Shown here: positions 1 to 64,000 of the stretch, one piece after another
How positions within the stretch are numbered: position 1 is the first letter of the stretch
Layout: the number at the start of each line of letters is the position of its first letter
Assembly: GCA_949289005.1 (NCBI GenBank)
Contig: CASEMQ010000033.1
Span: 1,472-65,471 of the forward strand
Length of the DNA stretch: 64,000 bases
DNA from: an uncultured Lentisphaeraceae bacterium
Lineage (GTDB): Bacteria; Verrucomicrobiota; Kiritimatiellia; RFP12; DVOR01
Reading direction: 5' to 3'
Position numbers and translations under genes: made by a program
The notes under the pieces: model-generated
The model's database searches: none
What the model was told of the DNA's origin: nothing
What the model saw: the letters and a program-made list of their open reading frames with translations, nothing else

Positions 1-1
1 C

Positions 2-2053
2 GCAGACGATAAAACAAAGCCGAATGGTTGCTTCCCGCTCCCGGAGATCTGGCCACGCGAATTTCATGCGCTGCCCATTCCTCTCCCGCGCGAAACGATC
101 GTGGTGGGCACAGGGACGATGGAAACGCGGAAGATCTTCGGGATTTGGGCCGTCAATACCTTGTTGCCGAACTACAAACGGTTGTCGGAGGAAATCAACG
201 GCGACAGGAAAATCATTCCACGCCGCGACAAGATAAGCCCGCTGTTGGCGACTTTTCTCCCGACCGTCGCGCACAAAGCGCAAACGGATTCGGGCACGTA
301 TTGGGGAGAGATTTGGCTTGGCCTGGAGTGCTACACGTGCAAACGCTTGGTTGGGGCGCTGAAGTGTTCCAATCCTTGGCTGCTGTTGGACTACCTGAAG
401 GAACGAACCGTCGGCAAGAACGCCTCGTCCCAGGCAAGCGACGACGAGGAGGCAGAGGAGCCCCCCTTCTCCAAGGCGCAGGAGGAACTTGCCAGGCAGG
501 ATCGGAAAGATGCGAACGATTATGAAAAGGAGAAGTCATGGGAATACGTTCCCACCTCCGCGAAGCAAGCGAGTGCGGACAAACGAACCGTCACGACAAG
601 AGAGCGGATATGGAGGACATTCACCGGCGAGCTGTGGGGCGGCGAAGGCTACGGCGAGATTTTGGCCGAGTTGGCCTTTGCCGGCCGTGCGCTCGCCCAT
701 GCGACGATCAAAGCGGCGGGCGACGTGCCGGCGGTGGAAGCGCAGATAACGCGGCTGCTTCGCGACCCCGCAGCCGTTTGGGATGCCTTGCGATACTTGA
801 CGTGTCTGGATGCCATGCCTGCGAAATCTTTGCGTTTCAAGCCCGAACGGGGTGCGAAATGGTCGTGCGACCCGGCATCCATCTGTGCCGAACTCAATGC
901 CGTCGCGCACGCATTCACCATTGCGCCCAAGGGACAAGGCACATACGCCAAATCGCATTTCAAGCATTTTGGCTTCGAGGAGAACGGCGACACGTTGCCG
1001 TTGGCCGACAAGGCGTGCTTTCCCTCCTGCGAAGGCCCCATCGAGCAAGGCATTCGCTTCTCGTCTCGCAGAGATAAACTCCGGACGATACTTCGGTTGA
1101 AGGCGGACAAATTGGCGCCCTGGGCGAAGAAAGCGTGCGTCTATCTCAATCCCGAGTCAAACGCTTCCCAACAGGTCAAGCCGGTGGTTGGCACGCCCTT
1201 TGCCTTCCCCCCGCCCAAGCCCAAACCACGCAAGAAAACGCCCAAACGCGCCCAAACGAGGAAAACGGACACTTGGGAACGAAAGGTCGACGTCATCCTG
1301 AAAATCCGAGAAAACGTGAATGCATTACCCAATACCGCCGAGGAACGCTTGCGATTGCGCAATGCGTTGTTGGCCATCGCAGACACCAAAGAACAAGAAA
1401 AGGCAACGATCAACCAACTCTTGCCCGGGCTGACAGCCCATTACGCACGCTCCTTCGCGGACGACCGCCCCGAACGCAACGCGGATGGATGGCTTGCCCT
1501 ATTGAAAACAGAAAAATGGCAGTCGTGGATCAAAAAGCAAATCAAAGAGAACTTTCCGGACAAACCGTTGGCGTCCACGACACAGTCCAATTGGAACGAC
1601 ACGGAAGAACCGACCGCTGAGCAAAGGCTTCAAAGCATTCGGGACTACCAATTCGGCGAAGACGCGGAAGCCGGGGCGATTCGCCTGACAATGATGGGTG
1701 GCGACACCTACGAAACATTTCTCGTGTCCGTGTTCCGCGAGATTCACGTCAAGCGGACTCTCGCCAAGAAAAACAAGAAACTGCCGGCCGAGGAGGCGCA
1801 AGATCAGCCGGCCGAGGAAATCACGACGCAACTGGCCAAGGAGGCATTGGAAGCGTTCAGGAAAAAAGCACAGGCATGCGCGAACGGAGACTCCGCGCAT
1901 GGCTTGACCGCGAGGGAGCTTTACGAGTTCTTTATGTGTTTCTCGTCAATCTATCCGCTTTACTACGCAAGTAAGGTGACACATGGGGATCACCAAACCT
2001 GGACAGCGACCGAACCCAAAAGCCAAGGCAAGGAGGCCAACCATGGGCATTGA
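2..2053 (+). CDS. C-terminal ~680 aa of a large protein of unknown function (5' end lies outside the window)
   Basis: The frame is open from nt 2 with no stop. The translation is balanced, not R/P/G-biased. The DNA is visibly more AT-rich than the rest of the window. I recognise no motif. Confidence 0.6.
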   Translation, partial: ADDKTKPNGCFPLPEIWPREFHALPIPLPRETIVVGTGTMETRKIFGIWAVNTLLPNYKRLSEEINGDRKIIPRRDKISPLLATFLPTVAHKAQTDSGTYWGEIWLGLECYTCKRLVGALKCSNPWLLLDYLKERTVGKNASSQASDDEEAEEPPFSKAQEELARQDRKDANDYEKEKSWEYVPTSAKQASADKRTVTTRERIWRTFTGELWGGEGYGEILAELAFAGRALAHATIKAAGDVPAVEAQITRLLRDPAAVWDALRYLTCLDAMPAKSLRFKPERGAKWSCDPASICAELNAVAHAFTIAPKGQGTYAKSHFKHFGFEENGDTLPLADKACFPSCEGPIEQGIRFSSRRDKLRTILRLKADKLAPWAKKACVYLNPESNASQQVKPVVGTPFAFPPPKPKPRKKTPKRAQTRKTDTWERKVDVILKIRENVNALPNTAEERLRLRNALLAIADTKEQEKATINQLLPGLTAHYARSFADDRPERNADGWLALLKTEKWQSWIKKQIKENFPDKPLASTTQSNWNDTEEPTAEQRLQSIRDYQFGEDAEAGAIRLTMMGGDTYETFLVSVFREIHVKRTLAKKNKKLPAEEAQDQPAEEITTQLAKEALEAFRKKAQACANGDSAHGLTARELYEFFMCFSSIYPLYYASKVTHGDHQTWTATEPKSQGKEANHGH

Positions 2054-2969
2054 TTTGGAGCGCTTGGAGCGGTTGGCGGCGGTGGCGCGGGTGCGGCCGT
2101 GGGTGTTGGGGGCGCCGGGGGACTTGGAGGCGGGGGAGATCGGGCCGGGGGACCTGGTGGAGGGGGCGTACGCGCCGCCGGCGGTGGTGTTGGCGCGGGA
2201 GGGGGAGTGGCTGACGCTTGTGCCGTGCGCGCGGCTTGGCGTGGCGGCGACGCCCTCGGAGGTGGCCTTCACGTTGGGGCACACGACGTTGGTGGCGCAG
2301 GGGTGGGACGCGCGCCGCGTGCCCGCGGAGGCGTTGGCGGGGTGCGCGTGGCAGGGGACGCTCTCGGAGGACAATCTCGCCGGTCTGCGGGCGCGCCTGG
2401 CCGAGGGGTGCGCGGAGGAGGCACGGTTCGTCCGGGAGGATCCCGAGGCGGCGTTCCAAATCGTGGGTTATCAGCGGGCGACGGGATGGCCGTGGGAACT
2501 GATTTTCCCGGGGCTGACGGAGGCGCCGGGGCGCGTCGTGCCGGGCGTGGCGGAGAAGGAAACGGCGGAGGCGGCCAAGCCGTTGGCGCAACGCCTGGCG
2601 GAGGCGGCCAAGGCCGGTGCGCGGCGCTTCGTGTTGGTGGAGGCGCAGCCGACATGGGCGTTCGCGGCGGCGACCGGGCGGGAGCGGGCGACGTGCCGCG
2701 CCTTGCAGATAACCCTCCGCGATGGCACGGTCGCGTGCCAGGTGCGGCAGGATCCGGAGCGATCGCGGTTCGTGGTGGTGCGCGTGTGCCGCACGGACGC
2801 CGGGGAGCGTCCGTTGCGCCTGGCCATTCTCGTGGGCGACGAACCCATCCCCGAGGGGGACTTCACGTTGGGCAAGGCGGGGGATTGGCGAGAGTTGCCG
2901 CTGACCCCGGAGGAGGCCGCGCGGGGCATCGCCATCGTCTCGCACGAGGAGGATGGGAGCGCGCCATGA
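2043..2969 (+). CDS. Hypothetical protein (308 aa)
   Basis: ATG at 2043 is preceded by AAGGAGG 7 nt upstream and overlaps the stop of the upstream ORF by 11 nt. The translation is plausible (MGIDLERLERL...). No recognisable domain. Confidence 0.55.
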   Translation: MGIDLERLERLAAVARVRPWVLGAPGDLEAGEIGPGDLVEGAYAPPAVVLAREGEWLTLVPCARLGVAATPSEVAFTLGHTTLVAQGWDARRVPAEALAGCAWQGTLSEDNLAGLRARLAEGCAEEARFVREDPEAAFQIVGYQRATGWPWELIFPGLTEAPGRVVPGVAEKETAEAAKPLAQRLAEAAKAGARRFVLVEAQPTWAFAAATGRERATCRALQITLRDGTVACQVRQDPERSRFVVVRVCRTDAGERPLRLAILVGDEPIPEGDFTLGKAGDWRELPLTPEEAARGIAIVSHEEDGSAP

Positions 2970-3170
2970 CTTTGGATGGCCTCCCCGCGCCGTTCGCCGC
3001 CGCACGCGCCCGGCGAAGGGCTCCTCTTCGCCCGTTGCGCCGAGCGGGCGGTGCGCAAGGCCGCCCCCGCCACCGCGCCAATGCGCCGAAAGGCAAGAAA
3101 AATGGCCTTCGCCAAAAAAAGTGCTTGCATCGAAAATCGGGATATGCTATCTTATGGTCATTCCTTTCAC

Positions 3171-3246
3171 GGGGGTATAGCTCAGTTGGTAGAGCGTTTG
3201 AATGGCATTCAAAAGGTCAGGAGTTCGACTCTCCTTACCTCCACCA
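3171..3246 (+). tRNA. tRNA-Ala (anticodon GGC)
   Basis: 76-nt cloverleaf: acceptor GGGGGTA/TACCTCC with the G3:U70 Ala identity pair, anticodon loop ATGGCAT, T-loop TTCGACT, encoded CCA. Confidence 0.95.
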
Positions 3247-3265
3247 TAAGAAAGGAAGATTGAAG

Positions 3266-3297
3266 GAAGCGGCAGGTTCTGCCGCCTTTCTTTTTTT
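3266..3297 (+). terminator. Rho-independent terminator after tRNA-Ala
   Basis: Stem GCGGCAG-gtt-CTGCCGC followed by CTTTCTTTTTTT. Confidence 0.7.
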
Positions 3298-3329
3298 CCG
3301 CACCGCAACGGATTGTCCCACACGGAGGC

Positions 3330-4439
3330 TTGCCAATGGAGCCCACCCCTGCCACCCCGAACCTACCCGCGCCCGAGGCCCGGTTGCTCGCGCTTGATTT
3401 GTTGCGTGGGCTGGACATGTTGCTTCTCACCGTCGTGGGGCCCGTGTTATGGGCGGTGCACCGCGTGTGGGCGTTGCCGCCGTGGGTGTGCAAACAATTG
3501 ACGCACGCGCGGTGGGAGGGGCTGACGACGTGGGATCTCATCATGCCGCTCTTTATCTTCATGTGCGGGGCGGCCGTGCCTTTTGCCTTGGGCAAACGGT
3601 TGCGCGGGAAGTGGCCGGGCAGGGCCTACCTGCGGCACGTGTTGGGACGCGTGGTGCTCCTCTGGATCCTTGGCATGATGGTGCAAGGGGAACTGCTCAC
3701 GCTCGACCCCGCGCACATCATCCTTTACAACAACACATTGCAGGCCATCGCCGTTGGCTATCTGATTGCCGCCTGCGCCTTCCCGTTGCCCTGGCGCGCG
3801 CTTCGCGCCGCGCTTCCCCTCGTCCTCGCCGCGCTCTATGGGCTTCTTCTCGCGTGCCTTGGCGACTACACCCCCGATGGCAACTTCGCGGTACGCCTTG
3901 AGCGTACGCTCTTCCCCGGAAACACCGATGGCTATGGCTGGACGCTCACCTCGCTGATGTTCGGCGCCATGACCCTCTGGGGCATGAACTGCGCCGAGTT
4001 GCTTCGCGGCGGGCTTTCCCCCCGCCGCAAGGTTGTCCTGCTTGCCGCCTTGGGTCTCGCAGCGCTCTTGGGCGGGCTTGCGCTTGGCAACTGGGAGCCG
4101 GCCATCAAGCGCATCTACACCGTCAGCTTCACCGCGCAGGCCATGGGTTGGTGTACGCTCCTTCTTGCCGTTCTCTATTTGTGGGCCGACGTGCTTCGCC
4201 TTGCCCGAGGCCCTGGGCTTGTCGTTCTCTTCGGGCGACATGCCCTCGCGGCTTATTTGCTTGGCACCTTCTTCGCCCCTGTCATCCAAACCGCCGCCGC
4301 CCTCCTCACCCAAGGCATTCCCCACTGGCTTGGCCCCGCCCCCCAACCCTTCGTCCAAGCCCTTGCCGCGGCGCTCCTTCTCGCCGCGGCCCTTCGCCTC
4401 CTCGCCGCTTCCCGTGCCAATGTGCGCACGGGAAGCTGA
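3330..4439 (+). CDS. Polytopic membrane acyltransferase-like protein (DUF5009 / heparan-alpha-glucosaminide N-acetyltransferase-like)
   Basis: N-terminal RLLALDLLRGLDMLLL motif, multiple hydrophobic segments, ~369 aa. The family call is from memory of the motif pattern. Confidence 0.55.
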   Translation: MPMEPTPATPNLPAPEARLLALDLLRGLDMLLLTVVGPVLWAVHRVWALPPWVCKQLTHARWEGLTTWDLIMPLFIFMCGAAVPFALGKRLRGKWPGRAYLRHVLGRVVLLWILGMMVQGELLTLDPAHIILYNNTLQAIAVGYLIAACAFPLPWRALRAALPLVLAALYGLLLACLGDYTPDGNFAVRLERTLFPGNTDGYGWTLTSLMFGAMTLWGMNCAELLRGGLSPRRKVVLLAALGLAALLGGLALGNWEPAIKRIYTVSFTAQAMGWCTLLLAVLYLWADVLRLARGPGLVVLFGRHALAAYLLGTFFAPVIQTAAALLTQGIPHWLGPAPQPFVQALAAALLLAAALRLLAASRANVRTGS

Positions 4440-4454
4440 TGGCGCGGCGGGCAC

Positions 4455-4488
4455 AAAAAAGGCCCCCGCGATTGCGGGGGCCTTTTTT
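4455..4488. terminator. Bidirectional rho-independent terminator between convergent genes
   Basis: AAAAAA-GGCCCCCGC-gatt-GCGGGGGCC-TTTTTT; a run follows the stem on both strands. Confidence 0.85.
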
Positions 4489-4507
4489 GTCGCCTTGGGG
4501 GTCCGGC

Positions 4508-6745
4508 TCACAGGCAGCTGTGGCAGGTGCGGGCGATGACCTCGTCCTGGTGCTTTTTGGAGAGGGTGATGAAGCGGACGGCGTAGCCGGAGACGCGGAT
4601 GGTGAGGTTGGGGTATTTGTCGGGGTGGGCCTGGGCGTCGCGGAGGAGGTCGGTGTTGAAGACGTTGACGTTGAGGTGGTGGGCGCCTTGGACGAAGTAG
4701 CCGTCCATGAGGCGGGTGAGGTTGGCGACGCGCTCGGGCTCGTCTTTGCCGAGGGCGGTGGGGTTGATGGTGAAGGTGTTGGAGATGCCGTCGCGGCAGG
4801 CGTCGTAGTCGAGTTTGGCGACGGAGTTGAGGGAGAAGACGGCGCCGGAGGCGTCGCGGCCATGCATGGGGTTGGCGCCGGGGGCGAAGGGCTCGCCGGC
4901 CTTGCGGCCGTCTGGGGTGGCGCCGGTGTTCTTGCCGTACATGACGTTGGAGGTGATGGTGAGGAGGCTGAGGGTGTGCTCGGCGCCGCGGTAGCAAGGG
5001 GTCTTGCGGAGCTCGGCGTAGAAGTACTCGGCGAGTTCCTTGGCGATGGCGTCGACGCGGTCGTCGTCGTTGCCGAACTTGGGGAAGTCGCCCTCGATGG
5101 TGAAGTCGGTGGTGATGCCCTCGGCGTTGCGGACGGGGGTGACCTTGGCGTATTTGATGGCGGAGAGGGCGTCGGCGGCGACGGAGAGGCCGGCGGCGCC
5201 GAAGGCCATCCAGCGGTGGGCCAGGTGGGTGTCGTGCAGGGCCATCTGGATCTTCTCGTAGGCGTATTTGTCGTGCATGTAGTGAATCACGTTCATGGTG
5301 TTCACGTATTGGTGCGCGAGCCAGGAGAGGACCTTTTTGTAGCGGGCCAGGACGTCGTCGTAGTTCAGCGGGCCTTCGGGGGGGAGGTCGGTCTTGGGGC
5401 CGACCTGCTTGCCCTTGATTTCCTCGCGGCCGCCGTTGAGGGCCATGAGGAGGGCCTTGGGGAGGTTGGCGCGGGCGCCGAAGAACTGCATGTCCTTGCC
5501 GATGGTCATGGCGGAGACGCAGCAGGCGATGGCGTAGTCGTCGCCGAAGCGCTCGCGCATGAGGTCGTCGTTTTCGTACTGCACGGAGTCGGTGACGATG
5601 GAGACGTGGGCGCAGTAGTCCTTCCAGCCCTGGGGCAGGGCCTGGGCCCAAAGGACGGTCATGTTGGGCTCGGGCGCGGGGCCGAGGTTCTCCAGCGTGT
5701 GCAGCACGCGGAAGGTGGTCTTGGTCACCAGCGTGCGGCCGTCGAGGCCCATGCCGCCGAGGCTCTCGGTGGTCCAGGTGGGGTCGCCCGCGAAGAGCTC
5801 GTTGTATTCGGGGGTGCGGAGCTGGCGGTTCATGCGCAGGTGGAGGACGTAGTCGTCAATCAGCTCCTGGGCGGTTTCCTCGGTGAGGACGCCGGCCTTC
5901 AGGTCGCGCTCGATGTAGATGTCGAGGAAGGTGGCCGTGCGGCCCAGGCTCATGGCCGCGCCGTTCTGCTCCTTGATGGCCGCGAGGTAGCCGAAGTAGA
6001 CGGCCTGGATGGCCTCGCGGGCGCTTTGGGCGGGCTTGGAGATGTCGTGGCCGTACATCTCGGCCATCTTCTTGAGGCGGCCGAGGTAGTCGATCTGGCG
6101 CCACACGTCCTCGCGCAGGCGGATGGTCTCGTCGTCCATCACCGCGTCGGGCGCGGTGCCGATGCCGTCGAGGTCCTTCTGCTTCTCCTCGATCAGCCTG
6201 TCCACGCCATAGAGCGCCACGCGGCGGTAGTCGCCGATGATGCGGCCGCGGCCGTAGGCATCGGGCAGGCCGGTGAGCACGTGGGCGGAGCGCAGCGCGC
6301 GCATGTCCTTGGTGTACGCGCGGAAGACGCCGTCGTTGTGCGTGGTGCGGTAGGTGAACTGCGTCTTCAGCTTCTCGCTGAGGCGATAGCCATAGGCCTC
6401 CGCGGCCTGGACGGCCATGCGCATGCCGCCGAAGGGGTTGACGGAGCGCTTCAGCGGCGCATCCGTCTGCAACCCCACAATCAGCTCGTTTTCCTTGTCC
6501 AGGTAACCCGGGGCATGGTTGAGCAGGCTGGAGGCGTTGTCCACATCCACGTCGAGCACGCCGCCTTTGTCGAACTCCTCCTTGTGGAGCCGCTCGTATT
6601 CGGCGTTCACCTTGCGGGTGCGCGCCGTGGGGCCGACGAGGAACGACGCGTCCCCCTCGTAGGGCGTGTAGTTGGTTTGGATGAAATCGCGGACATCGAT
6701 GCTGTCCTGCCACTTGCCGGACTTGAACGCAGTGTATTGGAACAT
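4508..6745 (-). CDS. pflB: Formate C-acetyltransferase (pyruvate formate-lyase, glycyl-radical enzyme)
   Basis: 745 aa starting [14 protein letters not shown]-terminal glycyl-radical motif RVSGYAV. AGGAGG lies upstream of the ATG at 6745. Confidence 0.93.
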
Positions 6746-6969
6746 GGGCGTTCCTCCTTGTTTGGGTTGGCCTGGCGCCCCACGCAAACGCGCGGAAACG
6801 ACCAGAAAACGGCAAGAACTGTATCAAATACAAAACCTCCGCGTCAAGCCCGACGCCGCCCAGAGGGGGGACTTCCCGCGGGCGGCGCCGGCGACTTTCC
6901 CGCCCCGTCAGCCGCCCGCGGGCGGCTGTGCTAAACTGTGCGGGCGAAACGGCAACGAAAGGACGGACG

Positions 6970-7557
6970 ATGGCGGAGACGCAGACATTCGACAGGGCGG
7001 GAATCGCGCGCGCGGCGGCGGCGCTGGCGCGGGGCGGGGTGGTCATCGTGCCGACTGAGACGGTCTACGGCGTGGCGTGCCACCCCGCCTTTCCCGAGGC
7101 GCTGGAGCGCATCCGCGCGATGAAACACCGCGACCGCGACAAACCCTTCCAGTTGCTCGCGGCGGACGCCGCGGCGGTCTGGGCGGACGGCGCGGCGCGT
7201 TCGCCCGAGGCGGAGCGCCTGGCCGCCCGCTGGCCGGGCGCGCTCACCCTTGTCCTGCCCACGGCCAGGGGCCGCACCGAGGGCTATCGCGTGCCCGACC
7301 TGCCCCTTTTGCGCGCCTTGATCGCCCAATGCGGCGGCCTGCTGCGTTGCACCAGCGTGAACATCAGCGGCGAGCCCCCCGCCCGCGACGCCCGCGAGGC
7401 CGCCGCGGCCTTGGGCGACGCCGTGGATCTCGTCCTCGACGGCGGCCCCGCGCGCCTGGGCGTCGCCTCGACCGTCGCCGCGCTCTCCCCCGCCGGCGCG
7501 CTCACGATCCTCCGCCAAGGCGCCTTGCGCCTGCAGCGGGAAGACCGCGAGGACTGA
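6970..7557 (+). CDS. tsaC: L-threonylcarbamoyladenylate synthase (YrdC/TsaC family)
   Basis: GGVVIVPTETVYGVAC and KxRxxxKPF motifs typical of the YrdC/Sua5 domain; ~195 aa. Confidence 0.85.
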   Translation: MAETQTFDRAGIARAAAALARGGVVIVPTETVYGVACHPAFPEALERIRAMKHRDRDKPFQLLAADAAAVWADGAARSPEAERLAARWPGALTLVLPTARGRTEGYRVPDLPLLRALIAQCGGLLRCTSVNISGEPPARDAREAAAALGDAVDLVLDGGPARLGVASTVAALSPAGALTILRQGALRLQREDRED

Positions 7558-7569
7558 GCGCGCCCGTGC

Positions 7570-9747
7570 TCACTCGGCGCGGAGGCGGAGGAGGCAGCTG
7601 TCGTAGAGTTTGGCGATGGGGAGGGTGAGGCCGTCTTTCATGAGTTGGGCGCCGGTGCGTTTTTGCCCGGAGACCTTGAGGGGTTTGCGGGCGGGCGGGA
7701 CGAGGACTTCCTCGATGGCGTAGGTTTTGGCGGGGTCGAGGCCGGCGAGTTTGAGGCTCAGGGGGCCTTTGTCGTAGGCGGTGTCGAGGGAGTAGGCGAA
7801 GACGAGGGCCTGGGTTTTGTCCTTGGCGACGTAGGCGAGTGCGGCGTAGCCGTCGCGGAGGTAGGGGCTGTGGAGGCGATAGAGGTCGCCGAATTGGACG
7901 ATGTCGCGGATGTATGCCTTGGCGGCCCGGATGCCGGCCTCGGCGACTTTGCGTTCGTCGGGGGTGAGGTGGGAGGGTTGCAGCTCGAAGCCGAAGCGGC
8001 CGACGAGGGCGACGTGGAGGCGGAAGGAGGCGGGGAAGGGCGTGTTGAGGGGGTTGCCGACGCCGGAGCGGGAGAAGTGGGCGGCCATGGCCTTGGCGGG
8101 GTAGAAGTGGCCGGTGCCCCACTGGATGAAGACGCGGCGGATGGCGGAGGTGTTGTCGCTGGTCCAGAACTCGTTGTGGTAGGCGAGGGCGCCGTAGTCC
8201 ACGCGGCCGCCGCCAGAGGCGCAGACCTGCATCTGCAGGTGGGGATGTTTCGCGCGGATGCGGGCGTAGACGGCGTAGAGGCCGCGGGCGTAGTCGTACC
8301 AGAAGTTGGCCTGGCGGTCTTTGGGCAGGTAGGTGGAGCCGACGTTGGCGACGGTGCGGTTGGCGTCCCACTTGATGTAGGAGATGCCGGGGGCGTCTTT
8401 CAGGATTTGGTCGAAGGAAGCGACGACGAAGTCTTGGACGGCGGGGTTGGTCATGTCGAGAAGCCACTGGTTGCGGCCTTGGAGTTTTTCGCGTTTGCCG
8501 CTCTGGACAACCCATTCGGGGTGGGCCTTGGCGAGGTTGCTGTTGGGGTTGACCATCTCGAGCTCGACCCAGAGGCCGAAGCGGATGCCGAGGCTTTTGG
8601 CGTAGTCGGCGAGGCCTTGGAGGCCGCAGGGGAGTTTCTTGGCGTTCACCTGCCAGTCGCCGAGGCCGGCCTTGACGGTGTCGCGGGCGTTTTCGCCGTT
8701 GCCGAACCAGCCGTCGTCGAGGACGAAGAGTTCGAGGCCCATGTCGGCGGCGTCTTTGATCATCTCCTTGATTTTGGCCTCGTCGAAGGTGAGGTAGACG
8801 CCTTCCCAGGAGTTGAGGAGGATGGGGTTGGGCCTGTCGCCGTCGACCAGCACGTAGTTGCGGGCATAGTCGTGCATGTTGCGCGAGATTTGGCCTTTGC
8901 CGGAGGAGGAGTGGGTGAGGATGGCCTCGGGGGAGACGTAGGGGGTGTCGGGCGGCAGTTTGTAATCCGCGCCCAGGTCGGCCATGCCGGCCTTGACACT
9001 CAGGCCGCGGCCGGTGTCGAGGCGGCAGTCGATTTGCCAGTTGCCCGTCCAGGCCACGGCGATGCCGTAGGCCTCGCCGGCCTCTTCCTGCGCGGGGCCG
9101 TCGCTGACGATGACGGCGGGGTTCTCGAAGTAGGCCGAGCGCGTGCTGCGGTAGTTGGCGATGCGCTTGGTGCCGGGCATGAGGCGCTCCTCCACCAGGT
9201 GCATTTCGTTGGGCCAGTTGTCGAGGAAGCGGTTTTGGAAGGAGGTGAGCCACCAATCGCCCTGCGGAAAGGCCGGGAGGGTCGAGGCCATCGCGTGCAC
9301 GGTGATGTCGCCGGGCTCTTGGTGCGTCAGCGTCACCTGCTGGGTGATGACGTCTTCCTTCGCGTAGGCCGTGAAGTCCACGCGCACGGTCAGCGGGTAG
9401 AGCGGGTCTTTCAACGTCAGGGAGGTGCGCGTGCGGTTGGCGTCCAGCTCCTTGCGCTCCACCTTGTCGAGTTTCAGCTCCGTGGTGAGCGAGCCGTCGG
9501 CGTGCGTCACGCGGAGCGCGGCGTCTTCCTCCGCCCAGCCGCCGAAGGTCGAGAGCACGGGGCCGCGCCACCACTTCCGCGCGGGCTCGTCTGCCTTGTC
9601 GCCCCAATAGATCCAGCCCACGTCGCCCTTGTCGTTCTTCTCCAACAACAGGAGCGTCCGCGACGTCTCGATGCGGATTGCCTCCGCCCAGGCCACGTTG
9701 CCCGCGAGCGCACCCGCCAACGCGATCAGCCCAACAACCTTGTTCAT
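7570..9747 (-). CDS. Secreted alpha-galactosidase, glycoside hydrolase family 36
   Basis: Signal peptide MNKVVGLIALAGALAGNVAWA. GH36 signatures LNSWEG, LFVLDDGWFG, KFGLWVE-like, YIKWD. Confidence 0.88.
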   Translation of the reverse strand: MNKVVGLIALAGALAGNVAWAEAIRIETSRTLLLLEKNDKGDVGWIYWGDKADEPARKWWRGPVLSTFGGWAEEDAALRVTHADGSLTTELKLDKVERKELDANRTRTSLTLKDPLYPLTVRVDFTAYAKEDVITQQVTLTHQEPGDITVHAMASTLPAFPQGDWWLTSFQNRFLDNWPNEMHLVEERLMPGTKRIANYRSTRSAYFENPAVIVSDGPAQEEAGEAYGIAVAWTGNWQIDCRLDTGRGLSVKAGMADLGADYKLPPDTPYVSPEAILTHSSSGKGQISRNMHDYARNYVLVDGDRPNPILLNSWEGVYLTFDEAKIKEMIKDAADMGLELFVLDDGWFGNGENARDTVKAGLGDWQVNAKKLPCGLQGLADYAKSLGIRFGLWVELEMVNPNSNLAKAHPEWVVQSGKREKLQGRNQWLLDMTNPAVQDFVVASFDQILKDAPGISYIKWDANRTVANVGSTYLPKDRQANFWYDYARGLYAVYARIRAKHPHLQMQVCASGGGRVDYGALAYHNEFWTSDNTSAIRRVFIQWGTGHFYPAKAMAAHFSRSGVGNPLNTPFPASFRLHVALVGRFGFELQPSHLTPDERKVAEAGIRAAKAYIRDIVQFGDLYRLHSPYLRDGYAALAYVAKDKTQALVFAYSLDTAYDKGPLSLKLAGLDPAKTYAIEEVLVPPARKPLKVSGQKRTGAQLMKDGLTLPIAKLYDSCLLRLRAE

Positions 9748-9984
9748 CGTCCGTGCCTTTCCATAAAACAAAACACTGTTCGCGGCGCCAAACGCCACGC
9801 CGCCCAACATAGCGCATCCCGCCCACGCCTTCACGCCATTGCCCGTCTTTTTTTCCCCTGCGCACGCCCGTACCCACCCCGCCCGCCCCCACCCCGCCCG
9901 CCTGGCAGGCGCCGCGCGGGTTTTACATCCCGGGTTTGTTCTGGTATCCTATGGGTATCGGAAGTCGAGAATGGGAGTTGCCCG

Positions 9985-10938
9985 ATGAGTGATGCGGACG
10001 TGACAAAGAAACCGGCGAGGGCCAAGCGCGTGGTGTGCGGCCTGTGCGTGGCGGCGGTGTGGCTGGCGGCCATCTTTCTCTTGCCGCCGTGGGCGCTCAC
10101 GGCATTGCTGACGGTGGCGGCGGGGATTTGTCTCTACGAGCTGTGCGCAATGCTCAAGAAGGCGGGCTACGCGTTGCCGTTCCGGACGTTGGCGGCGCTG
10201 ACGGTGGTGTGGTTCGGCATGGTCTATGTCATCTGCGAGGGCATGTTCGCGAATCTCGACATCGGGCCGCTGCTTCTCGCCCTTTTCGTCTTGATGCCGC
10301 TGTGGCCGATGGCGGTGTTCTTCCGGGTGCTGTTGGGCAAGCGGATCGAGCGGCCGATGGAGGTGGCGGCGCTCTCGGTGACGGCGTTCCTCTATATCCC
10401 GGTCATGCTCTCGGCGTTGTTGCCGATCGCGCTCTTCCGGGACAATCCAGGCGATTCGTGCGCGCCGGGGATTTTCCTGGCGTTCGCCTTGGTGCTGGTG
10501 ACGAAGCTGGCGGACACGGGCGGGTATTTCGTCGGCACGGCGATCGGCCGCCACAAGATGTGCCCGCGGCTGTCGCCGGGAAAGAGTTGGGAGGGGACGA
10601 TCGGGGGCTATCTCTTCGCGTTGGTCGGGGCGGGGTGCGTCGTCGCGGCGGCGCGGGTTTGGCCGGAGGCGACGTGCCTGGACTTCGTGCGGGAGCTGAC
10701 GTGCAGCGTGCCGCGGATCCTGTGGGCGGCACTGACGGTGGTGGCGATCGTGACGGTGGGAATTCTGGGGGATTTGCTGGAATCGCTCTTCAAGCGGCAG
10801 TGCGGCGTGAAGGATTCCTCGGCGCTCTTCCCGGCGATGGGGGGCTTCTTCGACACCTTCGACAGCATTGTCTTTGTGCCCGTCACCTTCCTGGCGATGC
10901 TCGGGTTGGGGTGCGCCGCGATGAAAGTGTGGGCGTAA
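9985..10938 (+). CDS. cdsA: Phosphatidate cytidylyltransferase
   Basis: Polytopic membrane protein with the C-terminal CTP-transferase signature SxxKRxxxxKDxxxxxPGHGGxxDRxD-like (SLFKRQCGVKDSSALFPAMGGFFDTFDS). Confidence 0.88.
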   Translation: MSDADVTKKPARAKRVVCGLCVAAVWLAAIFLLPPWALTALLTVAAGICLYELCAMLKKAGYALPFRTLAALTVVWFGMVYVICEGMFANLDIGPLLLALFVLMPLWPMAVFFRVLLGKRIERPMEVAALSVTAFLYIPVMLSALLPIALFRDNPGDSCAPGIFLAFALVLVTKLADTGGYFVGTAIGRHKMCPRLSPGKSWEGTIGGYLFALVGAGCVVAAARVWPEATCLDFVRELTCSVPRILWAALTVVAIVTVGILGDLLESLFKRQCGVKDSSALFPAMGGFFDTFDSIVFVPVTFLAMLGLGCAAMKVWA

Positions 10939-10950
10939 CCCGCGATCGGC

Positions 10951-12105
10951 GTGAGCGCGATGCGTAAGCGATTGGTCATCCTGGGGGCCACGGGCTCCAT
11001 CGGCGCGAGCACGCTGCGCGTGGTCGCCGCGCACCCCGACCGCTTCGAGGTGGTGGGGTTGGCGGCGGGGCGCGACGCGGCGAAACTGCGGGCGTTGGCC
11101 GAACGCTTCGGCGTGCGCCGCCTGGCCTTGGCCGCGCCCAACGACGCGGGCATCCCCCACGGCGAGCGCGCGCTGTGCGACCTGGCGGCCCTGCCGGAGG
11201 CCGACCTGACGGTGATGGCCATCGCGGGCATGGCCGGCTACGCGCCCACCCTGGCGGCCATCGAGGCGGGGCACGACGTGGCGCTCGCCACCAAGGAGGT
11301 GCTCGTCATGGCGGGCGAGGAGGTCATGCGCCGCCGCGCCGCCAAAGGCGTGCGCCTCCTGCCGCTCGATTCCGAGCACTCCGCCCTCTTCCAGGCGCTC
11401 CAGGGCACGGCGTACCGGCCGGCCTGCGTGCGGACGGATCCGGCCGAGCCGGCGGCGGAAACCCGCGTGGCCGAGGCCATCCTCACCGCCAGCGGCGGGC
11501 CCTTCCTGCGGCGCAAGGATTTGGATTGGCGGCGCGTGACGGTGGCGGAGGCGCTGAATCACCCGCGTTGGCGCATGGGGCCCAAGGTGACGGTCGATTC
11601 CGCCACCATGATGAACAAGGGGCTGGAGCTCATCGAGGCGCTCCACCTCTTCGCCCTGCGCCCCGACCAATTGCGCGTGTGGGTGCACCCGCAGAGCATC
11701 GTCCACTCCCTCGTCCGCTTCCGCGACGGCGCGCTCTTGGCGCAGCTGGGCGTGGCGGACATGGCCCTGCCCATCCAGTACGCATTGACCTGGCCCGACC
11801 GCGCCGACCACGCCCCCGTGGCGCCGCTGACCCTCGCGCAAATGCAGGGGCTGACCTTCGAGGCGCCCGACCTGGCGCGCTTCCCGTGCCTGCGGCTGGT
11901 TCTCGAGGCCCTGCCGCGCGGCGCGTGGACCCATCCCATTCTGACCTTGGCCAACGAGGTGGCGGTGCGCGCCTTCCTCGCCGGCCGCCTCACGGCCGAC
12001 CGCATCGCGGCCGTCATCGAGGAAGGCCTGGCCGCCGGGCCGGGCACCTTCGAGGAAATCCTCCATCGGGCCGAGGCCGCCGTGGCCCGCCACGCACAAC
12101 CATGA
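10951..12105 (+). CDS. dxr: 1-deoxy-D-xylulose-5-phosphate reductoisomerase
   Basis: LVILGATGSIGASTL NADPH-binding N-terminus, LLPLDSEHSALFQ and NKGLELIEA motifs. The classical cdsA-dxr neighbourhood. Confidence 0.93.
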   Translation: MSAMRKRLVILGATGSIGASTLRVVAAHPDRFEVVGLAAGRDAAKLRALAERFGVRRLALAAPNDAGIPHGERALCDLAALPEADLTVMAIAGMAGYAPTLAAIEAGHDVALATKEVLVMAGEEVMRRRAAKGVRLLPLDSEHSALFQALQGTAYRPACVRTDPAEPAAETRVAEAILTASGGPFLRRKDLDWRRVTVAEALNHPRWRMGPKVTVDSATMMNKGLELIEALHLFALRPDQLRVWVHPQSIVHSLVRFRDGALLAQLGVADMALPIQYALTWPDRADHAPVAPLTLAQMQGLTFEAPDLARFPCLRLVLEALPRGAWTHPILTLANEVAVRAFLAGRLTADRIAAVIEEGLAAGPGTFEEILHRAEAAVARHAQP

Positions 12106-12108
12106 GCC

Positions 12109-13032
12109 ATGAAGACCCATCCGCTCTATCCACTCACCTTTCAACCGCATTACCGTGACCAAATCTGGGGCGGCAATGCCATCGCCACGCGCTACAACCG
12201 CGCCAACACGCCGAACCCCTGCGCCGAGAGTTGGGAAGTTTCCGGCCTCCCCGACAACGAAAGCATCGTCACCAACGGCCCCTTCGAGGGCATCGGCCTG
12301 GGGCGGCTGACGCAAACCTTCGGGCGGGACTTGGTCGGCGCAAAAGCCCCCGACCCCGAGACCTTCCCCCTGCTCGTCAAAGTCCTCGACGTCCACGACC
12401 GCCTCTCCGTGCAGGTCCACCCCGACACCGATGCCGCGCGGGAGCTGGGCGGCGCCCCCAAGCACGAAATGTGGTACGTCCTCGATGCCCGCCCCGATGC
12501 CTCGCTCTGGGCCGGGCTGCGCCCGGGCGCAAACCTGGCGCGCCTGGCGGAGTGCGACCTCGCGACGTACGCCACCGCCGAGGGCGACGTCTTCGACATC
12601 CGCCCCGGCCTCGTCCACGCCATCGGCCCCGGCAACCTGATTTACGAAGTGCAGCAGCCCAGCGACACCACCCTGCGCGTCCACGACTGGGGGCGAAGCC
12701 GCCCCACCCAGCCCGAGGCCGCCCGCCGCGCCATCCACCCCACCCTCGCCGCCGAGCGCCTTCCTGCCACGCCCTCCAAGCGCGACCTGTGCCCCCGCCT
12801 CGTCACCCCCGACTTCACCTTCGCCACCCTCCACCTCTCCCGCGAACGCACCCTCCACACCACCGCGCAAAGTTTCATGATCCTCTTCTGCGCCGCCGGC
12901 AAGGCCACCCTCGAACACGACGGCCCCCACCCGCTCACCCTGCTCCCCGGCGACTCCGTCCTCATCCCCCCCGCGCAAAGCGTCTACCTCCGGCCGCTCG
13001 CGCCCGCACGCCTCCTCCTCACCACCCTCTAA
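12109..13032 (+). CDS. manA: Class I mannose-6-phosphate isomerase (cupin)
   Basis: IWGG N-terminus, LSVQVHPD and HEMWYVL metal-site motifs; ~307 aa. Confidence 0.8.
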   Translation: MKTHPLYPLTFQPHYRDQIWGGNAIATRYNRANTPNPCAESWEVSGLPDNESIVTNGPFEGIGLGRLTQTFGRDLVGAKAPDPETFPLLVKVLDVHDRLSVQVHPDTDAARELGGAPKHEMWYVLDARPDASLWAGLRPGANLARLAECDLATYATAEGDVFDIRPGLVHAIGPGNLIYEVQQPSDTTLRVHDWGRSRPTQPEAARRAIHPTLAAERLPATPSKRDLCPRLVTPDFTFATLHLSRERTLHTTAQSFMILFCAAGKATLEHDGPHPLTLLPGDSVLIPPAQSVYLRPLAPARLLLTTL

Positions 13033-13048
13033 ATCGAAAGGTCCCCCT

Positions 13049-13987
13049 ATGAAAGCGCTCCGCATCCTCGGCAACATCCTCATCTGGCCGCTGGCGGTTT
13101 CCAAGCCGCTCGACCGCCTCCTCCGCTTCCGCGCGCTCATCGTGCTGCGGAAAATCCTCTTCGGCCTCATCCTGGTGCTCTTCTGGTTGCTCATCCTCAT
13201 CCTGGCCGGCGGCCTGGGGCCCATCGTCACCCACCTGGGCGCCCCCATCGCCAACGCCTTCGGCGTGCCGCTCACCGTCGAGAAATGCGTCATCCTCCCC
13301 CTCGGCGGCTATGTGCGCATCGACAACCTCGCCATCGGCAACCCCGAGACCTTCGTCGCCGCAAACCCCAAAGTCTACGCCGACACCCCGCTCGTCAAAA
13401 TCGGCCACTTGGAGTGCGACGTCGCCATGCGCTCCCTCCTCTCCAAGGAAATCGCCGTGGACACCCTCGAGCTGACCGGCCTGCGCGCCCTCTACGCCTA
13501 CGACCTCGACACCACCAACGTCGACGCCCTCCTCGCGCAGATGGGCATCCAGCCCGCCGCCGAAACCGCCCCCGCCGCCGGGCAAAAGCCCGACGCCGAG
13601 CCGAAGGCTCCCGACGCCGAGCGGGAAGCCCCCGCAAAGGAACCGGCCAAGTTTCGTCTGGCCTACGTCCACATCGAGGACAACTCCGTCTCCGTCCGCA
13701 AGTTCGTCACCATCCCCGTCGCCCTCCCCGCGCTCACCCTGCGCGACATCGACAGCGACGACCTCAAGACCCGCATCGACGCCATCGTCCAGCCCGTCGT
13801 CAAAACCGTCCACGGCGCCGCCGAAGGCATCGGTGCCCTCGGCGCCGCCCTCGGCGACGGCGCCAAAGACCTCGGCACTGGCGCCAAAGACCTCGGGGCA
13901 GGCGCCAAAGACGCCCTCGACGAGGGCGCCAAAGCCGTCGGCGGCCTCCTCGACGGCCTCTTCGGCGGCTCCAAAAAAGACAACTGA
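13049..13987 (+). CDS. Membrane-anchored hypothetical protein with repetitive Gly/Ala/Lys/Asp C-terminus
   Basis: N-terminal TM segment (LILVLFWLLILILAGGLG). The C-terminus repeats GAKDLG/GAKDAL. No confident family. Confidence 0.6.
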   Translation: MKALRILGNILIWPLAVSKPLDRLLRFRALIVLRKILFGLILVLFWLLILILAGGLGPIVTHLGAPIANAFGVPLTVEKCVILPLGGYVRIDNLAIGNPETFVAANPKVYADTPLVKIGHLECDVAMRSLLSKEIAVDTLELTGLRALYAYDLDTTNVDALLAQMGIQPAAETAPAAGQKPDAEPKAPDAEREAPAKEPAKFRLAYVHIEDNSVSVRKFVTIPVALPALTLRDIDSDDLKTRIDAIVQPVVKTVHGAAEGIGALGAALGDGAKDLGTGAKDLGAGAKDALDEGAKAVGGLLDGLFGGSKKDN

Positions 13988-14063
13988 CCGCCACCCGCAA
14001 CCCTTCCCGGGGGGAATGCGCCGGGAACCGCGGGCGTCTCTTCGCTTGGCAACGGAACAACGG

Positions 14064-14100
14064 AAAAAAAAAAAGCCCCGCGCGCGGCGCGGGGCTTTTT
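14064..14100. terminator. Bidirectional rho-independent terminator
   Basis: A11-GCCCCGCGC-gcg-GCGCGGGGC-TTTTT between convergent genes. Confidence 0.85.
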
Positions 14101-14111
14101 CGTGGGGAAGA

Positions 14112-15914
14112 TCAGGGTTGGGCGGGCTTGGGTTGGCCGCCGTGAGGGCGGATGGTGATATGGAGCTCGCGGAGTTGCTTTTCGGTGACTTCGCCGGGGG
14201 CGTGCATCATGAGGTCCTCGGCCTTTTGGTTCATGGGGAAGGCGATGACCTCGCGGATGTTTTCCTCGCCGGCCAAGAGCATGACCATGCGGTCGACGCC
14301 CGGGGCGACGCCGGCGTGGGGGGGCGCGCCGTATTTGAAGGCGTTGAGAAGGCAAGAGAACTTCTGCTCGACGACCTCCGGGCCGTAGCCGGCGATCTCG
14401 AAGGCGCGGTACATGATGTCGGGACGGTGGTTGCGGACGGCGCCGGAGGAGAGCTCGATGCCGTTGCAGACGACGTCGTACTGATAGGCCAAGATGTCGA
14501 GCGGATCCTTTGTGTTGAGGGCTTCGAGGCCGCCTTGGGGCATGGAGAAGGGGTTGTGGGAGAAGATGGTGGCGCCGGTCTCGGGATCTTTCTCGAAGAA
14601 GGGGAAGTCGGTGATCCAGCAGAAGCGGTAGGCGTTCTGCTCGATGAGGCCGAGGTCTTGGCCCATCTTCTTGCGGAGGGCACCCATCATGGCGGGGGTC
14701 TTCTCCGCGGTGTCACAGATGAAGAAGATGGCGTCGCCGTCTTTGAGGTTGCCGCGTTGGGCGAGGGCGTCGAGTTCCTCGGGCTTGAGGAACTTGGCGA
14801 GGGGGCCTTTGATCTTGTCGGTGTCCCAGACGAGGTAGGCAAGGCCTTTGGCGCCGAGTTCCTGTTTGGCCCAAGGCTCGAGTTTGTCGAAGAAACTGCG
14901 GGGCTTGCTTTTGATTTGGGGGACGGGGAGGGCACGGACGATGGCGCCGGCGGCGATGGCTTTGGCGAAAGCGCCGAAACCGGAGGTGGCGAAGAGGTCG
15001 GTGACGTCGATGATCGTGAGGGGGTTGCGGAGGTCGGGCTTGTCGGAGCCATAGGTGAGCATGGCCTCGCGGTAGGGGATGCGGCGCCAGGGAGCCCGGT
15101 CGATCTGCCAACCGGCGGGGGCGAATTGGGCAAAGGCCTTGGAGAGGACATCCTCGACGACTGCGAAGACATCGTCTTGCGTGGCGTAGGACATCTCGAT
15201 GTCGAGCTGGTAGAACTCGCCGGGGGAGCGGTCGGCGCGGGAGTCCTCGTCACGGAAGCAGGGGGCGATCTGGAAGTAGCGGTCGAAGCCGGCGACCATC
15301 AGCAACTGCTTGAAGAGCTGCGGGGCTTGGGGGAGCGCGTAGAACTTGCCGTGGTGGACGCGGGAGGGCACGAGGTAGTCGCGGGCGCCCTCGGGGCTGG
15401 AGCAGGTGAGGATGGGGGTCTGGTACTCGTTGAAGCCGTGGGCCTCCATCTGCTTGCGCAGGAAGGAGATGAGTTTGGAGCGCAGGACGATGTTTTTGTG
15501 GACGCGCTCGCGGCGGAGGTCGAGGTAGCGATAGGTCAGGCGCATATCCTCGGCGGGGTCGGTCTCGTCGGGGATGTAGAGCGGGGTGGTCTCGGAGGGG
15601 GATTCGATGACGCAGTCGTTCGCCACCAGCTCCACCTCGCCCGTGGGGAGGTCGGGGTTCACGGTCGAGGGCTCGCGGAGGACGACCTCGCCGGTGAAGG
15701 TGACGACGCTCTCGAGTTTGACTTTCTCGATGTCGCCGAAGAAGGCACGGCTGGGGTGCACCACCACCTGGGTGAGGCCATAATGGTCGCGCAGGTCGAT
15801 AAAGAGAATACCGCCGTGGTCGCGCTTGCGGAAGACCCAGCCGGAGAGGCGGGCGGTCTTGCCGGCATCGGCGGCGCGAAGTTCGTTGCAGGTGTGCGTG
15901 CGATAAGGATGCAT
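14112..15914 (-). CDS. aspS: Aspartate--tRNA ligase
   Basis: [13 protein letters not shown] start, [21 protein letters not shown]-fold region, class II motifs ([15 protein letters not shown]-like GVDRMVMLL); ~600 aa. Confidence 0.95.
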
Positions 15915-16058
15915 ACAAAAGCCTCGATGAAACCAAAAACGCGGTGTAGTGTAGCACATTTCGCGACGTGCCTGCGACCGGCTTGCGGGCGGGCGGGCGA
16001 AAAGGGTATACTAGGGGCGTTCCATATTCACAGAAAAAGTTTTCGGGAGAGCGCGAAC

Positions 16059-16319
16059 ATGGTAGACCGCATTACCGTTGAGATTTGCATGGGGACGACC
16101 TGCTATGTCATGGGCGGGGCGCAGTTGGCGGGCATCGCCGACCGTTTGCCGGAAGAGTGGCGGGAGCGCGTGACCGTCAAGGGCATGCGTTGCTCGGGCG
16201 CCTGCCAGCAGGGCGATCGCCTGGGGCGCGCGCCGTTTGTGCGCGTGGCCGGGAAGTTGATTGCCGAGGCGGACGAGGGCAAGGTGTTCTCGGCGATTCG
16301 CGAGGCTTTGGCACAGTAA
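16059..16319 (+). CDS. Thioredoxin-like [2Fe-2S] ferredoxin (NuoE/HndA-like small subunit)
   Basis: 86 aa with Cys pattern CMGTTC ... CSGAC. Sits immediately upstream of the hydrogenase gene. Confidence 0.6.
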   Translation: MVDRITVEICMGTTCYVMGGAQLAGIADRLPEEWRERVTVKGMRCSGACQQGDRLGRAPFVRVAGKLIAEADEGKVFSAIREALAQ

Positions 16320-16329
16320 GGAGAGAGAC

Positions 16330-17775
16330 ATGGCAATCCCGATGATCAGTGAGGCCGACCGTTTGCGCCGTGAGGTGTTGGCGTATGTCATCAAGGCCAT
16401 CAAGGACGGCACCTACGAGGACATCGACCGCATTCCCATCAAGATCCGCCCCAAGGGTCAGCCCTTCAGCCGCTGCTGCATCTACAAGGACCGCGCCGCG
16501 CTCCGCTACCGTTGCATGTCGGCCCTCGGGTTCCGCGTGGAGGACGAGACCGACGAGCTCAAAACCCTGAAGAGCTACGCCGAGGACATCGAGACCAACC
16601 CGCCGGCCTCCGACCCCTTCCTGACCATTTTCCCCGATGCCTGCTCCGCGTGCATGGAGTCGCAGATCATGGTCACCAACATGTGCCGCGGGTGCCTGGC
16701 GCGCCCCTGCACCAACATCTGTCCCCGCCACGCCATCCAGGTGCGCAACGGCCGCGCGATGATCGCGCACGATCTCTGCGTCAACTGCGGCAAATGCGCG
16801 GAGGTTTGCCGCTACCACGCCATCATCCAGGTGCCGCTGGCCTGCGCCGACGCCTGCCCGGTGGGCGCCATCGGCAAGACCGACGACGGCCGCGTTACCG
16901 TCGACCACGAAAAGTGCATCCGTTGCGGCAAGTGCATCAAGGCCTGCCCCTTCGCGGCCATCATGCAAAGCAACCAAGTGGCCCACGTGGTGCGCGCCAT
17001 CGCCAAGGGCAAAAAGGTCATCGCCCTCGTCGCCCCCGCCATCAACGGCTTCTTCCCCACCGAGCCCGGCAAACTCTACGCCGCCCTCCGCCAAATGGGC
17101 TTCGCCCACGTCTACGAGGTGGCCCGCGGCGGCGACGACACCGCCCAGGCCGAGGCCGCCGAATGGGCCGAGCGCAAGGCCCACGGCGCGCCCTTCATGA
17201 CCACCAGCTGCTGCCCCGCCTGGATCGAGTGCGTGGAGCGCCATCTCCCCGAGATGAAGCCCTACGTCTCCGACACGCCCACGCCCATGGCCTTCGCCGA
17301 GATGCGCGCCAAGAAAGACCACCCCGACGCCATCACCGTCTTCATCGGCCCCTGCATGGCCAAACGCACCGAGGCCCACAAACATGGCGGCCCCAACTAC
17401 GTCATCACCGCCGAGGAACTCGGCGCCTGGCTCATCGCCGAGAACATCCAGCTCGCCGACCTGGAACCCTCCGAGCCCGAGATCGCCGGCACCCAATACG
17501 GCGCCGAGTTCGCCGTCAGCGGCGGCGTCGCCAACGCCGTCGCCCACTACCTCCCCGAAGGCACCCCCAAACCCACCGTCTTCAAAATCAACGGCCTCAA
17601 CAAAAAGAACGTCGCACTCCTGCGCGTCTTCGCCAAGACCAAGAAAGCCCCCGCCGACATCATCGAGGTCATGGTCTGCCCCGGCGGTTGCGTTGGCGGG
17701 CCCTGCGCCATCAGCCCCGCCGAAGACGCCGCCAAAATCATCCAGAAACGCCGCCCTGCGGACTTCCAGGCATGA
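16330..17775 (+). CDS. Monomeric [FeFe]-hydrogenase with N-terminal multi-[4Fe-4S] ferredoxin domains
   Basis: H-cluster motifs TSCCPAW (L1), GPCMAKRTE (L2) and MVCPGGCVGGP (L3). Several CxxCxxCxxxCP clusters lie upstream. Confidence 0.85.
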   Translation: MAIPMISEADRLRREVLAYVIKAIKDGTYEDIDRIPIKIRPKGQPFSRCCIYKDRAALRYRCMSALGFRVEDETDELKTLKSYAEDIETNPPASDPFLTIFPDACSACMESQIMVTNMCRGCLARPCTNICPRHAIQVRNGRAMIAHDLCVNCGKCAEVCRYHAIIQVPLACADACPVGAIGKTDDGRVTVDHEKCIRCGKCIKACPFAAIMQSNQVAHVVRAIAKGKKVIALVAPAINGFFPTEPGKLYAALRQMGFAHVYEVARGGDDTAQAEAAEWAERKAHGAPFMTTSCCPAWIECVERHLPEMKPYVSDTPTPMAFAEMRAKKDHPDAITVFIGPCMAKRTEAHKHGGPNYVITAEELGAWLIAENIQLADLEPSEPEIAGTQYGAEFAVSGGVANAVAHYLPEGTPKPTVFKINGLNKKNVALLRVFAKTKKAPADIIEVMVCPGGCVGGPCAISPAEDAAKIIQKRRPADFQA

Positions 17776-18227
17776 CCGCCCCCACCCCGGAGGAAGCCGC
17801 CGCGCAGGCCGCGGCGCGCTTTGCGCAAGGCTGCACCTGCGCGCAAGCCGTCCTCGCCACCTGCGCCCCCGCGCTGGGGATTGCCGAGACCACGGCCATG
17901 CGCCTTGGCGCCGGCCTCGGCGCCGGCCTCGGCGGCCTGCGCGAAACCTGCGGCGCCGTCACCGCCATGGCCGCCATCCTCGGCCTCCGCCACGGGCCCG
18001 AAGCCCCCATGGATGCCAAGGCCAAAGCCGCCCTCTACAAAGAAGTCCAAGCCGCCATCGCCGACTTCGACGCCGCCTTCGGCACCCACGCCTGCCTCGC
18101 GCTCCTCAAAAAGGCCTCCATCCGCAAACAGGCCGGCGACGCTCCCGAGGCCCGCACCCCGGACTACTACGCCAGGCGCCCCTGCGCCGCCTTCGTGCGC
18201 TTCTGCGCCGAACGCGCCCTGCGCTGA
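17772..18227 (+). CDS. C_GCAxxG_C_C family redox-associated protein
   Basis: GCTCAQAV and ETCGAV motifs. The ATG overlaps the hydrogenase stop (ATGA). Confidence 0.7.
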   Translation: MTAPTPEEAAAQAAARFAQGCTCAQAVLATCAPALGIAETTAMRLGAGLGAGLGGLRETCGAVTAMAAILGLRHGPEAPMDAKAKAALYKEVQAAIADFDAAFGTHACLALLKKASIRKQAGDAPEARTPDYYARRPCAAFVRFCAERALR

Positions 18228-18240
18228 CCGCACGGCACGA

Positions 18241-18279
18241 AAAAGCCCCCGACCTCACACCGAGGCCGGGGGCTTTTTT
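18241..18279 (+). terminator. Rho-independent terminator of the hydrogenase operon
   Basis: GCCCCCGACCTC-acac-CGAGGCCGGGGGC followed by TTTTTT. Confidence 0.8.
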
Positions 18280-18324
18280 GTCTGCGCGCCGCACGCGGGC
18301 AAATCCGTGCGCGCCGAACGAAAG

Positions 18325-18401
18325 TGGTCGGAGCGGGGGGATTTGAACCCCCGACACTCTGCTCCCAAAGCAGATGCGCTACCAGGCTGCGCTACGCTCC
18401 G
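18325..18401 (-). tRNA. tRNA-Pro (anticodon TGG)
   Basis: 77-nt cloverleaf on the minus strand: CGGAGCG acceptor, anticodon loop TTTGGGA, T-loop TTCAAAT, encoded CCA. Confidence 0.93.
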
Positions 18402-18491
18402 CGAAAGTCCGCACAGTATAGCACAATCCCACCCCCACATCGCAACGCAAAACGCGATTTCCGCAAATTGGGGCGGCTGTTCGGGCGGGGC

Positions 18492-19472
18492 TTAGCGGCG
18501 CGTGTCGCCGCGGCCGGGGGGCTCCTCGATGCGCATCCGCATCGTGAAGGCCAGCGTCTCGCCGGGGGCGAGGGTGACGTTGAGCGGTTTCTCGCCGGCG
18601 AGGGCGTAGACGGGCGCGCCGCTCTTCAGCTCCATCCCAGGCTCCTGCGGCCAGGCTTCCGTCGGCGCACGTTCTTTGGCGCCGGGGGCGGCCTTGAAGA
18701 CGAGTTCCAGCGGGAACATGACGGGCAGTCCGGTGAATTCGCAGCGACACGCACCGCTTCCGCGCATGGATGGGTGGACGGTGGCGAACGGTTTGCCGCC
18801 GCCGAGCGGGCGGGCGACGACCTCGGCACCCTCGGCGACAAGCCAATCGGGAAGATCGATGGCCAACGGCTTGTCGCGCGGCTTAACGTTCATGGTCGGG
18901 AGCGGGTAGACGACGGTGTCGCCCTCGATGCGCCAATTGCGCGCCAAGAGGGTGAGGCTGTGGGTAAAACCGGGCGTCTCGGCAACGAGGGTGACGCGCT
19001 CGCCCTTGCGCTTCAAGTCGGGGATGACGAAGCCCTTGGCGGGGTCGCAGGTGGCGGCGGTGCGCCAATGGCTGCCGTCGGCGGCGGGCTTGGCGAGGCG
19101 TTCTCCGGGGATGTGGGCATAGGACACGACGCGCTTGAGCGTGATGGGCTCGCCGGAGACGTTGCTCAGGGTGAGCGTACGCAGGAAAACGGCGCAAGGG
19201 CCGCCGGCCTCGGACTTCGCTTCCCACGATTGCTCGCTGACGACACCCTTCAGGCCGACGTCGCGCGAGACCGTGCAGTCGGCGCGGGCGGTACGAACCT
19301 TGCGCCCGTCGGCGGTGGCCCGGCAGGGGTCGGTCGCCGAATAGGGCATTTCTTCCGGGCCGACGAACGAGACCCACGAGCCGTCCGCCAACTCCACGTG
19401 GGCGACGGGGATGCAACCGACGGCGGCGACGAGCGCGGCGGCCAGAGCCGCGAGGATTGCGTTACGTTTCAC
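18492..19472 (-). CDS. Lipoprotein of unknown function
   Basis: Signal peptide plus lipobox (ALVAAVGC). Overlaps the recD2 stop by 11 nt, suggesting co-transcription. Confidence 0.65.
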   Translation of the reverse strand: MKRNAILAALAAALVAAVGCIPVAHVELADGSWVSFVGPEEMPYSATDPCRATADGRKVRTARADCTVSRDVGLKGVVSEQSWEAKSEAGGPCAVFLRTLTLSNVSGEPITLKRVVSYAHIPGERLAKPAADGSHWRTAATCDPAKGFVIPDLKRKGERVTLVAETPGFTHSLTLLARNWRIEGDTVVYPLPTMNVKPRDKPLAIDLPDWLVAEGAEVVARPLGGGKPFATVHPSMRGSGACRCEFTGLPVMFPLELVFKAAPGAKERAPTEAWPQEPGMELKSGAPVYALAGEKPLNVTLAPGETLAFTMRMRIEEPPGRGDTRR

Positions 19473-21672
19473 AGCGTTCTACCTTTGTTTCGGGTTGGGG
19501 TTGCGTGAGCGCCCGAAGGCGTTGGGCAAGGGTGGTCTGACGGCGCAGGTCGGCCTCGGCATGAAGGGCGATCCACACGGCCTTGGAGGAGCCGATGACG
19601 ACGACAAGGCGTTTGCCGCGGGTGAGGGCGGTGTAGAGGAGGTTCTTGCGCAGGAGTTTGAAGTGCTGGGTGTGGAGGACGATGACGACGGCGGGATATT
19701 CGCTGCCCTGGGATTTGTGGATGCTGCAGGCGTAGGCCAGGGTGAGCTCGTCGAGTTCGTCCTGCTTGTAGTCCACGACATGGCCGTCGAAGTCCACGGT
19801 GAGGGCGCGGGACTCAGGGTCGACGGCGGCCACGAAGCCGATGTCGCCGTTGAAGACGTCTTTGTCGTAGTCGTTGGCGATTTGCATGACGCGGTCGCGC
19901 ACGCGGAAGGCGACGCTGCCGCGCCGGAGTTCGGGGCCGGTGGGGTTGAGGGCGTGCTGGAGAAGCTCGTTGAGGCGGTCGGTGCCGAGTTCGGCGCGGC
20001 GCATGGGGGTGAGCACCTGGATGTCGTGCGCCGGGTCGAGGGCGAAGCGGGCGGGGATGCGGCGCGTGACCATGCGCAACATGATGTCCTGGATTTTCGC
20101 CGGGTCCATCGCCTCCATGAAATAGAAGTCGCTGTCGTGGCCGGGCGGGGGCAGCTCGAAGGGCTCGCCCTCGTTCACGCGGTGGGCATTGCGCACGATG
20201 TAGCCCGAGGCGTCTTGGCGGAAGATGGTGGTGAGGCGCGCGCAGGGGATGACGCCCGAGCCGATGAGGTCGCCCAAGACGTTGCCGGCGCCCACGCTCG
20301 GCAGCTGATCCGCGTCGCCCACCAAGATGAGGATGGCGGTGTCGGGAAGGGCCTCGACGAACTTGCGCGTGAGGGCGGCATCGAGCATCGAGCACTCGTC
20401 CACGACAAAGACGTCGCCGGCGAGGCGATTGTCCAGGCCGTAGAGGAAGCCGCCCGTCTGAGGCTGGTATTTCAGCAGACGGTGAAGGGTGGTGGCCTGG
20501 AAACCGGTGGATTCGTTCATGCGCTTGGCGGCGCGGCCCGTCGGCGCGGCCAGGAAGAGGCGCAGGCGGCGGGCGGAGAAGATTTCGCAGAGCGCGCGGA
20601 TGATGGTGGTCTTGCCCACGCCGGGTCCGCCCGTCACCACGCAAACCTTCTCGCTCACGGCCATGTGGAGGGCCTGCCACTGCGCCGAGGCGAGCGTGAG
20701 GCCCATCTTGCGCTCGGCCCACTCCACGGCCTTGTCGGCCACGATGGGGCGAAAGGCCGGCTTGGTGCGCAGGAGCGCGGCCAGGCGCGTGGCAATGGCC
20801 ACCTCGTCGGCGTAATGGCCGGCCAGATAGACGCGATCCTCCTCGATTACCACCACCTGGCGCTGCGCGTCGGCCAAGAGCGCCTCGTTCAGCCGCTCCA
20901 CGGGAATGCCCAGCGCGTCGTTGGCCGTCAGGAGCAGTTCCGACTGCCGCAGGTAGACGTGCCCGCCATCCTCCGCCGCCGTTTGCAGGCAGTGCAACAG
21001 CCCCGCCTCGGCGCGCAACTCCGAATCCGGCGCGATGCCCATGTTCAGCGCGATGCGATCCGCCGTCAAAAAGCCGATGCCGCGCACATCCTCCGCCAGG
21101 CGGTAAGGATTGCGCTTGACGATGGCAATGGCGTCCGGCCCATACCGCCGCCAGATCCGCGCCGCCTGCCCCGTGCCGATGCCCTGCGACTGCAGGTAAA
21201 TCATCGTGTCGTGGCTCTGCCGCTGCTCCGTCCACGACTTGCGGATCTGCGCGCACTTCTTCGCCCCCACCTTCGGCACCTCGCGCAGACGGTCCGGGCG
21301 GTTGTCCAGCACCCACACCGTGTCCGTCCCGAACCGCCGCACGATCGCCTCCGCCAGCACCGGCCCGATGCCCCGGATCAGCCCGCTCGCCAAAAACCGC
21401 TTGATGCCCTCCACCGAGGTCGGCGCCACGCACGTCAGCCGCTCCGCCCGGAACTGCCGCCCGAACCGCGCGTCCTCCACCCACCGCCCCTCCGCCGTGA
21501 TCTCCTCGCCCGGCCAGACCGTCGCGCACCTGCCCACCACCGTCAGCCGCCGCGCGTCCCCCACCTGCTCCGCCACCGGCCGCACCGAAAGCACCGTGTA
21601 GCCCGTCTCCTCATTCCGGAAGACGACGCTCTCCACCGTCCCCGTCACCGCCTCCGCAGCCCCCTCAGCCAT
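19462..21672 (-). CDS. recD2: RecD2-type ATP-dependent SF1 DNA helicase
   Basis: N-terminal OB/HhH region (GIGPVLAEAIV), Walker A GGPGVGKTT, DExx (VVDECSMLD), C-terminal SIHKSQGSEY motif. Confidence 0.88.
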   Translation of the reverse strand: MAEGAAEAVTGTVESVVFRNEETGYTVLSVRPVAEQVGDARRLTVVGRCATVWPGEEITAEGRWVEDARFGRQFRAERLTCVAPTSVEGIKRFLASGLIRGIGPVLAEAIVRRFGTDTVWVLDNRPDRLREVPKVGAKKCAQIRKSWTEQRQSHDTMIYLQSQGIGTGQAARIWRRYGPDAIAIVKRNPYRLAEDVRGIGFLTADRIALNMGIAPDSELRAEAGLLHCLQTAAEDGGHVYLRQSELLLTANDALGIPVERLNEALLADAQRQVVVIEEDRVYLAGHYADEVAIATRLAALLRTKPAFRPIVADKAVEWAERKMGLTLASAQWQALHMAVSEKVCVVTGGPGVGKTTIIRALCEIFSARRLRLFLAAPTGRAAKRMNESTGFQATTLHRLLKYQPQTGGFLYGLDNRLAGDVFVVDECSMLDAALTRKFVEALPDTAILILVGDADQLPSVGAGNVLGDLIGSGVIPCARLTTIFRQDASGYIVRNAHRVNEGEPFELPPPGHDSDFYFMEAMDPAKIQDIMLRMVTRRIPARFALDPAHDIQVLTPMRRAELGTDRLNELLQHALNPTGPELRRGSVAFRVRDRVMQIANDYDKDVFNGDIGFVAAVDPESRALTVDFDGHVVDYKQDELDELTLAYACSIHKSQGSEYPAVVIVLHTQHFKLLRKNLLYTALTRGKRLVVVIGSSKAVWIALHAEADLRRQTTLAQRLRALTQPQPETKVERCET

Positions 21673-22792
21673 GAATCAGCCCCAAAAGCCGCTCGAAGTC
21701 CACGTCCGACACCGCCGCCGTGAGCGAGAACCGCAGCCGCGCCGTCCCCTCCGGCACCGTCGGCGGGCGGATTGGCAGCACATAAAACCCCGCCTCGCGG
21801 AAACGCGCCGCCTCCGCCGCGGCCGCCTCGTTCCCCCCCACCACAAACGGCACGATCTGCGAATCGCTCACGCATGGGCGCCCCGTGGCGCGGATGGCCT
21901 CCGCCAGGCGCCGCCCCATCGCCCGCACCCGCGCCCGCCGCGCCCCCATCCCCGCGAGCGCATGGAGCACAAACCGCGTCCACGCCAGATTGACCGGCGG
22001 CAACGCCGTCGTGAAGACAAACGGCCGCGCGCGATTCACCAACAGCTCCCGCACCGCCCGCCGGCACACCACATACGCCCCCAGCGAACTCCACGCCTTC
22101 CCGCACGTCCCCACCAACAAATCGATCTCCCCCGCCAGCCCCGCCTCATGCGCGCACCCCAGCCCCGTCTCCCCAAAGACCCCCACCCCATGCGCCTCGT
22201 CCAGATACAGCGCCACGTTCGGGAAATCCCGCTTCAACGCCACCAACCCCGCCAGATCCACCCGGTCCCCATCCATCGAAAAGACACTCTCCGTCATCAC
22301 GAAGACATCCTCGTAATCCCCCGCGTGCCGCTCCAACAACCGCCGCGCGTGCCCCAAATCATTGTGCCGATACCGGAAAAAGTCGCACCCCGCCGCCCGG
22401 ATCCCGTCGATCATGCTCGCATGGCTCAGCTTGTCCGCCAAAACCAACGTCTTCGGCCCCGCCAACGCCGGCACGATCCCCGTGTTCGCGTGATACCCCG
22501 AGTCAAAAACCAACGCCGCCTCCGCCCCATACGCCGCCGCCAAATCCCCCTCCAACGCCTCCGCCTCCGGCACGTTCCCCGTCAACAGCCGCGAACTCGC
22601 CGCCGAAAGCGCCCGCGCCTCCCGCGAAAGCCCCGCGTAAAACGCCTCCCGCAACGCCTCGTCCCCCAGCAACCCCAGATAATCGTTGCTCGAAAGGTTG
22701 CACAAGCCCTCCGGCATCCGCGGCAACCGCCGCAGGCACCCCCGCGCCCCCAGGCGCGCCAACTCCGCCTCAATCCGCGTAACAAAGTCCAT
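21665..22792 (-). CDS. bioF: 8-amino-7-oxononanoate synthase-like alpha-oxoamine synthase (PLP-dependent)
   Basis: SNDYLGL, DEAHGVG and the TCGKA PLP-lysine motif. BioF versus Kbl cannot be separated by eye. Confidence 0.75.
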   Translation of the reverse strand: MDFVTRIEAELARLGARGCLRRLPRMPEGLCNLSSNDYLGLLGDEALREAFYAGLSREARALSAASSRLLTGNVPEAEALEGDLAAAYGAEAALVFDSGYHANTGIVPALAGPKTLVLADKLSHASMIDGIRAAGCDFFRYRHNDLGHARRLLERHAGDYEDVFVMTESVFSMDGDRVDLAGLVALKRDFPNVALYLDEAHGVGVFGETGLGCAHEAGLAGEIDLLVGTCGKAWSSLGAYVVCRRAVRELLVNRARPFVFTTALPPVNLAWTRFVLHALAGMGARRARVRAMGRRLAEAIRATGRPCVSDSQIVPFVVGGNEAAAAEAARFREAGFYVLPIRPPTVPEGTARLRFSLTAAVSDVDFERLLGLIHG

Positions 22793-22891
22793 GCCCACAG
22801 TGTACCACATCCCCGCCCATCAAGCGTCGGCAACAAAAAATCCGGGGAAACGCCACGCGATTTCCCCGGACGCGATCGCCGCGCGGCACGC

Positions 22892-24412
22892 TCAGGCGTC
22901 GACGAAGAGCTCGGCGGTGGCGAAGAGTGGGTCGTTGGTGGCGCGGATGCCGAGGCGGCGGAGGCCGGCCTCGTCGCCGGGGGTGAGCATGTGGGAGAGG
23001 TGCATCTCGCAGTCGCGCAGGTCGGCGAGGCGCTCGAGGGCGGCCTTGGCGTCGGGGTCGGTGGCGGCGCAGATGGCGAGGGAGACAAGGGTCTCGTCGA
23101 GGTTGAGCGAACCGTATTTGCCCTTGAGGATGCCCTGCTTCATGTGGGTGACGGAGGCGATGGTCTCGGGGGCGAGCAGATGGCGCGCCTGCGGGATGCC
23201 GGCGAGGCGCTTGACGGCGTTGAGCACGGTGGCGGCGGCGGCGTGGAGGTGCGGGGAGTTCTTGCCGCGGACGATCGCGCCGTCGGGCAATTCGAGCGCG
23301 GCGCCGCAGGCGACGCCTTCGAGGGCGTGGGCAAGGGAGGCTTCGTGCGCGGCCTGGCGGGCGGGGACGACGACGGCGCGGTCCTCGGGGTGGAGGCGCA
23401 GCTGGCGCATGAGCCGCTCGAGGATCTCGACGGGGCGCTTGTCGGAGGAGCCCTTGGCGACGGCGTCGGAGAGGTGGCGGAAGTAGCGGCGGATGACCTC
23501 TTGGCGGGCGGCTTCCTGGCAGACGGCGTCGTCGACGATGCCGGTGGCGATGCGGTTGACGCCCATGTCGGTGGGGCTCTTGTAGGGGCAGTCGCCGCCG
23601 CGGTCAAGGCGGGCCCAGATTTCGCGCAAGAGGGGGAAGGCCTCGACGTCGCGGTTGTAGTTCACGGCCACCTTGCCGTAGGCCTCCAGATGGAAGGGGT
23701 CAATCATGTTGATGTCGCCCAGATCGGCGGTGGCGGCCTCGTAGGCGAGATTCACGGGGTGCTTGAGCGGCAGGTCCCAGACGGGGAAGGTCTCGAACTT
23801 GGCGTAGCCCGCGGGGCGGCCGGCCATGCGGTCGTGATAGAGCATGGTGAGGCAGGTGGCGAGTTTGCCGGAGCCGGGGCCGGGGCCCGTGACCACGACG
23901 ATGGGGCGCGTCGTCTCAACATAGGCGTTGGCGCCGTAGCCCTCGGGGGAGACCACCAGGTCGAGGTTGGAGGGGTAGCCCGGCACGGCGCGGTGCAGCT
24001 TCACCGTCACGCCGCGCGCCTCCAGCTTGTTGCGGAACTGAATGGCGGCCGGCTGCCCGTCGAACCGCGTGATCACCACCGCGCAGACATGGATGCCCCA
24101 GGCGCGGAGCGAATCGATGAGCTTGAGCGCGTCGTCGTCGTAGGAAATGCCGAAGTCCGCGCGCATCTTCTTGCGCTCGATGTCCTCGGCGTAGACGCAG
24201 AGGATGATCTCGGCCTTGTCGCCAAGGGCGCGCAACAGGCGCAGCTTCACGTTGGGGTCATAGCCCGGGAGCACGCGCGCGGCATGGTAATCGAACATCA
24301 GCTTGCCGCCGAACTCCAGATACAGCTTGTTGCCAAAGGCCCGCGCCCGCTCCATCAGGCCCTCCGCCTGGCGCTTGAGATAGGCCTCGTTGTCAAACCC
24401 AATCGTCCGCAT
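22892..24412 (-). CDS. DUF1846 (UPF0371) family protein
   Basis: MRTIGFDNEAYLKRQ start and a VVVTGPGPGSGKLATCL P-loop-like segment characteristic of this family. Confidence 0.75.
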   Translation of the reverse strand: MRTIGFDNEAYLKRQAEGLMERARAFGNKLYLEFGGKLMFDYHAARVLPGYDPNVKLRLLRALGDKAEIILCVYAEDIERKKMRADFGISYDDDALKLIDSLRAWGIHVCAVVITRFDGQPAAIQFRNKLEARGVTVKLHRAVPGYPSNLDLVVSPEGYGANAYVETTRPIVVVTGPGPGSGKLATCLTMLYHDRMAGRPAGYAKFETFPVWDLPLKHPVNLAYEAATADLGDINMIDPFHLEAYGKVAVNYNRDVEAFPLLREIWARLDRGGDCPYKSPTDMGVNRIATGIVDDAVCQEAARQEVIRRYFRHLSDAVAKGSSDKRPVEILERLMRQLRLHPEDRAVVVPARQAAHEASLAHALEGVACGAALELPDGAIVRGKNSPHLHAAAATVLNAVKRLAGIPQARHLLAPETIASVTHMKQGILKGKYGSLNLDETLVSLAICAATDPDAKAALERLADLRDCEMHLSHMLTPGDEAGLRRLGIRATNDPLFATAELFVDA

Positions 24413-24620
24413 AACCGTGCTCCGAAAACGCGCCCCCAACCGGGGCAACACGGGGCGGCATTATACCAAAGAAGTCAGGAGCTGTGGGGACCCGCATCCG
24501 CTTCGTTCGCGCCCGGGGAAAATGCGCCATTCCCCGAACACGCCGGCAGCCCTGCGCGGGGTGCCCCGCGCCCCCTTGGCGCCCTTTGCGATCCCAATCC
24601 CCCGGCGTCCCGCAGGCCAC

Positions 24621-24647
24621 AAAAAAAGGCCCGGCTTGCGCCGGGCC
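24621..24647 (-). terminator. Rho-independent terminator downstream of the tRNA-Gly/tRNA-Lys pair
   Basis: On the minus strand, GGCCCGGC-gcaa-GCCGGGCC is followed by TTTTTTT. Confidence 0.8.
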
Positions 24648-24653
24648 CCAAAA

Positions 24654-24729
24654 TGGTAGGGGTGCACGGGCTTGAACCGTGGACCCAGTGATTAAGAGTC
24701 ACTTGCTCTACCAACTGAGCTACACCCCC
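24654..24729 (-). tRNA. tRNA-Lys (anticodon CTT)
   Basis: 76-nt cloverleaf: GGGGGTG acceptor, anticodon loop CTCTTAA, T-loop TTCAAGC, CCA. Confidence 0.93.
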
Positions 24730-24736
24730 GAGAGGA

Positions 24737-24812
24737 TGGAGCGAACTAAGGGACTCGAACCCTCAACCTCCACCTTGGCAAGGTGGAGCTCTGCCAATTG
24801 AGCTAAGTTCGC
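24737..24812 (-). tRNA. tRNA-Gly (anticodon GCC)
   Basis: 76-nt cloverleaf: GCGAACT acceptor, anticodon loop TTGCCAA, T-loop TTCGAGT, CCA. Confidence 0.93.
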
Positions 24813-25427
24813 TTATGCCGCGCTTTGCTCCGCGCGTCGCTCAAAAAACGCACACATGATAGCAAACGCGCCCCCCGCGCGCAAGGACTTTTTTCGTTTC
24901 GCGGGAATGTCTTTCTTTTTCCGATGGAGGGCATGCCACGCGGCAGGGACGGAGCCCCAGAAGACGAGCTCAAGGAGAAACGCGTCCACGATCAGGTTGG
25001 TCAGCTTGCAACGTGGGCCTTTTTGGGCACCGTTCATGCGGGCGTTCTGTTGGGCGGCCTCGGCGCTGTAGGAGAAATATTGGTAGCGCACCTTCTTGCG
25101 ATCCCGGAGTTTCATGCAGATGACACCCCCCGGGCAACCGCGTCTAAGCTCGTGCCGCAAAGTGGATTCTGCAATGTTTAACTTCTTCGCGATTGCGCGG
25201 ATCGAGGGGTGCCGGAACCCGTCCCGGACTTTCCAATACTTCTCGATTTTCTTGCGCAACTCGTAGTCAATGTCGCAGCGTTTTGTGGTACACTTCTTCA
25301 CGTCAGCCTCCTTGTTGGATGTTTGTGAAGCCTTTATGGTACCACGAGGGGCTGACTTTTTCATGCCTTTTTTGGTTCGCGCGCGCCGCCCCCCGGGGGG
25401 CGGGATACGCTTCTTCTCTCTCTTCAT
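24813..25427 (-). pseudogene. Truncated IS30-family transposase (N-terminal HTH part only; no DDE domain)
   Basis: The translation carries IRAIAKKLNIAESTLRHELRRG (HTH) and YSAEAAQQNARMNGAQKGPRCKL, typical of IS30 N-termini. The ORF then degenerates and runs into tRNA-Gly. The DNA is noticeably lower in GC. Confidence 0.55.
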
Positions 25428-25539
25428 GATAGGTCCTCATAAGGTGCGCAAACACATCATACACTTTCCAAAAGCGCCCCGGCGACGATTTTTCGCTTGC
25501 GGGAATACGTGGGGTTTGGCATAATAGGCGCAATTTTCA

Positions 25540-25632
<93 letters not shown>

Positions 25633-25702
25633 TGTTTGACTGCAAGGTTGCAGGCTTGGAGGCGTTGCCCGGCTTCCGGGCCTGTTTTGTTTGATGGTGC
25701 GG

Positions 25703-25756
25703 GGGCACAAAAAAAGCGCGGTTGCGAGCGTTCGCAACCGCGCTTTTTTTGTGCCC
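25703..25756. terminator. Long bidirectional terminator palindrome
   Basis: GGGCACAAAAAAAGCGCGGTTGCGA-gcg-TTCGCAACCGCGCTTTTTTTGTGCCC between tRNA-Ser and the convergent polyferredoxin gene. Confidence 0.8.
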
Positions 25757-25764
25757 TGCGGGGG

Positions 25765-27228
25765 TCAGATGAGCCAGTCGTCGCCGGCGGGCCCGGGCGG
25801 GGCGGGGGTGGTGGGTTTGAGGATCTCGTCGGGATCGGCGGCTTGGACCTGGACGTCGACGGGCCAGACGCGGACGGCTTTGATGGGGCGGGTGGGGCAA
25901 GGATATTCGCAACTGCCGCAGCCGATGCAAAGGCGGGTGTCGAGGGTGGGGACGCGAATGCCTTCGGCGTCTTCTTTCATGCGGAGGGCGCCGGTGGGGC
26001 AGTGCTCGGCGCAGGCCCCGCACTCGAAGCCCTCGGTGCCGGCGATGCAGAGGCCGAGGTCGACGGCGGCGAGGCCGAGGCGGGTGCGTTGCTTGGTCTT
26101 GAGGTCGAGGGGAAGAAGCGCGCCGGTGGGGCAGACTTCGGCGCAACGGTTGCAATAGAACTCGCACATGCCGTTGTCGAAGGAGAGGTGGACGGCACCG
26201 AAGGCGCCGGCGGGCCGGAGCACGTGGCCGATGCAGTGGGTGACGCAGAGGCGGCAGTCGGTGCATTTGGCAAGGAAGCGTTGGCGGGAGCCGGCGCCGG
26301 GGGGATAGATGCCTTGCTTGGCGGTGTGGGTGCGTGGGCCATAGGCGGGGTAGAGGGGCTTGGCGGCACGCGCGGCGAGGCCAAGGGCGGCGCCGCCGGC
26401 GACGAGCGCGCCGGCGGTGAGGGCCTCGCGGCGGCCGGGCAGGCGGAAACCGGGGTTGCGCCCGTAGGCGATGGCGCCGACGGGGCAGGTGGCGGCACAG
26501 GCGAGGCAACGAATGCAGCGGCCGTTGTCGAGTGTGGCGGTTTTGGGATCCAGGCAGCCGACGGGGCAGGCGGCGACACATTTGCCGCAGTGGATGCATT
26601 TGTCGGTGAAGCGGAGTCCGAAGGGCGCCATCGCGGAGCCACAGGCGAGGAGCGCGCCGACGGGGCAGAGCGTGTTGCAGAAGAGGCGGCGGCGCCAGAG
26701 GGTGAGGAGGGCGATGGCAAGGAGGGGGAGCCACGCGCCGGCGGCGATGGCGCCGTAGAGGGTGAAGGGGTCGAGGAAGCGGAGGCCGAGCGTCCAGCCG
26801 CCGATGAGGGCGATGCCCCAGACGGCCACGCCGAGCCCTTTGCGCAAGAGGAGGAGGCGGGGCTGCGGGGCGTTCTTGCGCCAAAAGAAGAGCGCGCCCA
26901 GGAGGTCTTGCAGGATGCCTAGCGGGCAGAGCACGGAGCAGTATGCGCGACCAAGAAAGGCGGTGGCGGCGAGGATGGCGGCCGCGGCAACGATGCCGGC
27001 GAGGGAGAGGCGCGCGGAGGCGGCCATGAGCGCGGGGCCGAGATTGACCCGGGCGAGGGCGGCGAGGCCGTCGGCGGCCTCGGGATACGGCGCGTCGGCC
27101 CACCAGCGGCCAAGGAGTGCGAGGAGGTCGGCGGCGTAACCAAAGGCCAGGGTGGTGGCGAGGATGGCAAGGGCGGCCGCCGCCAGGCGCACCGCCCGCA
27201 GAACCCGCCAGAAGCGCGAGCGAGCCAT
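25765..27228 (-). CDS. Membrane-bound polyferredoxin (NapH/MauN-like N-terminus plus several 4Fe-4S domains)
   Basis: TM segments with CSVLCPLG and CNTLCPVG motifs, followed by at least 4 CxxCxxCxxxCP clusters. Confidence 0.75.
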   Translation of the reverse strand: MARSRFWRVLRAVRLAAAALAILATTLAFGYAADLLALLGRWWADAPYPEAADGLAALARVNLGPALMAASARLSLAGIVAAAAILAATAFLGRAYCSVLCPLGILQDLLGALFFWRKNAPQPRLLLLRKGLGVAVWGIALIGGWTLGLRFLDPFTLYGAIAAGAWLPLLAIALLTLWRRRLFCNTLCPVGALLACGSAMAPFGLRFTDKCIHCGKCVAACPVGCLDPKTATLDNGRCIRCLACAATCPVGAIAYGRNPGFRLPGRREALTAGALVAGGAALGLAARAAKPLYPAYGPRTHTAKQGIYPPGAGSRQRFLAKCTDCRLCVTHCIGHVLRPAGAFGAVHLSFDNGMCEFYCNRCAEVCPTGALLPLDLKTKQRTRLGLAAVDLGLCIAGTEGFECGACAEHCPTGALRMKEDAEGIRVPTLDTRLCIGCGSCEYPCPTRPIKAVRVWPVDVQVQAADPDEILKPTTPAPPGPAGDDWLI

Positions 27229-27230
27229 GC

Positions 27231-28121
27231 TCAAGCCTCGATGCGAAGGATTTCCATGCGGGTCTCGTCGTCGGTGCCGAGGCCGAGGAGGGCGGCGCGG
27301 CGAATGTGGGGAACCTCGGCGAGCGTGAAGCGGAGGAGTTTTGTGGCGAGGGCGTCGGCAGCGACGGGGTCGGTGGAGAGGATTTGGTAGCGGAGAGTGC
27401 GGACATCGGCGAGGCTGACGCCTTGGGGGCCGTTGGTCTGCATGACGCGGTAGGCATCGACGATGTTGAGGTCTGGCTTGCGGTAGAGGACGGCGTCGGC
27501 GATGCACTGGGTGAGGTTGTGGCGGTGCATGTACTGGCGGTCCCAGACCAAGCCCATGAAGTTTTTGAGGCAGGCGGTCATCTTGGCGCCGCCGTGGTGC
27601 TTGAGGATGGGGACGTTGATGAAAACGTCGGCATCGAGGATGGCGCGGTGGATGAGTGCCTTTTTCATGTTGAGGGCTTGGGGGCGCTCCACCTCGCGGT
27701 AGGCGTCCTTGTCGTCGCCCCGGACCATTTTGCCGCCGGCGGCCTCGACGGCGGCGGCGATGCCGGAGGTGCGGTAGCAGCGGCTCCAGGCGCTGCAGGT
27801 GTGGTCGAAGACCTCGACCTGCGCGGCGCCGGCGGCGATGCACTGGCGAACGATCTCGCCGATGAGGATGGGGTTGGTGTTGGCGGCGAACTCGGGCGCG
27901 CGGTCCCAGCCGATGTTAGGCTTGACGACGACTTTTTGGCCGGGCTTGACGAAGGCGGTGATGCCGCCGAGGGCGGCGATGCCTTTTTGGAAGAGTTCGT
28001 TGGGCTCGCCGTTGCGCACCACCGCCACCTTGCTCTTGGCGGCGGGGGCGGCGGCGAGGGACACGGCGGGGGCGGCGACGGCGAGCGCGGCGCCTTGCTT
28101 GAGGAAGTCTCTGCGTTTCAT
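27231..28121 (-). CDS. Tat-exported DUF362 domain protein
   Basis: Twin-arginine signal MKRRDFLKQGAALAV. DUF362-like core (VVVKPNIGW ... NVPILKHH). AGGAG RBS. Confidence 0.7.
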   Translation of the reverse strand: MKRRDFLKQGAALAVAAPAVSLAAAPAAKSKVAVVRNGEPNELFQKGIAALGGITAFVKPGQKVVVKPNIGWDRAPEFAANTNPILIGEIVRQCIAAGAAQVEVFDHTCSAWSRCYRTSGIAAAVEAAGGKMVRGDDKDAYREVERPQALNMKKALIHRAILDADVFINVPILKHHGGAKMTACLKNFMGLVWDRQYMHRHNLTQCIADAVLYRKPDLNIVDAYRVMQTNGPQGVSLADVRTLRYQILSTDPVAADALATKLLRFTLAEVPHIRRAALLGLGTDDETRMEILRIEA

Positions 28122-28138
28122 GGGGCTCCTCCCGGCGA

Positions 28139-30553
28139 TCAGTGGATGACCTCGTGGACGGTGGCGGGTTTGTCGCCCGCGGTGAGGACGACGGCCTCGG
28201 CCTCGCGCTTGACGGTGAGGGGGCCGGTGGCGAGCACCTTGGTGTTCGCCTCGGTGACGGGCGCGGCGAGCGGCACGCGGATGGTCTGCCCGGCGGCCAG
28301 GGTGTAGCCGTTGTCCAAGGAGCCGTCGGTCATGGCCGCGACGACGTTGGCGGCGGCGTCCTTGGGCACGTCCACCTTGAACTGGCGCAGGGTGATGGTG
28401 ACGGGTTTGTCGGAGACGTTGATGTAGCGCGCGGCGTTGATACCGTCCTTGGCGTTGATGTGGCGGATTTCCATCTCGCCTTCCTTGCCGTTGCCGCGAA
28501 CCACGGTGGCGCGCTCGGACCAGGTCTTGCCGCCGTCGGTGGAGACTTGGAGGCGGCCCTGCTTGGGGGCGTCGGGGGTGTCGAGGATGAAGTGAACCCA
28601 GGTGGCGGCGACGCCGTCTGGCAGGCGGATGCCCACCCAGTCGCCGGGGGCGAGCGTCTTGGGCTCCATCACGCGCGGCAGTTGCACGAATTGGCCCTTG
28701 CGGGCGACGCGGAAGGAACGGAGAGACTCGACGTTGGTGATGAATTCGTAGAGTTTGGCATCGGCCTTGGGGGCGGGTTTGCCAGCGGTCTCGCGCCAGA
28801 GGCGGTCGTAAAGCGCCGCGCCCGCGCGGTCGAGCAGGGGCGTGAGCACGCGGGAGGCCACCACCACGCCGGCGCCGCCCTGGTAGGGCTTGACGGCATT
28901 GCGGGCGGAGATGGCGGCCTGGTCGGCGCGGTAGGCCAAGAGCGTGCGGAGGGCCTGCTCGGCGGGGCCCTTCCCGGCGAGGGCCTCGACGACGGGCACG
29001 CCGGTGGCGCCGAAACGGGTGAAGAGGTCCACCCAATCGGCCACTTCCGTCATGAAGAGCGGGTTGGCGCACTTGGCGCGGAGGGTTTCGCCGGCTTGGC
29101 GGATGGCGGCGAACTCGGCGGCGAGCGCGGCGAGGTCGTCCGCGGCGGGCGCCTGGCCGGCGTTCAGGGCTTGGGTGACGCGCTCGGCGGCGGGGGCGAT
29201 GGCCACGGATTCCTCGCGGCGGTAACCGTGGCCGTTGGGGCCTTGGTCGGAGTTGTGGTCGGCGAAGGTCTGGACGGCGGCGGCCACATGGGGGAACGTG
29301 CGGCGGATGCCGTCGCGCCAGGCGGCGTCGGCATCGTAGTCATCGGGGTTCCAGGCGTAGGCGGCCACGCCGAAGAGGCCGATTTTCGATGCCTCTGGCT
29401 TGTCCATGGGGTTGGAGGCGAAGCCTGCGTAGCGCGGGCCGTTGGTGGGGTCGTTGCCGTAGCATTTGCCGAGGAGGAGGTGGCTCTTGCAATAGTCGCT
29501 CACGGGCCAGTTCCACCAGATATAGGGCTTGCGGCCGACCTTGGCGGCGAACCATTCGGCGGTCTCCTTGGTGATGTTGGTGCACACCGAGTCGCCGGTC
29601 CACATCACCATGATGTCCTTGTCGAGCCCCTTGCCAAGGGTCTCCAGGTAGGGCCCGCCGGACCAGGCCTTGTTGTATTGCGTGGGGCAGAGGATGAGCG
29701 GGGTGACGTCGCCCTTCGCGCGAACAAAGTTGCGGTTCACATAGTTGAGCAGCTCCACCTGCTTCTCGGCGCGGGCGCCCTCGCCGCCGATGTCGTCGAA
29801 GAAGACGGCGAAGGAGCGGACGCCGAGCGCGTACATCATCTCGAACTTCGCCACGCAGGCCTTCATGTCGCTGTCGTCCTTCCAGTGGATGTCGCGCCCG
29901 GGATGGACGGCCCAGACGAAGTTCACCTTGTTGGCGTGAGCCACCTTCACCAATTCGGCGATGCGCTTGGCCTCGGCCTCCGGGTAAGGGTCGCGCCAGC
30001 GGTTGCTGAAACCGTGGAAGGGGTCATCCTTCGGGCCGTAGATATAGGTGTTCATCTTGGTCTCGCCGTAGAAGCGGAACTGGCTTTTGCGCGCCTCGAA
30101 ACTCCACGGGAGGCCGTAAAAGCCCTCGATGGTGCCGCGGAAGGCGACGTCCGGCCAGTCTTTGATGACCACGCCCGTGTAGCGGTCGGCCGCGAGCAAC
30201 TGGCGCAGGGTCTGCACGCCATAGAAGAAGCCCGCGCCATCGGCCGCCGCCAGATCCGCGCCCGTCTCGCGGAGCGTCAGCGTGTAGCCCTCCTTGGGCA
30301 GCGAGGCATCTGTCTTCCACGTGAGCGTGAAGGGCGCCTTGTCCACCACCTTGTGTGTACGCGCGAGCGCCGCGCGGGCGTCCGCGTCGAAGCCCTGCCC
30401 CGGCGCGAGGGCAATCTCGGCGGGCGTCGAGAAATCCCCGCCCGTCAACGTCACCGATTGCGGCGTGGGATACACGCGCATGGAGGCCGGCAATGTGTCC
30501 GCGCACACTGTCCACGCAATCGTCGCCGTCAAGGCGCAAAGAAGACTTTTCAT
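28139..30553 (-). CDS. Secreted GH84 beta-N-acetylglucosaminidase (O-GlcNAcase/NagJ-like) with C-terminal carbohydrate-binding-type domain
   Basis: Signal peptide. FRGTIEGFYG, YIYGPKDDPFH and the catalytic FAVFFDDI pair. C-terminal beta-rich ~150 aa with a discoidin-like feel. Confidence 0.85.
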   Translation of the reverse strand: MKSLLCALTATIAWTVCADTLPASMRVYPTPQSVTLTGGDFSTPAEIALAPGQGFDADARAALARTHKVVDKAPFTLTWKTDASLPKEGYTLTLRETGADLAAADGAGFFYGVQTLRQLLAADRYTGVVIKDWPDVAFRGTIEGFYGLPWSFEARKSQFRFYGETKMNTYIYGPKDDPFHGFSNRWRDPYPEAEAKRIAELVKVAHANKVNFVWAVHPGRDIHWKDDSDMKACVAKFEMMYALGVRSFAVFFDDIGGEGARAEKQVELLNYVNRNFVRAKGDVTPLILCPTQYNKAWSGGPYLETLGKGLDKDIMVMWTGDSVCTNITKETAEWFAAKVGRKPYIWWNWPVSDYCKSHLLLGKCYGNDPTNGPRYAGFASNPMDKPEASKIGLFGVAAYAWNPDDYDADAAWRDGIRRTFPHVAAAVQTFADHNSDQGPNGHGYRREESVAIAPAAERVTQALNAGQAPAADDLAALAAEFAAIRQAGETLRAKCANPLFMTEVADWVDLFTRFGATGVPVVEALAGKGPAEQALRTLLAYRADQAAISARNAVKPYQGGAGVVVASRVLTPLLDRAGAALYDRLWRETAGKPAPKADAKLYEFITNVESLRSFRVARKGQFVQLPRVMEPKTLAPGDWVGIRLPDGVAATWVHFILDTPDAPKQGRLQVSTDGGKTWSERATVVRGNGKEGEMEIRHINAKDGINAARYINVSDKPVTITLRQFKVDVPKDAAANVVAAMTDGSLDNGYTLAAGQTIRVPLAAPVTEANTKVLATGPLTVKREAEAVVLTAGDKPATVHEVIH

Positions 30554-30684
30554 GGTTTGGCCTTTCCTTGGTGTTCGGGCTCCTGCCCATCGGTTTTCAT
30601 TGTAGCACACTCCCGCGCCGCCGTGCAGTGGAAAACCGCGTTTCGTCCCGTCCGTGGCAATCGCCCGCCTCCCGGCCACGTCCT

Positions 30685-30850
30685 TGTCGATAACTTTCGC
30701 GAACCTGTTGAAAACCTGTCGAAGGTTTACCGACCGCGAGGTCTCTCAAATCGCGATTTTCAATCTATACAAGGGGTCGTTTTCCGGGATGCGCCGTACC
30801 TCACATCGAAACACGCCGCATCCCGGGGGGAGAGACGCCGCGATCCAAAA
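30685..30850. repeat. Copy A of a ~165-bp dispersed intergenic element
   Basis: Shares CTTGTCGATAACTTTGCGAAACCTGTTGAAAACCTGT, TTTTCAATC and ACACGCCGCATCCCGGGG blocks, in the same order, with 49318-49480. Confidence 0.75.
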
Positions 30851-31035
30851 AGGAGCTCGTGGGCGAGTTATCGACAACCGCGTCTTTCTCGTCCTCCCTT
30901 CCCCATGCCATCGCGGAACGGGCGAGGCGGGAAATCGGTTGCGGAAGACCCATGTGTATCGCCTCGGCGGGGCATGGAAAGAGTCTGCACATTGGCGCCC
31001 TACGCGAGGCTATCCGCGCATCGCCCCGGCGGGGC

Positions 31036-31452
31036 AGGGGCATGGGACGGGTGGTTGGCGCGGCGGGGGCGTTGCGGACGGTGCGGACGTGGTACGCGCC
31101 GGATGACGCGACCACGTGGGCGGCGGGGCGGCTGAGGTCGGTGCGCCACGAGGATGGCGCACTGGAGGTCTATGGGTATGGTTTTGAGGGGGATTGCTGG
31201 GTGGAGACGGTGACGGCGTTGCATGTGGATGCGCCGGAGCCGATGGCGGGGCGGACGACGCGGGAGGTGAAGGTCTATGACGCGGTGGGCAATCGCGTGG
31301 AGCGGCGCACGGAGGTCTTTCTGGCGGAGGGGTGGCGGGTCATCGACCGCACGCGGTATGTCCACAACGCGGCGGGGAAGGTTCCGGGCGTTTCCGCTCC
31401 GGAGAACAGTCCTATGTCTGCTGGAGCGACACCGAAGGCTTTCATCTCGTAA
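31036..31452 (+). pseudogene. Rhs/YD-repeat protein fragment
   Basis: The translation has YD-repeat-like units (VKVYDAVGNRVERRTEV; LEVYGYGFEGD). There is no credible start or N-terminus, the frame breaks near 31440, and local GC is lower. Confidence 0.4.
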
Positions 31453-31667
31453 GCAGCAAACACCCGGACGAAGAGACGCTCTGCCTGATTGAGAATGGGC
31501 GCTTGTCACAAAAACTTACGCGCACTCGGGCAAAGGACGCGCACGAAGAACGCCCCGAATACGCACGTCTGCCGCGTGGAAATGTGCGCGCCACACTTGC
31601 TCCGCTCCTTTTGCCTCCACGGCCAAATGCCGGCAGATGATTTTGACGATGCGATAAGGAGCGCGCG

Positions 31668-31934
31668 ATGCGGGCAGTCAGAATGGTGTTGATTGCGTTT
31701 TTGGTTGTCGGTGCCGTTTGGGCAGGGCTTCGTTTTTGCCTTGCCAGGGTGCAGATTTCGGAGCGCGAGGCTTTGTCCGCGATGTTTGAGTCTTGGGAGT
31801 TGGGCGAAGCCAAGGTGCCGTTGGGGGCGCTTGGCGTGCCCAACCATGTTCGCCGGGACAATCGGGCTCTGTACGACAACAGGCACACGCCACGTCACGC
31901 CACACTTTGCACGGTTGTGTCTCCTGCAGGATAA
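31668..31934 (+). CDS. Small membrane protein (88 aa), unknown function
   Basis: TAAGGAG RBS 7 nt before the ATG. One TM helix (MVLIAFLVVGAVWAGL). Lies downstream of the YD fragment. Confidence 0.4.
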   Translation: MRAVRMVLIAFLVVGAVWAGLRFCLARVQISEREALSAMFESWELGEAKVPLGALGVPNHVRRDNRALYDNRHTPRHATLCTVVSPAG

Positions 31935-32113
31935 GCGGGGCGTTTGTGTTTGGTTTGGGACGGGCGCACCCGCCTCGAAAGCAAGCGCCCCAAACCGCAC
32001 CATCCCCACGACACCCCGCGCGGCAACCCTTTTGCCTTTCCCGCGAGAAACAGTGTCGCCCTCGCGGATTGAAGCGCGTGCGGCTTCCCGGGACCTGCCG
32101 CGGTCGGCGCCGG

Positions 32114-35100
32114 TCAGGGTTCGGTGGCGAGGAGGCCGGCGTGGCGGATACGGCGGCGGAGGGTTTCGTAGCCGGCCAGGTTGCCGCGGGCGGTCTCGAT
32201 GGCACGGAGGCGGGTGAGGGTTTTGCGGAGCCAGGCGGTGCCATCCTCGCCATAGCGGTTTGGGCGGGCAAGGGCTCGATAGAGTTGGCGGGTGTATTGC
32301 TCGGCCGCGTCGTCGGGGCGATTTTGCTTTTCGTAGACGCGGCCGATTTTGTAGGCATACATGGCCTCGGCGTCGGCGTCGGCCTCCAGGCGGGCCTGAG
32401 CCTCGCGGAAGGCGTCGAGCGCGAGTGCGTAGCGCTCGGGGTCGTCGGTGGCGGTGACGAAGAAGCAATCGCCGAGGCGACCGTAGGCGGCGCCGATCCA
32501 AGGGGCGTTGGGGTTTTGGCGGACGAGTGCGTCAAGCACCTCGGCGGCCTCCCCGTGACGGGCGAGCTCGATGAGGGCCTCGGCCTGGAGGAAACGGGCG
32601 TCTGGGAGATTGTGGGCCTGCGGGACGCGTTGGGCGAGGGTGCCGACGAGCTCGACGGCGCGGGCGTAGTCCTGGTCTTGGTAGGCGGCGCGGGCGGCAA
32701 GGAGGAGCGCGGTGGCCACGCGGGGCTCTTGGGGCCAGCGTTCGGCAAAGGCGCGGAAGCCATCGGCGGCGGCGCGGTAGTCGCCGCGGTTGAAGTCGCT
32801 CTTGGCGAGCCAGAGGACCATGTCTGGGATGCGCGGGGAGTCGGGATAGGCGGCGACGAAACTCTCGGCGAAGGTACGCGCGGCCTCGTCGTCGCCCAGA
32901 CGATAGAGGCAAAGGACGCGGAAGAAGCGGGCTTCGGCGGCGAGCGCGGGCGTGGCGGAATCGGCGACGGCGGCGAAGTCGTCACGCGCGCGGGCAAGTT
33001 GGTCGAGGCCGTAGTAGACGCGGCCGCGTTCGAGGCGGAGCGCGTCGCGCCGGGCGGGGTCTTTGGCGCGAGGGAGGAAACGGGAGAACTCGGCGATGGC
33101 CTCGGTGGGGCGGTTTTCCTTGGCGAGCATGGCGCCGAGGCGCATGGCGGCGACAAAGGCATCGGCTTCATTGGCGTCGTGGGCATCGCGGGCCTCGGCG
33201 TAGGTTTTGCGGGCGCCCTCGGTATCGCCGGAGGCTTCGAGGCACCGCGCGAGGCGCAAGAGGATGGCGGGGTCGCGATCGGTGCGCAACAGTTCGCGGC
33301 AGAGGGTCTCGGCCCGGGCGTAACGCCGGGCGGCAAGGGCGGCCTCGACGGCTTCGAGGGCGAGTTCGCGGCGTTGCGCGGCGTCGTCGCCGGCCAGCTC
33401 GATGGCCTCGGAGAGGGAGGCAAGAGCCTCGTCGGCGCGGCCGAGGGCGAGCAGGAGGCGGCCGCGGCCTTGGCGGACGCGAATGCGGAGGTCAGGCACG
33501 TCATAACTCTCCAGCCAGCGGTCGTAGGCGGCAAGGGCCTCGTCTTGGCGGCCGAGCGCGCCGAGGGTCTCGGCGATGCGCAGTTGGAGCGCGGGAGCCT
33601 CGGGGGCGGAGGGGGCGAGGCGGACGGCGCGGTCGAGCATGTCCAGGCCCTCGGCAATCTCGTCCGCGCCGGTTTGGGCGCAAAGGAGCGCGCCGAGGGT
33701 GGAGAGCGCGGTCTGGCGGAGCGCGTCATCGCGGGCGGCGGAGACGGCACGGCGGGCATGGGCGATGCGCGCGGAGGCGGTGCGGGCCAGGGCGGAGGCG
33801 GCGAGGGCCAGGCGTGCCTCGATGGTGGGGCTCAGGCCCTCTTGGGCGAGGAGGCGATCGAGCAGGGCGATGGCGGCATCGCGGTCGGGCGCATTGGCGA
33901 AGGCGCCGGGCAACGCGAGCGCGCAATCGAGGTAAACCCCACCGAGGGACGCCTGCTCGGCGGCGCGAAGCAGAGCCGCGCGGGACTGCGCGTTGGGGAA
34001 GCGCGCGCACCACCGGAGGGCGTTCTCGGCGCGGACGCGGGTGTCGGCGCCCTTGGCGGCGTCCACGGCGGCGAAACGTTCGGATGCCTCGAAGGATTTG
34101 CCGAGTTCGAGGTCGGCCCGGAGAACGAGACGGAGCGCGGCGACGCCCCAAGGCGTGTCGGCGCTTGGCTTGGCCTCGGCGTAGGCGAGCTGGGTCTTGG
34201 CGAAGTCGCGGCGGCCGTTGTAGGCGGCCAGGGAGAATGCGAGGCGGCGATCGGCGGGAAGTTCGGGGGTGGTCTCGATGAGGGTGAGCGCGCCGGCCCA
34301 ATCTTCGCGGGCGAGCGCGGCGCGGATGAGGATTTCCCGGGCACGGGCGCGCTCCTCGGCGGAGATGCCGAGTTTGCCGAGGAGGGATTGCGCGGTCCGC
34401 TCGGCGAGGGTGACGTTGCCATCGTCCAGCGCCATGCCGGCCACAGGGAGCAGATCGGCTTGGGCACGGGCGGGCCCGGACACAAGCAGGCCGGCGGCCA
34501 ACACAAGCGACAGCGCCGTGGCGGGGGATTGGGGCGGCTCGGGGGGTGTGGCGCCGGGGCCGCGGAACAGGCGGCGGCCGACGAGGCGGATCAGCACGAG
34601 GAGGGCGAAGAGCGCGCACGGCGCACCGAAGACAAGGTCGCCGAAGCGGAGGTAGAGCGAGGCGTAGGGGCGCGCGGTAAGGGGCTGGCGGAGCGTGGAG
34701 AGGCCGGGCTCCTGGGGGAGGCGCTCTGGGCGGCCCACGGCGTCGATGGAGGCGTTGTGGCCGCCATTGGTGGCGCGGAACATGGGCACGCCGGTCTCGA
34801 TGCAACGGAGAATCGCCTGGCGGGCGTGTTGGGCGGGCTGGGCGGAGGGCGTATACCAGGCGTCGTTGCTGAGGTTGAGCAGGACGCGCGCGCCTTGGTT
34901 GACGGCCGAGCGCGCGACGGCCGCCACCGTGTCCTCGAAACAGATGAGCGGGCCGACCGTGAGGCCGGAGGGCAAGGTGAGCGTGGCGCGCGCCCAGTCG
35001 CCGGGATAAAGGCTGACGCCAATCGGGGTCAAGGCCTGGAGGATGGGAAAGGTCTTGTCAAGGGGGATGTATTCGCCAAAGGGAACGAGATGGCGTTTGC

Positions 35101-36124
35101 CGTAGACATGCCCGGGGGGGACGCCGGGCGTGTCGGTAATCAGGATGGCGGCGTTGAGAGGCTTGCGGGGCTCGAGCGCCCACGTATGGCCAACGAGCAA
35201 AGGCGTCTCGGCCGTCTTGGCGAGCGTGACGAGGGCGTTGGGCGGAATGCCGTCGGCGGCACTCTCCGGCCACAGCCAGAGGTCGGCGTGCAAATAGGGG
35301 AGCAGCCGGGCGCGCTCGGGCGCCGTCTCCCATGGGCTCTCGAAGGCTGCATCGGGCAAAAAGCGGCAGGGCACCTCCGTGCGCTCGGCGGCGACGGTGG
35401 CCACGCCGTCCTTGGGGAGCGCGTCGTAGGCGCGGATGCGGTCAAGCCCCCAGACGAAGGCCACCAGCACCACCGCCAACGGCAGGACTGTCTCCAGCGA
35501 GAGGCGCAGCCGCGGCAGGAAGCCCTCCGGCCCCGAATGCGTCACCGCGCACCAGAGCCGCTCGACGAGCGTGGCCACGGCGCCGTTGGCCGCCACCACG
35601 AGCGCCGAGACCAGCGCAGCCCCGCCGAGCGCAGCCGCCTGCGCCAAGGGCAGGAAGTCCGTGCAGGCCAACCCCAGCGGGTTCCAGGCAAAACCGCCGA
35701 AGAGCGTGGCGCGCAGGTACTCCAAGCCCGCCCACAGCGCCGGCTCGGCCACCAAGACCAGCGCGATGCGCCCCGCGCCCGGCTCCGGGCGGATTGCCCG
35801 CCGCAGGCTCGCGGCACAGGCGGCGAAGGCGCCCACGAAAAGCCCCAGGAGCGCGCTCAGGCCCAAGAGCGCGGGCACGACCAGCGGCCATGGCCCGCCA
35901 TTGTCGGCCAAGCGCAACATCCACCACAGTTGCCCCACCCACGCGGCCGCGCCCGTGAGCCACCCCAGCCAAAAGGCACGGCGCGGCGAGACATGCCGCG
36001 CCAGGAGCAGGAGCGGCACCAAGGCGAACCAGACGTTGCCGCTCTGGCGGAAGGGCTCCCAGACGGAGACGAGAAACGAGGCGGAAAGTGCCGCGGCGGC
36101 AATCTGCGCAAGGGTCTTGTTCAT
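32114..36124 (-). CDS. lnt: Apolipoprotein N-acyltransferase fused in frame to a ~800-aa TPR-repeat domain
   Basis: N-terminal ~520 aa: multi-TM plus the CN-hydrolase domain (KRHLVPFGEYIP, ICFED). There is no stop before a second hydrophobic segment and long Ala/Leu/Arg-rich TPR-like repeats. ATG at 36124 overlaps the upstream gene stop by 4 nt. Confidence 0.8.
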   Translation of the reverse strand: MNKTLAQIAAAALSASFLVSVWEPFRQSGNVWFALVPLLLLARHVSPRRAFWLGWLTGAAAWVGQLWWMLRLADNGGPWPLVVPALLGLSALLGLFVGAFAACAASLRRAIRPEPGAGRIALVLVAEPALWAGLEYLRATLFGGFAWNPLGLACTDFLPLAQAAALGGAALVSALVVAANGAVATLVERLWCAVTHSGPEGFLPRLRLSLETVLPLAVVLVAFVWGLDRIRAYDALPKDGVATVAAERTEVPCRFLPDAAFESPWETAPERARLLPYLHADLWLWPESAADGIPPNALVTLAKTAETPLLVGHTWALEPRKPLNAAILITDTPGVPPGHVYGKRHLVPFGEYIPLDKTFPILQALTPIGVSLYPGDWARATLTLPSGLTVGPLICFEDTVAAVARSAVNQGARVLLNLSNDAWYTPSAQPAQHARQAILRCIETGVPMFRATNGGHNASIDAVGRPERLPQEPGLSTLRQPLTARPYASLYLRFGDLVFGAPCALFALLVLIRLVGRRLFRGPGATPPEPPQSPATALSLVLAAGLLVSGPARAQADLLPVAGMALDDGNVTLAERTAQSLLGKLGISAEERARAREILIRAALAREDWAGALTLIETTPELPADRRLAFSLAAYNGRRDFAKTQLAYAEAKPSADTPWGVAALRLVLRADLELGKSFEASERFAAVDAAKGADTRVRAENALRWCARFPNAQSRAALLRAAEQASLGGVYLDCALALPGAFANAPDRDAAIALLDRLLAQEGLSPTIEARLALAASALARTASARIAHARRAVSAARDDALRQTALSTLGALLCAQTGADEIAEGLDMLDRAVRLAPSAPEAPALQLRIAETLGALGRQDEALAAYDRWLESYDVPDLRIRVRQGRGRLLLALGRADEALASLSEAIELAGDDAAQRRELALEAVEAALAARRYARAETLCRELLRTDRDPAILLRLARCLEASGDTEGARKTYAEARDAHDANEADAFVAAMRLGAMLAKENRPTEAIAEFSRFLPRAKDPARRDALRLERGRVYYGLDQLARARDDFAAVADSATPALAAEARFFRVLCLYRLGDDEAARTFAESFVAAYPDSPRIPDMVLWLAKSDFNRGDYRAAADGFRAFAERWPQEPRVATALLLAARAAYQDQDYARAVELVGTLAQRVPQAHNLPDARFLQAEALIELARHGEAAEVLDALVRQNPNAPWIGAAYGRLGDCFFVTATDDPERYALALDAFREAQARLEADADAEAMYAYKIGRVYEKQNRPDDAAEQYTRQLYRALARPNRYGEDGTAWLRKTLTRLRAIETARGNLAGYETLRRRIRHAGLLATEP

Positions 36125-37635
36125 GGCGCGGTCCTCTCGGCAAGGGTGAGCGTGGTGTGATGCTGCCCGAAGTCGCGGAAGGTGGCGACCGTCCCGGGAT
36201 AGGCGGCGCGAAGCGTGGCCAGGCGCGCGGCACGGTCGGGCGCGGGCGACAGATCGGGAAAGCGCAAGGCAAAGGTGTAACCGGCCCAGGCGGCCAAGGG
36301 CGTGGAGCGATCGGCCCGGGGCGCATCCTTGGAGAAGGGCCCCATCTCCAATCCACGCGGCACCTTGAGCCCGGCCTCGACGGCGAGATAGGTCTCCTGC
36401 GTCCAGATGGTGTCCGTGCCCAGGCGGTCGGCGGCGGCGCGGGCCACGGCGGCGGCGCGGCGCAGACGGAAGAGGTCCGGCTCGGCTTTGACGCGTGGCC
36501 AAAAACGGTCCTGTCCCATCGCGAACCATTGCTCGGCCACGGGCGAGCCCAGGCAGGTGAGCGCGAACGCGGCCAGGGCGAGCGCCTTGGCAAGCGCCAG
36601 GCGGAAGGTGTCGAAGGGGAGCAGGGTGAAACCCAGCGCCGCGGCCATCGCCAACGGCAACACCGCCGGCACCAGGTAATCGTCGTAAGGCACGGGCGCG
36701 AGGAGATGGACGGCGACAAGCGCGGCGGCGCAAAGCAACCACAGCTGCGGCAAGGGCGCGCGGTCGGCAGGCGGCCTCTTGAGCGCCGGGCGGCGCGTCA
36801 CGGACAACCAACCGAGCAGGAGGCAAAGGAGCGTGAGGAGCGGGTTGAAGCGGAGCACGCGCGCCACGCACCCCGCCGCGCCGAGCGGCCCCATCGGCGT
36901 GCGCGCGGCATGGAAGGCCTGCGCCTCACGGAAGCCCTCCGGCCACAGGAGCAGCTCCGGGACGAAGAGCAGGAGCAACGTCACGCCCCCGCCCAGCCCG
37001 AACCAGAGCCACGCGCGCGGCCCGGCCCAGTCGCGCCGCCACAGCAGCCACAGCCCCACCACCGGCAACAGCACGCCCATCGAGAGGCGGACGTCGGCAA
37101 GCAGGGCCAGCGTCGCGCCCGCGCCCGCCACGCACAGCGGGTCGGCCCCGCCCCCCTCGCGCAGCCCCGAGAGCAGGCGCAACGCCACGGCCAGCCCCAA
37201 CGCGCAGAGCGCGTAAGCCTTGGGGATGCAGGTGAAATAGGTGAACCAAAGCGAGAGCCCCAGAAGGCTCCAGAGCACGAGCCGCGCCAACCAACGCTCG
37301 TCCGCGCGTTTGTGGCAGGAGACCACCGCGCCGTCGGCCACGAAAATCGCCGCCAACCCCAACGCCGCCGTGAAGAGCCGCCCGCCCAGCACGCCAAAGG
37401 GCGACCAAAGCCACCCGAAGGCTGCGTAAACGGCGGGCATGACAAGCCCCTGCGTAAAGAAGAAGTCGCGGTGGGGGATTTCGCCGGCCATCACGCGGCG
37501 GGCGGCGTAGAGATACCAGCCCTCGTCTTGGTTGAGCGGGCCCAAAAGCGCATTGGCCACGAAGCCCGCCACGGTCAGCGCGAGCGCCGCCAGGCACCAA
37601 CGGCGCAAAGGCATGGGCGCGGCGGCGGGCGTCAT
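36121..37635 (-). CDS. GT-C fold glycosyltransferase (ArnT/PMT, GT39/83-like) membrane protein
   Basis: About 12 TM segments and a first-loop NQDEGWYLY motif (DE..Y). 4-nt overlaps with both neighbours. Confidence 0.6.
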   Translation of the reverse strand: MTPAAAPMPLRRWCLAALALTVAGFVANALLGPLNQDEGWYLYAARRVMAGEIPHRDFFFTQGLVMPAVYAAFGWLWSPFGVLGGRLFTAALGLAAIFVADGAVVSCHKRADERWLARLVLWSLLGLSLWFTYFTCIPKAYALCALGLAVALRLLSGLREGGGADPLCVAGAGATLALLADVRLSMGVLLPVVGLWLLWRRDWAGPRAWLWFGLGGGVTLLLLFVPELLLWPEGFREAQAFHAARTPMGPLGAAGCVARVLRFNPLLTLLCLLLGWLSVTRRPALKRPPADRAPLPQLWLLCAAALVAVHLLAPVPYDDYLVPAVLPLAMAAALGFTLLPFDTFRLALAKALALAAFALTCLGSPVAEQWFAMGQDRFWPRVKAEPDLFRLRRAAAVARAAADRLGTDTIWTQETYLAVEAGLKVPRGLEMGPFSKDAPRADRSTPLAAWAGYTFALRFPDLSPAPDRAARLATLRAAYPGTVATFRDFGQHHTTLTLAERTAP

Positions 37636-39662
37636 GCGCGCGCCTCCCGGAGATGGGCGAGAAATTGCCCCCACCTGAACCGCGCCACGCGGAAGAGATA
37701 GGCGGGGACGTCGGGCAGGATGTCGGCGGCGATCTTGAGCATGTTGCCTGCGGAATAAGGGTTGCGCGGCGGCCCGGCGTAAAGGTGCATGAGCGGGTGG
37801 CGCACGCGCGTGGGATCCTGCGGCCAATACCACAGATGCTCGCCCAGATAGAAGCAGGCATCCCCCGCGGCGCGCAAGTCGCGCATCTGCGCGGGCGTCT
37901 GCCAGGCGATGTCGCGCACGCCGCACTGCGGCAGGAGCGTGCGGTAGTAACTGTCGAAGACGTGCGGGGCGGGGATGTCCGGCGGGAGCGTCTCCCACGC
38001 CGCCAGGCAGCGCCCATCCTCGCGGTAGCGGTCGTGCAGGGAGAGAATGTAGGCACGCGGCGCGGGCTCCGAACGCATCGTCTCGACGAGCGAGAGCGCG
38101 TAGGCGCTCATCGCCACGGTGAGGATGGCCTTGCCGAGGGCAAAGAGACAGGTGCTCGAGGCCAGGATGGCCGTCACCGCCACGCCCAACGCCCGCCCCG
38201 CCCACGGCGAGCGCGGCACGTTCACGGTCATCGCGTTGAAGGCCACCAACACCGGAAACATCCACAGCTGCGGCACATAGCGCACGTAGCCCACCGTCTT
38301 GGTCGGCTGGAGGAAACTCGTCAGCAGGATGGCCACCAACAGCCACGGCACGCCGCACCGCCGCGTGAGGCACAGCGTCAGCAACGTCAGGCACATGACA
38401 ATGCGGAAACCGGTGCCCAGGCCGCTCACCTGGTCAAGATGAAAGACCGGGTTGAAGGGCTTCTTCCCCAGCTTCCACTCGTAGTAGCGGTGCGCCAGCC
38501 ACTTGGAGAGATAGGCGTTCGTCACGCGGCCGAAGTAGCCCATCGCCGCCGCGTCGTCGTTCACCAGGTCAAAGTCCGCCGTCATCGCCGGCAACGGCTC
38601 ATCCTTCGAAAAGGAATGCTCGGGATAGAACGGCCCGCCGTGGGCCGCCCAGTTGGTGAGATAGGGCGAAAAGCCCACCGTCAGCGCCAAGACGAACCCC
38701 GCCGCATTCGCCGCCACCCACTTCCAGAAACTCCGCACGAACCCCTTGCGCCACGCCATCCAGACAATCGGCACCGTGAAGACCATCGCCGACAGCACAA
38801 AGTTGACCACGCCCGTGAACTTCAGGTTGCACCCCAAAACCGGCGTCAGCGTCAGGAGCGACAGCCACGTCGTCCGCCCCGTCTTGCGGTAGGCGCACGC
38901 CGCCAACAGATAGGTCATCAGGAGCGCGTAGAGCGAGCCGTCCTGCGCGAAGCAAAAGGCGCTTGCCACCACCCCCGGCGACAACATCGCCAGCCCCGCG
39001 AAAAGCCACCGCTTCCACCGATCCCCCCCAAAGAGCAGCGGCGTCACGCGCCACGCCGTCGCCCCCAACGTCACCGCCGTGACAAGGATGAGCGTGTCGC
39101 CCGACTCCGCGTTCCCCGTCAGCGCCGCCGTCACCGCCCCCCAGACCCACCCCGCGCGCGGCAGGTAAGCCGTGTGGTACGCGTTGAAGGTCGCAGGGTC
39201 CGCGCCCGTCGCCGCCAACATCGCCTCGCGCGTCGCGTCGAAAACCGGGTTCCACCCGCCCAAGAGCAACTGCGAGGCCGTGACATGGTAAGCCTGCGCA
39301 TCCCACCACGAAAAGAACACGAAACTCTGATCCACCGCCACGATCGCCGCCAGCGTCGCCGCCAGCCAGCCCACCCGCTTGGCGCCCTCGCGCCACGTGC
39401 CGCCGCCGGCCAACGCCAGCGCCGCCGCCCCCGCAAACCCCAGCACGCCCCACCACCCCGTCACCGTCAGCCCAAAGAGGAACCCGATCGAGGCGAACAG
39501 CGTCGTCAGCGTCGGCACCGCCAACAACGCCACCGGCAACGGGAAAAGCCGCCGCCGCCGCACCTCCGCCAAAAAGGCGACGGGCGCGGCCGGCAACACG
39601 GCGCCGCCCGGGCGCCGCCGCCCGGGGCCACGGTTCCGCCGCCTGCCGCTCCGCCGCCTCAT
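37632..39662 (-). CDS. Large polytopic membrane protein, unknown function (possibly another GT-C-like enzyme)
   Basis: At least 10 hydrophobic segments and a C-terminal soluble domain. ATG at 39662 has GAGG upstream. The alternative GTG at 39692 lies inside the upstream terminator. Confidence 0.6.
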   Translation of the reverse strand: MRRRSGRRRNRGPGRRRPGGAVLPAAPVAFLAEVRRRRLFPLPVALLAVPTLTTLFASIGFLFGLTVTGWWGVLGFAGAAALALAGGGTWREGAKRVGWLAATLAAIVAVDQSFVFFSWWDAQAYHVTASQLLLGGWNPVFDATREAMLAATGADPATFNAYHTAYLPRAGWVWGAVTAALTGNAESGDTLILVTAVTLGATAWRVTPLLFGGDRWKRWLFAGLAMLSPGVVASAFCFAQDGSLYALLMTYLLAACAYRKTGRTTWLSLLTLTPVLGCNLKFTGVVNFVLSAMVFTVPIVWMAWRKGFVRSFWKWVAANAAGFVLALTVGFSPYLTNWAAHGGPFYPEHSFSKDEPLPAMTADFDLVNDDAAAMGYFGRVTNAYLSKWLAHRYYEWKLGKKPFNPVFHLDQVSGLGTGFRIVMCLTLLTLCLTRRCGVPWLLVAILLTSFLQPTKTVGYVRYVPQLWMFPVLVAFNAMTVNVPRSPWAGRALGVAVTAILASSTCLFALGKAILTVAMSAYALSLVETMRSEPAPRAYILSLHDRYREDGRCLAAWETLPPDIPAPHVFDSYYRTLLPQCGVRDIAWQTPAQMRDLRAAGDACFYLGEHLWYWPQDPTRVRHPLMHLYAGPPRNPYSAGNMLKIAADILPDVPAYLFRVARFRWGQFLAHLREARA

Positions 39663-39693
39663 CGCCGCCTCACCGGTCACGCACCTGCGCACA

Positions 39694-39733
39694 TAAAGAA
39701 AAAGGCCGCCCGCGTCCGCGAGACGGGGCGGCC
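39694..39733 (-). terminator. Rho-independent terminator after the PpiC-type lipoprotein gene
   Basis: On the minus strand, GGCCGCCC-n14-GGGCGGCC is followed by TTTTTCTTTA. Confidence 0.6.
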
Positions 39734-39746
39734 TCGCTCCGTTGCC

Positions 39747-41246
39747 TCAGGGCGCGGGCTTCTCGGCCGCGGGCGCGGGCTTGTCCGCGGGTGCGGGGGT
39801 TGGCTTGGCCTCAGGCTTGGCCGCCACGGGGGCGGGGGTCACCGCCGCAGGCGCGTCGGCCTTGGGCGGCTCGGCCGCCAGCTCGGGGAAGAGGGTGCAG
39901 GTCACGCCCAGCGCCTTCTTCTGCGCGTTGAAGAAGTCCATCGCCGCCTGGCGCTTGCGCTGCTCGGTGAAGGTGGTGCGGATGGACTCCGCGTCGCGCG
40001 GCATCGGCGCGGGCTTGATCAGCGGCAGGAGGGAGATGAGTGCGGGCTTGTCCTCGGCCTTGACGAGGATGTGGCTGGCCGTGACCGTGCCGGCCTTGTC
40101 GTCGCGCGCCGTCACCTTGATGATGTGATAGCCGAACTTGGTCTGCACCACGGGGCCGACCTCGCCGACCTTCTGGGAGAAGGCGGCCTGCTCGAACTCG
40201 GGCACCATCTGGCCCTTGCCGAAGGCGCCCAAGTCGCCGCCGCGCTGGCCGCTCGGGCAATCGGAGATTTCCTGGGCCACCTTGGCGAAGTCCTCGCCCT
40301 TGAGGACGCGGTCGCGCGCGGCCTCGAGTTTGGCCTTGGCGGCGTCGCGGTCGGCCTGGGTCAGCGGCTGGGCGGGCGTGCGCTTGACGACCTTGAAGAT
40401 CGCCTTGGCGCCGGGCACGTCAAGCACACCGGTCACCTCGCCATCCTTGGTCGAGGCGATGGCCGCCTGCACCTCCTTGGGGAAGTCCCACGTCAGCTGG
40501 TCGGCGGGCAATTCCGTGGGGCTCTTGACGGCCGAATTGGCCTTCACCAGATCCTCGAAGGTGGCGGTGCCGTCGGCGACCTGCTTCGCGTAGCCGGCCA
40601 TCTCGTCGTCCACCAGCTTCTTCTCGGCGGCGAACTTGTCCAGCTCGGCCTGCACCTCTTCGTCGGTCACCTTGACGGAGGGGAAGACGAGGGTCTCGAG
40701 CACCTTCATCTCCAGCCACTGGTTCTCCAGCATCGCGCGCGCCTTGGCCTCGCCCAGCGGGAAGGTCTTGATCAGCTCATCGAGTTTACGCCCCTCGCGC
40801 GCCTCCAGCTCCTTGGTCTGCTCCGCTCGGAACGCATCGTCCACGGCGAGGTTCTTGGCCGCGGCGGTCTGCTTCATCACGCCCTCGATGATGAACTGCT
40901 GCACCAGCTGGCGGCGAAAAGCCTGCTTGGCCTGCGGCAACATCTCCGAGGGGATGGGCTGGCCGGACATCTTGCCATAGGCCTCCACCATCTCGTCCAC
41001 CTGCTTGTTCAGATCCGCCCACGTCATCTTCGCCTCGCCCACCGAGGCGATCACGTCCGTGTCCTTCGGGGGCGGCGGCAACGCCACCACGTCGCTCTCG
41101 ACGCCCGCCGCCGGCGTGTTGGTCACCGCGGCCTGCCCCTGCCCGCCCGCCGGGGTCTCGTTCGCGGGCTCCGTCTTCTCGCAGCCAACCATGAGGGCCG
41201 CCACCGCCGCCAACGCGGCCACGCCAAAAGTCTTTCGCGCTTGCAT
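39747..41246 (-). CDS. Parvulin-type peptidyl-prolyl isomerase lipoprotein (SurA/PrsA-like)
   Basis: Lipobox ALMVGC, a SurA-like N-domain, the PpiC core ([25 protein letters not shown] ... GYHIIKV), and a Pro/Ala/Lys-rich tail. Confidence 0.82.
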
Positions 41247-41332
41247 GCTTTCGTGTGTCCTTTCGCTTAAAGAAACAAGTGCGGCACATGATAGCACATT
41301 TTCGGCGCGCACGACAGCCCCGCAAACGCCCG

Positions 41333-43306
41333 TCACGGGGCATCGGCCTGGCGCGCGCGGAGGCGGCCGTCGCGCCCAATCAGGAAAACGCCCGGGCGCT
41401 CGGCGACGATTTCGCGGCCGGCATGGGTGAAGCGGCCGGGCGCGTAAAAGACAAAGGCCGCGCGCCCCGCGCCGTCGGCGACGGCTTGCAGCGCGGGGGT
41501 GTTGGCGAGAATGGCGATCTCGGGCGGGGGCAACCGCTTGGGCGAGACAACGTAGGCATAGGCGGCATCTTGGGCCGCGGCGCCGTGGTCGAGCCACAGG
41601 GTGAGCACGTCGCCGCGCACGGGGACGTCAAAGGCCGGGGAGACGCGCGTCCAGTTGCCCTCGCGGCGGGCAATGCGCCAGCGCAGGGTGGCGGCCTGCT
41701 TGGGGAGCGTGTAGCGGAAGGCGGCGTGCGTGAGGGTGACGGGCGTGGGCAGCGTGCCTGCGCCGGGGGCGTCGGCCACGGGCTTGCCGTCGGCCACGAG
41801 CGGGCCGCGCGCCCACGGTTGGTCCAGCGTGGTGCAGAGGGGCGCCTCGGGGTCGGCGGAGCCCAGCCCCGCGCCAAGGCAGACGACGGCATCGCCCAAG
41901 GCGAACCAGGCAAAGCACCCGGGCGCGGACGCGTCCTCGCGGCGACGGGCGAAGACAAGCGCGTCCGCCCCGTCGTCCACGCCCAGCACAAAGGCATCCT
42001 TGCCGCGCTGCCCCCAGGCGCGGCCGCGGGGGATGGCCGCGTCGGCGCGGCGGTCGGCCACGGTGACGCCGGGCACGCGCCACCAATCCCAAAGCGGGGC
42101 GATGTCGGCATATTCGTCGCCCGCGGCGACAAAACCGGTGGCGCCCTCGGCGAGCCAGTGGCCGAGAATGTTTTCGTCGTTGCCCCATTCGCAGCGGTTG
42201 GTGCGGACGGAGGCGGTGCGGACGTCGAAAGTGAAGTCGGGGCGGACGTGGAGGGCGTAATCGGAGCGGGGGAAAACCCTGGTGAGCGGCACGGGCGCGG
42301 GGGCATCGGGCTCCGCGCGGAGGCGGGCGCGGATGGCGGCATAGTCGGCGGCATGGGCGGGGTCGATGGCCGTGAGCCAACGCAGGATGGGAAGGTTCTT
42401 GGTGGCCTTGGCGCGGCCGGGCTCGCTGGCCTGCTGGCGCCCCACGGCGTTGAAGAGATACCACCGGCCGCGGATGGCGGGGAAATAGGCCCCCAAGGCG
42501 TAGGCCGACGCGAGCGCGGCACGCTCCGGCGGCGGCAACAAATCCGTGCCGCGCAGGCGGGCCAGCCAGGCGGCGTTCAGCTCCAGCCAGTCGTAACCAT
42601 AGTTGCCCAGATAGAGTTGCGGGCCATGCTGATGATAGGAAAGGTCGCGTTGCAATCCCTCGGCCTCGGTGAAGGCGAGCGGCGCGAAAAGGCGCTCCGT
42701 GGCGATGCGAAGGGCCGGCTCGTCGCGCGTGAGAATGGCGCGGTAACAACAATGCGCGGCGATGTTCACTAGGTTCGAGCCCGTGGTGATGCCACTCTTG
42801 CGCGTGGGGTCGCCCCCCTCCGCCCGCCACCGCGCGATCATCCCCCCGGGCAACGCCTCGGGCGCGATGCCCCCCTCCTGCGCCAACAGCAAAATCTCGC
42901 CCAAACGCTGCGGGGCGAAAATCTGGTTGTACCACCAATTGTCGCACCGCGGATGCTTGGCCTGCCAACAGCCCAACCCCCGCAACAGCGCCTCGCGCAA
43001 CGCCGCATCCCGATAACGCGGGCTCCCCGGCGCCCCAAAGGCCGCCGCGATCGTGCGCAACCGCCGCAAATGCGCGGCCGGCGCCCAACGCGTGCGGTGA
43101 CGATCCGCGTAATCGATGTCCGCCCACGCCCCCTCGGCGGTCATGGCGGCGGCCAACTTCCCCGCCTCGCCCAGATTCGCCCGCTCCGCGTGCGCCATGT
43201 CCTCCACAATCCGCCCCCGGATCGCGTCAAACGGCACCGCCGCGCCCACCCACGCGGACAACCAACAAACCAGGCAAACAACGGCAAAACGCAACGCCAT
43301 CGGCAT
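41333..43306 (-). CDS. Secreted polysaccharide lyase family 8 (chondroitin AC/hyaluronate/xanthan lyase-like)
   Basis: Signal peptide. PL8 motifs [25 protein letters not shown]. Confidence 0.8.
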
Positions 43307-43660
43307 CCTCCAATCGTTCGGCAAGCAACGCCCACAGCATAGCACATCCTGCCGCGCCGCGCCCGCGACGGCAACAAAGCCGCAATGCCGTCCGGGGAAA
43401 GCCCAAACCAAGAACCCACGGTTTGCGCGGCCCGGAAATGCATCGTCCGCGGACAGCCGCCCGCAGGTCTGCCCGCGTGTTGGAGGGCACAAGGCTTACG
43501 AAGCCCCACGCAAAGAAACAAAACCACACCCGCGCAAATGCCTTTCGAAGTAATCTTCGCCGTCCGCCTGTCGCGCCGGAAAACAAACTTCCCACAACGG
43601 GGCGGGGATTTGGTATAGTTGTGGGGATTATCCATTTTTACAGCAAAGAAGGATTGCGAC

Positions 43661-44965
43661 ATGAAGATTGAGTTTGAGACGCTTGGCCCCTGCCGCCTGA
43701 AAGCTACCGTCACGGCCACCGCCGAGGAGGTCGCCCCCACCCTCAAGGGCGTGCGGGCGGACTTCACGAAGAGCGCGCGCGTCCCCGGCTTCCGCCCGGG
43801 CAAGGCGCCGTGGGCCAACCTCCGCAAACTCTTTGGCGAGCAGATCGACCGCGAGGAGGCCAAGCGCGTCTCCCGCCAGCTGATCGACGCCATGCGCAAT
43901 GATTTGGACGGCAAGCAAAAGCGCCGCTTCTGCGATCTGGTGGGCATGGAGCTGGGCGACGTTGGCGTTGGCAAGGGCGCCTCGGCAACGATCGAGGTGG
44001 ACGTGGAGCCGGAATTCGACCTGCCCGACGTCTCCGCCTGGCAGGTGGCGAAACTTGACCTGGCCGTCCCCGAGGACGTTGTCAAGGCGCAGCTCGACCA
44101 GTTGCGCCGCCAGGCCACCACCTTCCGTGCCGGCACGGCCGAGGACACCATCGCCGAGGGCGACCTGGTGGGCTTTGCCTTCGCCTCCGACCTGAACGCC
44201 GAGGCCGAGCCCGAGGCCGTCAAGCCCTTCGTCTCCAGCGCGGAGCGTTGGGAGCAGGTCAAGGCCGATGCCTCCGGCCTGCTGCCGGGCGACACCGCCG
44301 CGCTCGTGGGCAAGCGTTTGGGCGAGGAGGTGCCGCTGGAGGTGACCTTCCCCGCCGATTTCCGCGTGGCCGAGCTGGCCGGGCGCACCGTGCATTATAC
44401 CCTCACCGTCAAGTCCCTCCGCAAGCCCGAGCAGCCCACCGACGAAGACCTCGCCAAACGTTGCGGCATGGAGAACATGGAGGCGCTCGACAAGGCCGTG
44501 CGCGAACACTTGGCCCAAGCGCGCGCCGCCCAGGCCCACGACGAGGCCGAGCGCGCCATCGCCGAGAAGATTTCCGCCTCCGTCTCCTTCGACCTGCCCG
44601 AATCCGAGGTGCGCCGCCGCACTTACGACATGCTCCAACAGGATCCCTCCGATCCGCTGAAGGACCTCGCCGGCAAGAGCCACGAGGAGGTGGCGGCCAC
44701 CGACGTCTACAAGCAGACCGCCGAGCGTGCCGCCAAGTCCGTCCGCCTGGGTTATGTCCTGCGCGCCTGGGCCAACAAGAACGATGTCAAGGTCGAGGGC
44801 GAGGAGTTCAACGCGCACCTCAACCGCCTGGCCAACCAGATGGACATGAAGCCCGACATGGCCTTCCGCCGCCTAATCGACAATGGCCGTCTGGGCGACT
44901 TCTCCGCCCGCCTGCAGGAAGAGAAGGCCCTGAACAAGCTGGTCGACGTCTGCGCCGTCCTCTGA
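43661..44965 (+). CDS. tig: Trigger factor
   Basis: MKIEFETLGPCRLKATV start, ribosome-binding GFRPGKAP motif, ~434 aa. Confidence 0.9.
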   Translation: MKIEFETLGPCRLKATVTATAEEVAPTLKGVRADFTKSARVPGFRPGKAPWANLRKLFGEQIDREEAKRVSRQLIDAMRNDLDGKQKRRFCDLVGMELGDVGVGKGASATIEVDVEPEFDLPDVSAWQVAKLDLAVPEDVVKAQLDQLRRQATTFRAGTAEDTIAEGDLVGFAFASDLNAEAEPEAVKPFVSSAERWEQVKADASGLLPGDTAALVGKRLGEEVPLEVTFPADFRVAELAGRTVHYTLTVKSLRKPEQPTDEDLAKRCGMENMEALDKAVREHLAQARAAQAHDEAERAIAEKISASVSFDLPESEVRRRTYDMLQQDPSDPLKDLAGKSHEEVAATDVYKQTAERAAKSVRLGYVLRAWANKNDVKVEGEEFNAHLNRLANQMDMKPDMAFRRLIDNGRLGDFSARLQEEKALNKLVDVCAVL

Positions 44966-44980
44966 CGCGGGAGATGCGCG

Positions 44981-45769
44981 ATGGCCGAAGTGATGGAAGA
45001 GACGATTTCGGGCGCGATCGTGCGCGCCTTCTTCGCGAAGTTTGAGCGGAACCTGGCGGTGGACGTCGGGATTGTCGGCGCGGGGCCCTCGGGCCTCGTG
45101 GCCGCCCGCTACCTGGCCGACGCCGGGCTGCGCGTGGCGATCTTCGAGAGCAAGCTGGCGCCCGGCGGCGGCACGTGGGGCGGCGGGATGCTCTTCAACG
45201 AGGTGGTCGTCCAGGCCGACGCCGCGCCCATCCTCCACGACTTCGCCATCCGCACGAACGACCTGGGCAACGGCTACCACACGCTCGACAGCGTGGAGAT
45301 GGCCTCGGGCCTTATCTTTGGCGCGCGCAAGGCCGGCGCCACCATCTTCAACGCCATGTGCGTGGAAGACATCTGCGTGCGCGAGGGGCGCATCTGCGGT
45401 TTGGTGGTCAATTGGAACCCGGTGCGCCGCCTGGAGATGCACGTCGACCCCGTGGTCGTCACCGCCCGCGCCGTCCTGGACGGCACCGGGCACCCCTCCG
45501 AAATCGTCCACAAAGCCGTCGACAAGGCCGGCATCAAGGTCGATTCCCCCACCGGCGGCATCATGGGCGAAAAGCCCATGTGGATGGAAGACGGCGAGCG
45601 CACCACCGTCATCAACACCAAGCGCCTCTACCCCGGGCTCTACGCCTCCGGCATGGCCGCCAACAACGTCCAAGGCGGCTTCCGCATGGGCCCCATCTTC
45701 GGCGGCATGCTCAAATCCGGCAAAAAGGCCGCCGAGCTCATCCTCGCCGACCTCGCCGCCGCCAAGTGA
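44981..45769 (+). CDS. thi4: Thiazole synthase Thi4 (sulfide-dependent ADP-thiazole synthase type)
   Basis: VGAGPSGL dinucleotide fold, GGGMLFN, HPxE and GMxxNxxxGxxRMGPxFGGM motifs. Confidence 0.88.
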
Positions 45770-45819
45770 ACAGGGGCCGGAGCCCCCAAACCCCCAGGCA
45801 TCCACACTTCACAAAGCCC

Positions 45820-46458
45820 ATGAACGCCTTCGGCCTCTATCTGGTCGTCACCGACCCCATCACCTCGTACGAGGCCGTCACCGAGGCCGCCGTGCGCGCC
45901 GGCCTGCGCTACGTCCAGCTGCGCATGAAAAACGTGCCGCGCGAGACGGTGGTGGCCACGGCCCGCGCCATGCGCCGCATCACCCGCGGCACCGGCACGC
46001 TCCTCATCGTGAACGACGACCCCGAGGCCGCCGCCCTGGCCGAGGCCGACGGCGTCCACCTCGGCCAGGGCGACATGCCCCTGCCCGAGGCCCGCGCCAA
46101 GTTCCCCGTGCTCCGCGTCTTCGGCCTCTCCACCCACTCCTACGCGCAGATGGAGGCCGCCAAGCCCGTCCGCCCCGACTACGCCGGCGTCGGCCCCGTC
46201 TACGCCACCCCCACCAAAGCCATCCCCGACCCCACGCTCGGCCCCGCCGAGGCCGGCCGCATCGTCCGCGCCTCCCCTTGGCCCACCGTCGCCATCGGCG
46301 GCATCGACGCCGCGCGCCTGCCCGAGACGCTCCGCGCCGGCGCCATCAACTTCGCCGTCGTCCGCGCCGTCTGCCGCGACCCCGCGCCCTACGACGCCAT
46401 CCGCCGCCTCCAAGACGTCTGGCGCGCCAATGTCCGCCTCCCCGCCGATGTCGAGTGA
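45820..46458 (+). CDS. thiE: Thiamine-phosphate synthase
   Basis: LYLVTD, VQLRMK, DGVHLGQGD and GVGPVYATPTK motifs. Confidence 0.9.
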   Translation: MNAFGLYLVVTDPITSYEAVTEAAVRAGLRYVQLRMKNVPRETVVATARAMRRITRGTGTLLIVNDDPEAAALAEADGVHLGQGDMPLPEARAKFPVLRVFGLSTHSYAQMEAAKPVRPDYAGVGPVYATPTKAIPDPTLGPAEAGRIVRASPWPTVAIGGIDAARLPETLRAGAINFAVVRAVCRDPAPYDAIRRLQDVWRANVRLPADVE

Positions 46459-47335
46459 ACGCTTTCCCGTTTTTCTTTCCCCTGTCAGGCGCGGCATCCT
46501 GATTGGCCTTTGCCTCTTGGCCGCCCTCTGGGCGCTGGCCTGCTGCCTCGCCCGCCCCATCGTCGACGCCTTCGCCTTCCCCAAGCCGCCCCTCCGCCCC
46601 GGCTATCCCGAGACCCTCCCCGTCCCCCTCGAAGGCGGCGCCATCGGCCGCCTCCGCATCCTCCCCAACCCCGACAGCCCCTGGGCCGTCCTCTACTTCC
46701 ACGGCAACGGCGAGGACCTGGCCGAGACCGACGCCCTCATGCGCGCCCTCGCCCGCCACGCCACCGTCTACGCCGCCGACTACCGCGGCTACGGCCAAAG
46801 CACCGGGAAGCCCTCCGTGCGCACCTTCGAGGCCGATGCCCGCGCCTTCCACGATGCCGCCCGCGCCCAAGGCGCCGACCCCGCGCGCCTTGTCGTCCAA
46901 GGCTACTCCCTGGGCACCGCCGCCGCCACCGAGGTGGCCGCCACCCGCCCCGTCGCCGCGCTCATCCTCGGCGGCGGCTTCACCTCCATCCTCGCCGTGC
47001 CTGGGCTCGCCCGGTGCCTGCCGTGCGACTGGCTCCACTCCGAGGACAAACTCCCCCGCGTCGCCTGCCCCGTCTGGATCTTTCACGGCACCGCCGACCG
47101 CCTCATCCCCCTCGCCCACGGCGAGGCCCTCCACGCCGCCGCCCGCGAACCCAAGCGTTTCATCCGCCTCCCCGGCGACAACCACCGCACCGCCCACCGC
47201 CACGACGCCGACCAGCTCGCCCAGTGCCTCGCCTGGCTCGAGACCCTAGCGCAAAGTCGCGAACGCACCCCTCGCGTGGCGGGGCTTGCGAGGGGTGCCG
47301 GGGCGTTCAGGCCAGCGTGCCGTCGCGGAGGGTGA
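46430..47335 (+). CDS. Alpha/beta-fold hydrolase with N-terminal membrane anchor
   Basis: HGNGED, nucleophile elbow GYSLG, and a C-terminal GDNH. The start is uncertain (46430 or 46448). Confidence 0.75.
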   Translation: MSASPPMSSERFPVFLSPVRRGILIGLCLLAALWALACCLARPIVDAFAFPKPPLRPGYPETLPVPLEGGAIGRLRILPNPDSPWAVLYFHGNGEDLAETDALMRALARHATVYAADYRGYGQSTGKPSVRTFEADARAFHDAARAQGADPARLVVQGYSLGTAAATEVAATRPVAALILGGGFTSILAVPGLARCLPCDWLHSEDKLPRVACPVWIFHGTADRLIPLAHGEALHAAAREPKRFIRLPGDNHRTAHRHDADQLAQCLAWLETLAQSRERTPRVAGLARGAGAFRPACRRGG

Positions 47336-47981
47336 GGGTGCGGGCGCAGCGGGCGGCGGTCTCGGGGCTGTGGGTGACCATGACGAGGATGGCGCGACGT
47401 TCGCGGGCGAGGTCGAAGAGGAGGTCGAGGACGGCGCCGCCGGTGGTGGCGTCGAGGTTGCCGGTGGGCTCGTCGGCGAGGAGGAGGGGGGGATCGTTCA
47501 TGAGGGCGCGGGCGATGGCGGCGCGTTGCTGTTCGCCCCCGGAGAGTTCGAGGGGGGTGTGGCGGAGGCGGTTTTCGAGGCCGACGCGGGCGAGGAGATC
47601 TTGGGCGCGGCTGCGCATGGCGGCACGGCCGAGGCGGCCGAGGGCCATGGCCGGGAGCATGACGTTCTCGGTGATGTCCATCTCGGGGAGAAGGTGGTAG
47701 GCCTGGAAGACGAAGCCGATTTTGGCGGCGCGCAGGGCGGTGCGGCGGCGGGCGGTGAGGGCGTAGAGGTCGCGGCCGTCGATGCGGACGGTGCCGGCCT
47801 GAGGGCGGTCGAGCCCGCCGAGGACGTGGAGGAGGGTGGATTTGCCGGCGCCGCTGCGGCCGACGATGGCGATGGTCTCGCCAGGCTCGGCGGCGAGGTC
47901 GGCGCCGCGGAGGATGTCGAGGCGGGCGCCGTGGAGGGTGTAGGCTTTGCGGAGGCCTTGGGCGACGAGCGTGGGCGGCAT
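47307..47981 (-). CDS. lolD: Lipoprotein-releasing system ATP-binding protein
   Basis: Walker A GRSGAGKST, signature LSGGEQQR, Walker B LLLADEPTGNLD. Adjacent to the LolC/E permease. Confidence 0.88.
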   Translation of the reverse strand: MPPTLVAQGLRKAYTLHGARLDILRGADLAAEPGETIAIVGRSGAGKSTLLHVLGGLDRPQAGTVRIDGRDLYALTARRRTALRAAKIGFVFQAYHLLPEMDITENVMLPAMALGRLGRAAMRSRAQDLLARVGLENRLRHTPLELSGGEQQRAAIARALMNDPPLLLADEPTGNLDATTGGAVLDLLFDLARERRAILVMVTHSPETAARCARTLTLRDGTLA

Positions 47982-47985
47982 GGGG

Positions 47986-49224
47986 TCACTCCTTGCGCAG
48001 GGCATCGATGGGGTTCATGGCGGCGGCGCGCCAGGCGGGCAGGAGGGAGGCCAGCGCGCAGAAGACGACGACGAGCGCGGTGACTTGGGCGATCTCGGCG
48101 GGGATCACGCGCCAGGGCAGGGCGTCGAGGCCGTAGACGGCCTTGGGGAAGACCTCGAGGCCGAAGCGCGCGAGGAGGTCGACGAGGTTTTGCAGGTTGT
48201 GCAGGGTGAGGAAGGCCAGGCCGATGCCCAGCGCCGTGCCCAGCAGGCACTGCACCCAGCCGTAGAGCACGAAGGCGAGAGTGAGGCGGAAGGTGGAGAA
48301 GCCGATGGATTTGAGCAGGCCAATCTCGTTGGTCTTCTGCACGGTGATGACGATGATGGTGTTCACCACGCAGAAGATGGCCACCACGCTGATGAAGATG
48401 AGCAGGAGCGTCATCATGTTCTTCTCGGTGGCCACCGCGTTGAAGATGAGGCGGTCGAGCTGCTGCCACGTGCTCACGCGGCAACGCCCCGGCCCGTAGA
48501 CGCCGTCCACGGCCTCGCGCACGGCCGCCACCACGCCTTCGCCCGGGCGCAACGCGTGCGGGTCGCCCACGCGCAGGCTCAGGCTGTTCGCGCCCGCGTC
48601 CAGCCCCGCCAAATCGCGCGCCACGGGCAGGGAGACAAAGACGTAGCCGCCGTCGTACTCCGCCTGGCCGGTGGAATAAACCCCCCGCACCGTCAGCCGC
48701 TCGGGGAAATAGATCTCGTCGCGGTCGATCAGGTTCATCGGCGAGTAGACCAGCAGCTCGTCCCCCACGCCGATGCCCAGCATCCGCGCCATGTCCACCC
48801 CGATCACCACCCCGTCGCCCGAAAGGTCAAAGGCGCCGTTCCACATCGCGATGGGCAGCATCTTCCGGATCCGCCCCGCGTCCACCCCCAACAAAATCGG
48901 CGCCAAAATCCGCCGGTTGTACTCCACCAACACCCGCGTCTCGATGCTCGGCGACGACGCCACCACCCCCGGCACCGCCTCCACCGCCGCGCACAGCGCC
49001 TCCACCTCCCCCAACGTCCCCCGATACGCCGGCTGCACCACGATATGCGGCTTGAACGCCAAAATCTTGCTCTGCCACGTGTCCCCAAAGCCCGTGAACA
49101 CCGCGCGCACGATAATCACGATCGCCACGCCAATCGTGACCCCAAGCACCGAAAGCAACGTCACCACCGACGCCACCCCCCGCTTAGGCCGAAGATACTT
49201 CAATGCCAGAAAGAGTGAGAACAT
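47986..49224 (-). CDS. lolE: Lipoprotein-releasing system permease (LolC/E family)
   Basis: MFSLFLALKYLRPKR start and the FtsX-like C-terminal domain (KTNEIGLLKSIGFS). Confidence 0.88.
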   Translation of the reverse strand: MFSLFLALKYLRPKRGVASVVTLLSVLGVTIGVAIVIIVRAVFTGFGDTWQSKILAFKPHIVVQPAYRGTLGEVEALCAAVEAVPGVVASSPSIETRVLVEYNRRILAPILLGVDAGRIRKMLPIAMWNGAFDLSGDGVVIGVDMARMLGIGVGDELLVYSPMNLIDRDEIYFPERLTVRGVYSTGQAEYDGGYVFVSLPVARDLAGLDAGANSLSLRVGDPHALRPGEGVVAAVREAVDGVYGPGRCRVSTWQQLDRLIFNAVATEKNMMTLLLIFISVVAIFCVVNTIIVITVQKTNEIGLLKSIGFSTFRLTLAFVLYGWVQCLLGTALGIGLAFLTLHNLQNLVDLLARFGLEVFPKAVYGLDALPWRVIPAEIAQVTALVVVFCALASLLPAWRAAAMNPIDALRKE

Positions 49225-49317
49225 GCCCGCATTATAACATATGGAAGCCCGGGAGGGTGGCGGGAGACGAGTGGCGCGATGCCCCCCGGAACCGCCGGGG
49301 TCGGGGAACCGCAAAGG

Positions 49318-49480
49318 CTTGTCGATAACTTTGCGAAACCTGTTGAAAACCTGTTGAGAGCGGGCGGGGCCCAAAGGGGCGAAAAACCCCTTTTCAATCA
49401 GGGAGCGGGGTCATTTCCCGAGACACGCCGTATCGCTCCCCGAGACACGCCGCATCCCGGGGCGAGGCACGCCGCGCCCC
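49318..49480. repeat. Copy B of the ~165-bp dispersed intergenic element
   Basis: See 30685-30850. The same conserved blocks occur in the same order and orientation, again upstream of a minus-strand gene. Confidence 0.75.
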
Positions 49481-49506
49481 GAACAAGGGGTCGGGCGGGC
49501 GGCGAC

Positions 49507-49549
49507 AAAAAAAGGCGGGCGACGGTGTATGCCGTCGCCCGCCTTTTTT
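49507..49549. terminator. Bidirectional terminator at the left end of the phage-like cluster
   Basis: A7-GGCGGGCGACGG-tgtatg-CCGTCGCCCGCC-T6. Confidence 0.8.
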
Positions 49550-49587
49550 GTCTCGCTCGCGGGTGCCGCCGGGGGCGCGTGCGCCAA

Positions 49588-49980
49588 TCAGAGGCGACGG
49601 CGGAGCGCCGCGCCGGCGAGGCCGAGCGCGAGCAGGGCCAGCGCCGTGGGCTCGGGGATGGGGGCGATGCCGAGCTCCTCGCACATCGAGAGGTAGAGTT
49701 CGTTGGGGTCGGCGATGCAAGCGGAACCGTCCTTCACGGAATCCTCCTCAATGGAGCGCACGCTCCACGTGGCGTCGCCCGCGTAGACGTCCTTGCCGGA
49801 GACGGCCCGGCCCCACTCGCGGTAGAAGAGCGTGTTGGAGAAGGTCAGGTCCTCGAAGGTGGCGACGGCTTGGCCATTGACGCTCAGGTAAATGTCGTAG
49901 GCGTAGGGGCCGCCGGAGTTGGTGCCGGAGGTGCCCAGGATGGCGAGGCCGAGCACGTCGGTGGCGTTGTATTCTCTCAC
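49588..49980 (-). CDS. Small protein ending in a PEP-CTERM sorting signal
   Basis: C-terminus PIPEPTALALLALGLAGAALRRRL (PEP motif, TM, basic tail). The start is uncertain (GTG 49980, no RBS) and there is no obvious signal peptide. Confidence 0.5.
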   Translation of the reverse strand: MREYNATDVLGLAILGTSGTNSGGPYAYDIYLSVNGQAVATFEDLTFSNTLFYREWGRAVSGKDVYAGDATWSVRSIEEDSVKDGSACIADPNELYLSMCEELGIAPIPEPTALALLALGLAGAALRRRL

Positions 49981-49997
49981 TCTGTGTGAGAAAATTA

Positions 49998-51620
49998 TCA
50001 AGGGGTTTGAGAATGGAGGGGATAGGGGGCGTGGCGGTGGAAGGTGAGGGTGGCGGGGAGGATGGGGGTGGTGGGGCCGTCGAAGGAGCCGGTGGCGGAG
50101 CCAAGGTAGAAGGCGAAGGGGCCGGGGCCGGAGCCTTTGTAGGCGAGGGTTCGGGTCTGCCAGGGGAGGAGGTGTTGGCCGTCGTCCTCGAAGAGGCCGG
50201 TGAGGGGGATGCGGAGGATGGTGGCGTAGATGCCGTGGCCGACGTAGGGGGTGTTGAGGATTTCGGGCTGGGGGGCGTTGTCTTGGGGGGTGATGGGGTC
50301 GTAGGAGTTGGCGCAGAAGGCGACGTAGGCGGAGGCGCCTTTGGGGAGGGGGTTGGTGCCGTCGCCGGTGAAGAGGGTGACGCGGAGGGTGAAGTCGATG
50401 CCTTCGCAGCTTTCGTGCCAGTGCCAGAGGATGGGGACGTGGCGTTGGGCCCAGTCGGCGGGGCGTTGGGGGGCGTCGCCGTTCTTGGCGCACCAGTCTC
50501 CGGGGAAGTCGTCGGGGAAGGCGGGGGCGAGGGTGAGGGGGGTGGTGACGGCGGTGCGGGGGGCGTTGTCGGCGGCGGCGAAGGGGACGGCGGGGAGGGC
50601 GTCGACGAGGCCTTCGGTGGGTTCGGAGCGTGCGTAGACGCAGCGGCTACCGAGGTAGTAGAGGCCGGGGCGGTAGGGGCCGGTCTGTTCGTTGGGGGCG
50701 GGGAGGAAGGCTTGGAGGGCGGCGTCCATGCCGGGGGCGCCGTGGGAGGGGAGCGCGCGGAACCAGGCGGCGGGGTCGGCGGGGTCGATGTTTTGGGCGG
50801 CGACGTAGGGGACGTCGGTGGGGATGAGGCCGTCGGCGGAGGCGCGAACCATGTCGTGGAAGAGGCCGAGGATGGTGGGGGCGGCGTCGAGGGGATAGGC
50901 GGGGCCGACGGCCGAGGGTGAGCCGGAGGCGTCGGGCGCGTAGAGGGGGATGAGGCCGAGGGAGGCGCCGCCCTGGCCGGTGGCCTCGGGCCAGGGGTGG
51001 GCCTCGGCGTCGGGCGGGACGCTGGCGACGGGGTTGCCCGCCACGTCGGCGCCGGCCTCGGAGGCGCGGTGGAGGAACTGGGCGCAGGCGTTGGTGCCGG
51101 GGCGCATGGCGAACTCCAGGCCCACCTGCACACTGGGGTCGACCCCTTGGACGACGGGGCCGTAGTAGCGCTTGGCGACGACGAGGCGGAGGCGGCCGTT
51201 GGGGGAGCAGGAGAGACGCCGTGAGCCCTTGGCGTGGAGGACGTGGGCCTGCGCGAGACGGGGCTGGCACCAATACTGGCCGCTTCCGCCGTTCGCCGCC
51301 CGGATGGCGGCGAGGATGCGGGCCTGCCCGGCGGCGTCGACGCCGTGTTCCTCGCCCCACTCCTCCAGGCTCTGCCAGGCGAGGGAGTCGGCGCCGTCGG
51401 GGATGGCGACCTGGGCGTGGCCGTCCCCGGTCTCCTCCCGCGAATAGTAGAAGACGGGGAAGCCGGCCTGGACGAGCGCCACGGGGTCCCAGACCCCGGG
51501 GTTATAAAGGGCGTTGGCCAGGCCGGGGATGGTGTAGTCCATGACCCAGGAGGGGTGCAGCTCCCGGGCGGGCTTGGCCGAGCCGCTGCCGGCCACTTTC
51601 ATGCGCATGATGCCGTTCAT
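49998..51620 (-). CDS. Phage-cluster protein of unknown function (540 aa)
   Basis: ATG is preceded by GACAGAAAGGAG. Balanced translation. Last large ORF of the cluster. Confidence 0.65.
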   Translation of the reverse strand: MNGIMRMKVAGSGSAKPARELHPSWVMDYTIPGLANALYNPGVWDPVALVQAGFPVFYYSREETGDGHAQVAIPDGADSLAWQSLEEWGEEHGVDAAGQARILAAIRAANGGSGQYWCQPRLAQAHVLHAKGSRRLSCSPNGRLRLVVAKRYYGPVVQGVDPSVQVGLEFAMRPGTNACAQFLHRASEAGADVAGNPVASVPPDAEAHPWPEATGQGGASLGLIPLYAPDASGSPSAVGPAYPLDAAPTILGLFHDMVRASADGLIPTDVPYVAAQNIDPADPAAWFRALPSHGAPGMDAALQAFLPAPNEQTGPYRPGLYYLGSRCVYARSEPTEGLVDALPAVPFAAADNAPRTAVTTPLTLAPAFPDDFPGDWCAKNGDAPQRPADWAQRHVPILWHWHESCEGIDFTLRVTLFTGDGTNPLPKGASAYVAFCANSYDPITPQDNAPQPEILNTPYVGHGIYATILRIPLTGLFEDDGQHLLPWQTRTLAYKGSGPGPFAFYLGSATGSFDGPTTPILPATLTFHRHAPYPLHSQTP

Positions 51621-51765
51621 GGTCTCGCTCCTTTCTGTCGCTCGCGCGAATCGTGAATCGTAAATCGCGAATCGTTTTGTCGGTGGGGCTCCGCCCCACG
51701 CCCTTTCGGCTTCTCCGTCGCCCCGAAGGGGCGGGACTATTTACCAATTACCATTTACCAATTAC
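51621..51765 (-). repeat. Junction element: GAATCG-type array + two GC hairpins + TTTACCA-type array
   Basis: CGAATCGTGAATCGTAAATCGCGAATCG (51647-51674). GTGGGGC-tcc-GCCCCAC. GTCGCCCC-gaa-GGGGCGGG (51717-51735). TATTTACCAATTACCATTTACCAATTAC (51738-51765), which runs over the stop codon of the upstream gene. Confidence 0.85.
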
Positions 51766-52817
51766 TCGCCGGCTCCGCCGGCGGTCTCGTGGGTGGTGGT
51801 TTCGTTGACCTCCTCCACCTCGGTCTGGAGGAGGGTCTCGGGCGGTTCCTCGGTCTTGGTACCGAAGAAGGTGAGGGTGGTGGACGCGGCGGTGATGGCG
51901 CCGGTGCCGGTCTCGTCGGCGGGGGGCGTGTAGGTGAGCTTGGCGTGGAGCTCGGCGGAGACCTGGGTGAGCCAGGCGGCGGGGTCGGGCTCGGTGAGGA
52001 AGAGGAGGGGCGCCTCCAGCGTGCGGATCTCGTCGGCGCCGGCGGCGAGGCTCTGGGTGCGCACGGCCACCTTGGCGAGGGTGTGGGCGTAGACGTGGGC
52101 GGGGGGATAGGGCGTGCCGTCGGCCTTCGTCTTCCGCTCGAAGAGCCACTGCGACTGCGCGGGGTCGGCGGCGTTCTCCACCCAGCGCCAACGCCCGAGG
52201 TATTGGGCGATGCGCGCCTTGCCCTCGACGGTCTCGCGGACGATGGGGCCGAGCTGGTCGCCCGCGTCGCCCACGGCGTCCAGCCAGACGTTTCCCACCC
52301 AGATCTGCGTGACGGCGCCGGCGTCGTCGATCTCGGCCAGGTGGCGCAGGGGGGTGGCCGCGTCGTCCATCTCGCTTTTCAGGCCCAGGTGGAAGGCGCC
52401 CGCCGCGTCGCGCCAGAGCCAGGGGTCGTTGTCGCCCGCCGTGCCGCCGGCGAGGTCCAGGTCGGCGAGCCAGTCGGCGGTGGCGGGGTCGTCGGCCTCC
52501 GGGTCGCGCGTCCAGGAGGAGGGGGTGGCGAGCGTCTGCGCCTCGCCCAGGAGGTAGACGCGGCCGAAGCGGACGCGCAGGGTGGCCGTGCCGGCCTCCG
52601 GGTCGATGGCGACGGTGCACTGGAAGGGCTGGGGCTTGGCGGCGGCCACGGCCGCGCGCGACGCCGCGGCCGCCGCGTCGATGAAGACGCCGCCTGGGGT
52701 CTGCCGGAGGCGGACGTTCGAGCCCGCGAGGGGGCGGTTTTGGCGGATGGCCTCGACGAGGGCGTTCCAGAGGTCGGCGGTGAGGCGTTGGCCGCGGATG
52801 GCGCGGGGTGGGATCAT
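51762..52817 (-). CDS. Phage-cluster protein of unknown function (351 aa)
   Basis: ATG is preceded by CGACTGAAAGGAG. Asp/Ala/Thr-rich with no coiled-coil character. Confidence 0.65.
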   Translation of the reverse strand: MIPPRAIRGQRLTADLWNALVEAIRQNRPLAGSNVRLRQTPGGVFIDAAAAASRAAVAAAKPQPFQCTVAIDPEAGTATLRVRFGRVYLLGEAQTLATPSSWTRDPEADDPATADWLADLDLAGGTAGDNDPWLWRDAAGAFHLGLKSEMDDAATPLRHLAEIDDAGAVTQIWVGNVWLDAVGDAGDQLGPIVRETVEGKARIAQYLGRWRWVENAADPAQSQWLFERKTKADGTPYPPAHVYAHTLAKVAVRTQSLAAGADEIRTLEAPLLFLTEPDPAAWLTQVSAELHAKLTYTPPADETGTGAITAASTTLTFFGTKTEEPPETLLQTEVEEVNETTTHETAGGAGE

Positions 52818-52942
52818 GGGGGGCTCCTTTCAGTCGCACGGAAGTTTGGAAGTTTGGAAGTTTGGCTGATTGGTGGCGCGCGGCAAGCCGCGCGACGGAC
52901 GGGTGCGTTCCAATCAGCCAAACCTCCAATCAGCCAATCACC
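52818..52942 (-). repeat. Junction element: inverted GGAAGTTT / CCAAAC arrays around a GC hairpin
   Basis: GGAAGTTTGGAAGTTTGGAAGTTTGGCTGATTGG (52840-52873), GCGCGCGG-caag-CCGCGCGA, CCAATCAGCCAAACCTCCAATCAGCCAATCACC (52910-52942). The arms pair over ~33 positions, including G-U pairs and a few mismatches. Confidence 0.85.
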
Positions 52943-53147
52943 GGCGCGCCGTCAGGCGCGCCATGAGTTCCTCCTCCAGGAGGGTGAAGCCCTTTGAGCC
53001 GGCGACGGCGCTCTTCCATTGCCGGAAGAGGAGGGCGAGCTGTGCGGCGGGGAGGCGGTGGAGGAGGTGGTGCAGCGGCCAGTGGTAGGTGCGCGCCGCC
53101 CACTCCGCCAGGGCGATCAGCCAGCCGTTGCCGGCGAGGCTTTTTTT
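52938..53147 (-). CDS. -1 frame extension of the chaperone-like gene (putative GT-like frameshift product, +67 aa)
   Basis: It has no start codon of its own. It is open from the A7 run to the TGA at 52938. GC3 is very high and the peptide looks natural (GNGWLIALAEWAARTYHWPLHHLL...). Confidence 0.5.
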   Translation of the reverse strand, partial: KKSLAGNGWLIALAEWAARTYHWPLHHLLHRLPAAQLALLFRQWKSAVAGSKGFTLLEEELMARLTARR

Positions 53148-53590
53148 GGCGCGTCCCCCTCCGGCCCCGGGAGCAGCGCGTAGAAGGCGCGGAGGGCCTT
53201 GAGGGCGGCGACCCAGCGCCGGGAGAAGTCGGCGGGCCTGAGGGTGTCGGCCCAGGCGAAGGCGTCCTCCGTCAGCGTCCTGAGGTGCTTGGCGCCCTGC
53301 GCGGAAGGCAGGCTGAGCAGGTAGAGCCCGGGGATGACGTCGGCGGCGGTCTGCTCGCCGCCGCCCAGCAGGGGGCTCTTGATCTTCTCCAGCAGGGCCA
53401 CCTGGCCGAGGGTGAGGGGGGCGGGGTCGGCGAGGGCGTCGAGGGCGGCCTGGGGGTTGCCGGCGGCGTTTTCGTGAATCGCGAATCGCGAATCGCGAAT
53501 CGTCTCGGGGTGGGGCTCCGCCCCACGCCCCTTCGGCTCGGTTGGCGCCCCCTGCGGGGCGTCCGGCTTGTCTGTGTCCGTTGCGTTCAT
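53117..53590 (-). CDS. Tail-assembly-chaperone-like protein (G-like, 157 aa)
   Basis: Sits directly downstream of the tube-like gene. GGAG RBS. Ends 22 nt after an A AAA AAA slippery heptamer. Confidence 0.55.
   Translation of the reverse strand: MNATDTDKPDAPQGAPTEPKGRGAEPHPETIRDSRFAIHENAAGNPQAALDALADPAPLTLGQVALLEKIKSPLLGGGEQTAADVIPGLYLLSLPSAQGAKHLRTLTEDAFAWADTLRPADFSRRWVAALKALRAFYALLPGPEGDAPKKASPATAG
53141..53147 (-). promoter_or_regulatory. Putative -1 programmed ribosomal frameshift site A AAA AAA
   Basis: Seven A on the coding strand, phased as X XXY YYZ in the zero frame (CCA AAA AAA GCC). Confidence 0.5.
53474..53502 (-). repeat. Inverted copy (28/29) of the CGATTCGCGATTCAC 29-mer, inside the chaperone-like CDS
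   Basis: GTGAATCGCGAATCGCGAATCGCGAATCG is the reverse complement of 53633-53661 with one mismatch. The two arms bracket the RBS and start codon. Confidence 0.9.
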
Positions 53591-53679
53591 TGCTTGTTCT
53601 CCGGTTGGTTTGTCGCGCGCTTGCCGCGCGGGCGATTCGCGATTCACGATTCGCGATTCACGGCGCGGCGAAGCCGCGC
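53591..53679 (-). repeat. Junction element with the CGATTCGCGATTCACGATTCGCGATTCAC 29-mer and GC hairpins
   Basis: 29-mer at 53633-53661, identical to the copies at 57673-57701 and 63829-63857. Flanked by GC hairpins (GGCGCGGC-gaa-GCCGCGCT on the 3' side). Confidence 0.9.
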
Positions 53680-54048
53680 TCAGGACGCGCTGGGCCAGTT
53701 CTCGTAACGTTCGAGGGTGAGGACGAGCTTGCGGAAGTCGCGGTTGCTCTCGATCTCGCGGCAGGAGAGGATGGCGAAGGTCTTGGTGCCGACGGTGAGG
53801 GTTTCGGTGCTCCCGGCGGAGAAGGTGGGGAGGTCGACGGTGGTGGGCGCCAGGAGGGTGGCGGTGACGGTCGTCTTCTTGTCGTAGTCCTGGCGGTGGA
53901 CCACGGCGCCGTTCTGGTCCTGGCAGTAGGCCACCTGGGTCTCGTCTGCGCACTCCCAGTCGGTGATGATGCACGTGGCGTAGTCGCCGCCAAGGGATTT
54001 GTCCACGCCCCAGCCGGGGGTCGTGATGTCTGCGGGGTTGGTTGCCAT
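53680..54048 (-). CDS. Small major tail (tube)-like protein, 122 aa
   Basis: Beta-rich and Thr-rich, of the size typical for siphovirus/GTA tube proteins. Sits immediately upstream of the frameshifting pair. The call rests on position and composition only. Confidence 0.45.
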   Translation of the reverse strand: MATNPADITTPGWGVDKSLGGDYATCIITDWECADETQVAYCQDQNGAVVHRQDYDKKTTVTATLLAPTTVDLPTFSAGSTETLTVGTKTFAILSCREIESNRDFRKLVLTLERYENWPSAS

Positions 54049-54215
54049 GGGGTTCACTCCTTTCGTTCGTTTCACTCACTTCAGTCGTTCGCGTGAACGG
54101 TTATCGGTTATCGGTGAACGGTTGGCGCTTCCGCGCCTGCCTTCGGTTTGTCTGTCGCCCCGCAGGGGCGAACCGTTCACCGTTCACCGCTTTCCGTTCA
54201 CCCACGCGCGGGGCG
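54049..54215 (-). repeat. Junction element: inverted CGGTTATC/GGTGAAC arrays around GC hairpins
   Basis: GTGAACGGTTATCGGTTATCGGTGAACGGTTGG (54093-54125), GGCGC-ttcc-GCGCC, GTCGCCCC-gca-GGGGCGAAC (54154-54173), GAACCGTTCACCGTTCACCGCTTTCCGTTCACCC (54170-54203). Confidence 0.85.
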
Positions 54216-54614
54216 CTACCGCGCCACGAGCGTGTCAAAGGTGGCGGTGGCCTGGAAGAGGTCGACCTGGGGTACGTGCTCGACGGTGCGGAGCATGAGG
54301 TTGGGTCCGTCGAGGGCGAGGGCGGCGTGCCAGGCGGCGTCGAGGGCGGTGGCGGCCTGTGGGCGGGCGCGGTTGAGCGTGGGGTTCTCGAGGGCGAGGA
54401 GCTCCACGCTCACGTTGAGGGCGGGGCGGTTGTTTTCGGCGCGGGGGGCGCGGAGGATGAGTGCGCAGCCGGTGCCGGAGAGGACGGCGCGCTCGACCTC
54501 GCTGAGGATGTCGAGCTGGTTCTCGATGAGGACGGCCACGCCGTGCTCGGCGTACCAGGGGTCGGCGTCGAGGGTGGCCTTCAGCCAGGCCAGCAGTGCT
54601 TGAATCGGGTTCAT
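54216..54614 (-). CDS. Phage structural-module protein, 132 aa (head-tail joining/tail terminator-like by position)
   Basis: GAAAGGAA RBS. Lies between the morphogenesis-like gene and the tube-like gene. No motif recognised. Confidence 0.5.
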   Translation of the reverse strand: MNPIQALLAWLKATLDADPWYAEHGVAVLIENQLDILSEVERAVLSGTGCALILRAPRAENNRPALNVSVELLALENPTLNRARPQAATALDAAWHAALALDGPNLMLRTVEHVPQVDLFQATATFDTLVAR

Positions 54615-54627
54615 GCTTTGTTCCTTT

Positions 54628-55215
54628 CTATCGTGCGGCGGCGGAGGCGGCGGTTTCGAGGGCGTTGAGGGCGGCGCGTGCGAGGGCGTCGTCGATGGTC
54701 TTTTGGTCGGGGAGGAGGGTCGGGTCGCGCCGTTGGGTGACGGAGGCGCAGAGGGCGTACATGGGGGTGAGTTTGCCGCCCTCCTCGGTGGCGAGGATGC
54801 GGGTGCCCTTGGGGCGGAAGAGATCGGCGCCGGAGAGGTTGGCAAACTCGCGGGGGCGTTTGCCGTAGGCCTCGGCGCGCAGGGGGATGGTGAGGGCCTT
54901 GGCGCGGCGCGGGCGGATGATCACGTCGCGCACGGCGCGGGCGATGCCGGGATGGGTCACGGAGACCTCGGCGTCGTTGGCGTGGGTGTGGAGGCTGACG
55001 GCCTTCTCGACATCCTTCCAGAAGCCGGAGGGAGGGGCGCCGAGGCGGTTGGCGGTGTCGTGGCGGGTCTCGGACACACGCGCCAGGTGGCGGATGATGA
55101 GGGTCTGGAGGGCGCCCGCGGCGGCCTTGGCCAAAAGCCCCGGGGTGATGCGCTCCACCCAGCGCCGCTGCCACCCGGCCAGCCGCTCCGCGGGAATGGT
55201 GATGGTTACGCTCAT
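54628..55215 (-). CDS. Phage virion-morphogenesis/head-tail joining-like protein, 195 aa
   Basis: The start overlaps the upstream stop (ATGA). The RBS sits in the loop of a GCAGGC/GCCTGC hairpin. The family assignment is tentative. Confidence 0.5.
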   Translation of the reverse strand: MSVTITIPAERLAGWQRRWVERITPGLLAKAAAGALQTLIIRHLARVSETRHDTANRLGAPPSGFWKDVEKAVSLHTHANDAEVSVTHPGIARAVRDVIIRPRRAKALTIPLRAEAYGKRPREFANLSGADLFRPKGTRILATEEGGKLTPMYALCASVTQRRDPTLLPDQKTIDDALARAALNALETAASAAAR

Positions 55216-55406
55216 GGCAGGCTCCCTTCGGTCGCCTGCGGAAGTTTGGAGGCTTGGAGGCTTGGAAGCTTGGTTTGTAACATCTCAATCTCGGTGCGCA
55301 GGGCGTTGAGTTCCTCCTCGTGGTCACGGTCGCGCATCATTGCGCTGATTGCCGCGGCCAGGAGAAAGCCGAGCAGGATGCAAAGGATAACGTCAAAGAG
55401 GTTCAT
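55212..55406 (-). CDS. Small single-pass membrane protein (64 aa)
   Basis: GGAAAGGAA RBS. N-terminal TM (ILCILLGFLLAAAISAMM) followed by a charged helix. The last ~15 codons are supplied by the CCAAGC array. Confidence 0.45.
   Translation of the reverse strand: MNLFDVILCILLGFLLAAAISAMMRDRDHEEELNALRTEIEMLQTKLPSLQASKLPQATEGSLP
55240..55273 (-). repeat. GGAAGNTT-type tandem array (solitary)
   Basis: GGAAGTTTGGAGGCTTGGAGGCTTGGAAGCTTGG. Confidence 0.85.
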
Positions 55407-55578
55407 GCTTGCATTCCTTTCCGATTTATGCGATAGTAAGGGCGTTCTTCAGGAAGGGCCGAAACGGCGGCGATGCTTCCTGACGGGCTATCGTGGGGCC
55501 GTCCCCGCTTGATACACTTTGGAAGGACGTAGGTGCCTTCCCTACCCCTTGGCGGCCGCTTCGGCGGTCGCCTTTTCT

Positions 55579-56772
55579 TTATGCGAAGTGCCATCCCGAG
55601 ACCTTTCCCGTGTTGTGGTAGACGTAGACCTTCAGCGTGTGGCGCCCGTATCGTTCTGTGTAGACCGCTTGCGTCCCCGGCGGCGGATCCAGATAGTCCG
55701 GCGTCGTCCCGTCCGGGAACTTGAGCGTGCGTTCCCCGTGCTTGACGGCATGGATGGCGGCGGGGAGCCACTCCAGATTCTCCGGCTTGGGGGTGTTGTC
55801 CTTCCGCCTTTGGCCAAAGCGATAGTGGTCACGGGCAAAGCGGTCGAAGCGGATGGCCCTGCCGTCTGAGCTCTTGACCGAGAATCCGTCATTGAGTGCC
55901 CGTTCGGCCTCCTGCCGCGAGCATTTACCCTTGTGTCCCACAATGGGGGATTTGCCCTTCGTTCCGCCATGTCTCGGGTCGTGGCACTCGCCGTCCTTGT
56001 CTAGGAAGGAGCCGTCCTGCGGGCATTGCTTGGCCTTGTTTCGGATGGCGCGGAGGGTGAGGGCGGTGATGAGGAGGGCGGCGGCGCGGCGGGCGGCGCG
56101 GTTGGTGGCCTCGCCGAGCAGGCCCAGTTCCTTGGTCTCGAGGCGGTCGACGTGGACCCAGGCGTAGGAGGAGCCGAAGGCGAAGGGCGGATAGGGGTTG
56201 CCGAGGGTGTCCCGGAAGCCGCCCGCGCCGTCGCCCAGCGCCTGCCAGATGGGGGAGGATTTGAGGGCGACCATCTTGGTGCGGTGTGCGCCCTGCCAGG
56301 CGACGCGCTCGCCGGCGGCCTTCCAGCGTTGGGGCCAGTCGGTGCGGTGGTGTTTGCGGTAGCCGGTGCTGAGCAGCTCCCAGGCGGGGAAGAGGGCGGC
56401 GACCTGCGGGTCCTCGCTCTCGGCCAGCCGGGCCAGCGAGGCGGCGGTCTTTTGGTTGGTGTCGAGGACGAGGTTGAGGCGCGCGAGGGTTCGGGCGTCC
56501 TTGAGCGTCCCTTCCGTGCCGGGCTCGGGCGCGTAGCCGAGCTGGGCGAGCGTGTCGGTGAGGGCGAGGCGCGCGGCGGAGGCGTCGAGCGTGCCGTCGG
56601 CCACCTGCATGAGCACGGCCTGCACGCGGTCGAGGTAGCCCTGGAGCGTCATGCGCGCGGAGAAGAGGGCCTGCTCGCGCAGGCGCTGGGACCAGCGGGC
56701 GCGGATGCCCGCGGTGTCCAGCGCCGTGGGCGTTGGGGTCTTGAGGCCGATGATCTCCGCGACGGACGGCAT
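55579..56772 (-). CDS. MuF/SPP1-gp7-like minor head protein (tentative) with ~150-aa basic C-terminal extension
   Basis: Central region YRKHHRTDWPQRW ... NPYPPFAFGSSYAW resembles the MuF core. The C-terminus is His/Lys/Arg-rich. CGACTGAAAGGAG RBS context. Confidence 0.4.
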   Translation of the reverse strand: MPSVAEIIGLKTPTPTALDTAGIRARWSQRLREQALFSARMTLQGYLDRVQAVLMQVADGTLDASAARLALTDTLAQLGYAPEPGTEGTLKDARTLARLNLVLDTNQKTAASLARLAESEDPQVAALFPAWELLSTGYRKHHRTDWPQRWKAAGERVAWQGAHRTKMVALKSSPIWQALGDGAGGFRDTLGNPYPPFAFGSSYAWVHVDRLETKELGLLGEATNRAARRAAALLITALTLRAIRNKAKQCPQDGSFLDKDGECHDPRHGGTKGKSPIVGHKGKCSRQEAERALNDGFSVKSSDGRAIRFDRFARDHYRFGQRRKDNTPKPENLEWLPAAIHAVKHGERTLKFPDGTTPDYLDPPPGTQAVYTERYGRHTLKVYVYHNTGKVSGWHFA

Positions 56773-56941
56773 GGGGTGCTCCTTTCAGTCGCACGGTAAA
56801 TGGTAAATGGCAATTGGTAAGTGGTGGTTGGTGGGGGTGGCACGGCCACCGCGGGATCGCCCCACGCCCCGGCGACTTCTTTGTCGCCCGTCAGGGCGGG
56901 GCTATTTACCATTTACCATTTACCATTTACGAATTGCCATT
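56773..56941 (-). repeat. Junction element: inverted GGTAAAT / ATTTACC arrays around GC hairpins
   Basis: GGTAAATGGTAAATGGCAATTGGTAAGTGGTGG (56795-56827), GTCGCCCG-tca-GGGCGGG (56883-56900), CTATTTACCATTTACCATTTACCATTTACGAATTGCCATT (56902-56941, covering the last codons of the upstream gene). Confidence 0.85.
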
Positions 56942-57232
56942 CTTGAACACGCAGTAGGCGTTTTGGATGAGGGTGTCCTTGACGTTGTCGGCGAGCTCGC
57001 GGCCCTCGGAGCGGAGCTTGACGGTGAGGGCCTCGAAGGCGGCGTCGAAGGCGGCGTTGCCCTTGAGGCCGTTCTCGGCCGCGGCCTTGACGGAGTCGTA
57101 GGCCAGGTGCTGGAGCTCGGCGTCGTTGAGGAGGTCGAGGACCTCCTGGGCGATGGATTTGGCGGTGAGGGTGAAGAGCTGCGCCAGCTTGGGGCGGAGC
57201 CAGTCCCAGAGTTTTTTGAGCCAGTCGATCAT
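56927..57232 (-). CDS. Small phage protein, 101 aa (Holin_LLH-like pattern, tentative)
   Basis: Amphipathic/hydrophobic N-terminus, then an AYDSVKAAAENGLKGNAAFDAAFEAL ... TLIQNAY pattern reminiscent of LL-H holin family proteins. Confidence 0.35.
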   Translation of the reverse strand: MIDWLKKLWDWLRPKLAQLFTLTAKSIAQEVLDLLNDAELQHLAYDSVKAAAENGLKGNAAFDAAFEALTVKLRSEGRELADNVKDTLIQNAYCVFKNGNS

Positions 57233-57373
57233 GGTGTTTCTCCTTTTGGGTGGAAGTTTGGAAGATTGGAGGCTTGGAGGCTTGGGTTGCGCGACGGATG
57301 AAACCGCGGATCTCGCGGATTTTGGCAGATTTGGGGCGTGCTGCCGCACGCGGGACTGCCAGTGTGGGAAGGC
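57233..57373 (-). repeat. Junction element: GGAAGNTT array + palindromes + conserved 35-bp box
   Basis: GGAAGTTTGGAAGATTGGAGGCTTGGAGGCTTGGG (57252-57286), CCGCGGATCTCGCGG, and the box GATTTGGGGCGTGCTGCCGCACGCGGGACTGCCAG (57328-57362). Confidence 0.85.
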
Positions 57374-57616
57374 TCAGTCGGCGTCGAGGAGTTCGAGCAT
57401 GACGGAATCGGGGACGAACCATCCGGTGGCGCCGTCTTGCATTTCCACGTAGACGCGGTGGCCCTGCGGGTCGGGGTCCTGCGGTGCCACCGGCACCACC
57501 TCGCGGTCGGCGGGGACGACGGTGTAGGTGGTGCACCCGGCGTAGGTCAGGCAGGCGAGAAGTCCGCCCGTCGCGGCGAGCGCGATGAGGAGGAGGTTGA
57601 GGGCGCGGTCGGTCAT
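57374..57616 (-). CDS. Small lipoprotein (80 aa)
   Basis: Signal peptide with lipobox-like LLAC/YAGC. Pro/Asp-rich mature part. CCACTGAAAGGAG RBS context. Confidence 0.6.
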   Translation of the reverse strand: MTDRALNLLLIALAATGGLLACLTYAGCTTYTVVPADREVVPVAPQDPDPQGHRVYVEMQDGATGWFVPDSVMLELLDAD

Positions 57617-57701
57617 TGGGTTCTCCTTTCAGTGGAACGGAAGTTTGGAGATTTGGAAGGTTGGAGGCTTGGCGATTCGCGATTCACGATTCGCGATTCA
57701 C
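57617..57701 (-). repeat. Junction element: GGAAGNTT array directly abutting the 29-mer CGATTCGCGATTCAC array
   Basis: GGAAGTTTGGAGATTTGGAAGGTTGGAGGCTTGG (57639-57672) followed by CGATTCGCGATTCACGATTCGCGATTCAC (57673-57701). The stop codon of the upstream small ORF lies in the last repeat unit. Confidence 0.9.
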
Positions 57702-57865
57702 GGGCGCTTGGCGCCCCTCCTTTCCTGGAGGATGCGGTTCATTTCTTTGCGGTCGTGGGTGGCGACGGCGCGGCGGGCCTGGTTTGCGCGGACCGTGCGG
57801 CGGCCCTGCAGCCAGGCCGCGAGGGCGAGGCAGAGGGCGTGCAGGATGTCGAGCAGCTTGGTCAT
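57698..57865 (-). CDS. Small protein, 55 aa (hydrophobic N-terminus, basic C-terminus)
   Basis: Not in the ORF track because it is under 60 aa. AGGAGG lies 6 nt before the ATG. The ATGA overlaps the stop of the upstream gene. Translation: [23 protein letters not shown]... Confidence 0.5.
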   Translation of the reverse strand: MTKLLDILHALCLALAAWLQGRRTVRANQARRAVATHDRKEMNRILQERRGAKRP

Positions 57866-59013
57866 GGGGTCTCCTCCTGGGTGGCGAAGGGCGGGTAGGG
57901 CGGCGCCTTGCCAGGGTTATGGCGGGGCTTGGCGGAGGCGCGTGCGGAGAGGGTGGTGGTGGCCGTGGGGAATAAGGAGTGCTCGTCGTGGGTGAGCTCG
58001 CTTTCGGGGATGAGGCCTCGGCGAGCCATCTCGGCGGCGTCTCGGGCGCGGATGGTCTGGAGCTCCGCGTCGGTGAGCAGCCGCCGGAAGCCCTTCCCGC
58101 CCCAGAGGCGGTAGGTGACGTCGAGCCCATTGTAGGTTCTTGGGCGCGTGCAGAGGAAGGGGAAGACGGTGGCGGGCGCGGGGAGGGCGTCGGCCCCGTA
58201 GAGGGGGAGGGTGACGGTGACGTCCTCCTCGGCCGTGCGGCAGCCGTCGGGGTAGTAGGCGCGTGCGCGCACCGTGGCCACCTGGTTGGTGACGGCCACC
58301 TGCAGCGTCGCCATCCCCCACTGCGAGGCCAGCAGGATGGGGGAGGAGTCGCCGGCCTCCTTGTAGCCGAGGCATTCGGTGAGGTAGCAGCGCACGAGCT
58401 TGGGCGCGGCCACCTCCAGCGTCCACGAGCCCGTGGTCGTGAGGGTGAGCGGTTTGCCGTCCCGCACCGTCAGCGGCACGCCCAGGTGCGTCCCCGCCGC
58501 GTGGGTGTTGGCGTCCATGAAGCCGCCGTCGAGCGTCGTCTCCTCCGAGCAGGTCAGGTTGTAGGCGATGTTCCCCTGGCGGATGGGATACGCCTCCGAG
58601 CCCGGCACGAAGCAACCTTCCGGCCAGGGGTCTGCCCACGTCTTGCTCCCCGTGCCGCTCTCCGGGCCGATGAAGGTGGTCCCCACGGCCTTGCCGATGG
58701 CCTCGTCGGGGACGTGGAAGAAAATCGGGAACCAGTAGCTGTCCGAGCCGTCGAGGTTGGCCCAGACCACGAAGGTGGCCTCGGTGATGGGGGCTTCGGC
58801 GCGGAAGAAGCCGCCCGTCTGCCAAGGGAAGTTCTCCGCCCCGGATTGGGCGTTGGCGAAGGTGTCGCCCACCGTGGCCGGGCCCATGAGGGTGGGCTCC
58901 AGAACGGGCGTGCGCAGGAGCGGCACCTGCCCCTCCGCGCCGAAAACGAATGCGGCCGGCGCGCCCAGGCCGATGAGCGCGGTGGCGGTGAGGCAACGGA
59001 ACACGTCAAACAT
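57862..59013 (-). CDS. Signal-peptide-bearing protein of unknown function (383 aa), translationally coupled to the fibre gene
   Basis: AGGAGG RBS. N-terminal signal-like [20 protein letters not shown]. Overlaps the fibre gene stop by 8 nt. Confidence 0.65.
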
Positions 59014-60751
59014 TGGAATCCTCCTTCAGGATTGGGGTCAGGTAGACCATGTCGCCCACCTTGTAGGCCGTGGCGTGGTAGGTCGCGCCCGCCTCCAGCG
59101 TCGCGTAGCCCACGATGCGGATGTTGTCGCCCACGCCGGTGAAGGCCGCGGGGAGGACGAGGCGGACGAAGAGCTGCGCGCCGTCCGTCCATCCGGTGGC
59201 CGAGGCCGTGAGCGTCGCGCCGGTGGGCGAGACGGTGAGCATGGAGCAGGCGTCGTGCCATTGGATCACGTTGTCGCTCTGCGCGGTGTCGGCGGGCAGA
59301 TCTACGTAGAGGCCGTCGGTGCCGCACTTGATGCCGCCGCCCGAGCGTAGGGCGACGTTCAGTTGGTTGGGGCTGACGGTGGTTTTCAGCCCGTTCCCCA
59401 CTCGGAGCTCCAGTCCGTCCGTGCCGATCCCCAGACCGGCCGGATAGAGCTTCAGCGAGAGGACGCCCTCCGCGCTCTTCTCCAGCCCGTCGCCGGCGGT
59501 GACGGATGCGTCGTCGCCGGGGTCACCCTTGTCCCCCTTGGGGCCTTGGGGCCCTTGGGGGCCGGTCGCGCCTTGTGGCCCCGTGTCGCCCGTGTCGCCC
59601 TTCGGCCCCTGCGGCCCCTGCGGGCCGGTCGCGCCGTCCTGCCCGTCGGCGCCGTCCTTGCCTGCGGGGCCTTGGGGGCCGGTGTCGCCGGTGTCGCCCT
59701 TCGGGCCTTGGGGGCCAACCTCGCCTTGGGGCCCCTGCGCGCCGTCCTGGCCGGGGTCGCCCTTGTCGCCTTTCTCGCCCTTTTCGCCTTGGGGGCCTTG
59801 GGGGCCGGGGGTGAGCTCGATTTCGTCGATGGCCTGGCGGATGTCGGCGTGGGCGTCGGCGGCGCGGTTGTGGGCGACAATCTTGTTGGCGACGTCGAGG
59901 ATGCGGGCGATGCTCTCGTCGAGCTCCTCGCCGGCGGGGGAGAGGACGTAGACGCGCGCCGGCGTCACCCCGTCGGCCGCGTGGACGGTGATGGCGCGGG
60001 CCTGGAAGAGGGTGGCGCCCCGGAGGTCGGCGACGCCCTGCCCCGCCTGCGTGCCGATGATCAGGCCGCCGACGCCGCCCTGCTGGACGAGGATGGCCCA
60101 GAGCCCCGCGACGTCGAGCGGCGTGGCGCGCGCGGGCTGGGCGGGATCGTAGAGCCCGACGTAGCGCAGGTCGGCGCGGACGAGGGTGAGGGCGCCCACC
60201 TGCTCGGCGGTGACGGCGTGGGGGTTGTCCGTGCGCGTGGCGTGGGCCTCGATGGCGTCCCCCAGCTTGTCGAGTTCGGATTCGGGGAGGAGCTGGGCGG
60301 GGGTGAAGCCTGGGCTGGGGGCGAGGTCGAGGGTGCCGTAGGCGCGGAAGGAGGCGCCGCCGGGGGTCTCAAGGGCGAGGAAGAAGCGGACGCGGTCGGC
60401 GCCCGTGTCGCAGTCGGGCCCCCAGTCGGCGGAGAGCTCGCCCGTCGCGGGGTCGTAGGCGCCGGCCTTGGCGTACCATTCGTCCTCGCCCATGCCGTCG
60501 GTCTGCCAGCGGAGGGCGACGGCGCCGCCGGAGAGGCCGGTGAGGGGCGCGCCATACTGCAGCGGCACGCAGGCGAGGGTGAAGGTCTCGCCGTGGAAGG
60601 CGCGCGCGCGGAAGGGCTTGGGGGCGCTCACCTCGGTCTGCCAGGCGAAGCGCAGGGGCGCGGAGGGAACCGCCGATCCCGCGGATTGGGTGCGGATTTG
60701 GGGCGTGCTGCCGCACGCAGGACTGCCAGATTGATTGATGTTTTCTGCCAT
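59006..60751 (-). CDS. Collagen-like-repeat fibre protein (581 aa)
   Basis: 33 uninterrupted G-X-Y triplets (nt 59510-59806). [14 protein letters not shown] motif, common in phage fibres. GGAG RBS before the ATG at 60751. Confidence 0.75.
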
Positions 60752-60814
60752 CGGTTTTCTCCGTCGCCCGTCAGGGCGTTGCCAAGCTTCCAAGCCTCCA
60801 AACTTCCAAGCTTC
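60752..60814 (-). repeat. Junction element: GC hairpin + CCAAGCTT-type array
   Basis: GTCGCCCG-tca-GGGCG (60763-60778), then CCAAGCTTCCAAGCCTCCAAACTTCCAAGCTTC (60782-60814), the inverse of the GGAAGNTT arrays. Confidence 0.85.
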
Positions 60815-61245
60815 TAGTCGAGGATATGGTTGTGGGTGACGGAAATCTGGGGAGTGGGGAGGGCGACGGCGTCGGGGGCCTCGAGGTTTTCGTTCTCGGG
60901 CGGGGCGTAAGAGACCTTGGCGAGGGCGTCGCGGACGGCCATGGCGCGGTCCCACTCGGCCACGCGGCGCTCGTCGAGGAGTCCGCGCATCCCCGGCAGG
61001 CGCGTGAAGGCGCGGTAGCGGAAGTCGGCCAGGACGTGGATGAGGATCTCGCTGGGCACCGCGTCGGTGCGCTTGTCGAGGGCGGTGACGCGGCGGAGGC
61101 CGCCGCGCCAGTCCTCGGCGACCTCGTGGGCGATGGCCGCGAGGGGGGCCTCCTGCCCCCAGCCGGCGGCGGCGTTGGCCAGCGCGTCGTGCTCGGGGGC
61201 GGAGAGGCGGCTCAGCAGGGTGTCGGCGGTGAGGATTTGCCACAT
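60814..61245 (-). CDS. DUF1320 (Mu gp36-like) head-tail connector protein
   Basis: 143 aa. The N-terminal [12 protein letters not shown] pattern and the position right after the capsid gene are typical of the family. Confidence 0.6.
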
Positions 61246-61372
61246 ATGCTCGCTCCTTTCAGTCGCTCGGTTGTCGGTTTTGGGTTTTCGGTTTTCGGTT
61301 GGTTTGTCGCCCCGCAGGGGCGCAACCGGCTACCGATGGCCGTCAACCGACGACCGGGGCGCGAAGCGCCCC
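61246..61372 (-). repeat. Junction element: inverted CGGTTTT / AACCG arrays around GC hairpin
   Basis: CGGTTGTCGGTTTTGGGTTTTCGGTTTTCGGTTGG (61268-61302), GTCGCCCC-gca-GGGGCGC (61306-61323), CAACCGGCTACCGATGGCCGTCAACCGACGACCGG (61323-61357), GGGGCGC-gaa-GCGCCCC. Confidence 0.85.
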
Positions 61373-62281
61373 TCACGCCGTCGCGGCGGAGACGAGGCGG
61401 ATGCACTTTTCGGGCTGTGCGAGGGCGGCGCCGAAGAGGGCCTCGATGGTGGCGTAGTTGGAGCCGGTGGCGGGGTCGCCGTGGCGGCGTGCGCCGAGGA
61501 CGAGGCCGGAGACTTCGTCGCGGGTGGTGCCGATCTCCTCGTAGACGGAGGGGGAGAGGACGGGGACGAGGCGCGCGGCGACGACCATGCCATCGGTGGG
61601 GATGAGGGCGCCGTTGAGCTTTTCGTCGGCGGAGGCGGAGAGGTCGCCGTTCTCCATGACGGCCTTGAAGCCGTAGAGGCCCTGGACGATGCCGAGCCGG
61701 ATGGCCTCGGGGCCGCCGTAGACGTTGGCGTCGAGGGTGGCGAGGAGGTCGGCGAAGAGCTTGGGGGAGAGCATGAGGACGGTCTCGCCGGGGTCGATGT
61801 CGGCCTTGGCGCAGGCGTCTCGGAGCTGCGCGACGGTGGTCTTGGAGACGGAGGAGAAGACGACCTCGTTGGTGGCGGACTTCTTGATGTTGGTCTTGTT
61901 GATGAGTGCGGAGACGGAGGAGGCGATGGCCTTGGAGATGGCGATGCCGCTGGCCTCGCCGGCCTTGCCCCAGAAGTTGGTGCCGTTGACGAGGGTGAAG
62001 TCTTTGTCGGTGAAGCCGAAGGTGTGCTTGACGTGGTGGTCGAAGGTGACGGGGACGTAGATGACGGTGCCGTCGACGGTCTCGTAGTTGTTGGTGGAGG
62101 CGTTGAACTCGGAGGCGGCGTCGTGCTTGAAGACGGGGACCTTCATGGTGGTGCCGGGCTGGACGGCGTCGGCGGAGAAGTCGGTGGCGAAGTAGCCGAC
62201 CTTGGCCAGGGCCTTGCGGGAGGCGATGATGGCCTTGTCGGTGGAGAAGGTCAGATTGGGGGAGGTGAGGGAAGTGGCCAT
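61373..62281 (-). CDS. Major capsid protein (302 aa)
   Basis: Follows the protease/scaffold gene. Size and composition fit HK97-fold/Mu gpT-like coat proteins. Slightly lower GC than its neighbours. Confidence 0.7.
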   Translation of the reverse strand: MATSLTSPNLTFSTDKAIIASRKALAKVGYFATDFSADAVQPGTTMKVPVFKHDAASEFNASTNNYETVDGTVIYVPVTFDHHVKHTFGFTDKDFTLVNGTNFWGKAGEASGIAISKAIASSVSALINKTNIKKSATNEVVFSSVSKTTVAQLRDACAKADIDPGETVLMLSPKLFADLLATLDANVYGGPEAIRLGIVQGLYGFKAVMENGDLSASADEKLNGALIPTDGMVVAARLVPVLSPSVYEEIGTTRDEVSGLVLGARRHGDPATGSNYATIEALFGAALAQPEKCIRLVSAATA

Positions 62282-62333
62282 TGGAGTGTCCTTTTGGAAG
62301 GTTGGAAGTTTGGAGGCTTGGCTGCCTTGGGTC
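62282..62333 (-). repeat. Junction element: solitary GGAAGNTT array
   Basis: GGAAGGTTGGAAGTTTGGAGGCTTGG (62296-62321). Confidence 0.85.
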
Positions 62334-62750
62334 TCAGAGGAGGCCGCGTTCGATGGCGGCGCAGCGCTCCTCGGGGGAGTTGCAGGCGGCCAGGGGGTTG
62401 GCGGGGGCGGCCGGGCGGCGGGCGGCGGCGGCGTTGCAGACGGGGCGCGCGGCGGGGGCGGGCGCGGGGGCCTTGAGGCAGGCGAGGGTGGCCTTGACCG
62501 TGTCGCGGTTGGCCACGTAGAGGCGCTTGAAGGCGTCGCGGTTGGCGATCTTGTCCTTGTTCTCCTCGGCGACGGCGTCGGCCTCGGCGTTGAGCGCCGC
62601 CTCCTGCGCCTGCGCGACGGTCTGCGCGAGGCCTTCGGCGGCCTGGATGATGGCCGCGTCGTCGGCGTCGGGGCCGAGGCCGAGGATCTCGAGGAGGCGC
62701 GCGCGGAGGTCGGGCGCGGCGGGGGTGGGTTCGGTGGTGTCTTCGTTCAT
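62334..62750 (-). CDS. Scaffold protein, nested in frame in the 3' part of the protease gene (Mu gpZ-like arrangement)
   Basis: Internal ATG at 62750 with its own CGACTGAAAGGAG context. Acidic/Ala-rich helical peptide (LAQTVAQAQEAALNAEADAVAEENKDK). Confidence 0.6.
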   Translation of the reverse strand: MNEDTTEPTPAAPDLRARLLEILGLGPDADDAAIIQAAEGLAQTVAQAQEAALNAEADAVAEENKDKIANRDAFKRLYVANRDTVKATLACLKAPAPAPAARPVCNAAAARRPAAPANPLAACNSPEERCAAIERGLL

Positions 62751-63383
62751 GGTGGGGTTTCTCCTTTCAGTCGAAACGGTTTGAGGTTGTCGGTTAAAAG
62801 TTCGTTCGCTTCGCTCACTGTCGGTTGGTTTGTCGCCCCACAGGGGCGAACCGAGAACCGTCAACCGAGAACCGTCAACCTGCCCGGGAGCCCGATTCAT
62901 AATCGGGCGGACGGGCAGATTGGGCTTGTTGGTGAGGCCCACGGAGACCAAGCGCACGGGGCGGCCGTGTGGGTCGAGCTCCCAGACGGGGGAGAGGAAG
63001 CGGAGGCGGCGGTTGGAGACGGCGTCGGCCCCCGCGTCGGTGAAGCGGAAGGTGGCCATGAGGCCCTTGGCGGGGTCGACGCGCACGCGCTGCACCCAGG
63101 CCGCCGCCTCGGTGTCGCCGCCGGTCTCGGCGTGGTGCTCGAAGTCGACGAGGACCTCCGGGCGGAAGTTGGCCACCACGGCCTCGAAGGCCGCCCGGTC
63201 GCACCGCTGGATCACGCGCTCATCCCCGCGCAGGCCGGGATAGTTCCCGTAGGGCGAGAGCTGCACCTCCAATTCCGCGCCGGCCTTGAGGCCGCCTTGG
63301 GAATTGGGGAGAACGGCGAACGGCGAGCGGTGAGCGGTTCGCCCCGCCGGGGCGTCCAAATCGTCTCTGTCCAACGCATCCAT
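62334..63383 (-). CDS. Mu gpI-like prohead protease fused in frame to scaffold
   Basis: The N-terminal ~190 aa resemble Mu-like prophage protein I (FEHH ... AAAW ... RFLSPVW ... GLTNKPNL). There is no stop before the scaffold part. GAAGGA RBS before the ATG at 63383. Confidence 0.65.
   Translation of the reverse strand: MDALDRDDLDAPAGRTAHRSPFAVLPNSQGGLKAGAELEVQLSPYGNYPGLRGDERVIQRCDRAAFEAVVANFRPEVLVDFEHHAETGGDTEAAAWVQRVRVDPAKGLMATFRFTDAGADAVSNRRLRFLSPVWELDPHGRPVRLVSVGLTNKPNLPVRPIMNRAPGQVDGSRLTVLGSPLWGDKPTDSERSERTFNRQPQTVSTERRNPTMNEDTTEPTPAAPDLRARLLEILGLGPDADDAAIIQAAEGLAQTVAQAQEAALNAEADAVAEENKDKIANRDAFKRLYVANRDTVKATLACLKAPAPAPAARPVCNAAAARRPAAPANPLAACNSPEERCAAIERGLL
62751..62917 (-). repeat. 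Junction-type element embedded in frame in the protease-scaffold linker
   Basis: CGGTTTGAGGTTGTCGGTT ... GTTCGTTCGCTTCGCTCACTGTCGGTTGG, GTCGCCCC-aca-GGGGCGAA (62832-62850), GAACCGAGAACCGTCAACCGAGAACCGTCAACC (62849-62880), and the CCCGATT-cat-AATCGGG hairpin. Confidence 0.85.
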
Positions 63384-63525
63384 CGTTCGTCCTTCGCTCC
63401 GTTCACCGTTCACCGATAACCGTTCACCGATAACCGCGGGCGACAGCCCGCCTGTTCATGCCCACAGTGTCGCACAGGGCCCGGGGCGACTGAAGGGTAA
63501 CTCCCGCAACTCTGCCAGGTTTGGC

Positions 63526-63564
63526 AAAAAACGGACGGCCCGCCCCGTGGGGCGAGCCGTCCGT
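63526..63564 (-). terminator. Rho-independent terminator inside the control region
   Basis: On the minus strand, ACGGACGGC-tcgccccacggggcgg-GCCGTCCGT is followed by TTTTTTG. Confidence 0.65.
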
Positions 63565-63668
63565 TGGTTTTCGGTTTTCGGTTCGTTCGCTGCGCTCACT
63601 GTCGGTTTTCGGTTTGACCCGTCGCGCGGCTCGCCGCGCGCAACCGATAACCGATGACCGATAACCAC

Positions 63669-63738
63669 GGGGTCTCGGCGGCGGCCGCCGCCGAGACCCC
63701 GTTGCAAAGGCCCTTGCAAGCGTTGCAAAACGTTGCAA
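63669..63738. promoter_or_regulatory. Perfect 32-bp palindrome followed by 4x TTGCAA (candidate operator array)
   Basis: GGGGTCTCGGCGGCGGCCGCCGCCGAGACCCC (63669-63700). TTGCAA at 63702, 63714, 63723 and 63733 (spacings 12, 9 and 10). Confidence 0.5.
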
Positions 63739-63828
63739 AGATTTTCCGCGTGGGATTTTGCCTCCCGCCCTCCCCGGCGCGTCTACGGGGCGTTCTCGCG
63801 GGTGTGTGCGCGGCGTCCCGCCGCGCGG

Positions 63829-63857
63829 CGATTCGCGATTCACGATTCGCGATTCAC
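63829..63857 (-). repeat. Third identical copy of the 29-mer CGATTCGCGATTCACGATTCGCGATTCAC
   Basis: Exact match to 53633-53661 and 57673-57701. It contains the stop codon of the upstream gene. Confidence 0.9.
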
Positions 63858-64000
63858 CGCGCCTGCCCGCGGCGGGACGCCGCGAGCAGGCGCTCCCGGA
63901 TGCCGGAGAGGCGGGCGGAGAGGGCGTGGCCCTTGGCGTTGCCGGAGGCCCACCGCTCGCGGTGGGCGCGGAGGGCGTCGAGCAGGCGCCGCTCCTCCGC
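63854..64000 (-). CDS. 3' end of an upstream phage gene (start lies beyond the right window edge)
   Basis: The minus-strand frame is open from the window edge to the TGA at 63854 (..AEERRLLDALRAHRERWASGNAKGHALSARLSGIRERLLAASRRGQAR). Its identity (portal?) cannot be told from 48 aa. Confidence 0.5.
   Translation of the reverse strand, partial: AEERRLLDALRAHRERWASGNAKGHALSARLSGIRERLLAASRRGQAR

Follow-up and report, generated by a model that had tools for sequence, protein, structure and literature searches.

Tandem heptamer repeats in bacteria and phages

Intergenic tandem heptamers that form hairpins are known from cyanobacteria, where they are called STRR and where those between hupS and hupL have been proposed to act in transcript stability or translational coupling (PMC2670836). 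Intergenic tandem heptamers with hairpins also include the GGGAATC arrays of Xanthomonas and arrays of Nostoc (PMC4692102), and the TAACTGA heptamer of Beggiatoa (PMC4679880). A passage of the latter paper, citing Mrazek 2007, attributes the heptamer excess among bacterial repeats to polymerase slippage (PMC4679880). Among phages, cluster K mycobacteriophages carry SAS/ESAS, a conserved RBS motif with inverted repeats 5′ of it (PMC3203893), and the PeSL cassettes of T4-type phages provide a precedent for gene exchange at short homologies (PMC2839356). The original prediction for the present locus, which described it as neither CRISPR nor REP/BIME, was right in this respect and overstated the case in calling the architecture unrecognised. 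Heptamer-repeat hairpins are common to this locus and to cyanobacterial STRR, but here they are phage-borne and modular.

A Mu-like prophage with repeat arrays at its gene junctions

The window, that is, the whole stretch of 64,000 nt that was analyzed, contains the right-hand part of a Mu-like prophage on the minus strand (49968..64000), truncated by the window edge at 64000. Its end at 49968 has the sequence TGTATTCTCTCAC, which we take to resemble a Mu end. The phage assignment of 49968..64000 is based on a phrog_283 capsid and a collagen tail fibre, and relatives of the prophage encode Mu Gam, TniB/MuB-like, and Mu-like_Pro_N proteins, while a host FtsX/MacB gene (47986-49374) lies outside it. 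All array cassettes are within the prophage part, and the 13 array-bearing junctions all belong to a single co-directional gene string of this prophage of a gut Kiritimatiellota, in which almost all gene junctions are occupied and the cassettes extend from the upstream stop codon to the RBS. An assembly artefact was excluded, as an independent assembly (L003) is identical to the window across 11 kb and the same array families are present in eight other assemblies.

Arrays were detected by sequence reading, TRF, and custom period-7/8 scans requiring at least 10 matched positions and a GC content of at most 0.66. With these settings, 18 period-7/8 arrays lie in the prophage part (49,968-64,000) versus one in the host part (1-49,967; binomial p = 2e-11), and this lone array is 17 nt long and weak. 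All arrays that had been predicted, in both orientations, were found again in place, and their absence from the first 49 kb is likewise borne out. The 29-mer CGATTCGCGATTCACGATTCGCGATTCAC is exact at 53633, 57673, and 63829, with inverted copies at 53474 (one mismatch) and 51646 (three mismatches), and no chance matches are expected. The recurrent GC hairpin, GTCGCCC-N5-GGGCG, occurs four times versus 0.13 expected, with variants read directly from the sequence at 56883 and 60763; a core motif occurs four times versus 0.2 expected; and the predicted pre-start context at six genes, the RBS module GTGCGACTGAAAGGAGC, has six copies versus 0.21 expected, six of six on the minus strand. Arrays, GC hairpins, and RBS module are confined to the gene strand. 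The array units comprise at least seven unrelated sequences, two arrays, at 62776 and 61323, are degenerate, and the families' stop-codon content (4-5 of 7) amounts to a statistically weak trend.

Ribbon-helix-helix (RHH) repressors bind contiguous heptads, as does omega of pSM19035, or 8-bp metboxes, as does MetJ. The contiguous 7-/8-bp units of the prophage, in three to five direct and inverted copies, have a similar operator-like geometry, and one leader cassette common to many genes resembles a regulon; both would fit binding sites for a nucleic-acid-binding protein (an RHH repressor on DNA or an RNA-binding regulator on shared leaders). That reading is nevertheless quite improbable: at least seven unrelated units would demand as many specificities, scans of the cassette region found no sigma-70-like promoters, neither the relatives' precomputed Pfam hits nor our own scans produced an RHH or other candidate gene, and the same junctions are cassette-free in close relatives.

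Organization of the cassettes

In the sense direction of the minus strand, the first element is a composite intergenic region of 470 nt (63384..63884). Its G-rich A array (63829-63857), which lies in the loop of a 17-bp GC stem (63809-63884), gives the upstream ORF its stop codon. This array is followed by an X element (about 63681-63825), a 36-bp palindrome that is perfect (63667-63702), a D array (63641-63665), an E array (63566-63581), an intrinsic terminator (63521-63562), and, immediately upstream of the protease gene, G-rich D arrays (63397-63436). Between the protease and scaffold coding regions lies an E-type hairpin cassette (62751..62877, minus strand; fold z = -5.05), consisting of TGA and a (GGTTGAC/GGTTCTC) array, the GC hairpin TCGCCCCTGTGGGGCGA with CAAACCAACCG, the complementary AACCG array, and the RBS module TTTCGACTGAAAGGAGA. 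This junction is empty in L004, L006, L007, and L009 and holds other cassettes in L001, L005, and L008 and in L002.

Immediately 5′ of the capsid RBS is a solitary C-rich B-family array (62282..62333, minus strand; sense CCAAGCCTCCAAACTTCCAACCTTCCAA), which L001-L008 retain, whereas L009 has a C-rich ACCAYTT array in its place. A second E-type hairpin cassette follows 3′ of the capsid gene (61246..61375, minus strand; z = -4.24), with a GC hairpin whose loop is UUCG, then a G-rich arm, the core hairpin and GGGGCGACAAACCAACCG, a AACCGAAAACCG array, and the RBS module GAGCGACTGAAAGGAGC; in L009 the orthologous junction measures 60 nt, whereas L001-L008 have other cassettes there and a junction length of 320-366 nt. 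The tail-fibre gene is preceded by a solitary G-rich B array (60752..60816, minus strand; sense TAG-AAGCTTGGAAGTTTGGAGGCTTGGAAGCTTGG) and then the GC hairpin GCCCTGACGGGC.

Further along the same strand is a heterologous pair at 57617..57701, where a G-rich A array provides the TGA stop and a non-complementary C-rich B array follows directly, ahead of the RBS module GTTCCACTGAAAGGAGA. A dispersed repeat, Y, which contains hairpins, precedes a solitary C-rich B array and an RBS at 57233..57376, and this array is predicted to be unpaired in sense RNA. The C-type hairpin cassette at 56773..56941 has the strongest fold (z = -6.56) and inverted arms that are 81-95% complementary: a (GGTAAAT)n array giving a TAA stop is followed by nested GC hairpins, which separate it from an (ATTTACC)n array and the RBS module GTGCGACTGAAAGGAGC. 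The C-rich B array at 55240..55273 (sense CCAAGCTTCCAAGCCTCCAAGCCTCCAAAC) overlaps the 3′ end of a 64-aa ORF, upstream of the RBS of the gene at 54628-55215. At 54049..54215, a D-type hairpin cassette (z = -4.77; 41-nt arms, 78% complementary) has the core hairpin TTCGCCCCTGCGGGGCGACAGACAAACCG and a further GC hairpin between its (GGTGAAC)n and (ACCGTTC/ACCGATA)n arms.

The last two cassettes, also on the minus strand, combine families. That at 52818..52953 mixes G and B (z = -5.64; 39-nt arms, 77% complementary), with a GGCTGATTGG/GGAGGTTTGG arm followed by a GC hairpin whose loop is CUUG and then by CCAATCAGCCAAACTTCC arrays and the RBS module GTGCGACTGAAAGGAGC. The heterologous cassette at 51621..51764 folds weakly (z = -1.14) and has a TAA stop from a G-rich C-family array; three GC hairpins come next, and a C-rich A array, degenerate in sequence, precedes the RBS module GAGCGACAGAAAGGAGC. 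Stop codons are thus supplied by arrays, as had been proposed, for example in the composite region, the heterologous pair, the C-type cassette, and this last one.

Polarity, pairing, and folding

Counts in three related genomes revealed a strict polarity. Arrays on or just past a stop codon are G-rich in 15 of 15 cases, those at most 45 nt upstream of a start are C-rich in 19 of 25, and those in the first 200 nt of ORFs are C-rich in 14 of 16. Adjacent arrays form 24 G-then-C pairs and no C-then-G pair, and polarity is independent of pairing, because 8 of the 24 are non-complementary and keep the order nonetheless. In L001, two arrays next to a minus-strand gene are inverted together with that gene. 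A palindromic element is G-first on both strands, and polarity could also be a tolerance filter that places stops first and stop-free sequence second.

Among the G-then-C pairs, 16 of 24 are at least 80% complementary, versus 8.5 +/- 1.7 when partners are shuffled (500 shuffles, maximum 13). The hairpins of 90-130 nt that had been predicted are recovered at five junctions (62.8, 61.3, 56.8, 54.1, and 52.9 kb), where folding is much stronger than in shuffled sequence (z from -4.2 to -6.6). Four junctions with solitary or non-complementary arrays have weak folds (z from -1.1 to -2.2), and folding predicts no pairing of solitary C-rich leaders in sense RNA. Arm mispairs in the sense strand comprise 22 G.U versus 24 A.C, which is no strand-specific RNA signature, and antisense strands fold about as well as sense strands. 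Lack of covariation, which the original prediction had named as evidence against the folds, is literally what the orthologue alignment gives, with 0 of 32 pairs changed on both sides, in sequences so similar that they carry little information. The SD lies outside the main stems and is not sequestered.

A cassette with its own start codon

The A-cassette (53472..53679, minus strand) has 30-nt arms that are 97% complementary. In sense order, it comprises a post-stop GC hairpin, a CGTGAATCG x4 arm (53633-53662), a GC hairpin with CGACAAACCAACCG, an SD, an ATG at 53590 that is followed by 10 codons, a pair of GC hairpins, and a CGATTCRCG x4 arm (53473-53502) translated in frame into a 157-aa ORF. 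Full copies of this dispersed repeat occur at three further genes. Its ATG matches the frame of four different downstream genes, and the ATG-to-hairpin spacing is a constant 30 nt. Homologues in L001 and L009 are without the A-cassette, and an A-cassette reading frame is maintained in L009 despite indels of 41 and 7 nt.

Unit lengths that are not multiples of three, one-unit differences between strains, and 3′ arms inside ORFs would suit phase-variation switches, in which gain or loss of a 7-/8-nt unit between the cassette start codon and the gene body shifts the frame. Such switches are very improbable, since arrays are mostly non-coding and the one-unit differences observed at near-identical loci are all in untranslated arms. 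The untranslated 5′ arm of the A-cassette differs by one heptad, whereas its translated arm does not; in the tail-fibre cassette, five loci have the same number of units in the translated arm, and indels elsewhere total a multiple of three.

Turnover among related phages

In related prophages whose capsid shares at least 80% identity, the array families are the same and number about one per kb. Density falls from about 1 per kb in the closest relatives to 0.5 in L009, 0.1 in L010, and 0 in L011-L016, and no arrays were found in the more distant Mu-like relatives. A single junction has four states among relatives, and near-identical phages are empty there or have different cassettes. The cassettes appear dispensable, as close relatives (L010 and parts of L009) have compact, cassette-free junctions. 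This presence/absence polymorphism, the strict polarity, and the start-codon cassette are new beyond the original prediction.

Neutral or selfish repeat DNA, made of heptamer or octamer slippage products and small palindromes, recently expanded in this phage lineage and tolerated at harmless sites (junctions and permissive protein termini) with no role in expression, is an unlikely explanation with several points in its favor: density declines with phylogenetic distance, junctions gain, lose, or replace families among near-identical phages, unit number varies, G.U asymmetry and compensatory change are lacking, and slippage is the cause given for heptamer excess in the passage cited above (PMC4679880). 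Arbitrary tandem heptamers exist in IMG/VR too, where the control CAGTTCR x3 matched 9 stretches and GGTAART x3 matched 17. However, the host 50 kb, under the same replisome, is essentially array-free, arm matching is above chance, and a tolerance filter could account for some of the polarity and leaves the arm matching unexplained. The G-then-C order is strict even in non-complementary arrays, all close relatives retain a C-rich array 5′ of the capsid RBS despite a family swap, and the A-cassette start codon stays in frame.

Alignments of the window with its relatives break at junction cassettes in every case, adjacent gene blocks are sharply unequal in identity (e.g., 97% beside 80%), cassettes are swapped at fixed sites, and in L001 a block of X element and A array is found at another place and in another orientation. 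These observations and the PeSL precedent (PMC2839356) would fit module-boundary recombination sequences, with shared arrays of 20-35 bp, core, and RBS modules as short homologies for gene exchange between related phages. As the primary role this is improbable, although the role, one of those first proposed, is viable. Dozens of identical direct and inverted copies in one 23-kb genome should yield deletions and inversions, no recombinase was recognized in the window or in the relatives' precomputed Pfam hits, mosaic boundaries at junctions are normal in phages without such repeats, and G-then-C polarity and hairpins are left unexplained.

Distribution beyond the lineage

The same architecture is present in an unrelated phage (L029), and also in one Pyrinomonadaceae (Acidobacteriota) genome, where CGATTCR hairpins are chromosomal, between co-directional genes beside pyrG. 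The G-first polarity extends to this phage and chromosome (44 versus 4). A generic host repeat, the alternative raised originally, does not describe the present host, but the Acidobacteriota genome shows such hairpins on a chromosome.

Cassettes as proposed intercistronic punctuation

The best explanation, tentative and at somewhat less than even probability, is that these STRR-like hairpin cassettes are intercistronic mRNA punctuation that originates by slippage and spreads by recombination. The comparisons above establish the anatomy, polarity, turnover, and lineage distribution of the cassettes. The typical cassette has four parts. First comes a G-rich, C-poor array of three to five units of 7-8 nt, whose start coincides with the upstream stop or lies no more than about 20 nt away from it. 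Between one and three short GC hairpins come next, in many cases with CGACAAACCAACCG behind them, and then a C-rich, G-poor array that as a rule complements the first array. The fourth part is a conserved Shine-Dalgarno (SD) module (GTGCGACTGAAAGGAGC); the A-cassette instead has an SD and ATG of its own in the loop. Since most families of G-rich array contain TGA or TAA, stops arise in all three frames, and an upstream ORF would be terminated immediately in any frame.

Working in cis on polycistronic mRNA, the hairpin would insulate, and probably stabilize, both cistrons, and a ribosome ending the upstream ORF may melt the stem base and free the unstructured C/A-rich leader beside the SD, providing translational coupling or a ribosome standby site. 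Stability or processing hairpins and translational gating, both among the roles first proposed, are viable and make up this explanation, although gating is not obvious because the SD lies outside the main stems. For the copying mechanism, we infer that arrays grow and shrink via replication slippage, that template switching within the palindrome may maintain arm similarity, and that whole cassettes may relocate between junctions and phages through recombination at shared arrays, core, and RBS modules. The prophage cassettes are a phage-borne, modular version of the poorly understood STRR heptamer hairpins, and they probably act on the mRNA between genes.

The prophage and its gene content

The gene cluster forms the right-hand portion of a Mu-like prophage, whose end lies at about 49,968 and reads TGTATTCTCTCAC; positions 49,968-49,998 read TGTATTCTCTCACTCTG, which resembles the left end of Mu, TGTATTGATTCAC. 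A host PEP-CTERM-like open reading frame (ORF; about 49,588-49,970) directly adjoins this end and is followed by a host FtsX/MacB permease gene (47,986-49,374). Searches of ten prophage proteins against PHROGs and Pfam recognized only phrog_283, the major head protein, and a tail fibre with collagen repeats. In contigs whose capsid is identical, Mu Gam, a TniB/MuB-like ATPase, and a Mu-like protease-scaffold gene are also found. The named relatives are gut Kiritimatiellota metagenome-assembled genomes, including Candidatus Spyradenecus faecavium. The capsid matched none of 50,697 GenBank phage records and, by peptide patterns, nothing in IMG/VR.

The element seems small, about 23 kb when 49,968-64,000 is taken together with the related prophage loci L001 and L002, and neither Pfam nor PHROG recognized a terminase or portal between Gam and the right end in the window, L001, or L002. 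In the relatives L011-L016, Terminase_6N and Portal_Mu lie immediately upstream of the protease. Either the terminase and portal are highly diverged, with the 540-, 397-, 383-, and 351-aa proteins (all without Pfam or PHROG matches) as candidates, or the element is a satellite-like transposable element.

Several further features of the gene cluster deserve mention. Within the 157-aa ORF starting at 53,590, an A7 run at 53,140-53,147 (minus strand; sense CCA AAA AAA GCC) looks like a putative programmed -1 frameshift site of the tail-chaperone G/GT type; the -1 frame past the run extends the ORF by about 55 residues, to about 52,954, and the run is the same in the independent assembly L003. Three small ORFs (57,374-57,865 and 55,212-55,406) look, from their sequences, like a putative lysis or spanin set, comprising an 80-aa ORF with a lipoprotein-type LAC motif, a 55-aa ORF that is hydrophobic and then basic, and a 64-aa ORF with a membrane helix followed by a coiled coil. 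Amid the early genes of L001 (6,554-6,904, minus strand) is a 23S_rRNA_IVP-domain gene, whose four-helix-bundle family also counts the DGR accessory protein Avd among its members; a reverse transcriptase was not seen in the L001 locus. Between an early-side gene and the protease gene lies a canonical intrinsic terminator with a long GC stem and a T6 run (63,521-63,562, minus strand, sense), the only sense-strand terminator found, and near it a perfect 36-bp palindrome (63,667-63,702); the two probably mark an operon boundary.

Tandem arrays and hairpins at gene junctions

The original prediction placed short tandem arrays, GC hairpins, and a pre-start motif at the junctions of this cluster and saw none of them in the first 49 kb of the window. 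Direct reading of the sequence recovered each array claimed at 51,400-64,000 at its position, and Tandem Repeats Finder (TRF) reported period-7/8/14/16 arrays of at least three copies only past 51.6 kb. Our own scan, which applied one fixed criterion to the whole window, located 18 arrays in the prophage (49,968-64,000; 14,033 bp) against a single weak 17-nt array in the 49,967 bp of host DNA that made up the host side (binomial p = 2e-11). By TRF and our own scans, the 18 arrays have periods of 7 (or 14) and 8 (or 16) and contain 2.5-5 units apiece; they belong to at least seven unit families and occupy 13 junctions.

The predicted 29-mer, CGATTCGCGATTCACGATTCGCGATTCAC, is exact at 53,633, 57,673, and 63,829, with inverted copies at 53,474 and 51,646. 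The GC hairpin, as GTCGCCC-N5-GGGCG, occurs four times against 0.13 expected, the core GGGGCGACAAACCAACCG that flanks it four times against 0.2, and the pre-start motif GTGCGACTGAAAGGAGC six times against 0.21; all four motifs lie on the minus strand within the gene cluster. Folding energies at five junctions fall well below those of dinucleotide shuffles (z -4.2 to -6.6), and four junctions with solitary or non-complementary arrays fold weakly (z -1.1 to -2.2). An assembly artefact is ruled out, since L003, assembled independently, is identical across 11 kb. The repeat feature is genuine and statistically solid.

Cassette anatomy and polarity

The cassettes have a modular anatomy. Read in the mRNA sense, a typical one runs from a stop codon through a G-rich array, one or more GC hairpins (often trailed by CGACAAACCAACCG), and a C-rich array to the ribosome-binding site (RBS) module and the ATG. 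Polarity was strict in the window, L001, and L002 taken together, where arrays overlapping or closely following a stop codon were G-rich in 15/15 cases, those no more than 45 nt upstream of a start were C-rich in 19/25, and those within the first 200 nt of ORFs were C-rich in 14/16. Adjacent arrays formed 37 non-redundant pairs, with G-then-C order in 24, C-then-C in 11, G-then-G in two, and C-then-G in none.

The two arms of a cassette also match each other more often than chance would allow. At least 80% complementarity was found in 16 of the 24 G-then-C pairs, compared with 8.5 ± 1.7 when partners were shuffled (maximum 13 in 500 shuffles); array-to-array pairing was used for these tests, as pairing with any downstream sequence mixed true partners with spurious GC-rich coding matches. 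The remaining eight pairs mix families and still keep the order, for example an A-family array with a C-rich B-family array at 57,617-57,701 and a C-family array with an A-family array at 51,621-51,764. Neither pairing nor polarity is thus random, and each is partly independent of the other.

TGA or TAA is present in most G-rich units, and a stop-bearing array closes every reading frame, its period not being divisible by three. In six of seven families the complementary units contain no stop codon, which with so few families amounts to a trend and not a proof. A palindromic element has the same arm first on either strand, so the G-first order (G-rich array before C-rich array) describes the element type and not, by itself, the transcribed strand. 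Information on strand comes from the solitary and heterologous arrays, and two arrays beside a minus-strand gene in L001 follow the direction of that gene.

A cassette that carries a start codon

One type, the A-cassette, is a dispersed repeat of 150-190 nt, with three full copies and many half copies per 20-kb locus and none in the host part or in distant relatives. Its 5′ part, in the sense orientation, consists of four copies of CGTGAATCG, a GC hairpin with CGACAAACCAAC, and a Shine-Dalgarno (SD) sequence with ATG; ten codons follow, then the hairpin GCCCCGCAAGGGGC, sometimes GGGGCGGAGCCCC, and four copies of CGATTCRCG, an arm that continues into the downstream gene. The copy at 53,472-53,679 heads the 157-aa ORF, the homologues of which in L001 and L009 begin directly with an ordinary RBS.

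The sequence comparisons indicate that the start codon supplied by the A-cassette is functional and that the cassette extends the N terminus by 45-50 residues, because its ATG is in frame with four different genes, the spacing from ATG to hairpin is a constant 30 nt, the reading frame is kept, and the translated 3′ arm is constant among loci, while the untranslated 5′ arm varies by one heptad. The L009 copy keeps its frame since its indels of 41 and 7 nt sum to 48. An invertible promoter (inverton) was considered for the opposed A-family arrays and dropped, as the ATG in the spacers, which also carry an SD, is in frame with essential genes; with a dozen identical sites, moreover, a genome would be scrambled.

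Turnover among related prophages

The same array families are present in L001-L009, the capsids of which are 80-100% identical to that of the window, together with two extra families, GGAGAAC and CCAATCAG. Array density in these loci is about one per kb, and the early region also bears arrays. Locus L010, at 80% capsid identity, has compact, often overlapping genes and only short C-rich proto-arrays, before two RBSs, and Mu-like relatives at or below 63% capsid identity have no arrays, despite the same GC content in one pair.

The cassettes are the least conserved part of these prophage genomes, and every BLAST alignment break falls on one. Such breaks could be read as the mark of recombination signals, an improbable account of what the cassettes are. 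Replacement at fixed sites is clearest in the linker between protease and scaffold, which exists in four states between near-identical flanks: empty in L004, L006, L007, and L009, an A-family cassette in L001, L005, and L008, a B-family array in L002, and, in the window, an E-family hairpin that brings a stop, RBS, and ATG of its own. Just past the capsid gene, the junction is a simple hairpin of 60 nt in L009, measures 126 nt in the window, and consists elsewhere of stacked cassettes spanning 320-366 nt, with one-unit copy differences among sequences that are otherwise 97-99% identical. From these copy-number differences and cassette swaps, the arrays have the behaviour of simple repeats prone to slippage, and the cassettes that of exchangeable modules. 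One-unit changes could also be imagined to serve phase-variation switches, a very improbable role for the arrays.

The main rival to a functional interpretation treats the cassettes as selfish or neutral repeats that are tolerated. That the cassettes are young and can be dispensed with is clear, but this view leaves arm matching and the order kept by non-complementary arrays unexplained, and we consider it fairly unlikely.

Two further dispersed elements occur in the prophage. The Y repeat (CTGGCAGTCCyGCGTGCGGCAGCACGCCCCAAATC...) is found at a non-coding junction (57,290-57,365) and again inside the N-terminal coding part of the tail-fibre gene (60,650-60,735). The X element (63,681-63,862) spans about 180 nt and contains several GTTGCAA(A/G) motifs. 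Situated upstream of the protease gene, it is inverted relative to the copy that L001-L008 carry downstream of the capsid gene (L001 11,012-11,211), and could be a candidate regulatory site or small RNA gene.

Occurrence in unrelated genomes

The same layout occurs in unrelated genomes. Three tandem copies of CGATTCR occur in 19 contigs of IMG/VR and in over 120 from metagenomes, at GC contents from 0.32 to 0.76, and about 45% of the arrays in these contigs have an inverted partner within 250 nt. Of the complementary pairs in these unrelated contigs, 44 have the G-rich array first and four the C-rich one. L029, an unrelated IMG/VR phage (GC 0.56) whose capsid and protease are of the HK97 type and whose tail proteins are T7-like, bears heptamer arrays of several families at nearly all junctions (for instance 270-370, 1,660-1,765, 4,505-4,650, and 5,125-5,340), built from unit families other than those of the window and ordered as stop, G-rich array, C-rich array, AAAGGAG, and ATG. 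In L083, a chromosomal contig of Pyrinomonadaceae (Acidobacteriota), hairpins of the form (TCGTRAA)n-loop-(TTYACGA)n fill four gaps around the CTP synthase gene pyrG (7,042-7,130, 8,848-8,924, 9,201-9,272, and 12,462-12,535). T-runs follow some heptamer hairpins in other organisms (L083 and another unrelated contig, L115), so those of L083 look like terminators there. Shuffled control heptamers gave 0 and 9 matches in IMG/VR, GGTAART 17, and CGATTCR 19; as tandem heptamers exist with many sequences, no special status is claimed for CGATTCR.

A far-reaching and, in our judgement, unlikely interpretation is that the cassettes form a cross-phylum, undescribed class of orientation-neutral "gene punctuation" elements that spread actively among phages and bacterial operons via unexplained copying. 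Each element would be a palindrome with a G-rich, stop-bearing array first and a stop-free, C-rich array second, often bringing an RBS or start codon, and could be inserted into any junction or intragenic linker without harm to its neighbours. If this is true, the G-first rule (24 pairs against none here; 44 against four in unrelated contigs, including an Acidobacteriota chromosome and a different type of phage) would be the signature of the class, and the finding would gain weight if cross-phylum G-first cassettes prove to be actively spreading.

Comparison with known repeat classes

The closest known elements are the short tandemly repeated repetitive (STRR) heptamer sequences of heterocystous cyanobacteria, which form hairpins between hupS and hupL in Nostoc and Anabaena and have been suggested to act in transcript stability or translational coupling (PMC2670836). 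Like STRR, the window cassettes have at least three head-to-tail 7-nt units, several families in one genome, non-coding positions, and inverted, hairpin-capable arrays between co-transcribed genes; they share the defining features of STRR except genome-wide chromosomal spread. STRR are spread over the chromosomes of filamentous cyanobacteria, whereas in this Kiritimatiellota host the arrays are restricted to a prophage, the 49,967 bp of flanking host DNA examined containing one weak array. The cassettes differ further in that units of 8 nt occur too and that the arrays are combined with a fixed RBS module as well as GC hairpins, one type also carrying a start codon.

Other bacteria carry comparable heptamers. 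Xanthomonas GGGAATC and Nostoc GGGGAYT arrays mostly comprise four units, vary between relatives, are sometimes inverted, and have been proposed to act through G-quadruplexes (PMC4692102), and Beggiatoaceae TAACTGA arrays lie just upstream of start codons, with stop codons inside (PMC4679880). Each of these genomes has hundreds of intergenic arrays, mostly of 2-6 units (PMC4692102; PMC4679880). As in the window, array length varies between close relatives and some pairs are inverted; unlike in the window, there is essentially one unit sequence, the arrays are chromosomal, and an RBS module and cassette turnover are undescribed. The window arrays contain no G-runs, unlike those of the G-quadruplex proposal. 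A literature search of incomplete coverage found no report of heptamer hairpins in phages, Kiritimatiellota, or Acidobacteriota and no description of the G-first rule, and the array sequence itself gave no paper. Relative to STRR-type repeats, the host, genomic context, polarity, modular turnover, and start-codon cassette have not previously been noted.

Phages offer two analogies. In cluster K mycobacteriophages, start-associated sequences (SAS; 13-bp GGGATAGGAGCCC) lie 3-8 nt before start codons, contain the SD, are asymmetric and absent from the host genome, and have no explained function; about half are preceded by ESAS, 17-bp inverted repeats 4-13 bp apart (PMC3203893). These resemble the cassettes in being phage-specific, with an SD-containing motif before many starts and imperfect inverted repeats upstream. 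However, ESAS arms are single 17-bp units whereas the window arms are tandem arrays 27-137 nt apart, SAS/ESAS are conserved with gene families whereas the cassettes turn over rapidly, and the window motif is GTGCGACTGAAAGGAGC; the layout is analogous and the family different. The promoter-early stem-loops (PeSL) of T4-type phages, which join a strong sigma-70 promoter to a terminator (PMC2839356), are likewise small repeated junction cassettes in which related phages differ by insertion, deletion, or replacement. They were rejected as a match, since no sigma-70-like promoter was found in 49,000-64,000 (weak evidence, as the scanned consensus may not be that of the host phylum) and the cassette hairpins lack U-tracts. 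The cassettes end in an RBS module, and intrinsic terminators were rejected as well.

Rickettsia palindromic elements and two mRNA-folding miniature inverted-repeat transposable elements (MITEs), Correia/nemis of Neisseria and ERIC of enterobacteria, are dispersed palindromes of 100-190 nt in host chromosomes, with fixed terminal inverted repeats and target duplications, which are co-transcribed and can be read through into proteins. The A-cassette and the Y repeat are read through in the same manner, but the window arms are tandem arrays of at least seven families. Set against MITEs, which derive from IS elements, the arms act like inverted repeats but belong to many families; filled and empty alleles of the protease/scaffold site, the one polymorphic site compared, show 14 nt replaced and no target duplication, and no transposase other than Mu-type genes was seen in the Pfam annotations of the relatives. 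The expectation that the elements are neither CRISPR (23-50-nt repeats with unique spacers) nor REP/BIME (palindromes of about 35 nt, hundreds in the host, with a RAYT gene) was borne out by units that are 7-8 nt, contiguous, and spacerless, and by hairpin and core motifs absent from the host part. Integron attC sites are an improbable match too, as the cluster has no integrase and its genes form a fixed structural operon.

Omega- and MetJ-type operators consist of contiguous heptads or 8-bp boxes at promoters, with a gene for a ribbon-helix-helix (RHH) repressor. The geometry of the arrays fits such protein-binding sites, and the unit sequences are many and unrelated; the Pfam matches in the window and its relatives include no RHH gene, and no promoters were found either. 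We regard protein binding as distinctly improbable. T7-type RNase III sites are double-stranded stems of at least about 20 bp between cistrons that are cleaved by host RNase III, and stems of 20-30 near-perfect pairs are present here.

Evidence for a proposed action in the mRNA

The transcript hairpins foreseen in the original prediction fold well at five junctions and drew nothing from covariation, an alignment of seven orthologous hairpins being uninformative with no compensatory changes. Antisense strands fold as well as sense strands, and wobble pairs gave no strand signal (22 G.U versus 24 A.C positions in 24 arm pairs). Stable tetraloops (GNRA, UNCG, or CUUG) numbered eight in sense and four in antisense of about 130, which is not significant, and the perfect-hairpin search had much coding background. 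Rfam at the gathering score returned only tRNAs for the whole window, and the sole match from scanning the prophage by E-value was at chance level. The case for action in the mRNA rests on position (stop codon to RBS), polarity relative to genes, and built-in translation signals, and not on structural covariation.

On this basis we tentatively favour, at somewhat less than an even chance, a combined reading in which the cassettes punctuate mRNA and evolve by slippage and recombination. They would act in cis on a polycistronic mRNA, where the upstream ORF would be closed by the cassette whatever its frame and the hairpin would insulate or stabilize cistrons. Main stems begin 0-20 nt past the stop codon, and the footprint of a terminating ribosome would reach every stem base; that ribosome may open the stem, freeing a G-poor leader beside the SD. 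Arrays may grow by slippage, with arms homogenized via template switching, and cassettes may spread through recombination at shared modules.

Biological significance

To our knowledge, tandem heptamer arrays are among the commonest unexplained bacterial repeats, and none has an established function. This prophage lineage provides a compact comparative system, with the same genes present with and without cassettes and several families sharing one layout; strict polarity and the start-codon cassette also make it experimentally useful, and ideas of stability, coupling, and slippage become directly testable. Should the cassettes prove to insulate or couple translation in a genome of 70% GC, they would also be useful parts for engineering expression in high-GC hosts. 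If they are only tolerated junk, they would show how quickly non-coding DNA can invade a tightly packed phage genome.

Follow-up and report, generated by a model that had tools for sequence, protein, structure and literature searches.

An inverted repeat around a phage start codon is probably a modular junction element read in part into a chaperone-like gene

The two arms of an inverted repeat that encloses the start of a phage chaperone-like gene are probably tandem arrays, one G-type and one C-type, within a single copy of a modular junction element, half of which would be read into the ORF as an N-terminal leader, as judged by sequence comparison. The complementarity of the arms in the window (the 64,000-nt stretch of DNA analysed here) is the family default for a complete element and is not conserved for the chaperone-like gene, and near-identical phages exchange modules of the element. 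The DNA at 51.6-64 kb is the late-gene cluster (~13 kb) of a Mu-like prophage whose host is an uncultured Kiritimatiellota from chicken gut, and copies of the element stand at nearly all of the prophage's gene junctions. The family to which the element belongs is poorly described.

A repeat search gave arms of 30 nt each (Table 1), complementary at 29 of 30 positions (97%) and 130 nt apart; the 29-mers from which the initial annotation had described the repeat fall within both arms. The sole non-Watson-Crick position is a G.U pair on the minus-strand transcript. The upstream ORF ends at 53682-53680, and the first arm starts 18 nt further on. As had been claimed, the arms bracket the RBS and the start codon, and one of them is translated, the downstream arm reading ETIRDSRFAIHEN. 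Folding of the minus strand at 53440-53700, a check proposed with that claim, gave a predicted 30-bp stem, with a minimum free energy (MFE) of -136 kcal/mol versus -104 +/- 5 for shuffled sequences (z = -6.2). The predicted loop holds three small GC hairpins, and in both the MFE and the centroid structures the stem leaves the RBS and AUG uncovered and essentially unpaired in the 130-nt loop. The 14-mer CGAATCGCGAATCG occurs 16 times (with up to 2 mismatches) versus 1.5 times expected in random sequence, but random sequence is the wrong null for arms that consist of low-complexity tandem arrays from a repeated family. The upstream-arm 30-mer recurs identically at 57673-57702 and 63829-63858, and a further copy, of the complement type, lies at 51647-51675.

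Table 1. Coordinates of the inverted repeat, the chaperone-like gene and the other junction elements and arrays of the late-gene cluster.
Feature	Position	Strand	Description
Upstream arm	53633..53662	-	G-type tandem array, GAATCGC/GAATCGT x4
Stop-proximal small GC hairpin	53663..53679	-	GCGCGGC-TTC-GCCGCGC; directly 3' of TGA 53682-53680
GC hairpin, then AC	53612..53630	-	CGCGCG-GCAAG-CGCGCG; 'hairpin-GAC' half of G-module
RBS and start codon	53588..53602	-	GGAG (53602-53599), 8-nt spacer, ATG (53590-53588); all within element loop
Two in-ORF loop hairpins	53510..53560	-	Both within loop between arms
In-ORF hairpin 1	53560-53547	-	GCCCCGCAGGGGGC; read as D-A-P-Q-G
In-ORF hairpin 2	53526-53510	-	GTGGGGC-GGA-GCCCCAC; conserved hairpin preceding C-type arrays at other junctions
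Downstream arm	53473..53502	-	C-type tandem array, GATTCGC x4; codons 30-39 = TIRDSRFAIH
Element-derived N-terminal leader (probable), residues 1-44	53459..53590	-	Missing in most homologues; predicted disordered; pN/pS ~1
Chaperone-like ORF, 157 aa	53117..53590	-	Conserved helical core = residues 46-138
Slippery A_AAA_AAA run, -1 frameshift	53141..53147	-	-1 frame extension to TGA 52940-52938
Sister junction element	51648..51765	-	GGTAAWT array, hairpin-GAC, GGGCGTGGGGCGGAGCCCCACC, GATTCRC array, GACAGAAAGGAG, ATG
Junction element 3' of chaperone/frameshift ORF	52840..52940	-	GATTGGCT-type 8-mer array, hairpin, CCAAACTT array, GACTGAAAGGAG, ATG
Junction element 5' of 131-aa 'tube' gene	54098..54202	-	GGTGAAC array, hairpin-GAC, AACCGTTCACCGATAACC array
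Canonical complete junction element	56795..56941	-	GGTAAAT x5, hairpin-GAC, GGGGCGTGGGGC..., ATTTACC x4, GACTGAAAGGAG, ATG
Further arrays	57258..57702	-	GAATCGC G-array (57672-57702) abutting CCAAnnTT C-array
Solo C-array	57258-57285	-	Ahead of RBS and ATG
Junction elements flanking 143-aa gene	60782..61350	-	CGGTTnn/AACCGAA pair ~61350-61267; GAAGCTTG array and hairpin-GAC 60814-60782

The gene whose start the repeat encloses had been labelled a chaperone with a frameshift site, downstream of a tube gene. The frameshift is borne out by a conserved A_AAA_AAA site (CCA AAA AAA GCC in the window and in the related loci L001, L009, L007 and L014; A_AAA_AAC in L005) and a conserved -1 frame extension, which reads KKSLAGNGWLIALAEWAARTYHWPL... 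and has no start of its own. The two labels are drawn only from the gene order, which is tube to chaperone in all relatives, and from the frameshift: Pfam and PHROG gave no match for the chaperone-like protein or the 131-aa upstream protein, and Foldseek found no significantly similar fold in PDB or BFVD. The next gene encodes 351 aa, without a family match in the region scanned. An IMG/VR search with the chaperone family returned one distant locus (L008), which is devoid of the elements.

The alternative offered by the initial annotation, that a junction element had been absorbed into the ORF, is supported by a near-identical intergenic counterpart, by leader-less homologues, and by the predicted disorder and neutral drift of the leader. 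Within the ORF, 53545-53474 has a near-identical intergenic counterpart at 51700-51647, in the 3' half of the sister junction element. Since the start codon lies within the loop of the element, the 3' half of the element would be translated as a 44-residue N-terminal leader, and the frame is open from the ATG at 53590 across the hairpins and the array. Most homologues begin 2-3 codons ahead of the conserved NPQAALDAL; 33 of 37 match just the C-terminal ~72% of the query, beginning with MSDNPQ or MSNPQ right past the position of the arm, and L005 passes from MNATDT directly to AANPPQ, lacking a 105-nt segment. AlphaFold pLDDT is ~40 for residues 1-44 and >90 for the core, and pN/pS is 0.237/0.232 for the leader versus 0.094/0.279 for the core (the latter leaving out the comparison of the window with L014, where an indel misaligned the codons). 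Low pLDDT and a pN/pS of ~1 mark the place where the in-frame segment adds to the ORF as dispensable for the fold. No in-frame ATG, GTG or TTG lies between 53590 and the conserved core, which argues against a true start downstream of 53474. The arrangement may have arisen by insertion of a C-module into an L005-like gene or by loss of a downstream start.

A homologous cassette, including the ATG, also heads a fibre gene in L014 (arms complementary at 27/27 positions, loop of 130 nt) and in L010, as well as a 101-aa gene in L005, and its hairpin is invariably read as (D/A)APQG. The presence of one cassette, with ATG and frame unchanged, on two unrelated genes of sister phages indicates that it moves as a unit. 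Since the arms on either side of an internal ATG are complementary in the L014 and L010 fibre-gene copies, the 'start-in-loop' arrangement may have a function.

The repeat belongs to a dense family. Within 51.6-64 kb, TRF and our own scan found 20 tandem arrays with a period of 7 or 8, while none was present in the 47 kb of host DNA of the window (PFL, Dxr, AspRS, RecD2, trigger factor); L001, L005 and L009-L014 have comparable numbers. In the basic unit, a motif of 7 or 8 nt is repeated in tandem over ~28 nt and joined to a GC hairpin and GAC. Stop codons are followed by a G-array, the hairpin and GAC; start codons are preceded by the reverse complement of that unit, or by a GGGCGTGGGGC-N3-GCCCCACC hairpin, then a G-poor C-array and a conserved RBS block, GACTGAAAGGAG. 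The usual order at a junction is thus stop, G-type array, GC hairpin ending in GAC, spacer, complementary C-type array, GACTGAAAGGAG and ATG, with constant polarity of the hairpin-GAC. The RBS block occurs 6 times versus 0.23 expected, every time on the minus strand and before a start. Stops are adjoined by 23 of 39 G-type arrays versus 7 of 63 C-type arrays (p = 4e-7), and starts by 32 of 63 C-type arrays (lying at most 35 nt ahead of a coding ATG) versus 4 of 39 G-type arrays (p = 3e-5). Some C-type arrays abut the ATG without a Shine-Dalgarno sequence; solo arrays before starts are mostly G-poor C-arrays, some of which take the place of that sequence. Neighbouring arrays are complementary in 78% of 27 cis pairs versus 24% of 240 trans pairs from the same genome (p = 5.5e-9).

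The family is polymorphic. At least seven unit types, octamers included, occur in one 13-kb cluster (GAATCGC, GGTAAAT, GGTGAAC, GGTTATC, CGGTTTT, GGAAGCTT-like and GATTGGCT), and copy number per array ranges from 4 to 14, ATTTACC-type arrays having 4-5 copies in the window and L009 versus 9-14 in L012-L014. Arm sequences vary from copy to copy, the halves of the element are exchanged independently, and arrays that are identical within one genome differ between genomes. Module swaps with sharp boundaries separate the window from L141 and from L142. One clean filled/empty pair, L013 and L014, reads CTGAA-element-GAAAGG versus CTGAC-GAAAGG, with no evident duplication, and neither a transposase nor a target-site duplication was seen at the loci compared. 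Mismatches over 24 cis pairs, read on the sense strand, comprise 39 G.U versus 57 A.C, that is, no preference for G.U, and in 18 of the 24 pairs folding of the antisense strand equals or surpasses that of the sense strand. Among the matches listed are similar heptamer-array hairpins at the ends of genes on the chromosomes of many environmental bacteria.

The strongest competitor to a junction element with a role of its own is that the arrays are selfish or mutational DNA, produced by slippage together with arm-to-arm gene conversion or a mobilising enzyme, spreading between junctions, tolerated but functionless and translated by accident; to this we give a sizeable minority chance. It would account for the clean presence/absence pair, the sharp-edged swaps, the range of copy number, homogeneity within and divergence between genomes, the missing sense-strand wobble bias and the neutrality of the translated leader, and slippage is the origin ascribed to bacterial heptamer repeats (PMC4679880, PMC4692102). 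It sits poorly, however, with the strongly strand-specific placement relative to stops and starts, the prevalence of G-poor C-arrays among solo arrays before starts, sometimes in place of a Shine-Dalgarno sequence, the constant hairpin-GAC polarity, the extreme density confined to the late operon, and the lack of any transposase or target-site duplication at the loci compared.

Two further explanations give the pairing itself a task in this gene, and both are affected by the comparison with relatives, which the initial annotation had proposed as a search for compensatory changes; what it revealed is that pairing is not retained at the chaperone locus. L141 (99% protein identity), L009 (96%) and L142/L143 (73%), the closest three lineages to have retained the in-ORF arm, carry an upstream array of a GGTAAAT type that is not complementary to this arm; the duplex energy of the arms is -57 kcal/mol in the window versus -20 in L009. 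The stop-proximal hairpin of the window is also found in L142/L143, joined there to a different array. The upstream array is missing in L003, L004, L010, L011 and L144. L005 has the upstream arm, a GAATCGC-type array accompanied at the tube-chaperone junction by the same CGCGCGGCAAG(C)CGCGCGAC hairpin, and lacks the in-ORF arm. Neither arm exists at the chaperone locus of L001, L007, L012 and L014, and most homologues have no element whatever there.

Phages need far less tail chaperone than tube protein, and a 30-bp duplex could act as a strain-specific RNase III site at which the tube and chaperone mRNAs are separated, lowering the chaperone:tube ratio; the chaperone mRNA would be inactivated because the cut falls in codons 30-39. 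The near-perfect 29/30-bp predicted duplex suits such a role, and RNase III cleavage at the paired terminal inverted repeats (TIRs) of Correia elements is documented (PMC10969869). Nevertheless, the closest relatives have not kept the pairing and the family has no sense-strand wobble signature, and we regard this explanation as rather improbable. A dedicated long-range switch, in which selection would have favoured pairing of the arms on the mRNA as a gate on initiation at the frameshifting chaperone gene, is the function that the initial annotation had favoured, and it is now very unlikely. The predicted stem (z = -6.2) does enclose the RBS and ATG, the one mismatch in it is read as G.U on the sense strand, and in the fibre-gene copies of L014 and L010, too, an internal ATG lies between complementary arms. 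The switch reading fails, however, because complementarity is missing in homologues that retain the protein together with its in-ORF arm, and the sequence comparison thus already largely refutes it. In addition, L003, L004, L010, L011 and L144 lack the upstream arm, most homologues lack the whole element, the RBS and AUG are not sequestered, mismatches in the family show no sense-strand preference for G.U, and the arms are generic family copies, with an identical 30-mer present three times in the window.

We give still less credence to selection acting on the leader, either as a peptide tag (M-x-A-T-D...DAPQG...DSRFAI) or through ON/OFF slippage of the in-ORF array. The leader does stand in the same frame on three unrelated proteins, and slippage of a period-7 array by +/-7 nt would shift the frame, but the leader drifts at a pN/pS of ~1, is predicted to be disordered and is missing in most homologues, and the in-ORF array is constant at ~4 copies in all relatives, with no out-of-frame variants seen. 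Least probable of all is that the join of tube gene, arm and chaperone gene is a chimera of strains or sites that makes the complementarity spurious: this is conceivable because the upstream-arm 30-mer occurs three times in the contig, Logan unitigs of the source run have ends within the arm and the two-armed state is found solely in the window's own sample, but the arm flanks are unique on both sides, L005 has an upstream array of the same type with the same hairpin at this junction, the stop-proximal hairpin is common to the window and L142, and the join yields the conserved tube-to-chaperone order, from which we argue that it is correct. Assembled RNA contigs of the metatranscriptome runs X11, X17 and X21 likewise break at arrays, and their depth and ends are uninformative.

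Several other candidates were rejected. The arrays are not placed as promoters or activator sites, with C-arrays abutting the RBS or ATG and no sigma-70-like promoter found. The junction hairpins have no U-runs and are not canonical intrinsic terminators; a terminator scan gave 14 sites versus 11.8 expected. An origin from host REP sequences was dismissed for this host region, whose 47 kb are free of arrays, and by inspection the 5' C-arrays do not match the 3' G-array of the same gene, as they would in a gene cassette flanked by its own complementary arrays. A search of IMG/VR with the hairpin core GGGCGTGGGGCGGAGCCCCAC found no match, and an Rfam scan of 51-64 kb (E <= 1) returned nothing at the junctions. 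Away from these, Rfam gave a weak sub-threshold suhB/mmgR match at 55497-55587.

Under the junction-element explanation, the gene would start at the RBS and ATG in the spacer between the two halves of the element, the loop hairpins and C-array would be translated in frame, and the resulting 44-residue leader, predicted to be disordered and neutrally drifting, would be joined to the conserved chaperone-like core. In the late polycistronic mRNA, pairing of the arms would give a duplex of ~30 bp (~-57 kcal/mol), exposing the RBS and AUG in the 130-nt loop. Some damping of chaperone expression is the most likely outcome in this phage, with ribosomes unwinding the 3' arm or the duplex serving as a substrate for a double-strand-specific RNase. 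The elements as a family are most likely intercistronic RNA modules, in which the G-poor C-arrays may be unstructured leaders by start codons and the G-arrays with hairpins may be 3' trailers by stop codons, the arrays probably being generated and homogenised at the DNA level through slippage and gene conversion. A role at the RNA level is weakened because the sense strand has no tolerance for G.U (39 G.U versus 57 A.C). More tentatively, Mu-like Kiritimatiellota phages may carry undescribed 'array-hairpin' junction elements that are programmable intercistronic RNA modules, with the chromosomal heptamer-array hairpins as a possible cellular counterpart. Such arrays would be kept complementary in cis, homogenised within genomes and swapped between genomes; the G-poor leader arrays would drive or tune initiation and the paired arms would insulate or process cistrons, and whichever gene lies downstream could acquire its RBS, start codon and leader peptide ready-made from an element.

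The locus shows non-coding repeat DNA turning into coding sequence, as N-terminal leaders, signal-peptide-like segments and an inter-domain linker. Because the repeat elements are open in all frames and sometimes genuinely translated, start codons and N-termini are easily mis-called in these phages, and assemblies break, or may mis-join, at the identical 30-mers. The system is compact, dense (~20 arrays per 13 kb), polymorphic and strand-specific, with complementary arms and natural module swaps, and the function of the arrays is therefore testable; the natural variants of the 5' region of the chaperone gene (window-, L141- and L003-type) are a ready allelic series.

In IS10 transposase fold-back inhibition and in MS2-type RNA phages, a conserved long-range pairing covers the RBS or AUG. 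There, an upstream segment pairs near or in the 5' coding region, as the initial annotation had envisaged here, whereas in the window the RBS and AUG remain in the loop, and relatives do not conserve the pairing. Correia, ERIC and REP/REPIN elements resemble the junction elements in being intergenic, in having inverted termini that pair in the transcript and in their presence/absence polymorphism; Correia TIR duplexes are cut by RNase III, and REP and ERIC affect mRNA stability (PMC10969869; bioRxiv 10.64898/2026.03.23.713779). These families, however, have one conserved terminus recognised by a transposase or RAYT and, in the case of MITEs, target-site duplications, whereas here the arms vary and neither a duplication nor a mobilising enzyme was seen; REP/REPIN are spread across the host chromosome, and none of the elements here lies in the 47 kb of host DNA covered. 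The palindromic RPE of Rickettsia are, like the cassette, found in frame in unrelated genes, which they leave intact and to which they add a fold-compatible peptide (PMC10969869). They form defined chromosomal families of ~150 bp with no sequence relationship to the present element, which, unlike them, supplies RBS, start codon and N-terminal leader and has tandem arrays as arms.

Among phages, the closest parallel to GACTGAAAGGAG is the SAS of Cluster K mycobacteriophages, a phage-specific, conserved and asymmetric 13-bp sequence (GGGATAGGAGCCC) that contains a Shine-Dalgarno sequence and immediately precedes a subset of starts; about half of the SAS are themselves preceded by imperfect inverted repeats (ESAS) with a variable spacer, and a translational role is suspected (PMC3203893). 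The ESAS arms have a 17-bp, genome-wide consensus kept per gene family and are not reported as translated, whereas the arms here are motif-varying arrays that turn over between near-identical phages, and part of the element would be translated. Among the long simple repeats of bacteria, heptamer repeats are the most common, and those of Calothrix/Nostoc (STRR), LSSR, TAACTGA of Beggiatoaceae and GGGAATC of Xanthomonas are, as here, head-to-tail 7-nt arrays that are mostly intergenic (PMC4679880, PMC4692102). These arrays have no established function, slippage and binding of S1 or CSP having been proposed (PMC4679880, PMC4692102). STRR/LSSR-type arrays share with ours their few to tens of copies and many occurrences per genome; heptanucleotide arrays of related strains differ in length by 7-nt steps, comparable to the unit-step variation here; TAACTGA arrays lie within a few nt of starts and often replace the Shine-Dalgarno sequence, as do some C-arrays in L013, L014 and L012; and inverted arrangements capable of forming stem-loops have been noted for Xanthomonas GGGAATC, as complementary pairs are here. 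In contrast to the STRR/LSSR type, which is chromosomal and has one dominant heptamer per genome, the arrays described here are in a phage, have at least seven unit types including 8-mers, are coupled to GC hairpins ending in GAC, are complementary across junctions with fixed polarity, and are repeatedly read into ORFs.

The start of the chaperone-like gene is flanked by the inverted repeat described in the initial annotation: two arms of 30 nt, complementary at 29 of 30 positions and 130 nt apart, enclose the ribosome-binding site (RBS) and the start codon. When folded alone, the RNA is predicted to form the 30-bp stem (minimum free energy -136 kcal/mol, z = -6.2 versus shuffles), with the RBS and AUG unpaired within its loop. 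The frameshift site assigned to the same gene also stands, as the A_AAA_AAA run (53147-53141) is conserved in all relatives and so is a -1 frame extension that ends at 52940-52938. The chaperone label is based only on the frameshift and gene order; the protein gave no family matches and no fold matches.

Features of the repeat, of the portable cassette and of similar array pairs (L numbers denote loci or contigs from other genomes or metagenomes)
Feature	Locus	Position	Strand	Detail
Stop of 131-aa gene	window	53682-53680	minus	TGA
Small hairpin	window		minus	between 131-aa gene stop and upstream arm
Upstream arm	window	53633-53662	minus	after small hairpin
Hairpin CGCGCG-GCAAG-CGCGCG, then AC	window		minus	3' of upstream arm
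RBS GGAG	window	53602-53599	minus	3' of CGCGCG-GCAAG-CGCGCG hairpin
Start ATG	window	53590	minus	3' of GGAG
Two further GC hairpins	window		minus	between ATG and downstream arm
Downstream arm	window	53473-53502	minus	codons 30-39, ETIRDSRFAIHEN
Cassette at collagen-like fibre gene	L014			arms 27/27, loop 130 nt, MDTSDANALAAPQGASDEPTGRGAEPHPEAIHDSRFTIR...
Cassette at fibre gene	L010			
Cassette at 101-aa gene	L005			MQATDTATPDAPQGRD, then array-encoded residues
Protease-ORF element, G-array	window	62874-62848	minus	
Protease-ORF element, hairpin GCCCCTGTGGGGCGAC	window		minus	then AACCGA-type repeats
Protease-ORF element, GACTGAAAGGAG	window	62772-62761	minus	then internal ATG at 62750
Inverted array pairs	L083	7042-7130, 8848-8924		
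Inverted array pairs	L030	1681-1779, 4548-4661		
Inverted array pair	L122	3084-3166		

To judge from the sequence, the gene must start at ATG 53590, because there is no in-frame ATG, GTG or TTG between it and the conserved core, the first downstream candidate (V64) lies after the nearly invariant TLGQ block, and the start ATGAACGCAACGGAC is common to the window, L005, L009, L141 and L142. The resulting N-terminal extension is found only in the window's clade, where the array is translated as DSRFAI(R/H)DSR; 33 of the 37 homologues found are ~115 aa long, match the query over just its C-terminal ~72% and start with MSDNPQ or MSNPQ. Relative to L005 (MNATDT|AANPPQ), the window carries an in-frame segment of 105 nt, made up of two hairpins and the C-type array. 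The leader evolves neutrally (pN/pS 0.237/0.232, versus 0.094/0.279 in the core). In the AlphaFold model built with the family alignment, pLDDT is ~40 over residues 1-44 and exceeds 90 in the helical core (46-138). By both its evolution and its predicted structure, the extension has the character of a dispensable leader.

The initial annotation proposed that long-range pairing of the arms gates translation initiation or, alternatively, that a junction element has been absorbed into the ORF. The first proposal is not borne out. A GATTCGC array within the ORF faces a complementary upstream GAATCGC array in the window; in L009 (96% protein identity to the window), L141 (99%, an independent sample) and L142/L143 (73%) the upstream array is of the GGTAAAT type and not complementary to it, and L003, L004, L010, L011 and L144 have the in-ORF hairpin and GATTCGC array with no upstream module. 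L005/L006 carry the upstream GAATCGC array and hairpin with no in-ORF arm, and L007, L001/L002, L012, L014, L015 and L016 have neither. The duplex energy of the arms is -57 kcal/mol in the window versus about -20 in L009. A complementary partner is thus present in just one of the four lineages with the in-ORF arm, the outcome that the initial annotation itself had named as contrary to a switch. Absorption of a junction element is supported, the arm being a family member translated as a neutral leader. Window and L141 differ by a swap with sharp boundaries (TCCTGA, then hairpin + array + hairpin-GCGAC, then CCAACCGGAG), L142 has the stop-proximal hairpin of the window but another array type, and L013 and L014 differ cleanly in whether the site 5' of the ATG is filled by a complete GGTAAAT...ATTTACC x9 element or empty.

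The arms consist of four tandem heptamers each (GAATCGC x4), with a 14-mer core for which the window has 16 occurrences versus 1.5 expected. Two further exact copies of the upstream 30-mer are found at 57673-57702 and 63829-63858, and one of complement type at 51647-51675. TRF and our own scan place ~20 arrays with a 7- or 8-nt period in the 51.6-64 kb interval (units include GAATCGC, GGTAAAT, GGTGAAC, GGTTATC, CGGTTTT, GGAAGCTT-like and GATTGGCT); they are essentially absent from the first 47 kb, a stretch of host chromosome encoding pyruvate formate-lyase, Dxr, AspRS, RecD2, GH84, Lnt and trigger factor. Where arrays abound, the window covers the late region of a Mu-like prophage, with genes for a Mu-like prohead protease, major head protein and collagen-like fibre. 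Portal_Mu and Mu Gam are present in its relatives, and related loci come from uncultured Kiritimatiellota/Ca. Spyradenecus MAGs and chicken-gut metagenomes. The three 30-mers (53633-53662, 57673-57702 and 63829-63858) are 100% identical within one phage and differ in their flanks, while sister phages have other array types at these junctions, which suggests homogenisation within the genome. These 30-mers are also break points of the Logan unitigs from the source run.

The minus strand, read at each window junction, and the sequences on either side of all arrays from 13 loci show a consistent element anatomy. The stop codon, often itself within a small hairpin, is followed by a G-type array and a GC hairpin ending in ...GCGAC. 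Start codons are preceded either by the reverse complement of this unit (GTC-hairpin, then C-type array) or by a GGGCGTGGGGC-N3-GCCCCACC hairpin and a G-poor C-type array. After the C-type array come the conserved block GACTGAAAGGAG (six occurrences, all on the minus strand ahead of a start, versus 0.23 expected), 5-7 nt and the ATG; in some relatives C-arrays lie directly against the ATG without an SD. Placement is strand-specific: stops are adjoined by 23/39 G-type versus 7/63 C-type arrays (p = 4e-7), and starts by 32/63 C-type versus 4/39 G-type (p = 3e-5). Arrays that adjoin one another tend to be complementary: a score of at least 10 was reached by 78% of 27 cis pairs versus 24% of 240 trans pairs from the same genomes (p = 5.5e-9), so that complementary arms, as at the chaperone-like gene, are what a complete element has by default. 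Mismatch types and strand folding in paired arrays showed no trace of selection acting on the sense RNA (39 G.U versus 57 A.C coding-strand mismatches; antisense folding equal or better in 18/24 pairs). A terminator scan rejected the junction hairpins as canonical terminators, and no Rfam family matched the elements.

The inter-arm sequence (RBS, ATG and ~40 codons) recurs at the 5' ends of unrelated genes. Its hairpin is invariably translated as (D/A)APQG, a sign that the RBS/ATG/leader cassette moved as a unit. Hairpins with CTCCGTT-type arrays lie within the 5' ends of called ORFs in L001 (3010-3090, 4350-4420) and L011 (4315, 5977). These arrays encode hydrophobic, signal-peptide-like segments (e.g. 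MKTATPVALLGALFSVLCSPFSALA), and repeat DNA seems to have been recruited there as targeting sequence. A complete junction element (62750-62874, minus strand) also lies in frame within the Mu-like protease ORF 62334-63413, between the protease domain (aa 50-173) and the C-terminal scaffold part. The C-terminal part probably also starts at the internal ATG, and the layout resembles a nested protease/scaffold arrangement.

On the late mRNA of the window's phage the two arms would pair, which would probably lower chaperone output somewhat, either because ribosomes must unwind the stem or because a double-strand RNase cuts within codons 30-39. Across the family, the strand-specific placement suggests that arrays act at the RNA level, G-poor ones as leaders at starts and structured ones as trailers at stops. 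The absence of wobble bias, within-genome array identity and rapid turnover point to the DNA level for their generation, where slippage and gene conversion may produce the arrays.

Elsewhere on the minus strand, 63700-63765 holds four TTGCAAC/TTGCAAG copies about 10-13 nt apart (TTTGCAACGTTTTGCAACGCTTGCAAGGGCCTTTGCAAC), followed by a perfect 14-bp GC hairpin, array elements and then the sole clear intrinsic terminator of this strand (63545-63533). The region looks like a protein-binding or regulatory site 5' of the head genes. An atypical lower-GC intergenic stretch without arrays (55406-55600, between 397-aa and 64-aa genes) includes a terminator-like hairpin and T-run (55551-55572, plus strand) and a weak, sub-threshold Rfam suhB/mmgR match (55497-55587, E = 0.49). 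Short direct repeats (AAACCTGTTGA x2 and a 22-mer x2.7, with AACCTGTCGAA x2 further away) occur in long non-coding gaps at 49336-49475 and 30702-30723, near what is probably the prophage/host boundary region. The dense 9-nt and 18-nt periodicity at 59520-59810, inside ORF 59006-61243, matches the fibre protein's collagen-like Gly-X-Y repeats (residues 519-577, Pfam Collagen).

The arm motif CGATTCRCGATTCRCGATTC matches at least 120 metagenome contigs (GC 32% to 76%). Among the matches listed, 42 have a complementary array within 300 nt onward, mostly 7-110 nt away, and the array-dense contigs are ordinary chromosomes with CTP synthase, Mfd, PolA and ComEC, carrying inverted array pairs of many unit types at gene ends. 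In diverse environmental bacteria (L020-L139), housekeeping genes (CTP synthase, PolA, ComEC) are flanked by inverted heptamer-array pairs whose loops are short, with many unit types in each genome; several pairs have A-runs and T-runs on either side and so resemble bidirectional terminators. Neither a description of such chromosomal pairs nor GATTCACGATTCAC was found in the literature searched. No long simple repeats are commoner in bacteria than heptanucleotide arrays, which lie just 5' of starts in Beggiatoaceae, occur in inverted arrangement in Xanthomonas and have no established function (PMC4679880, PMC4692102). The family described here combines heptamer arrays and palindromic intergenic repeats in a new form and merits a dedicated description. 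Among phages, the SAS/ESAS system of Cluster K mycobacteriophages comes nearest to it (PMC3203893); the closest analogues for in-frame absorption and for paired termini in transcripts are, respectively, the Rickettsia palindromic elements and the Correia element, which is cut by RNase III (PMC10969869).
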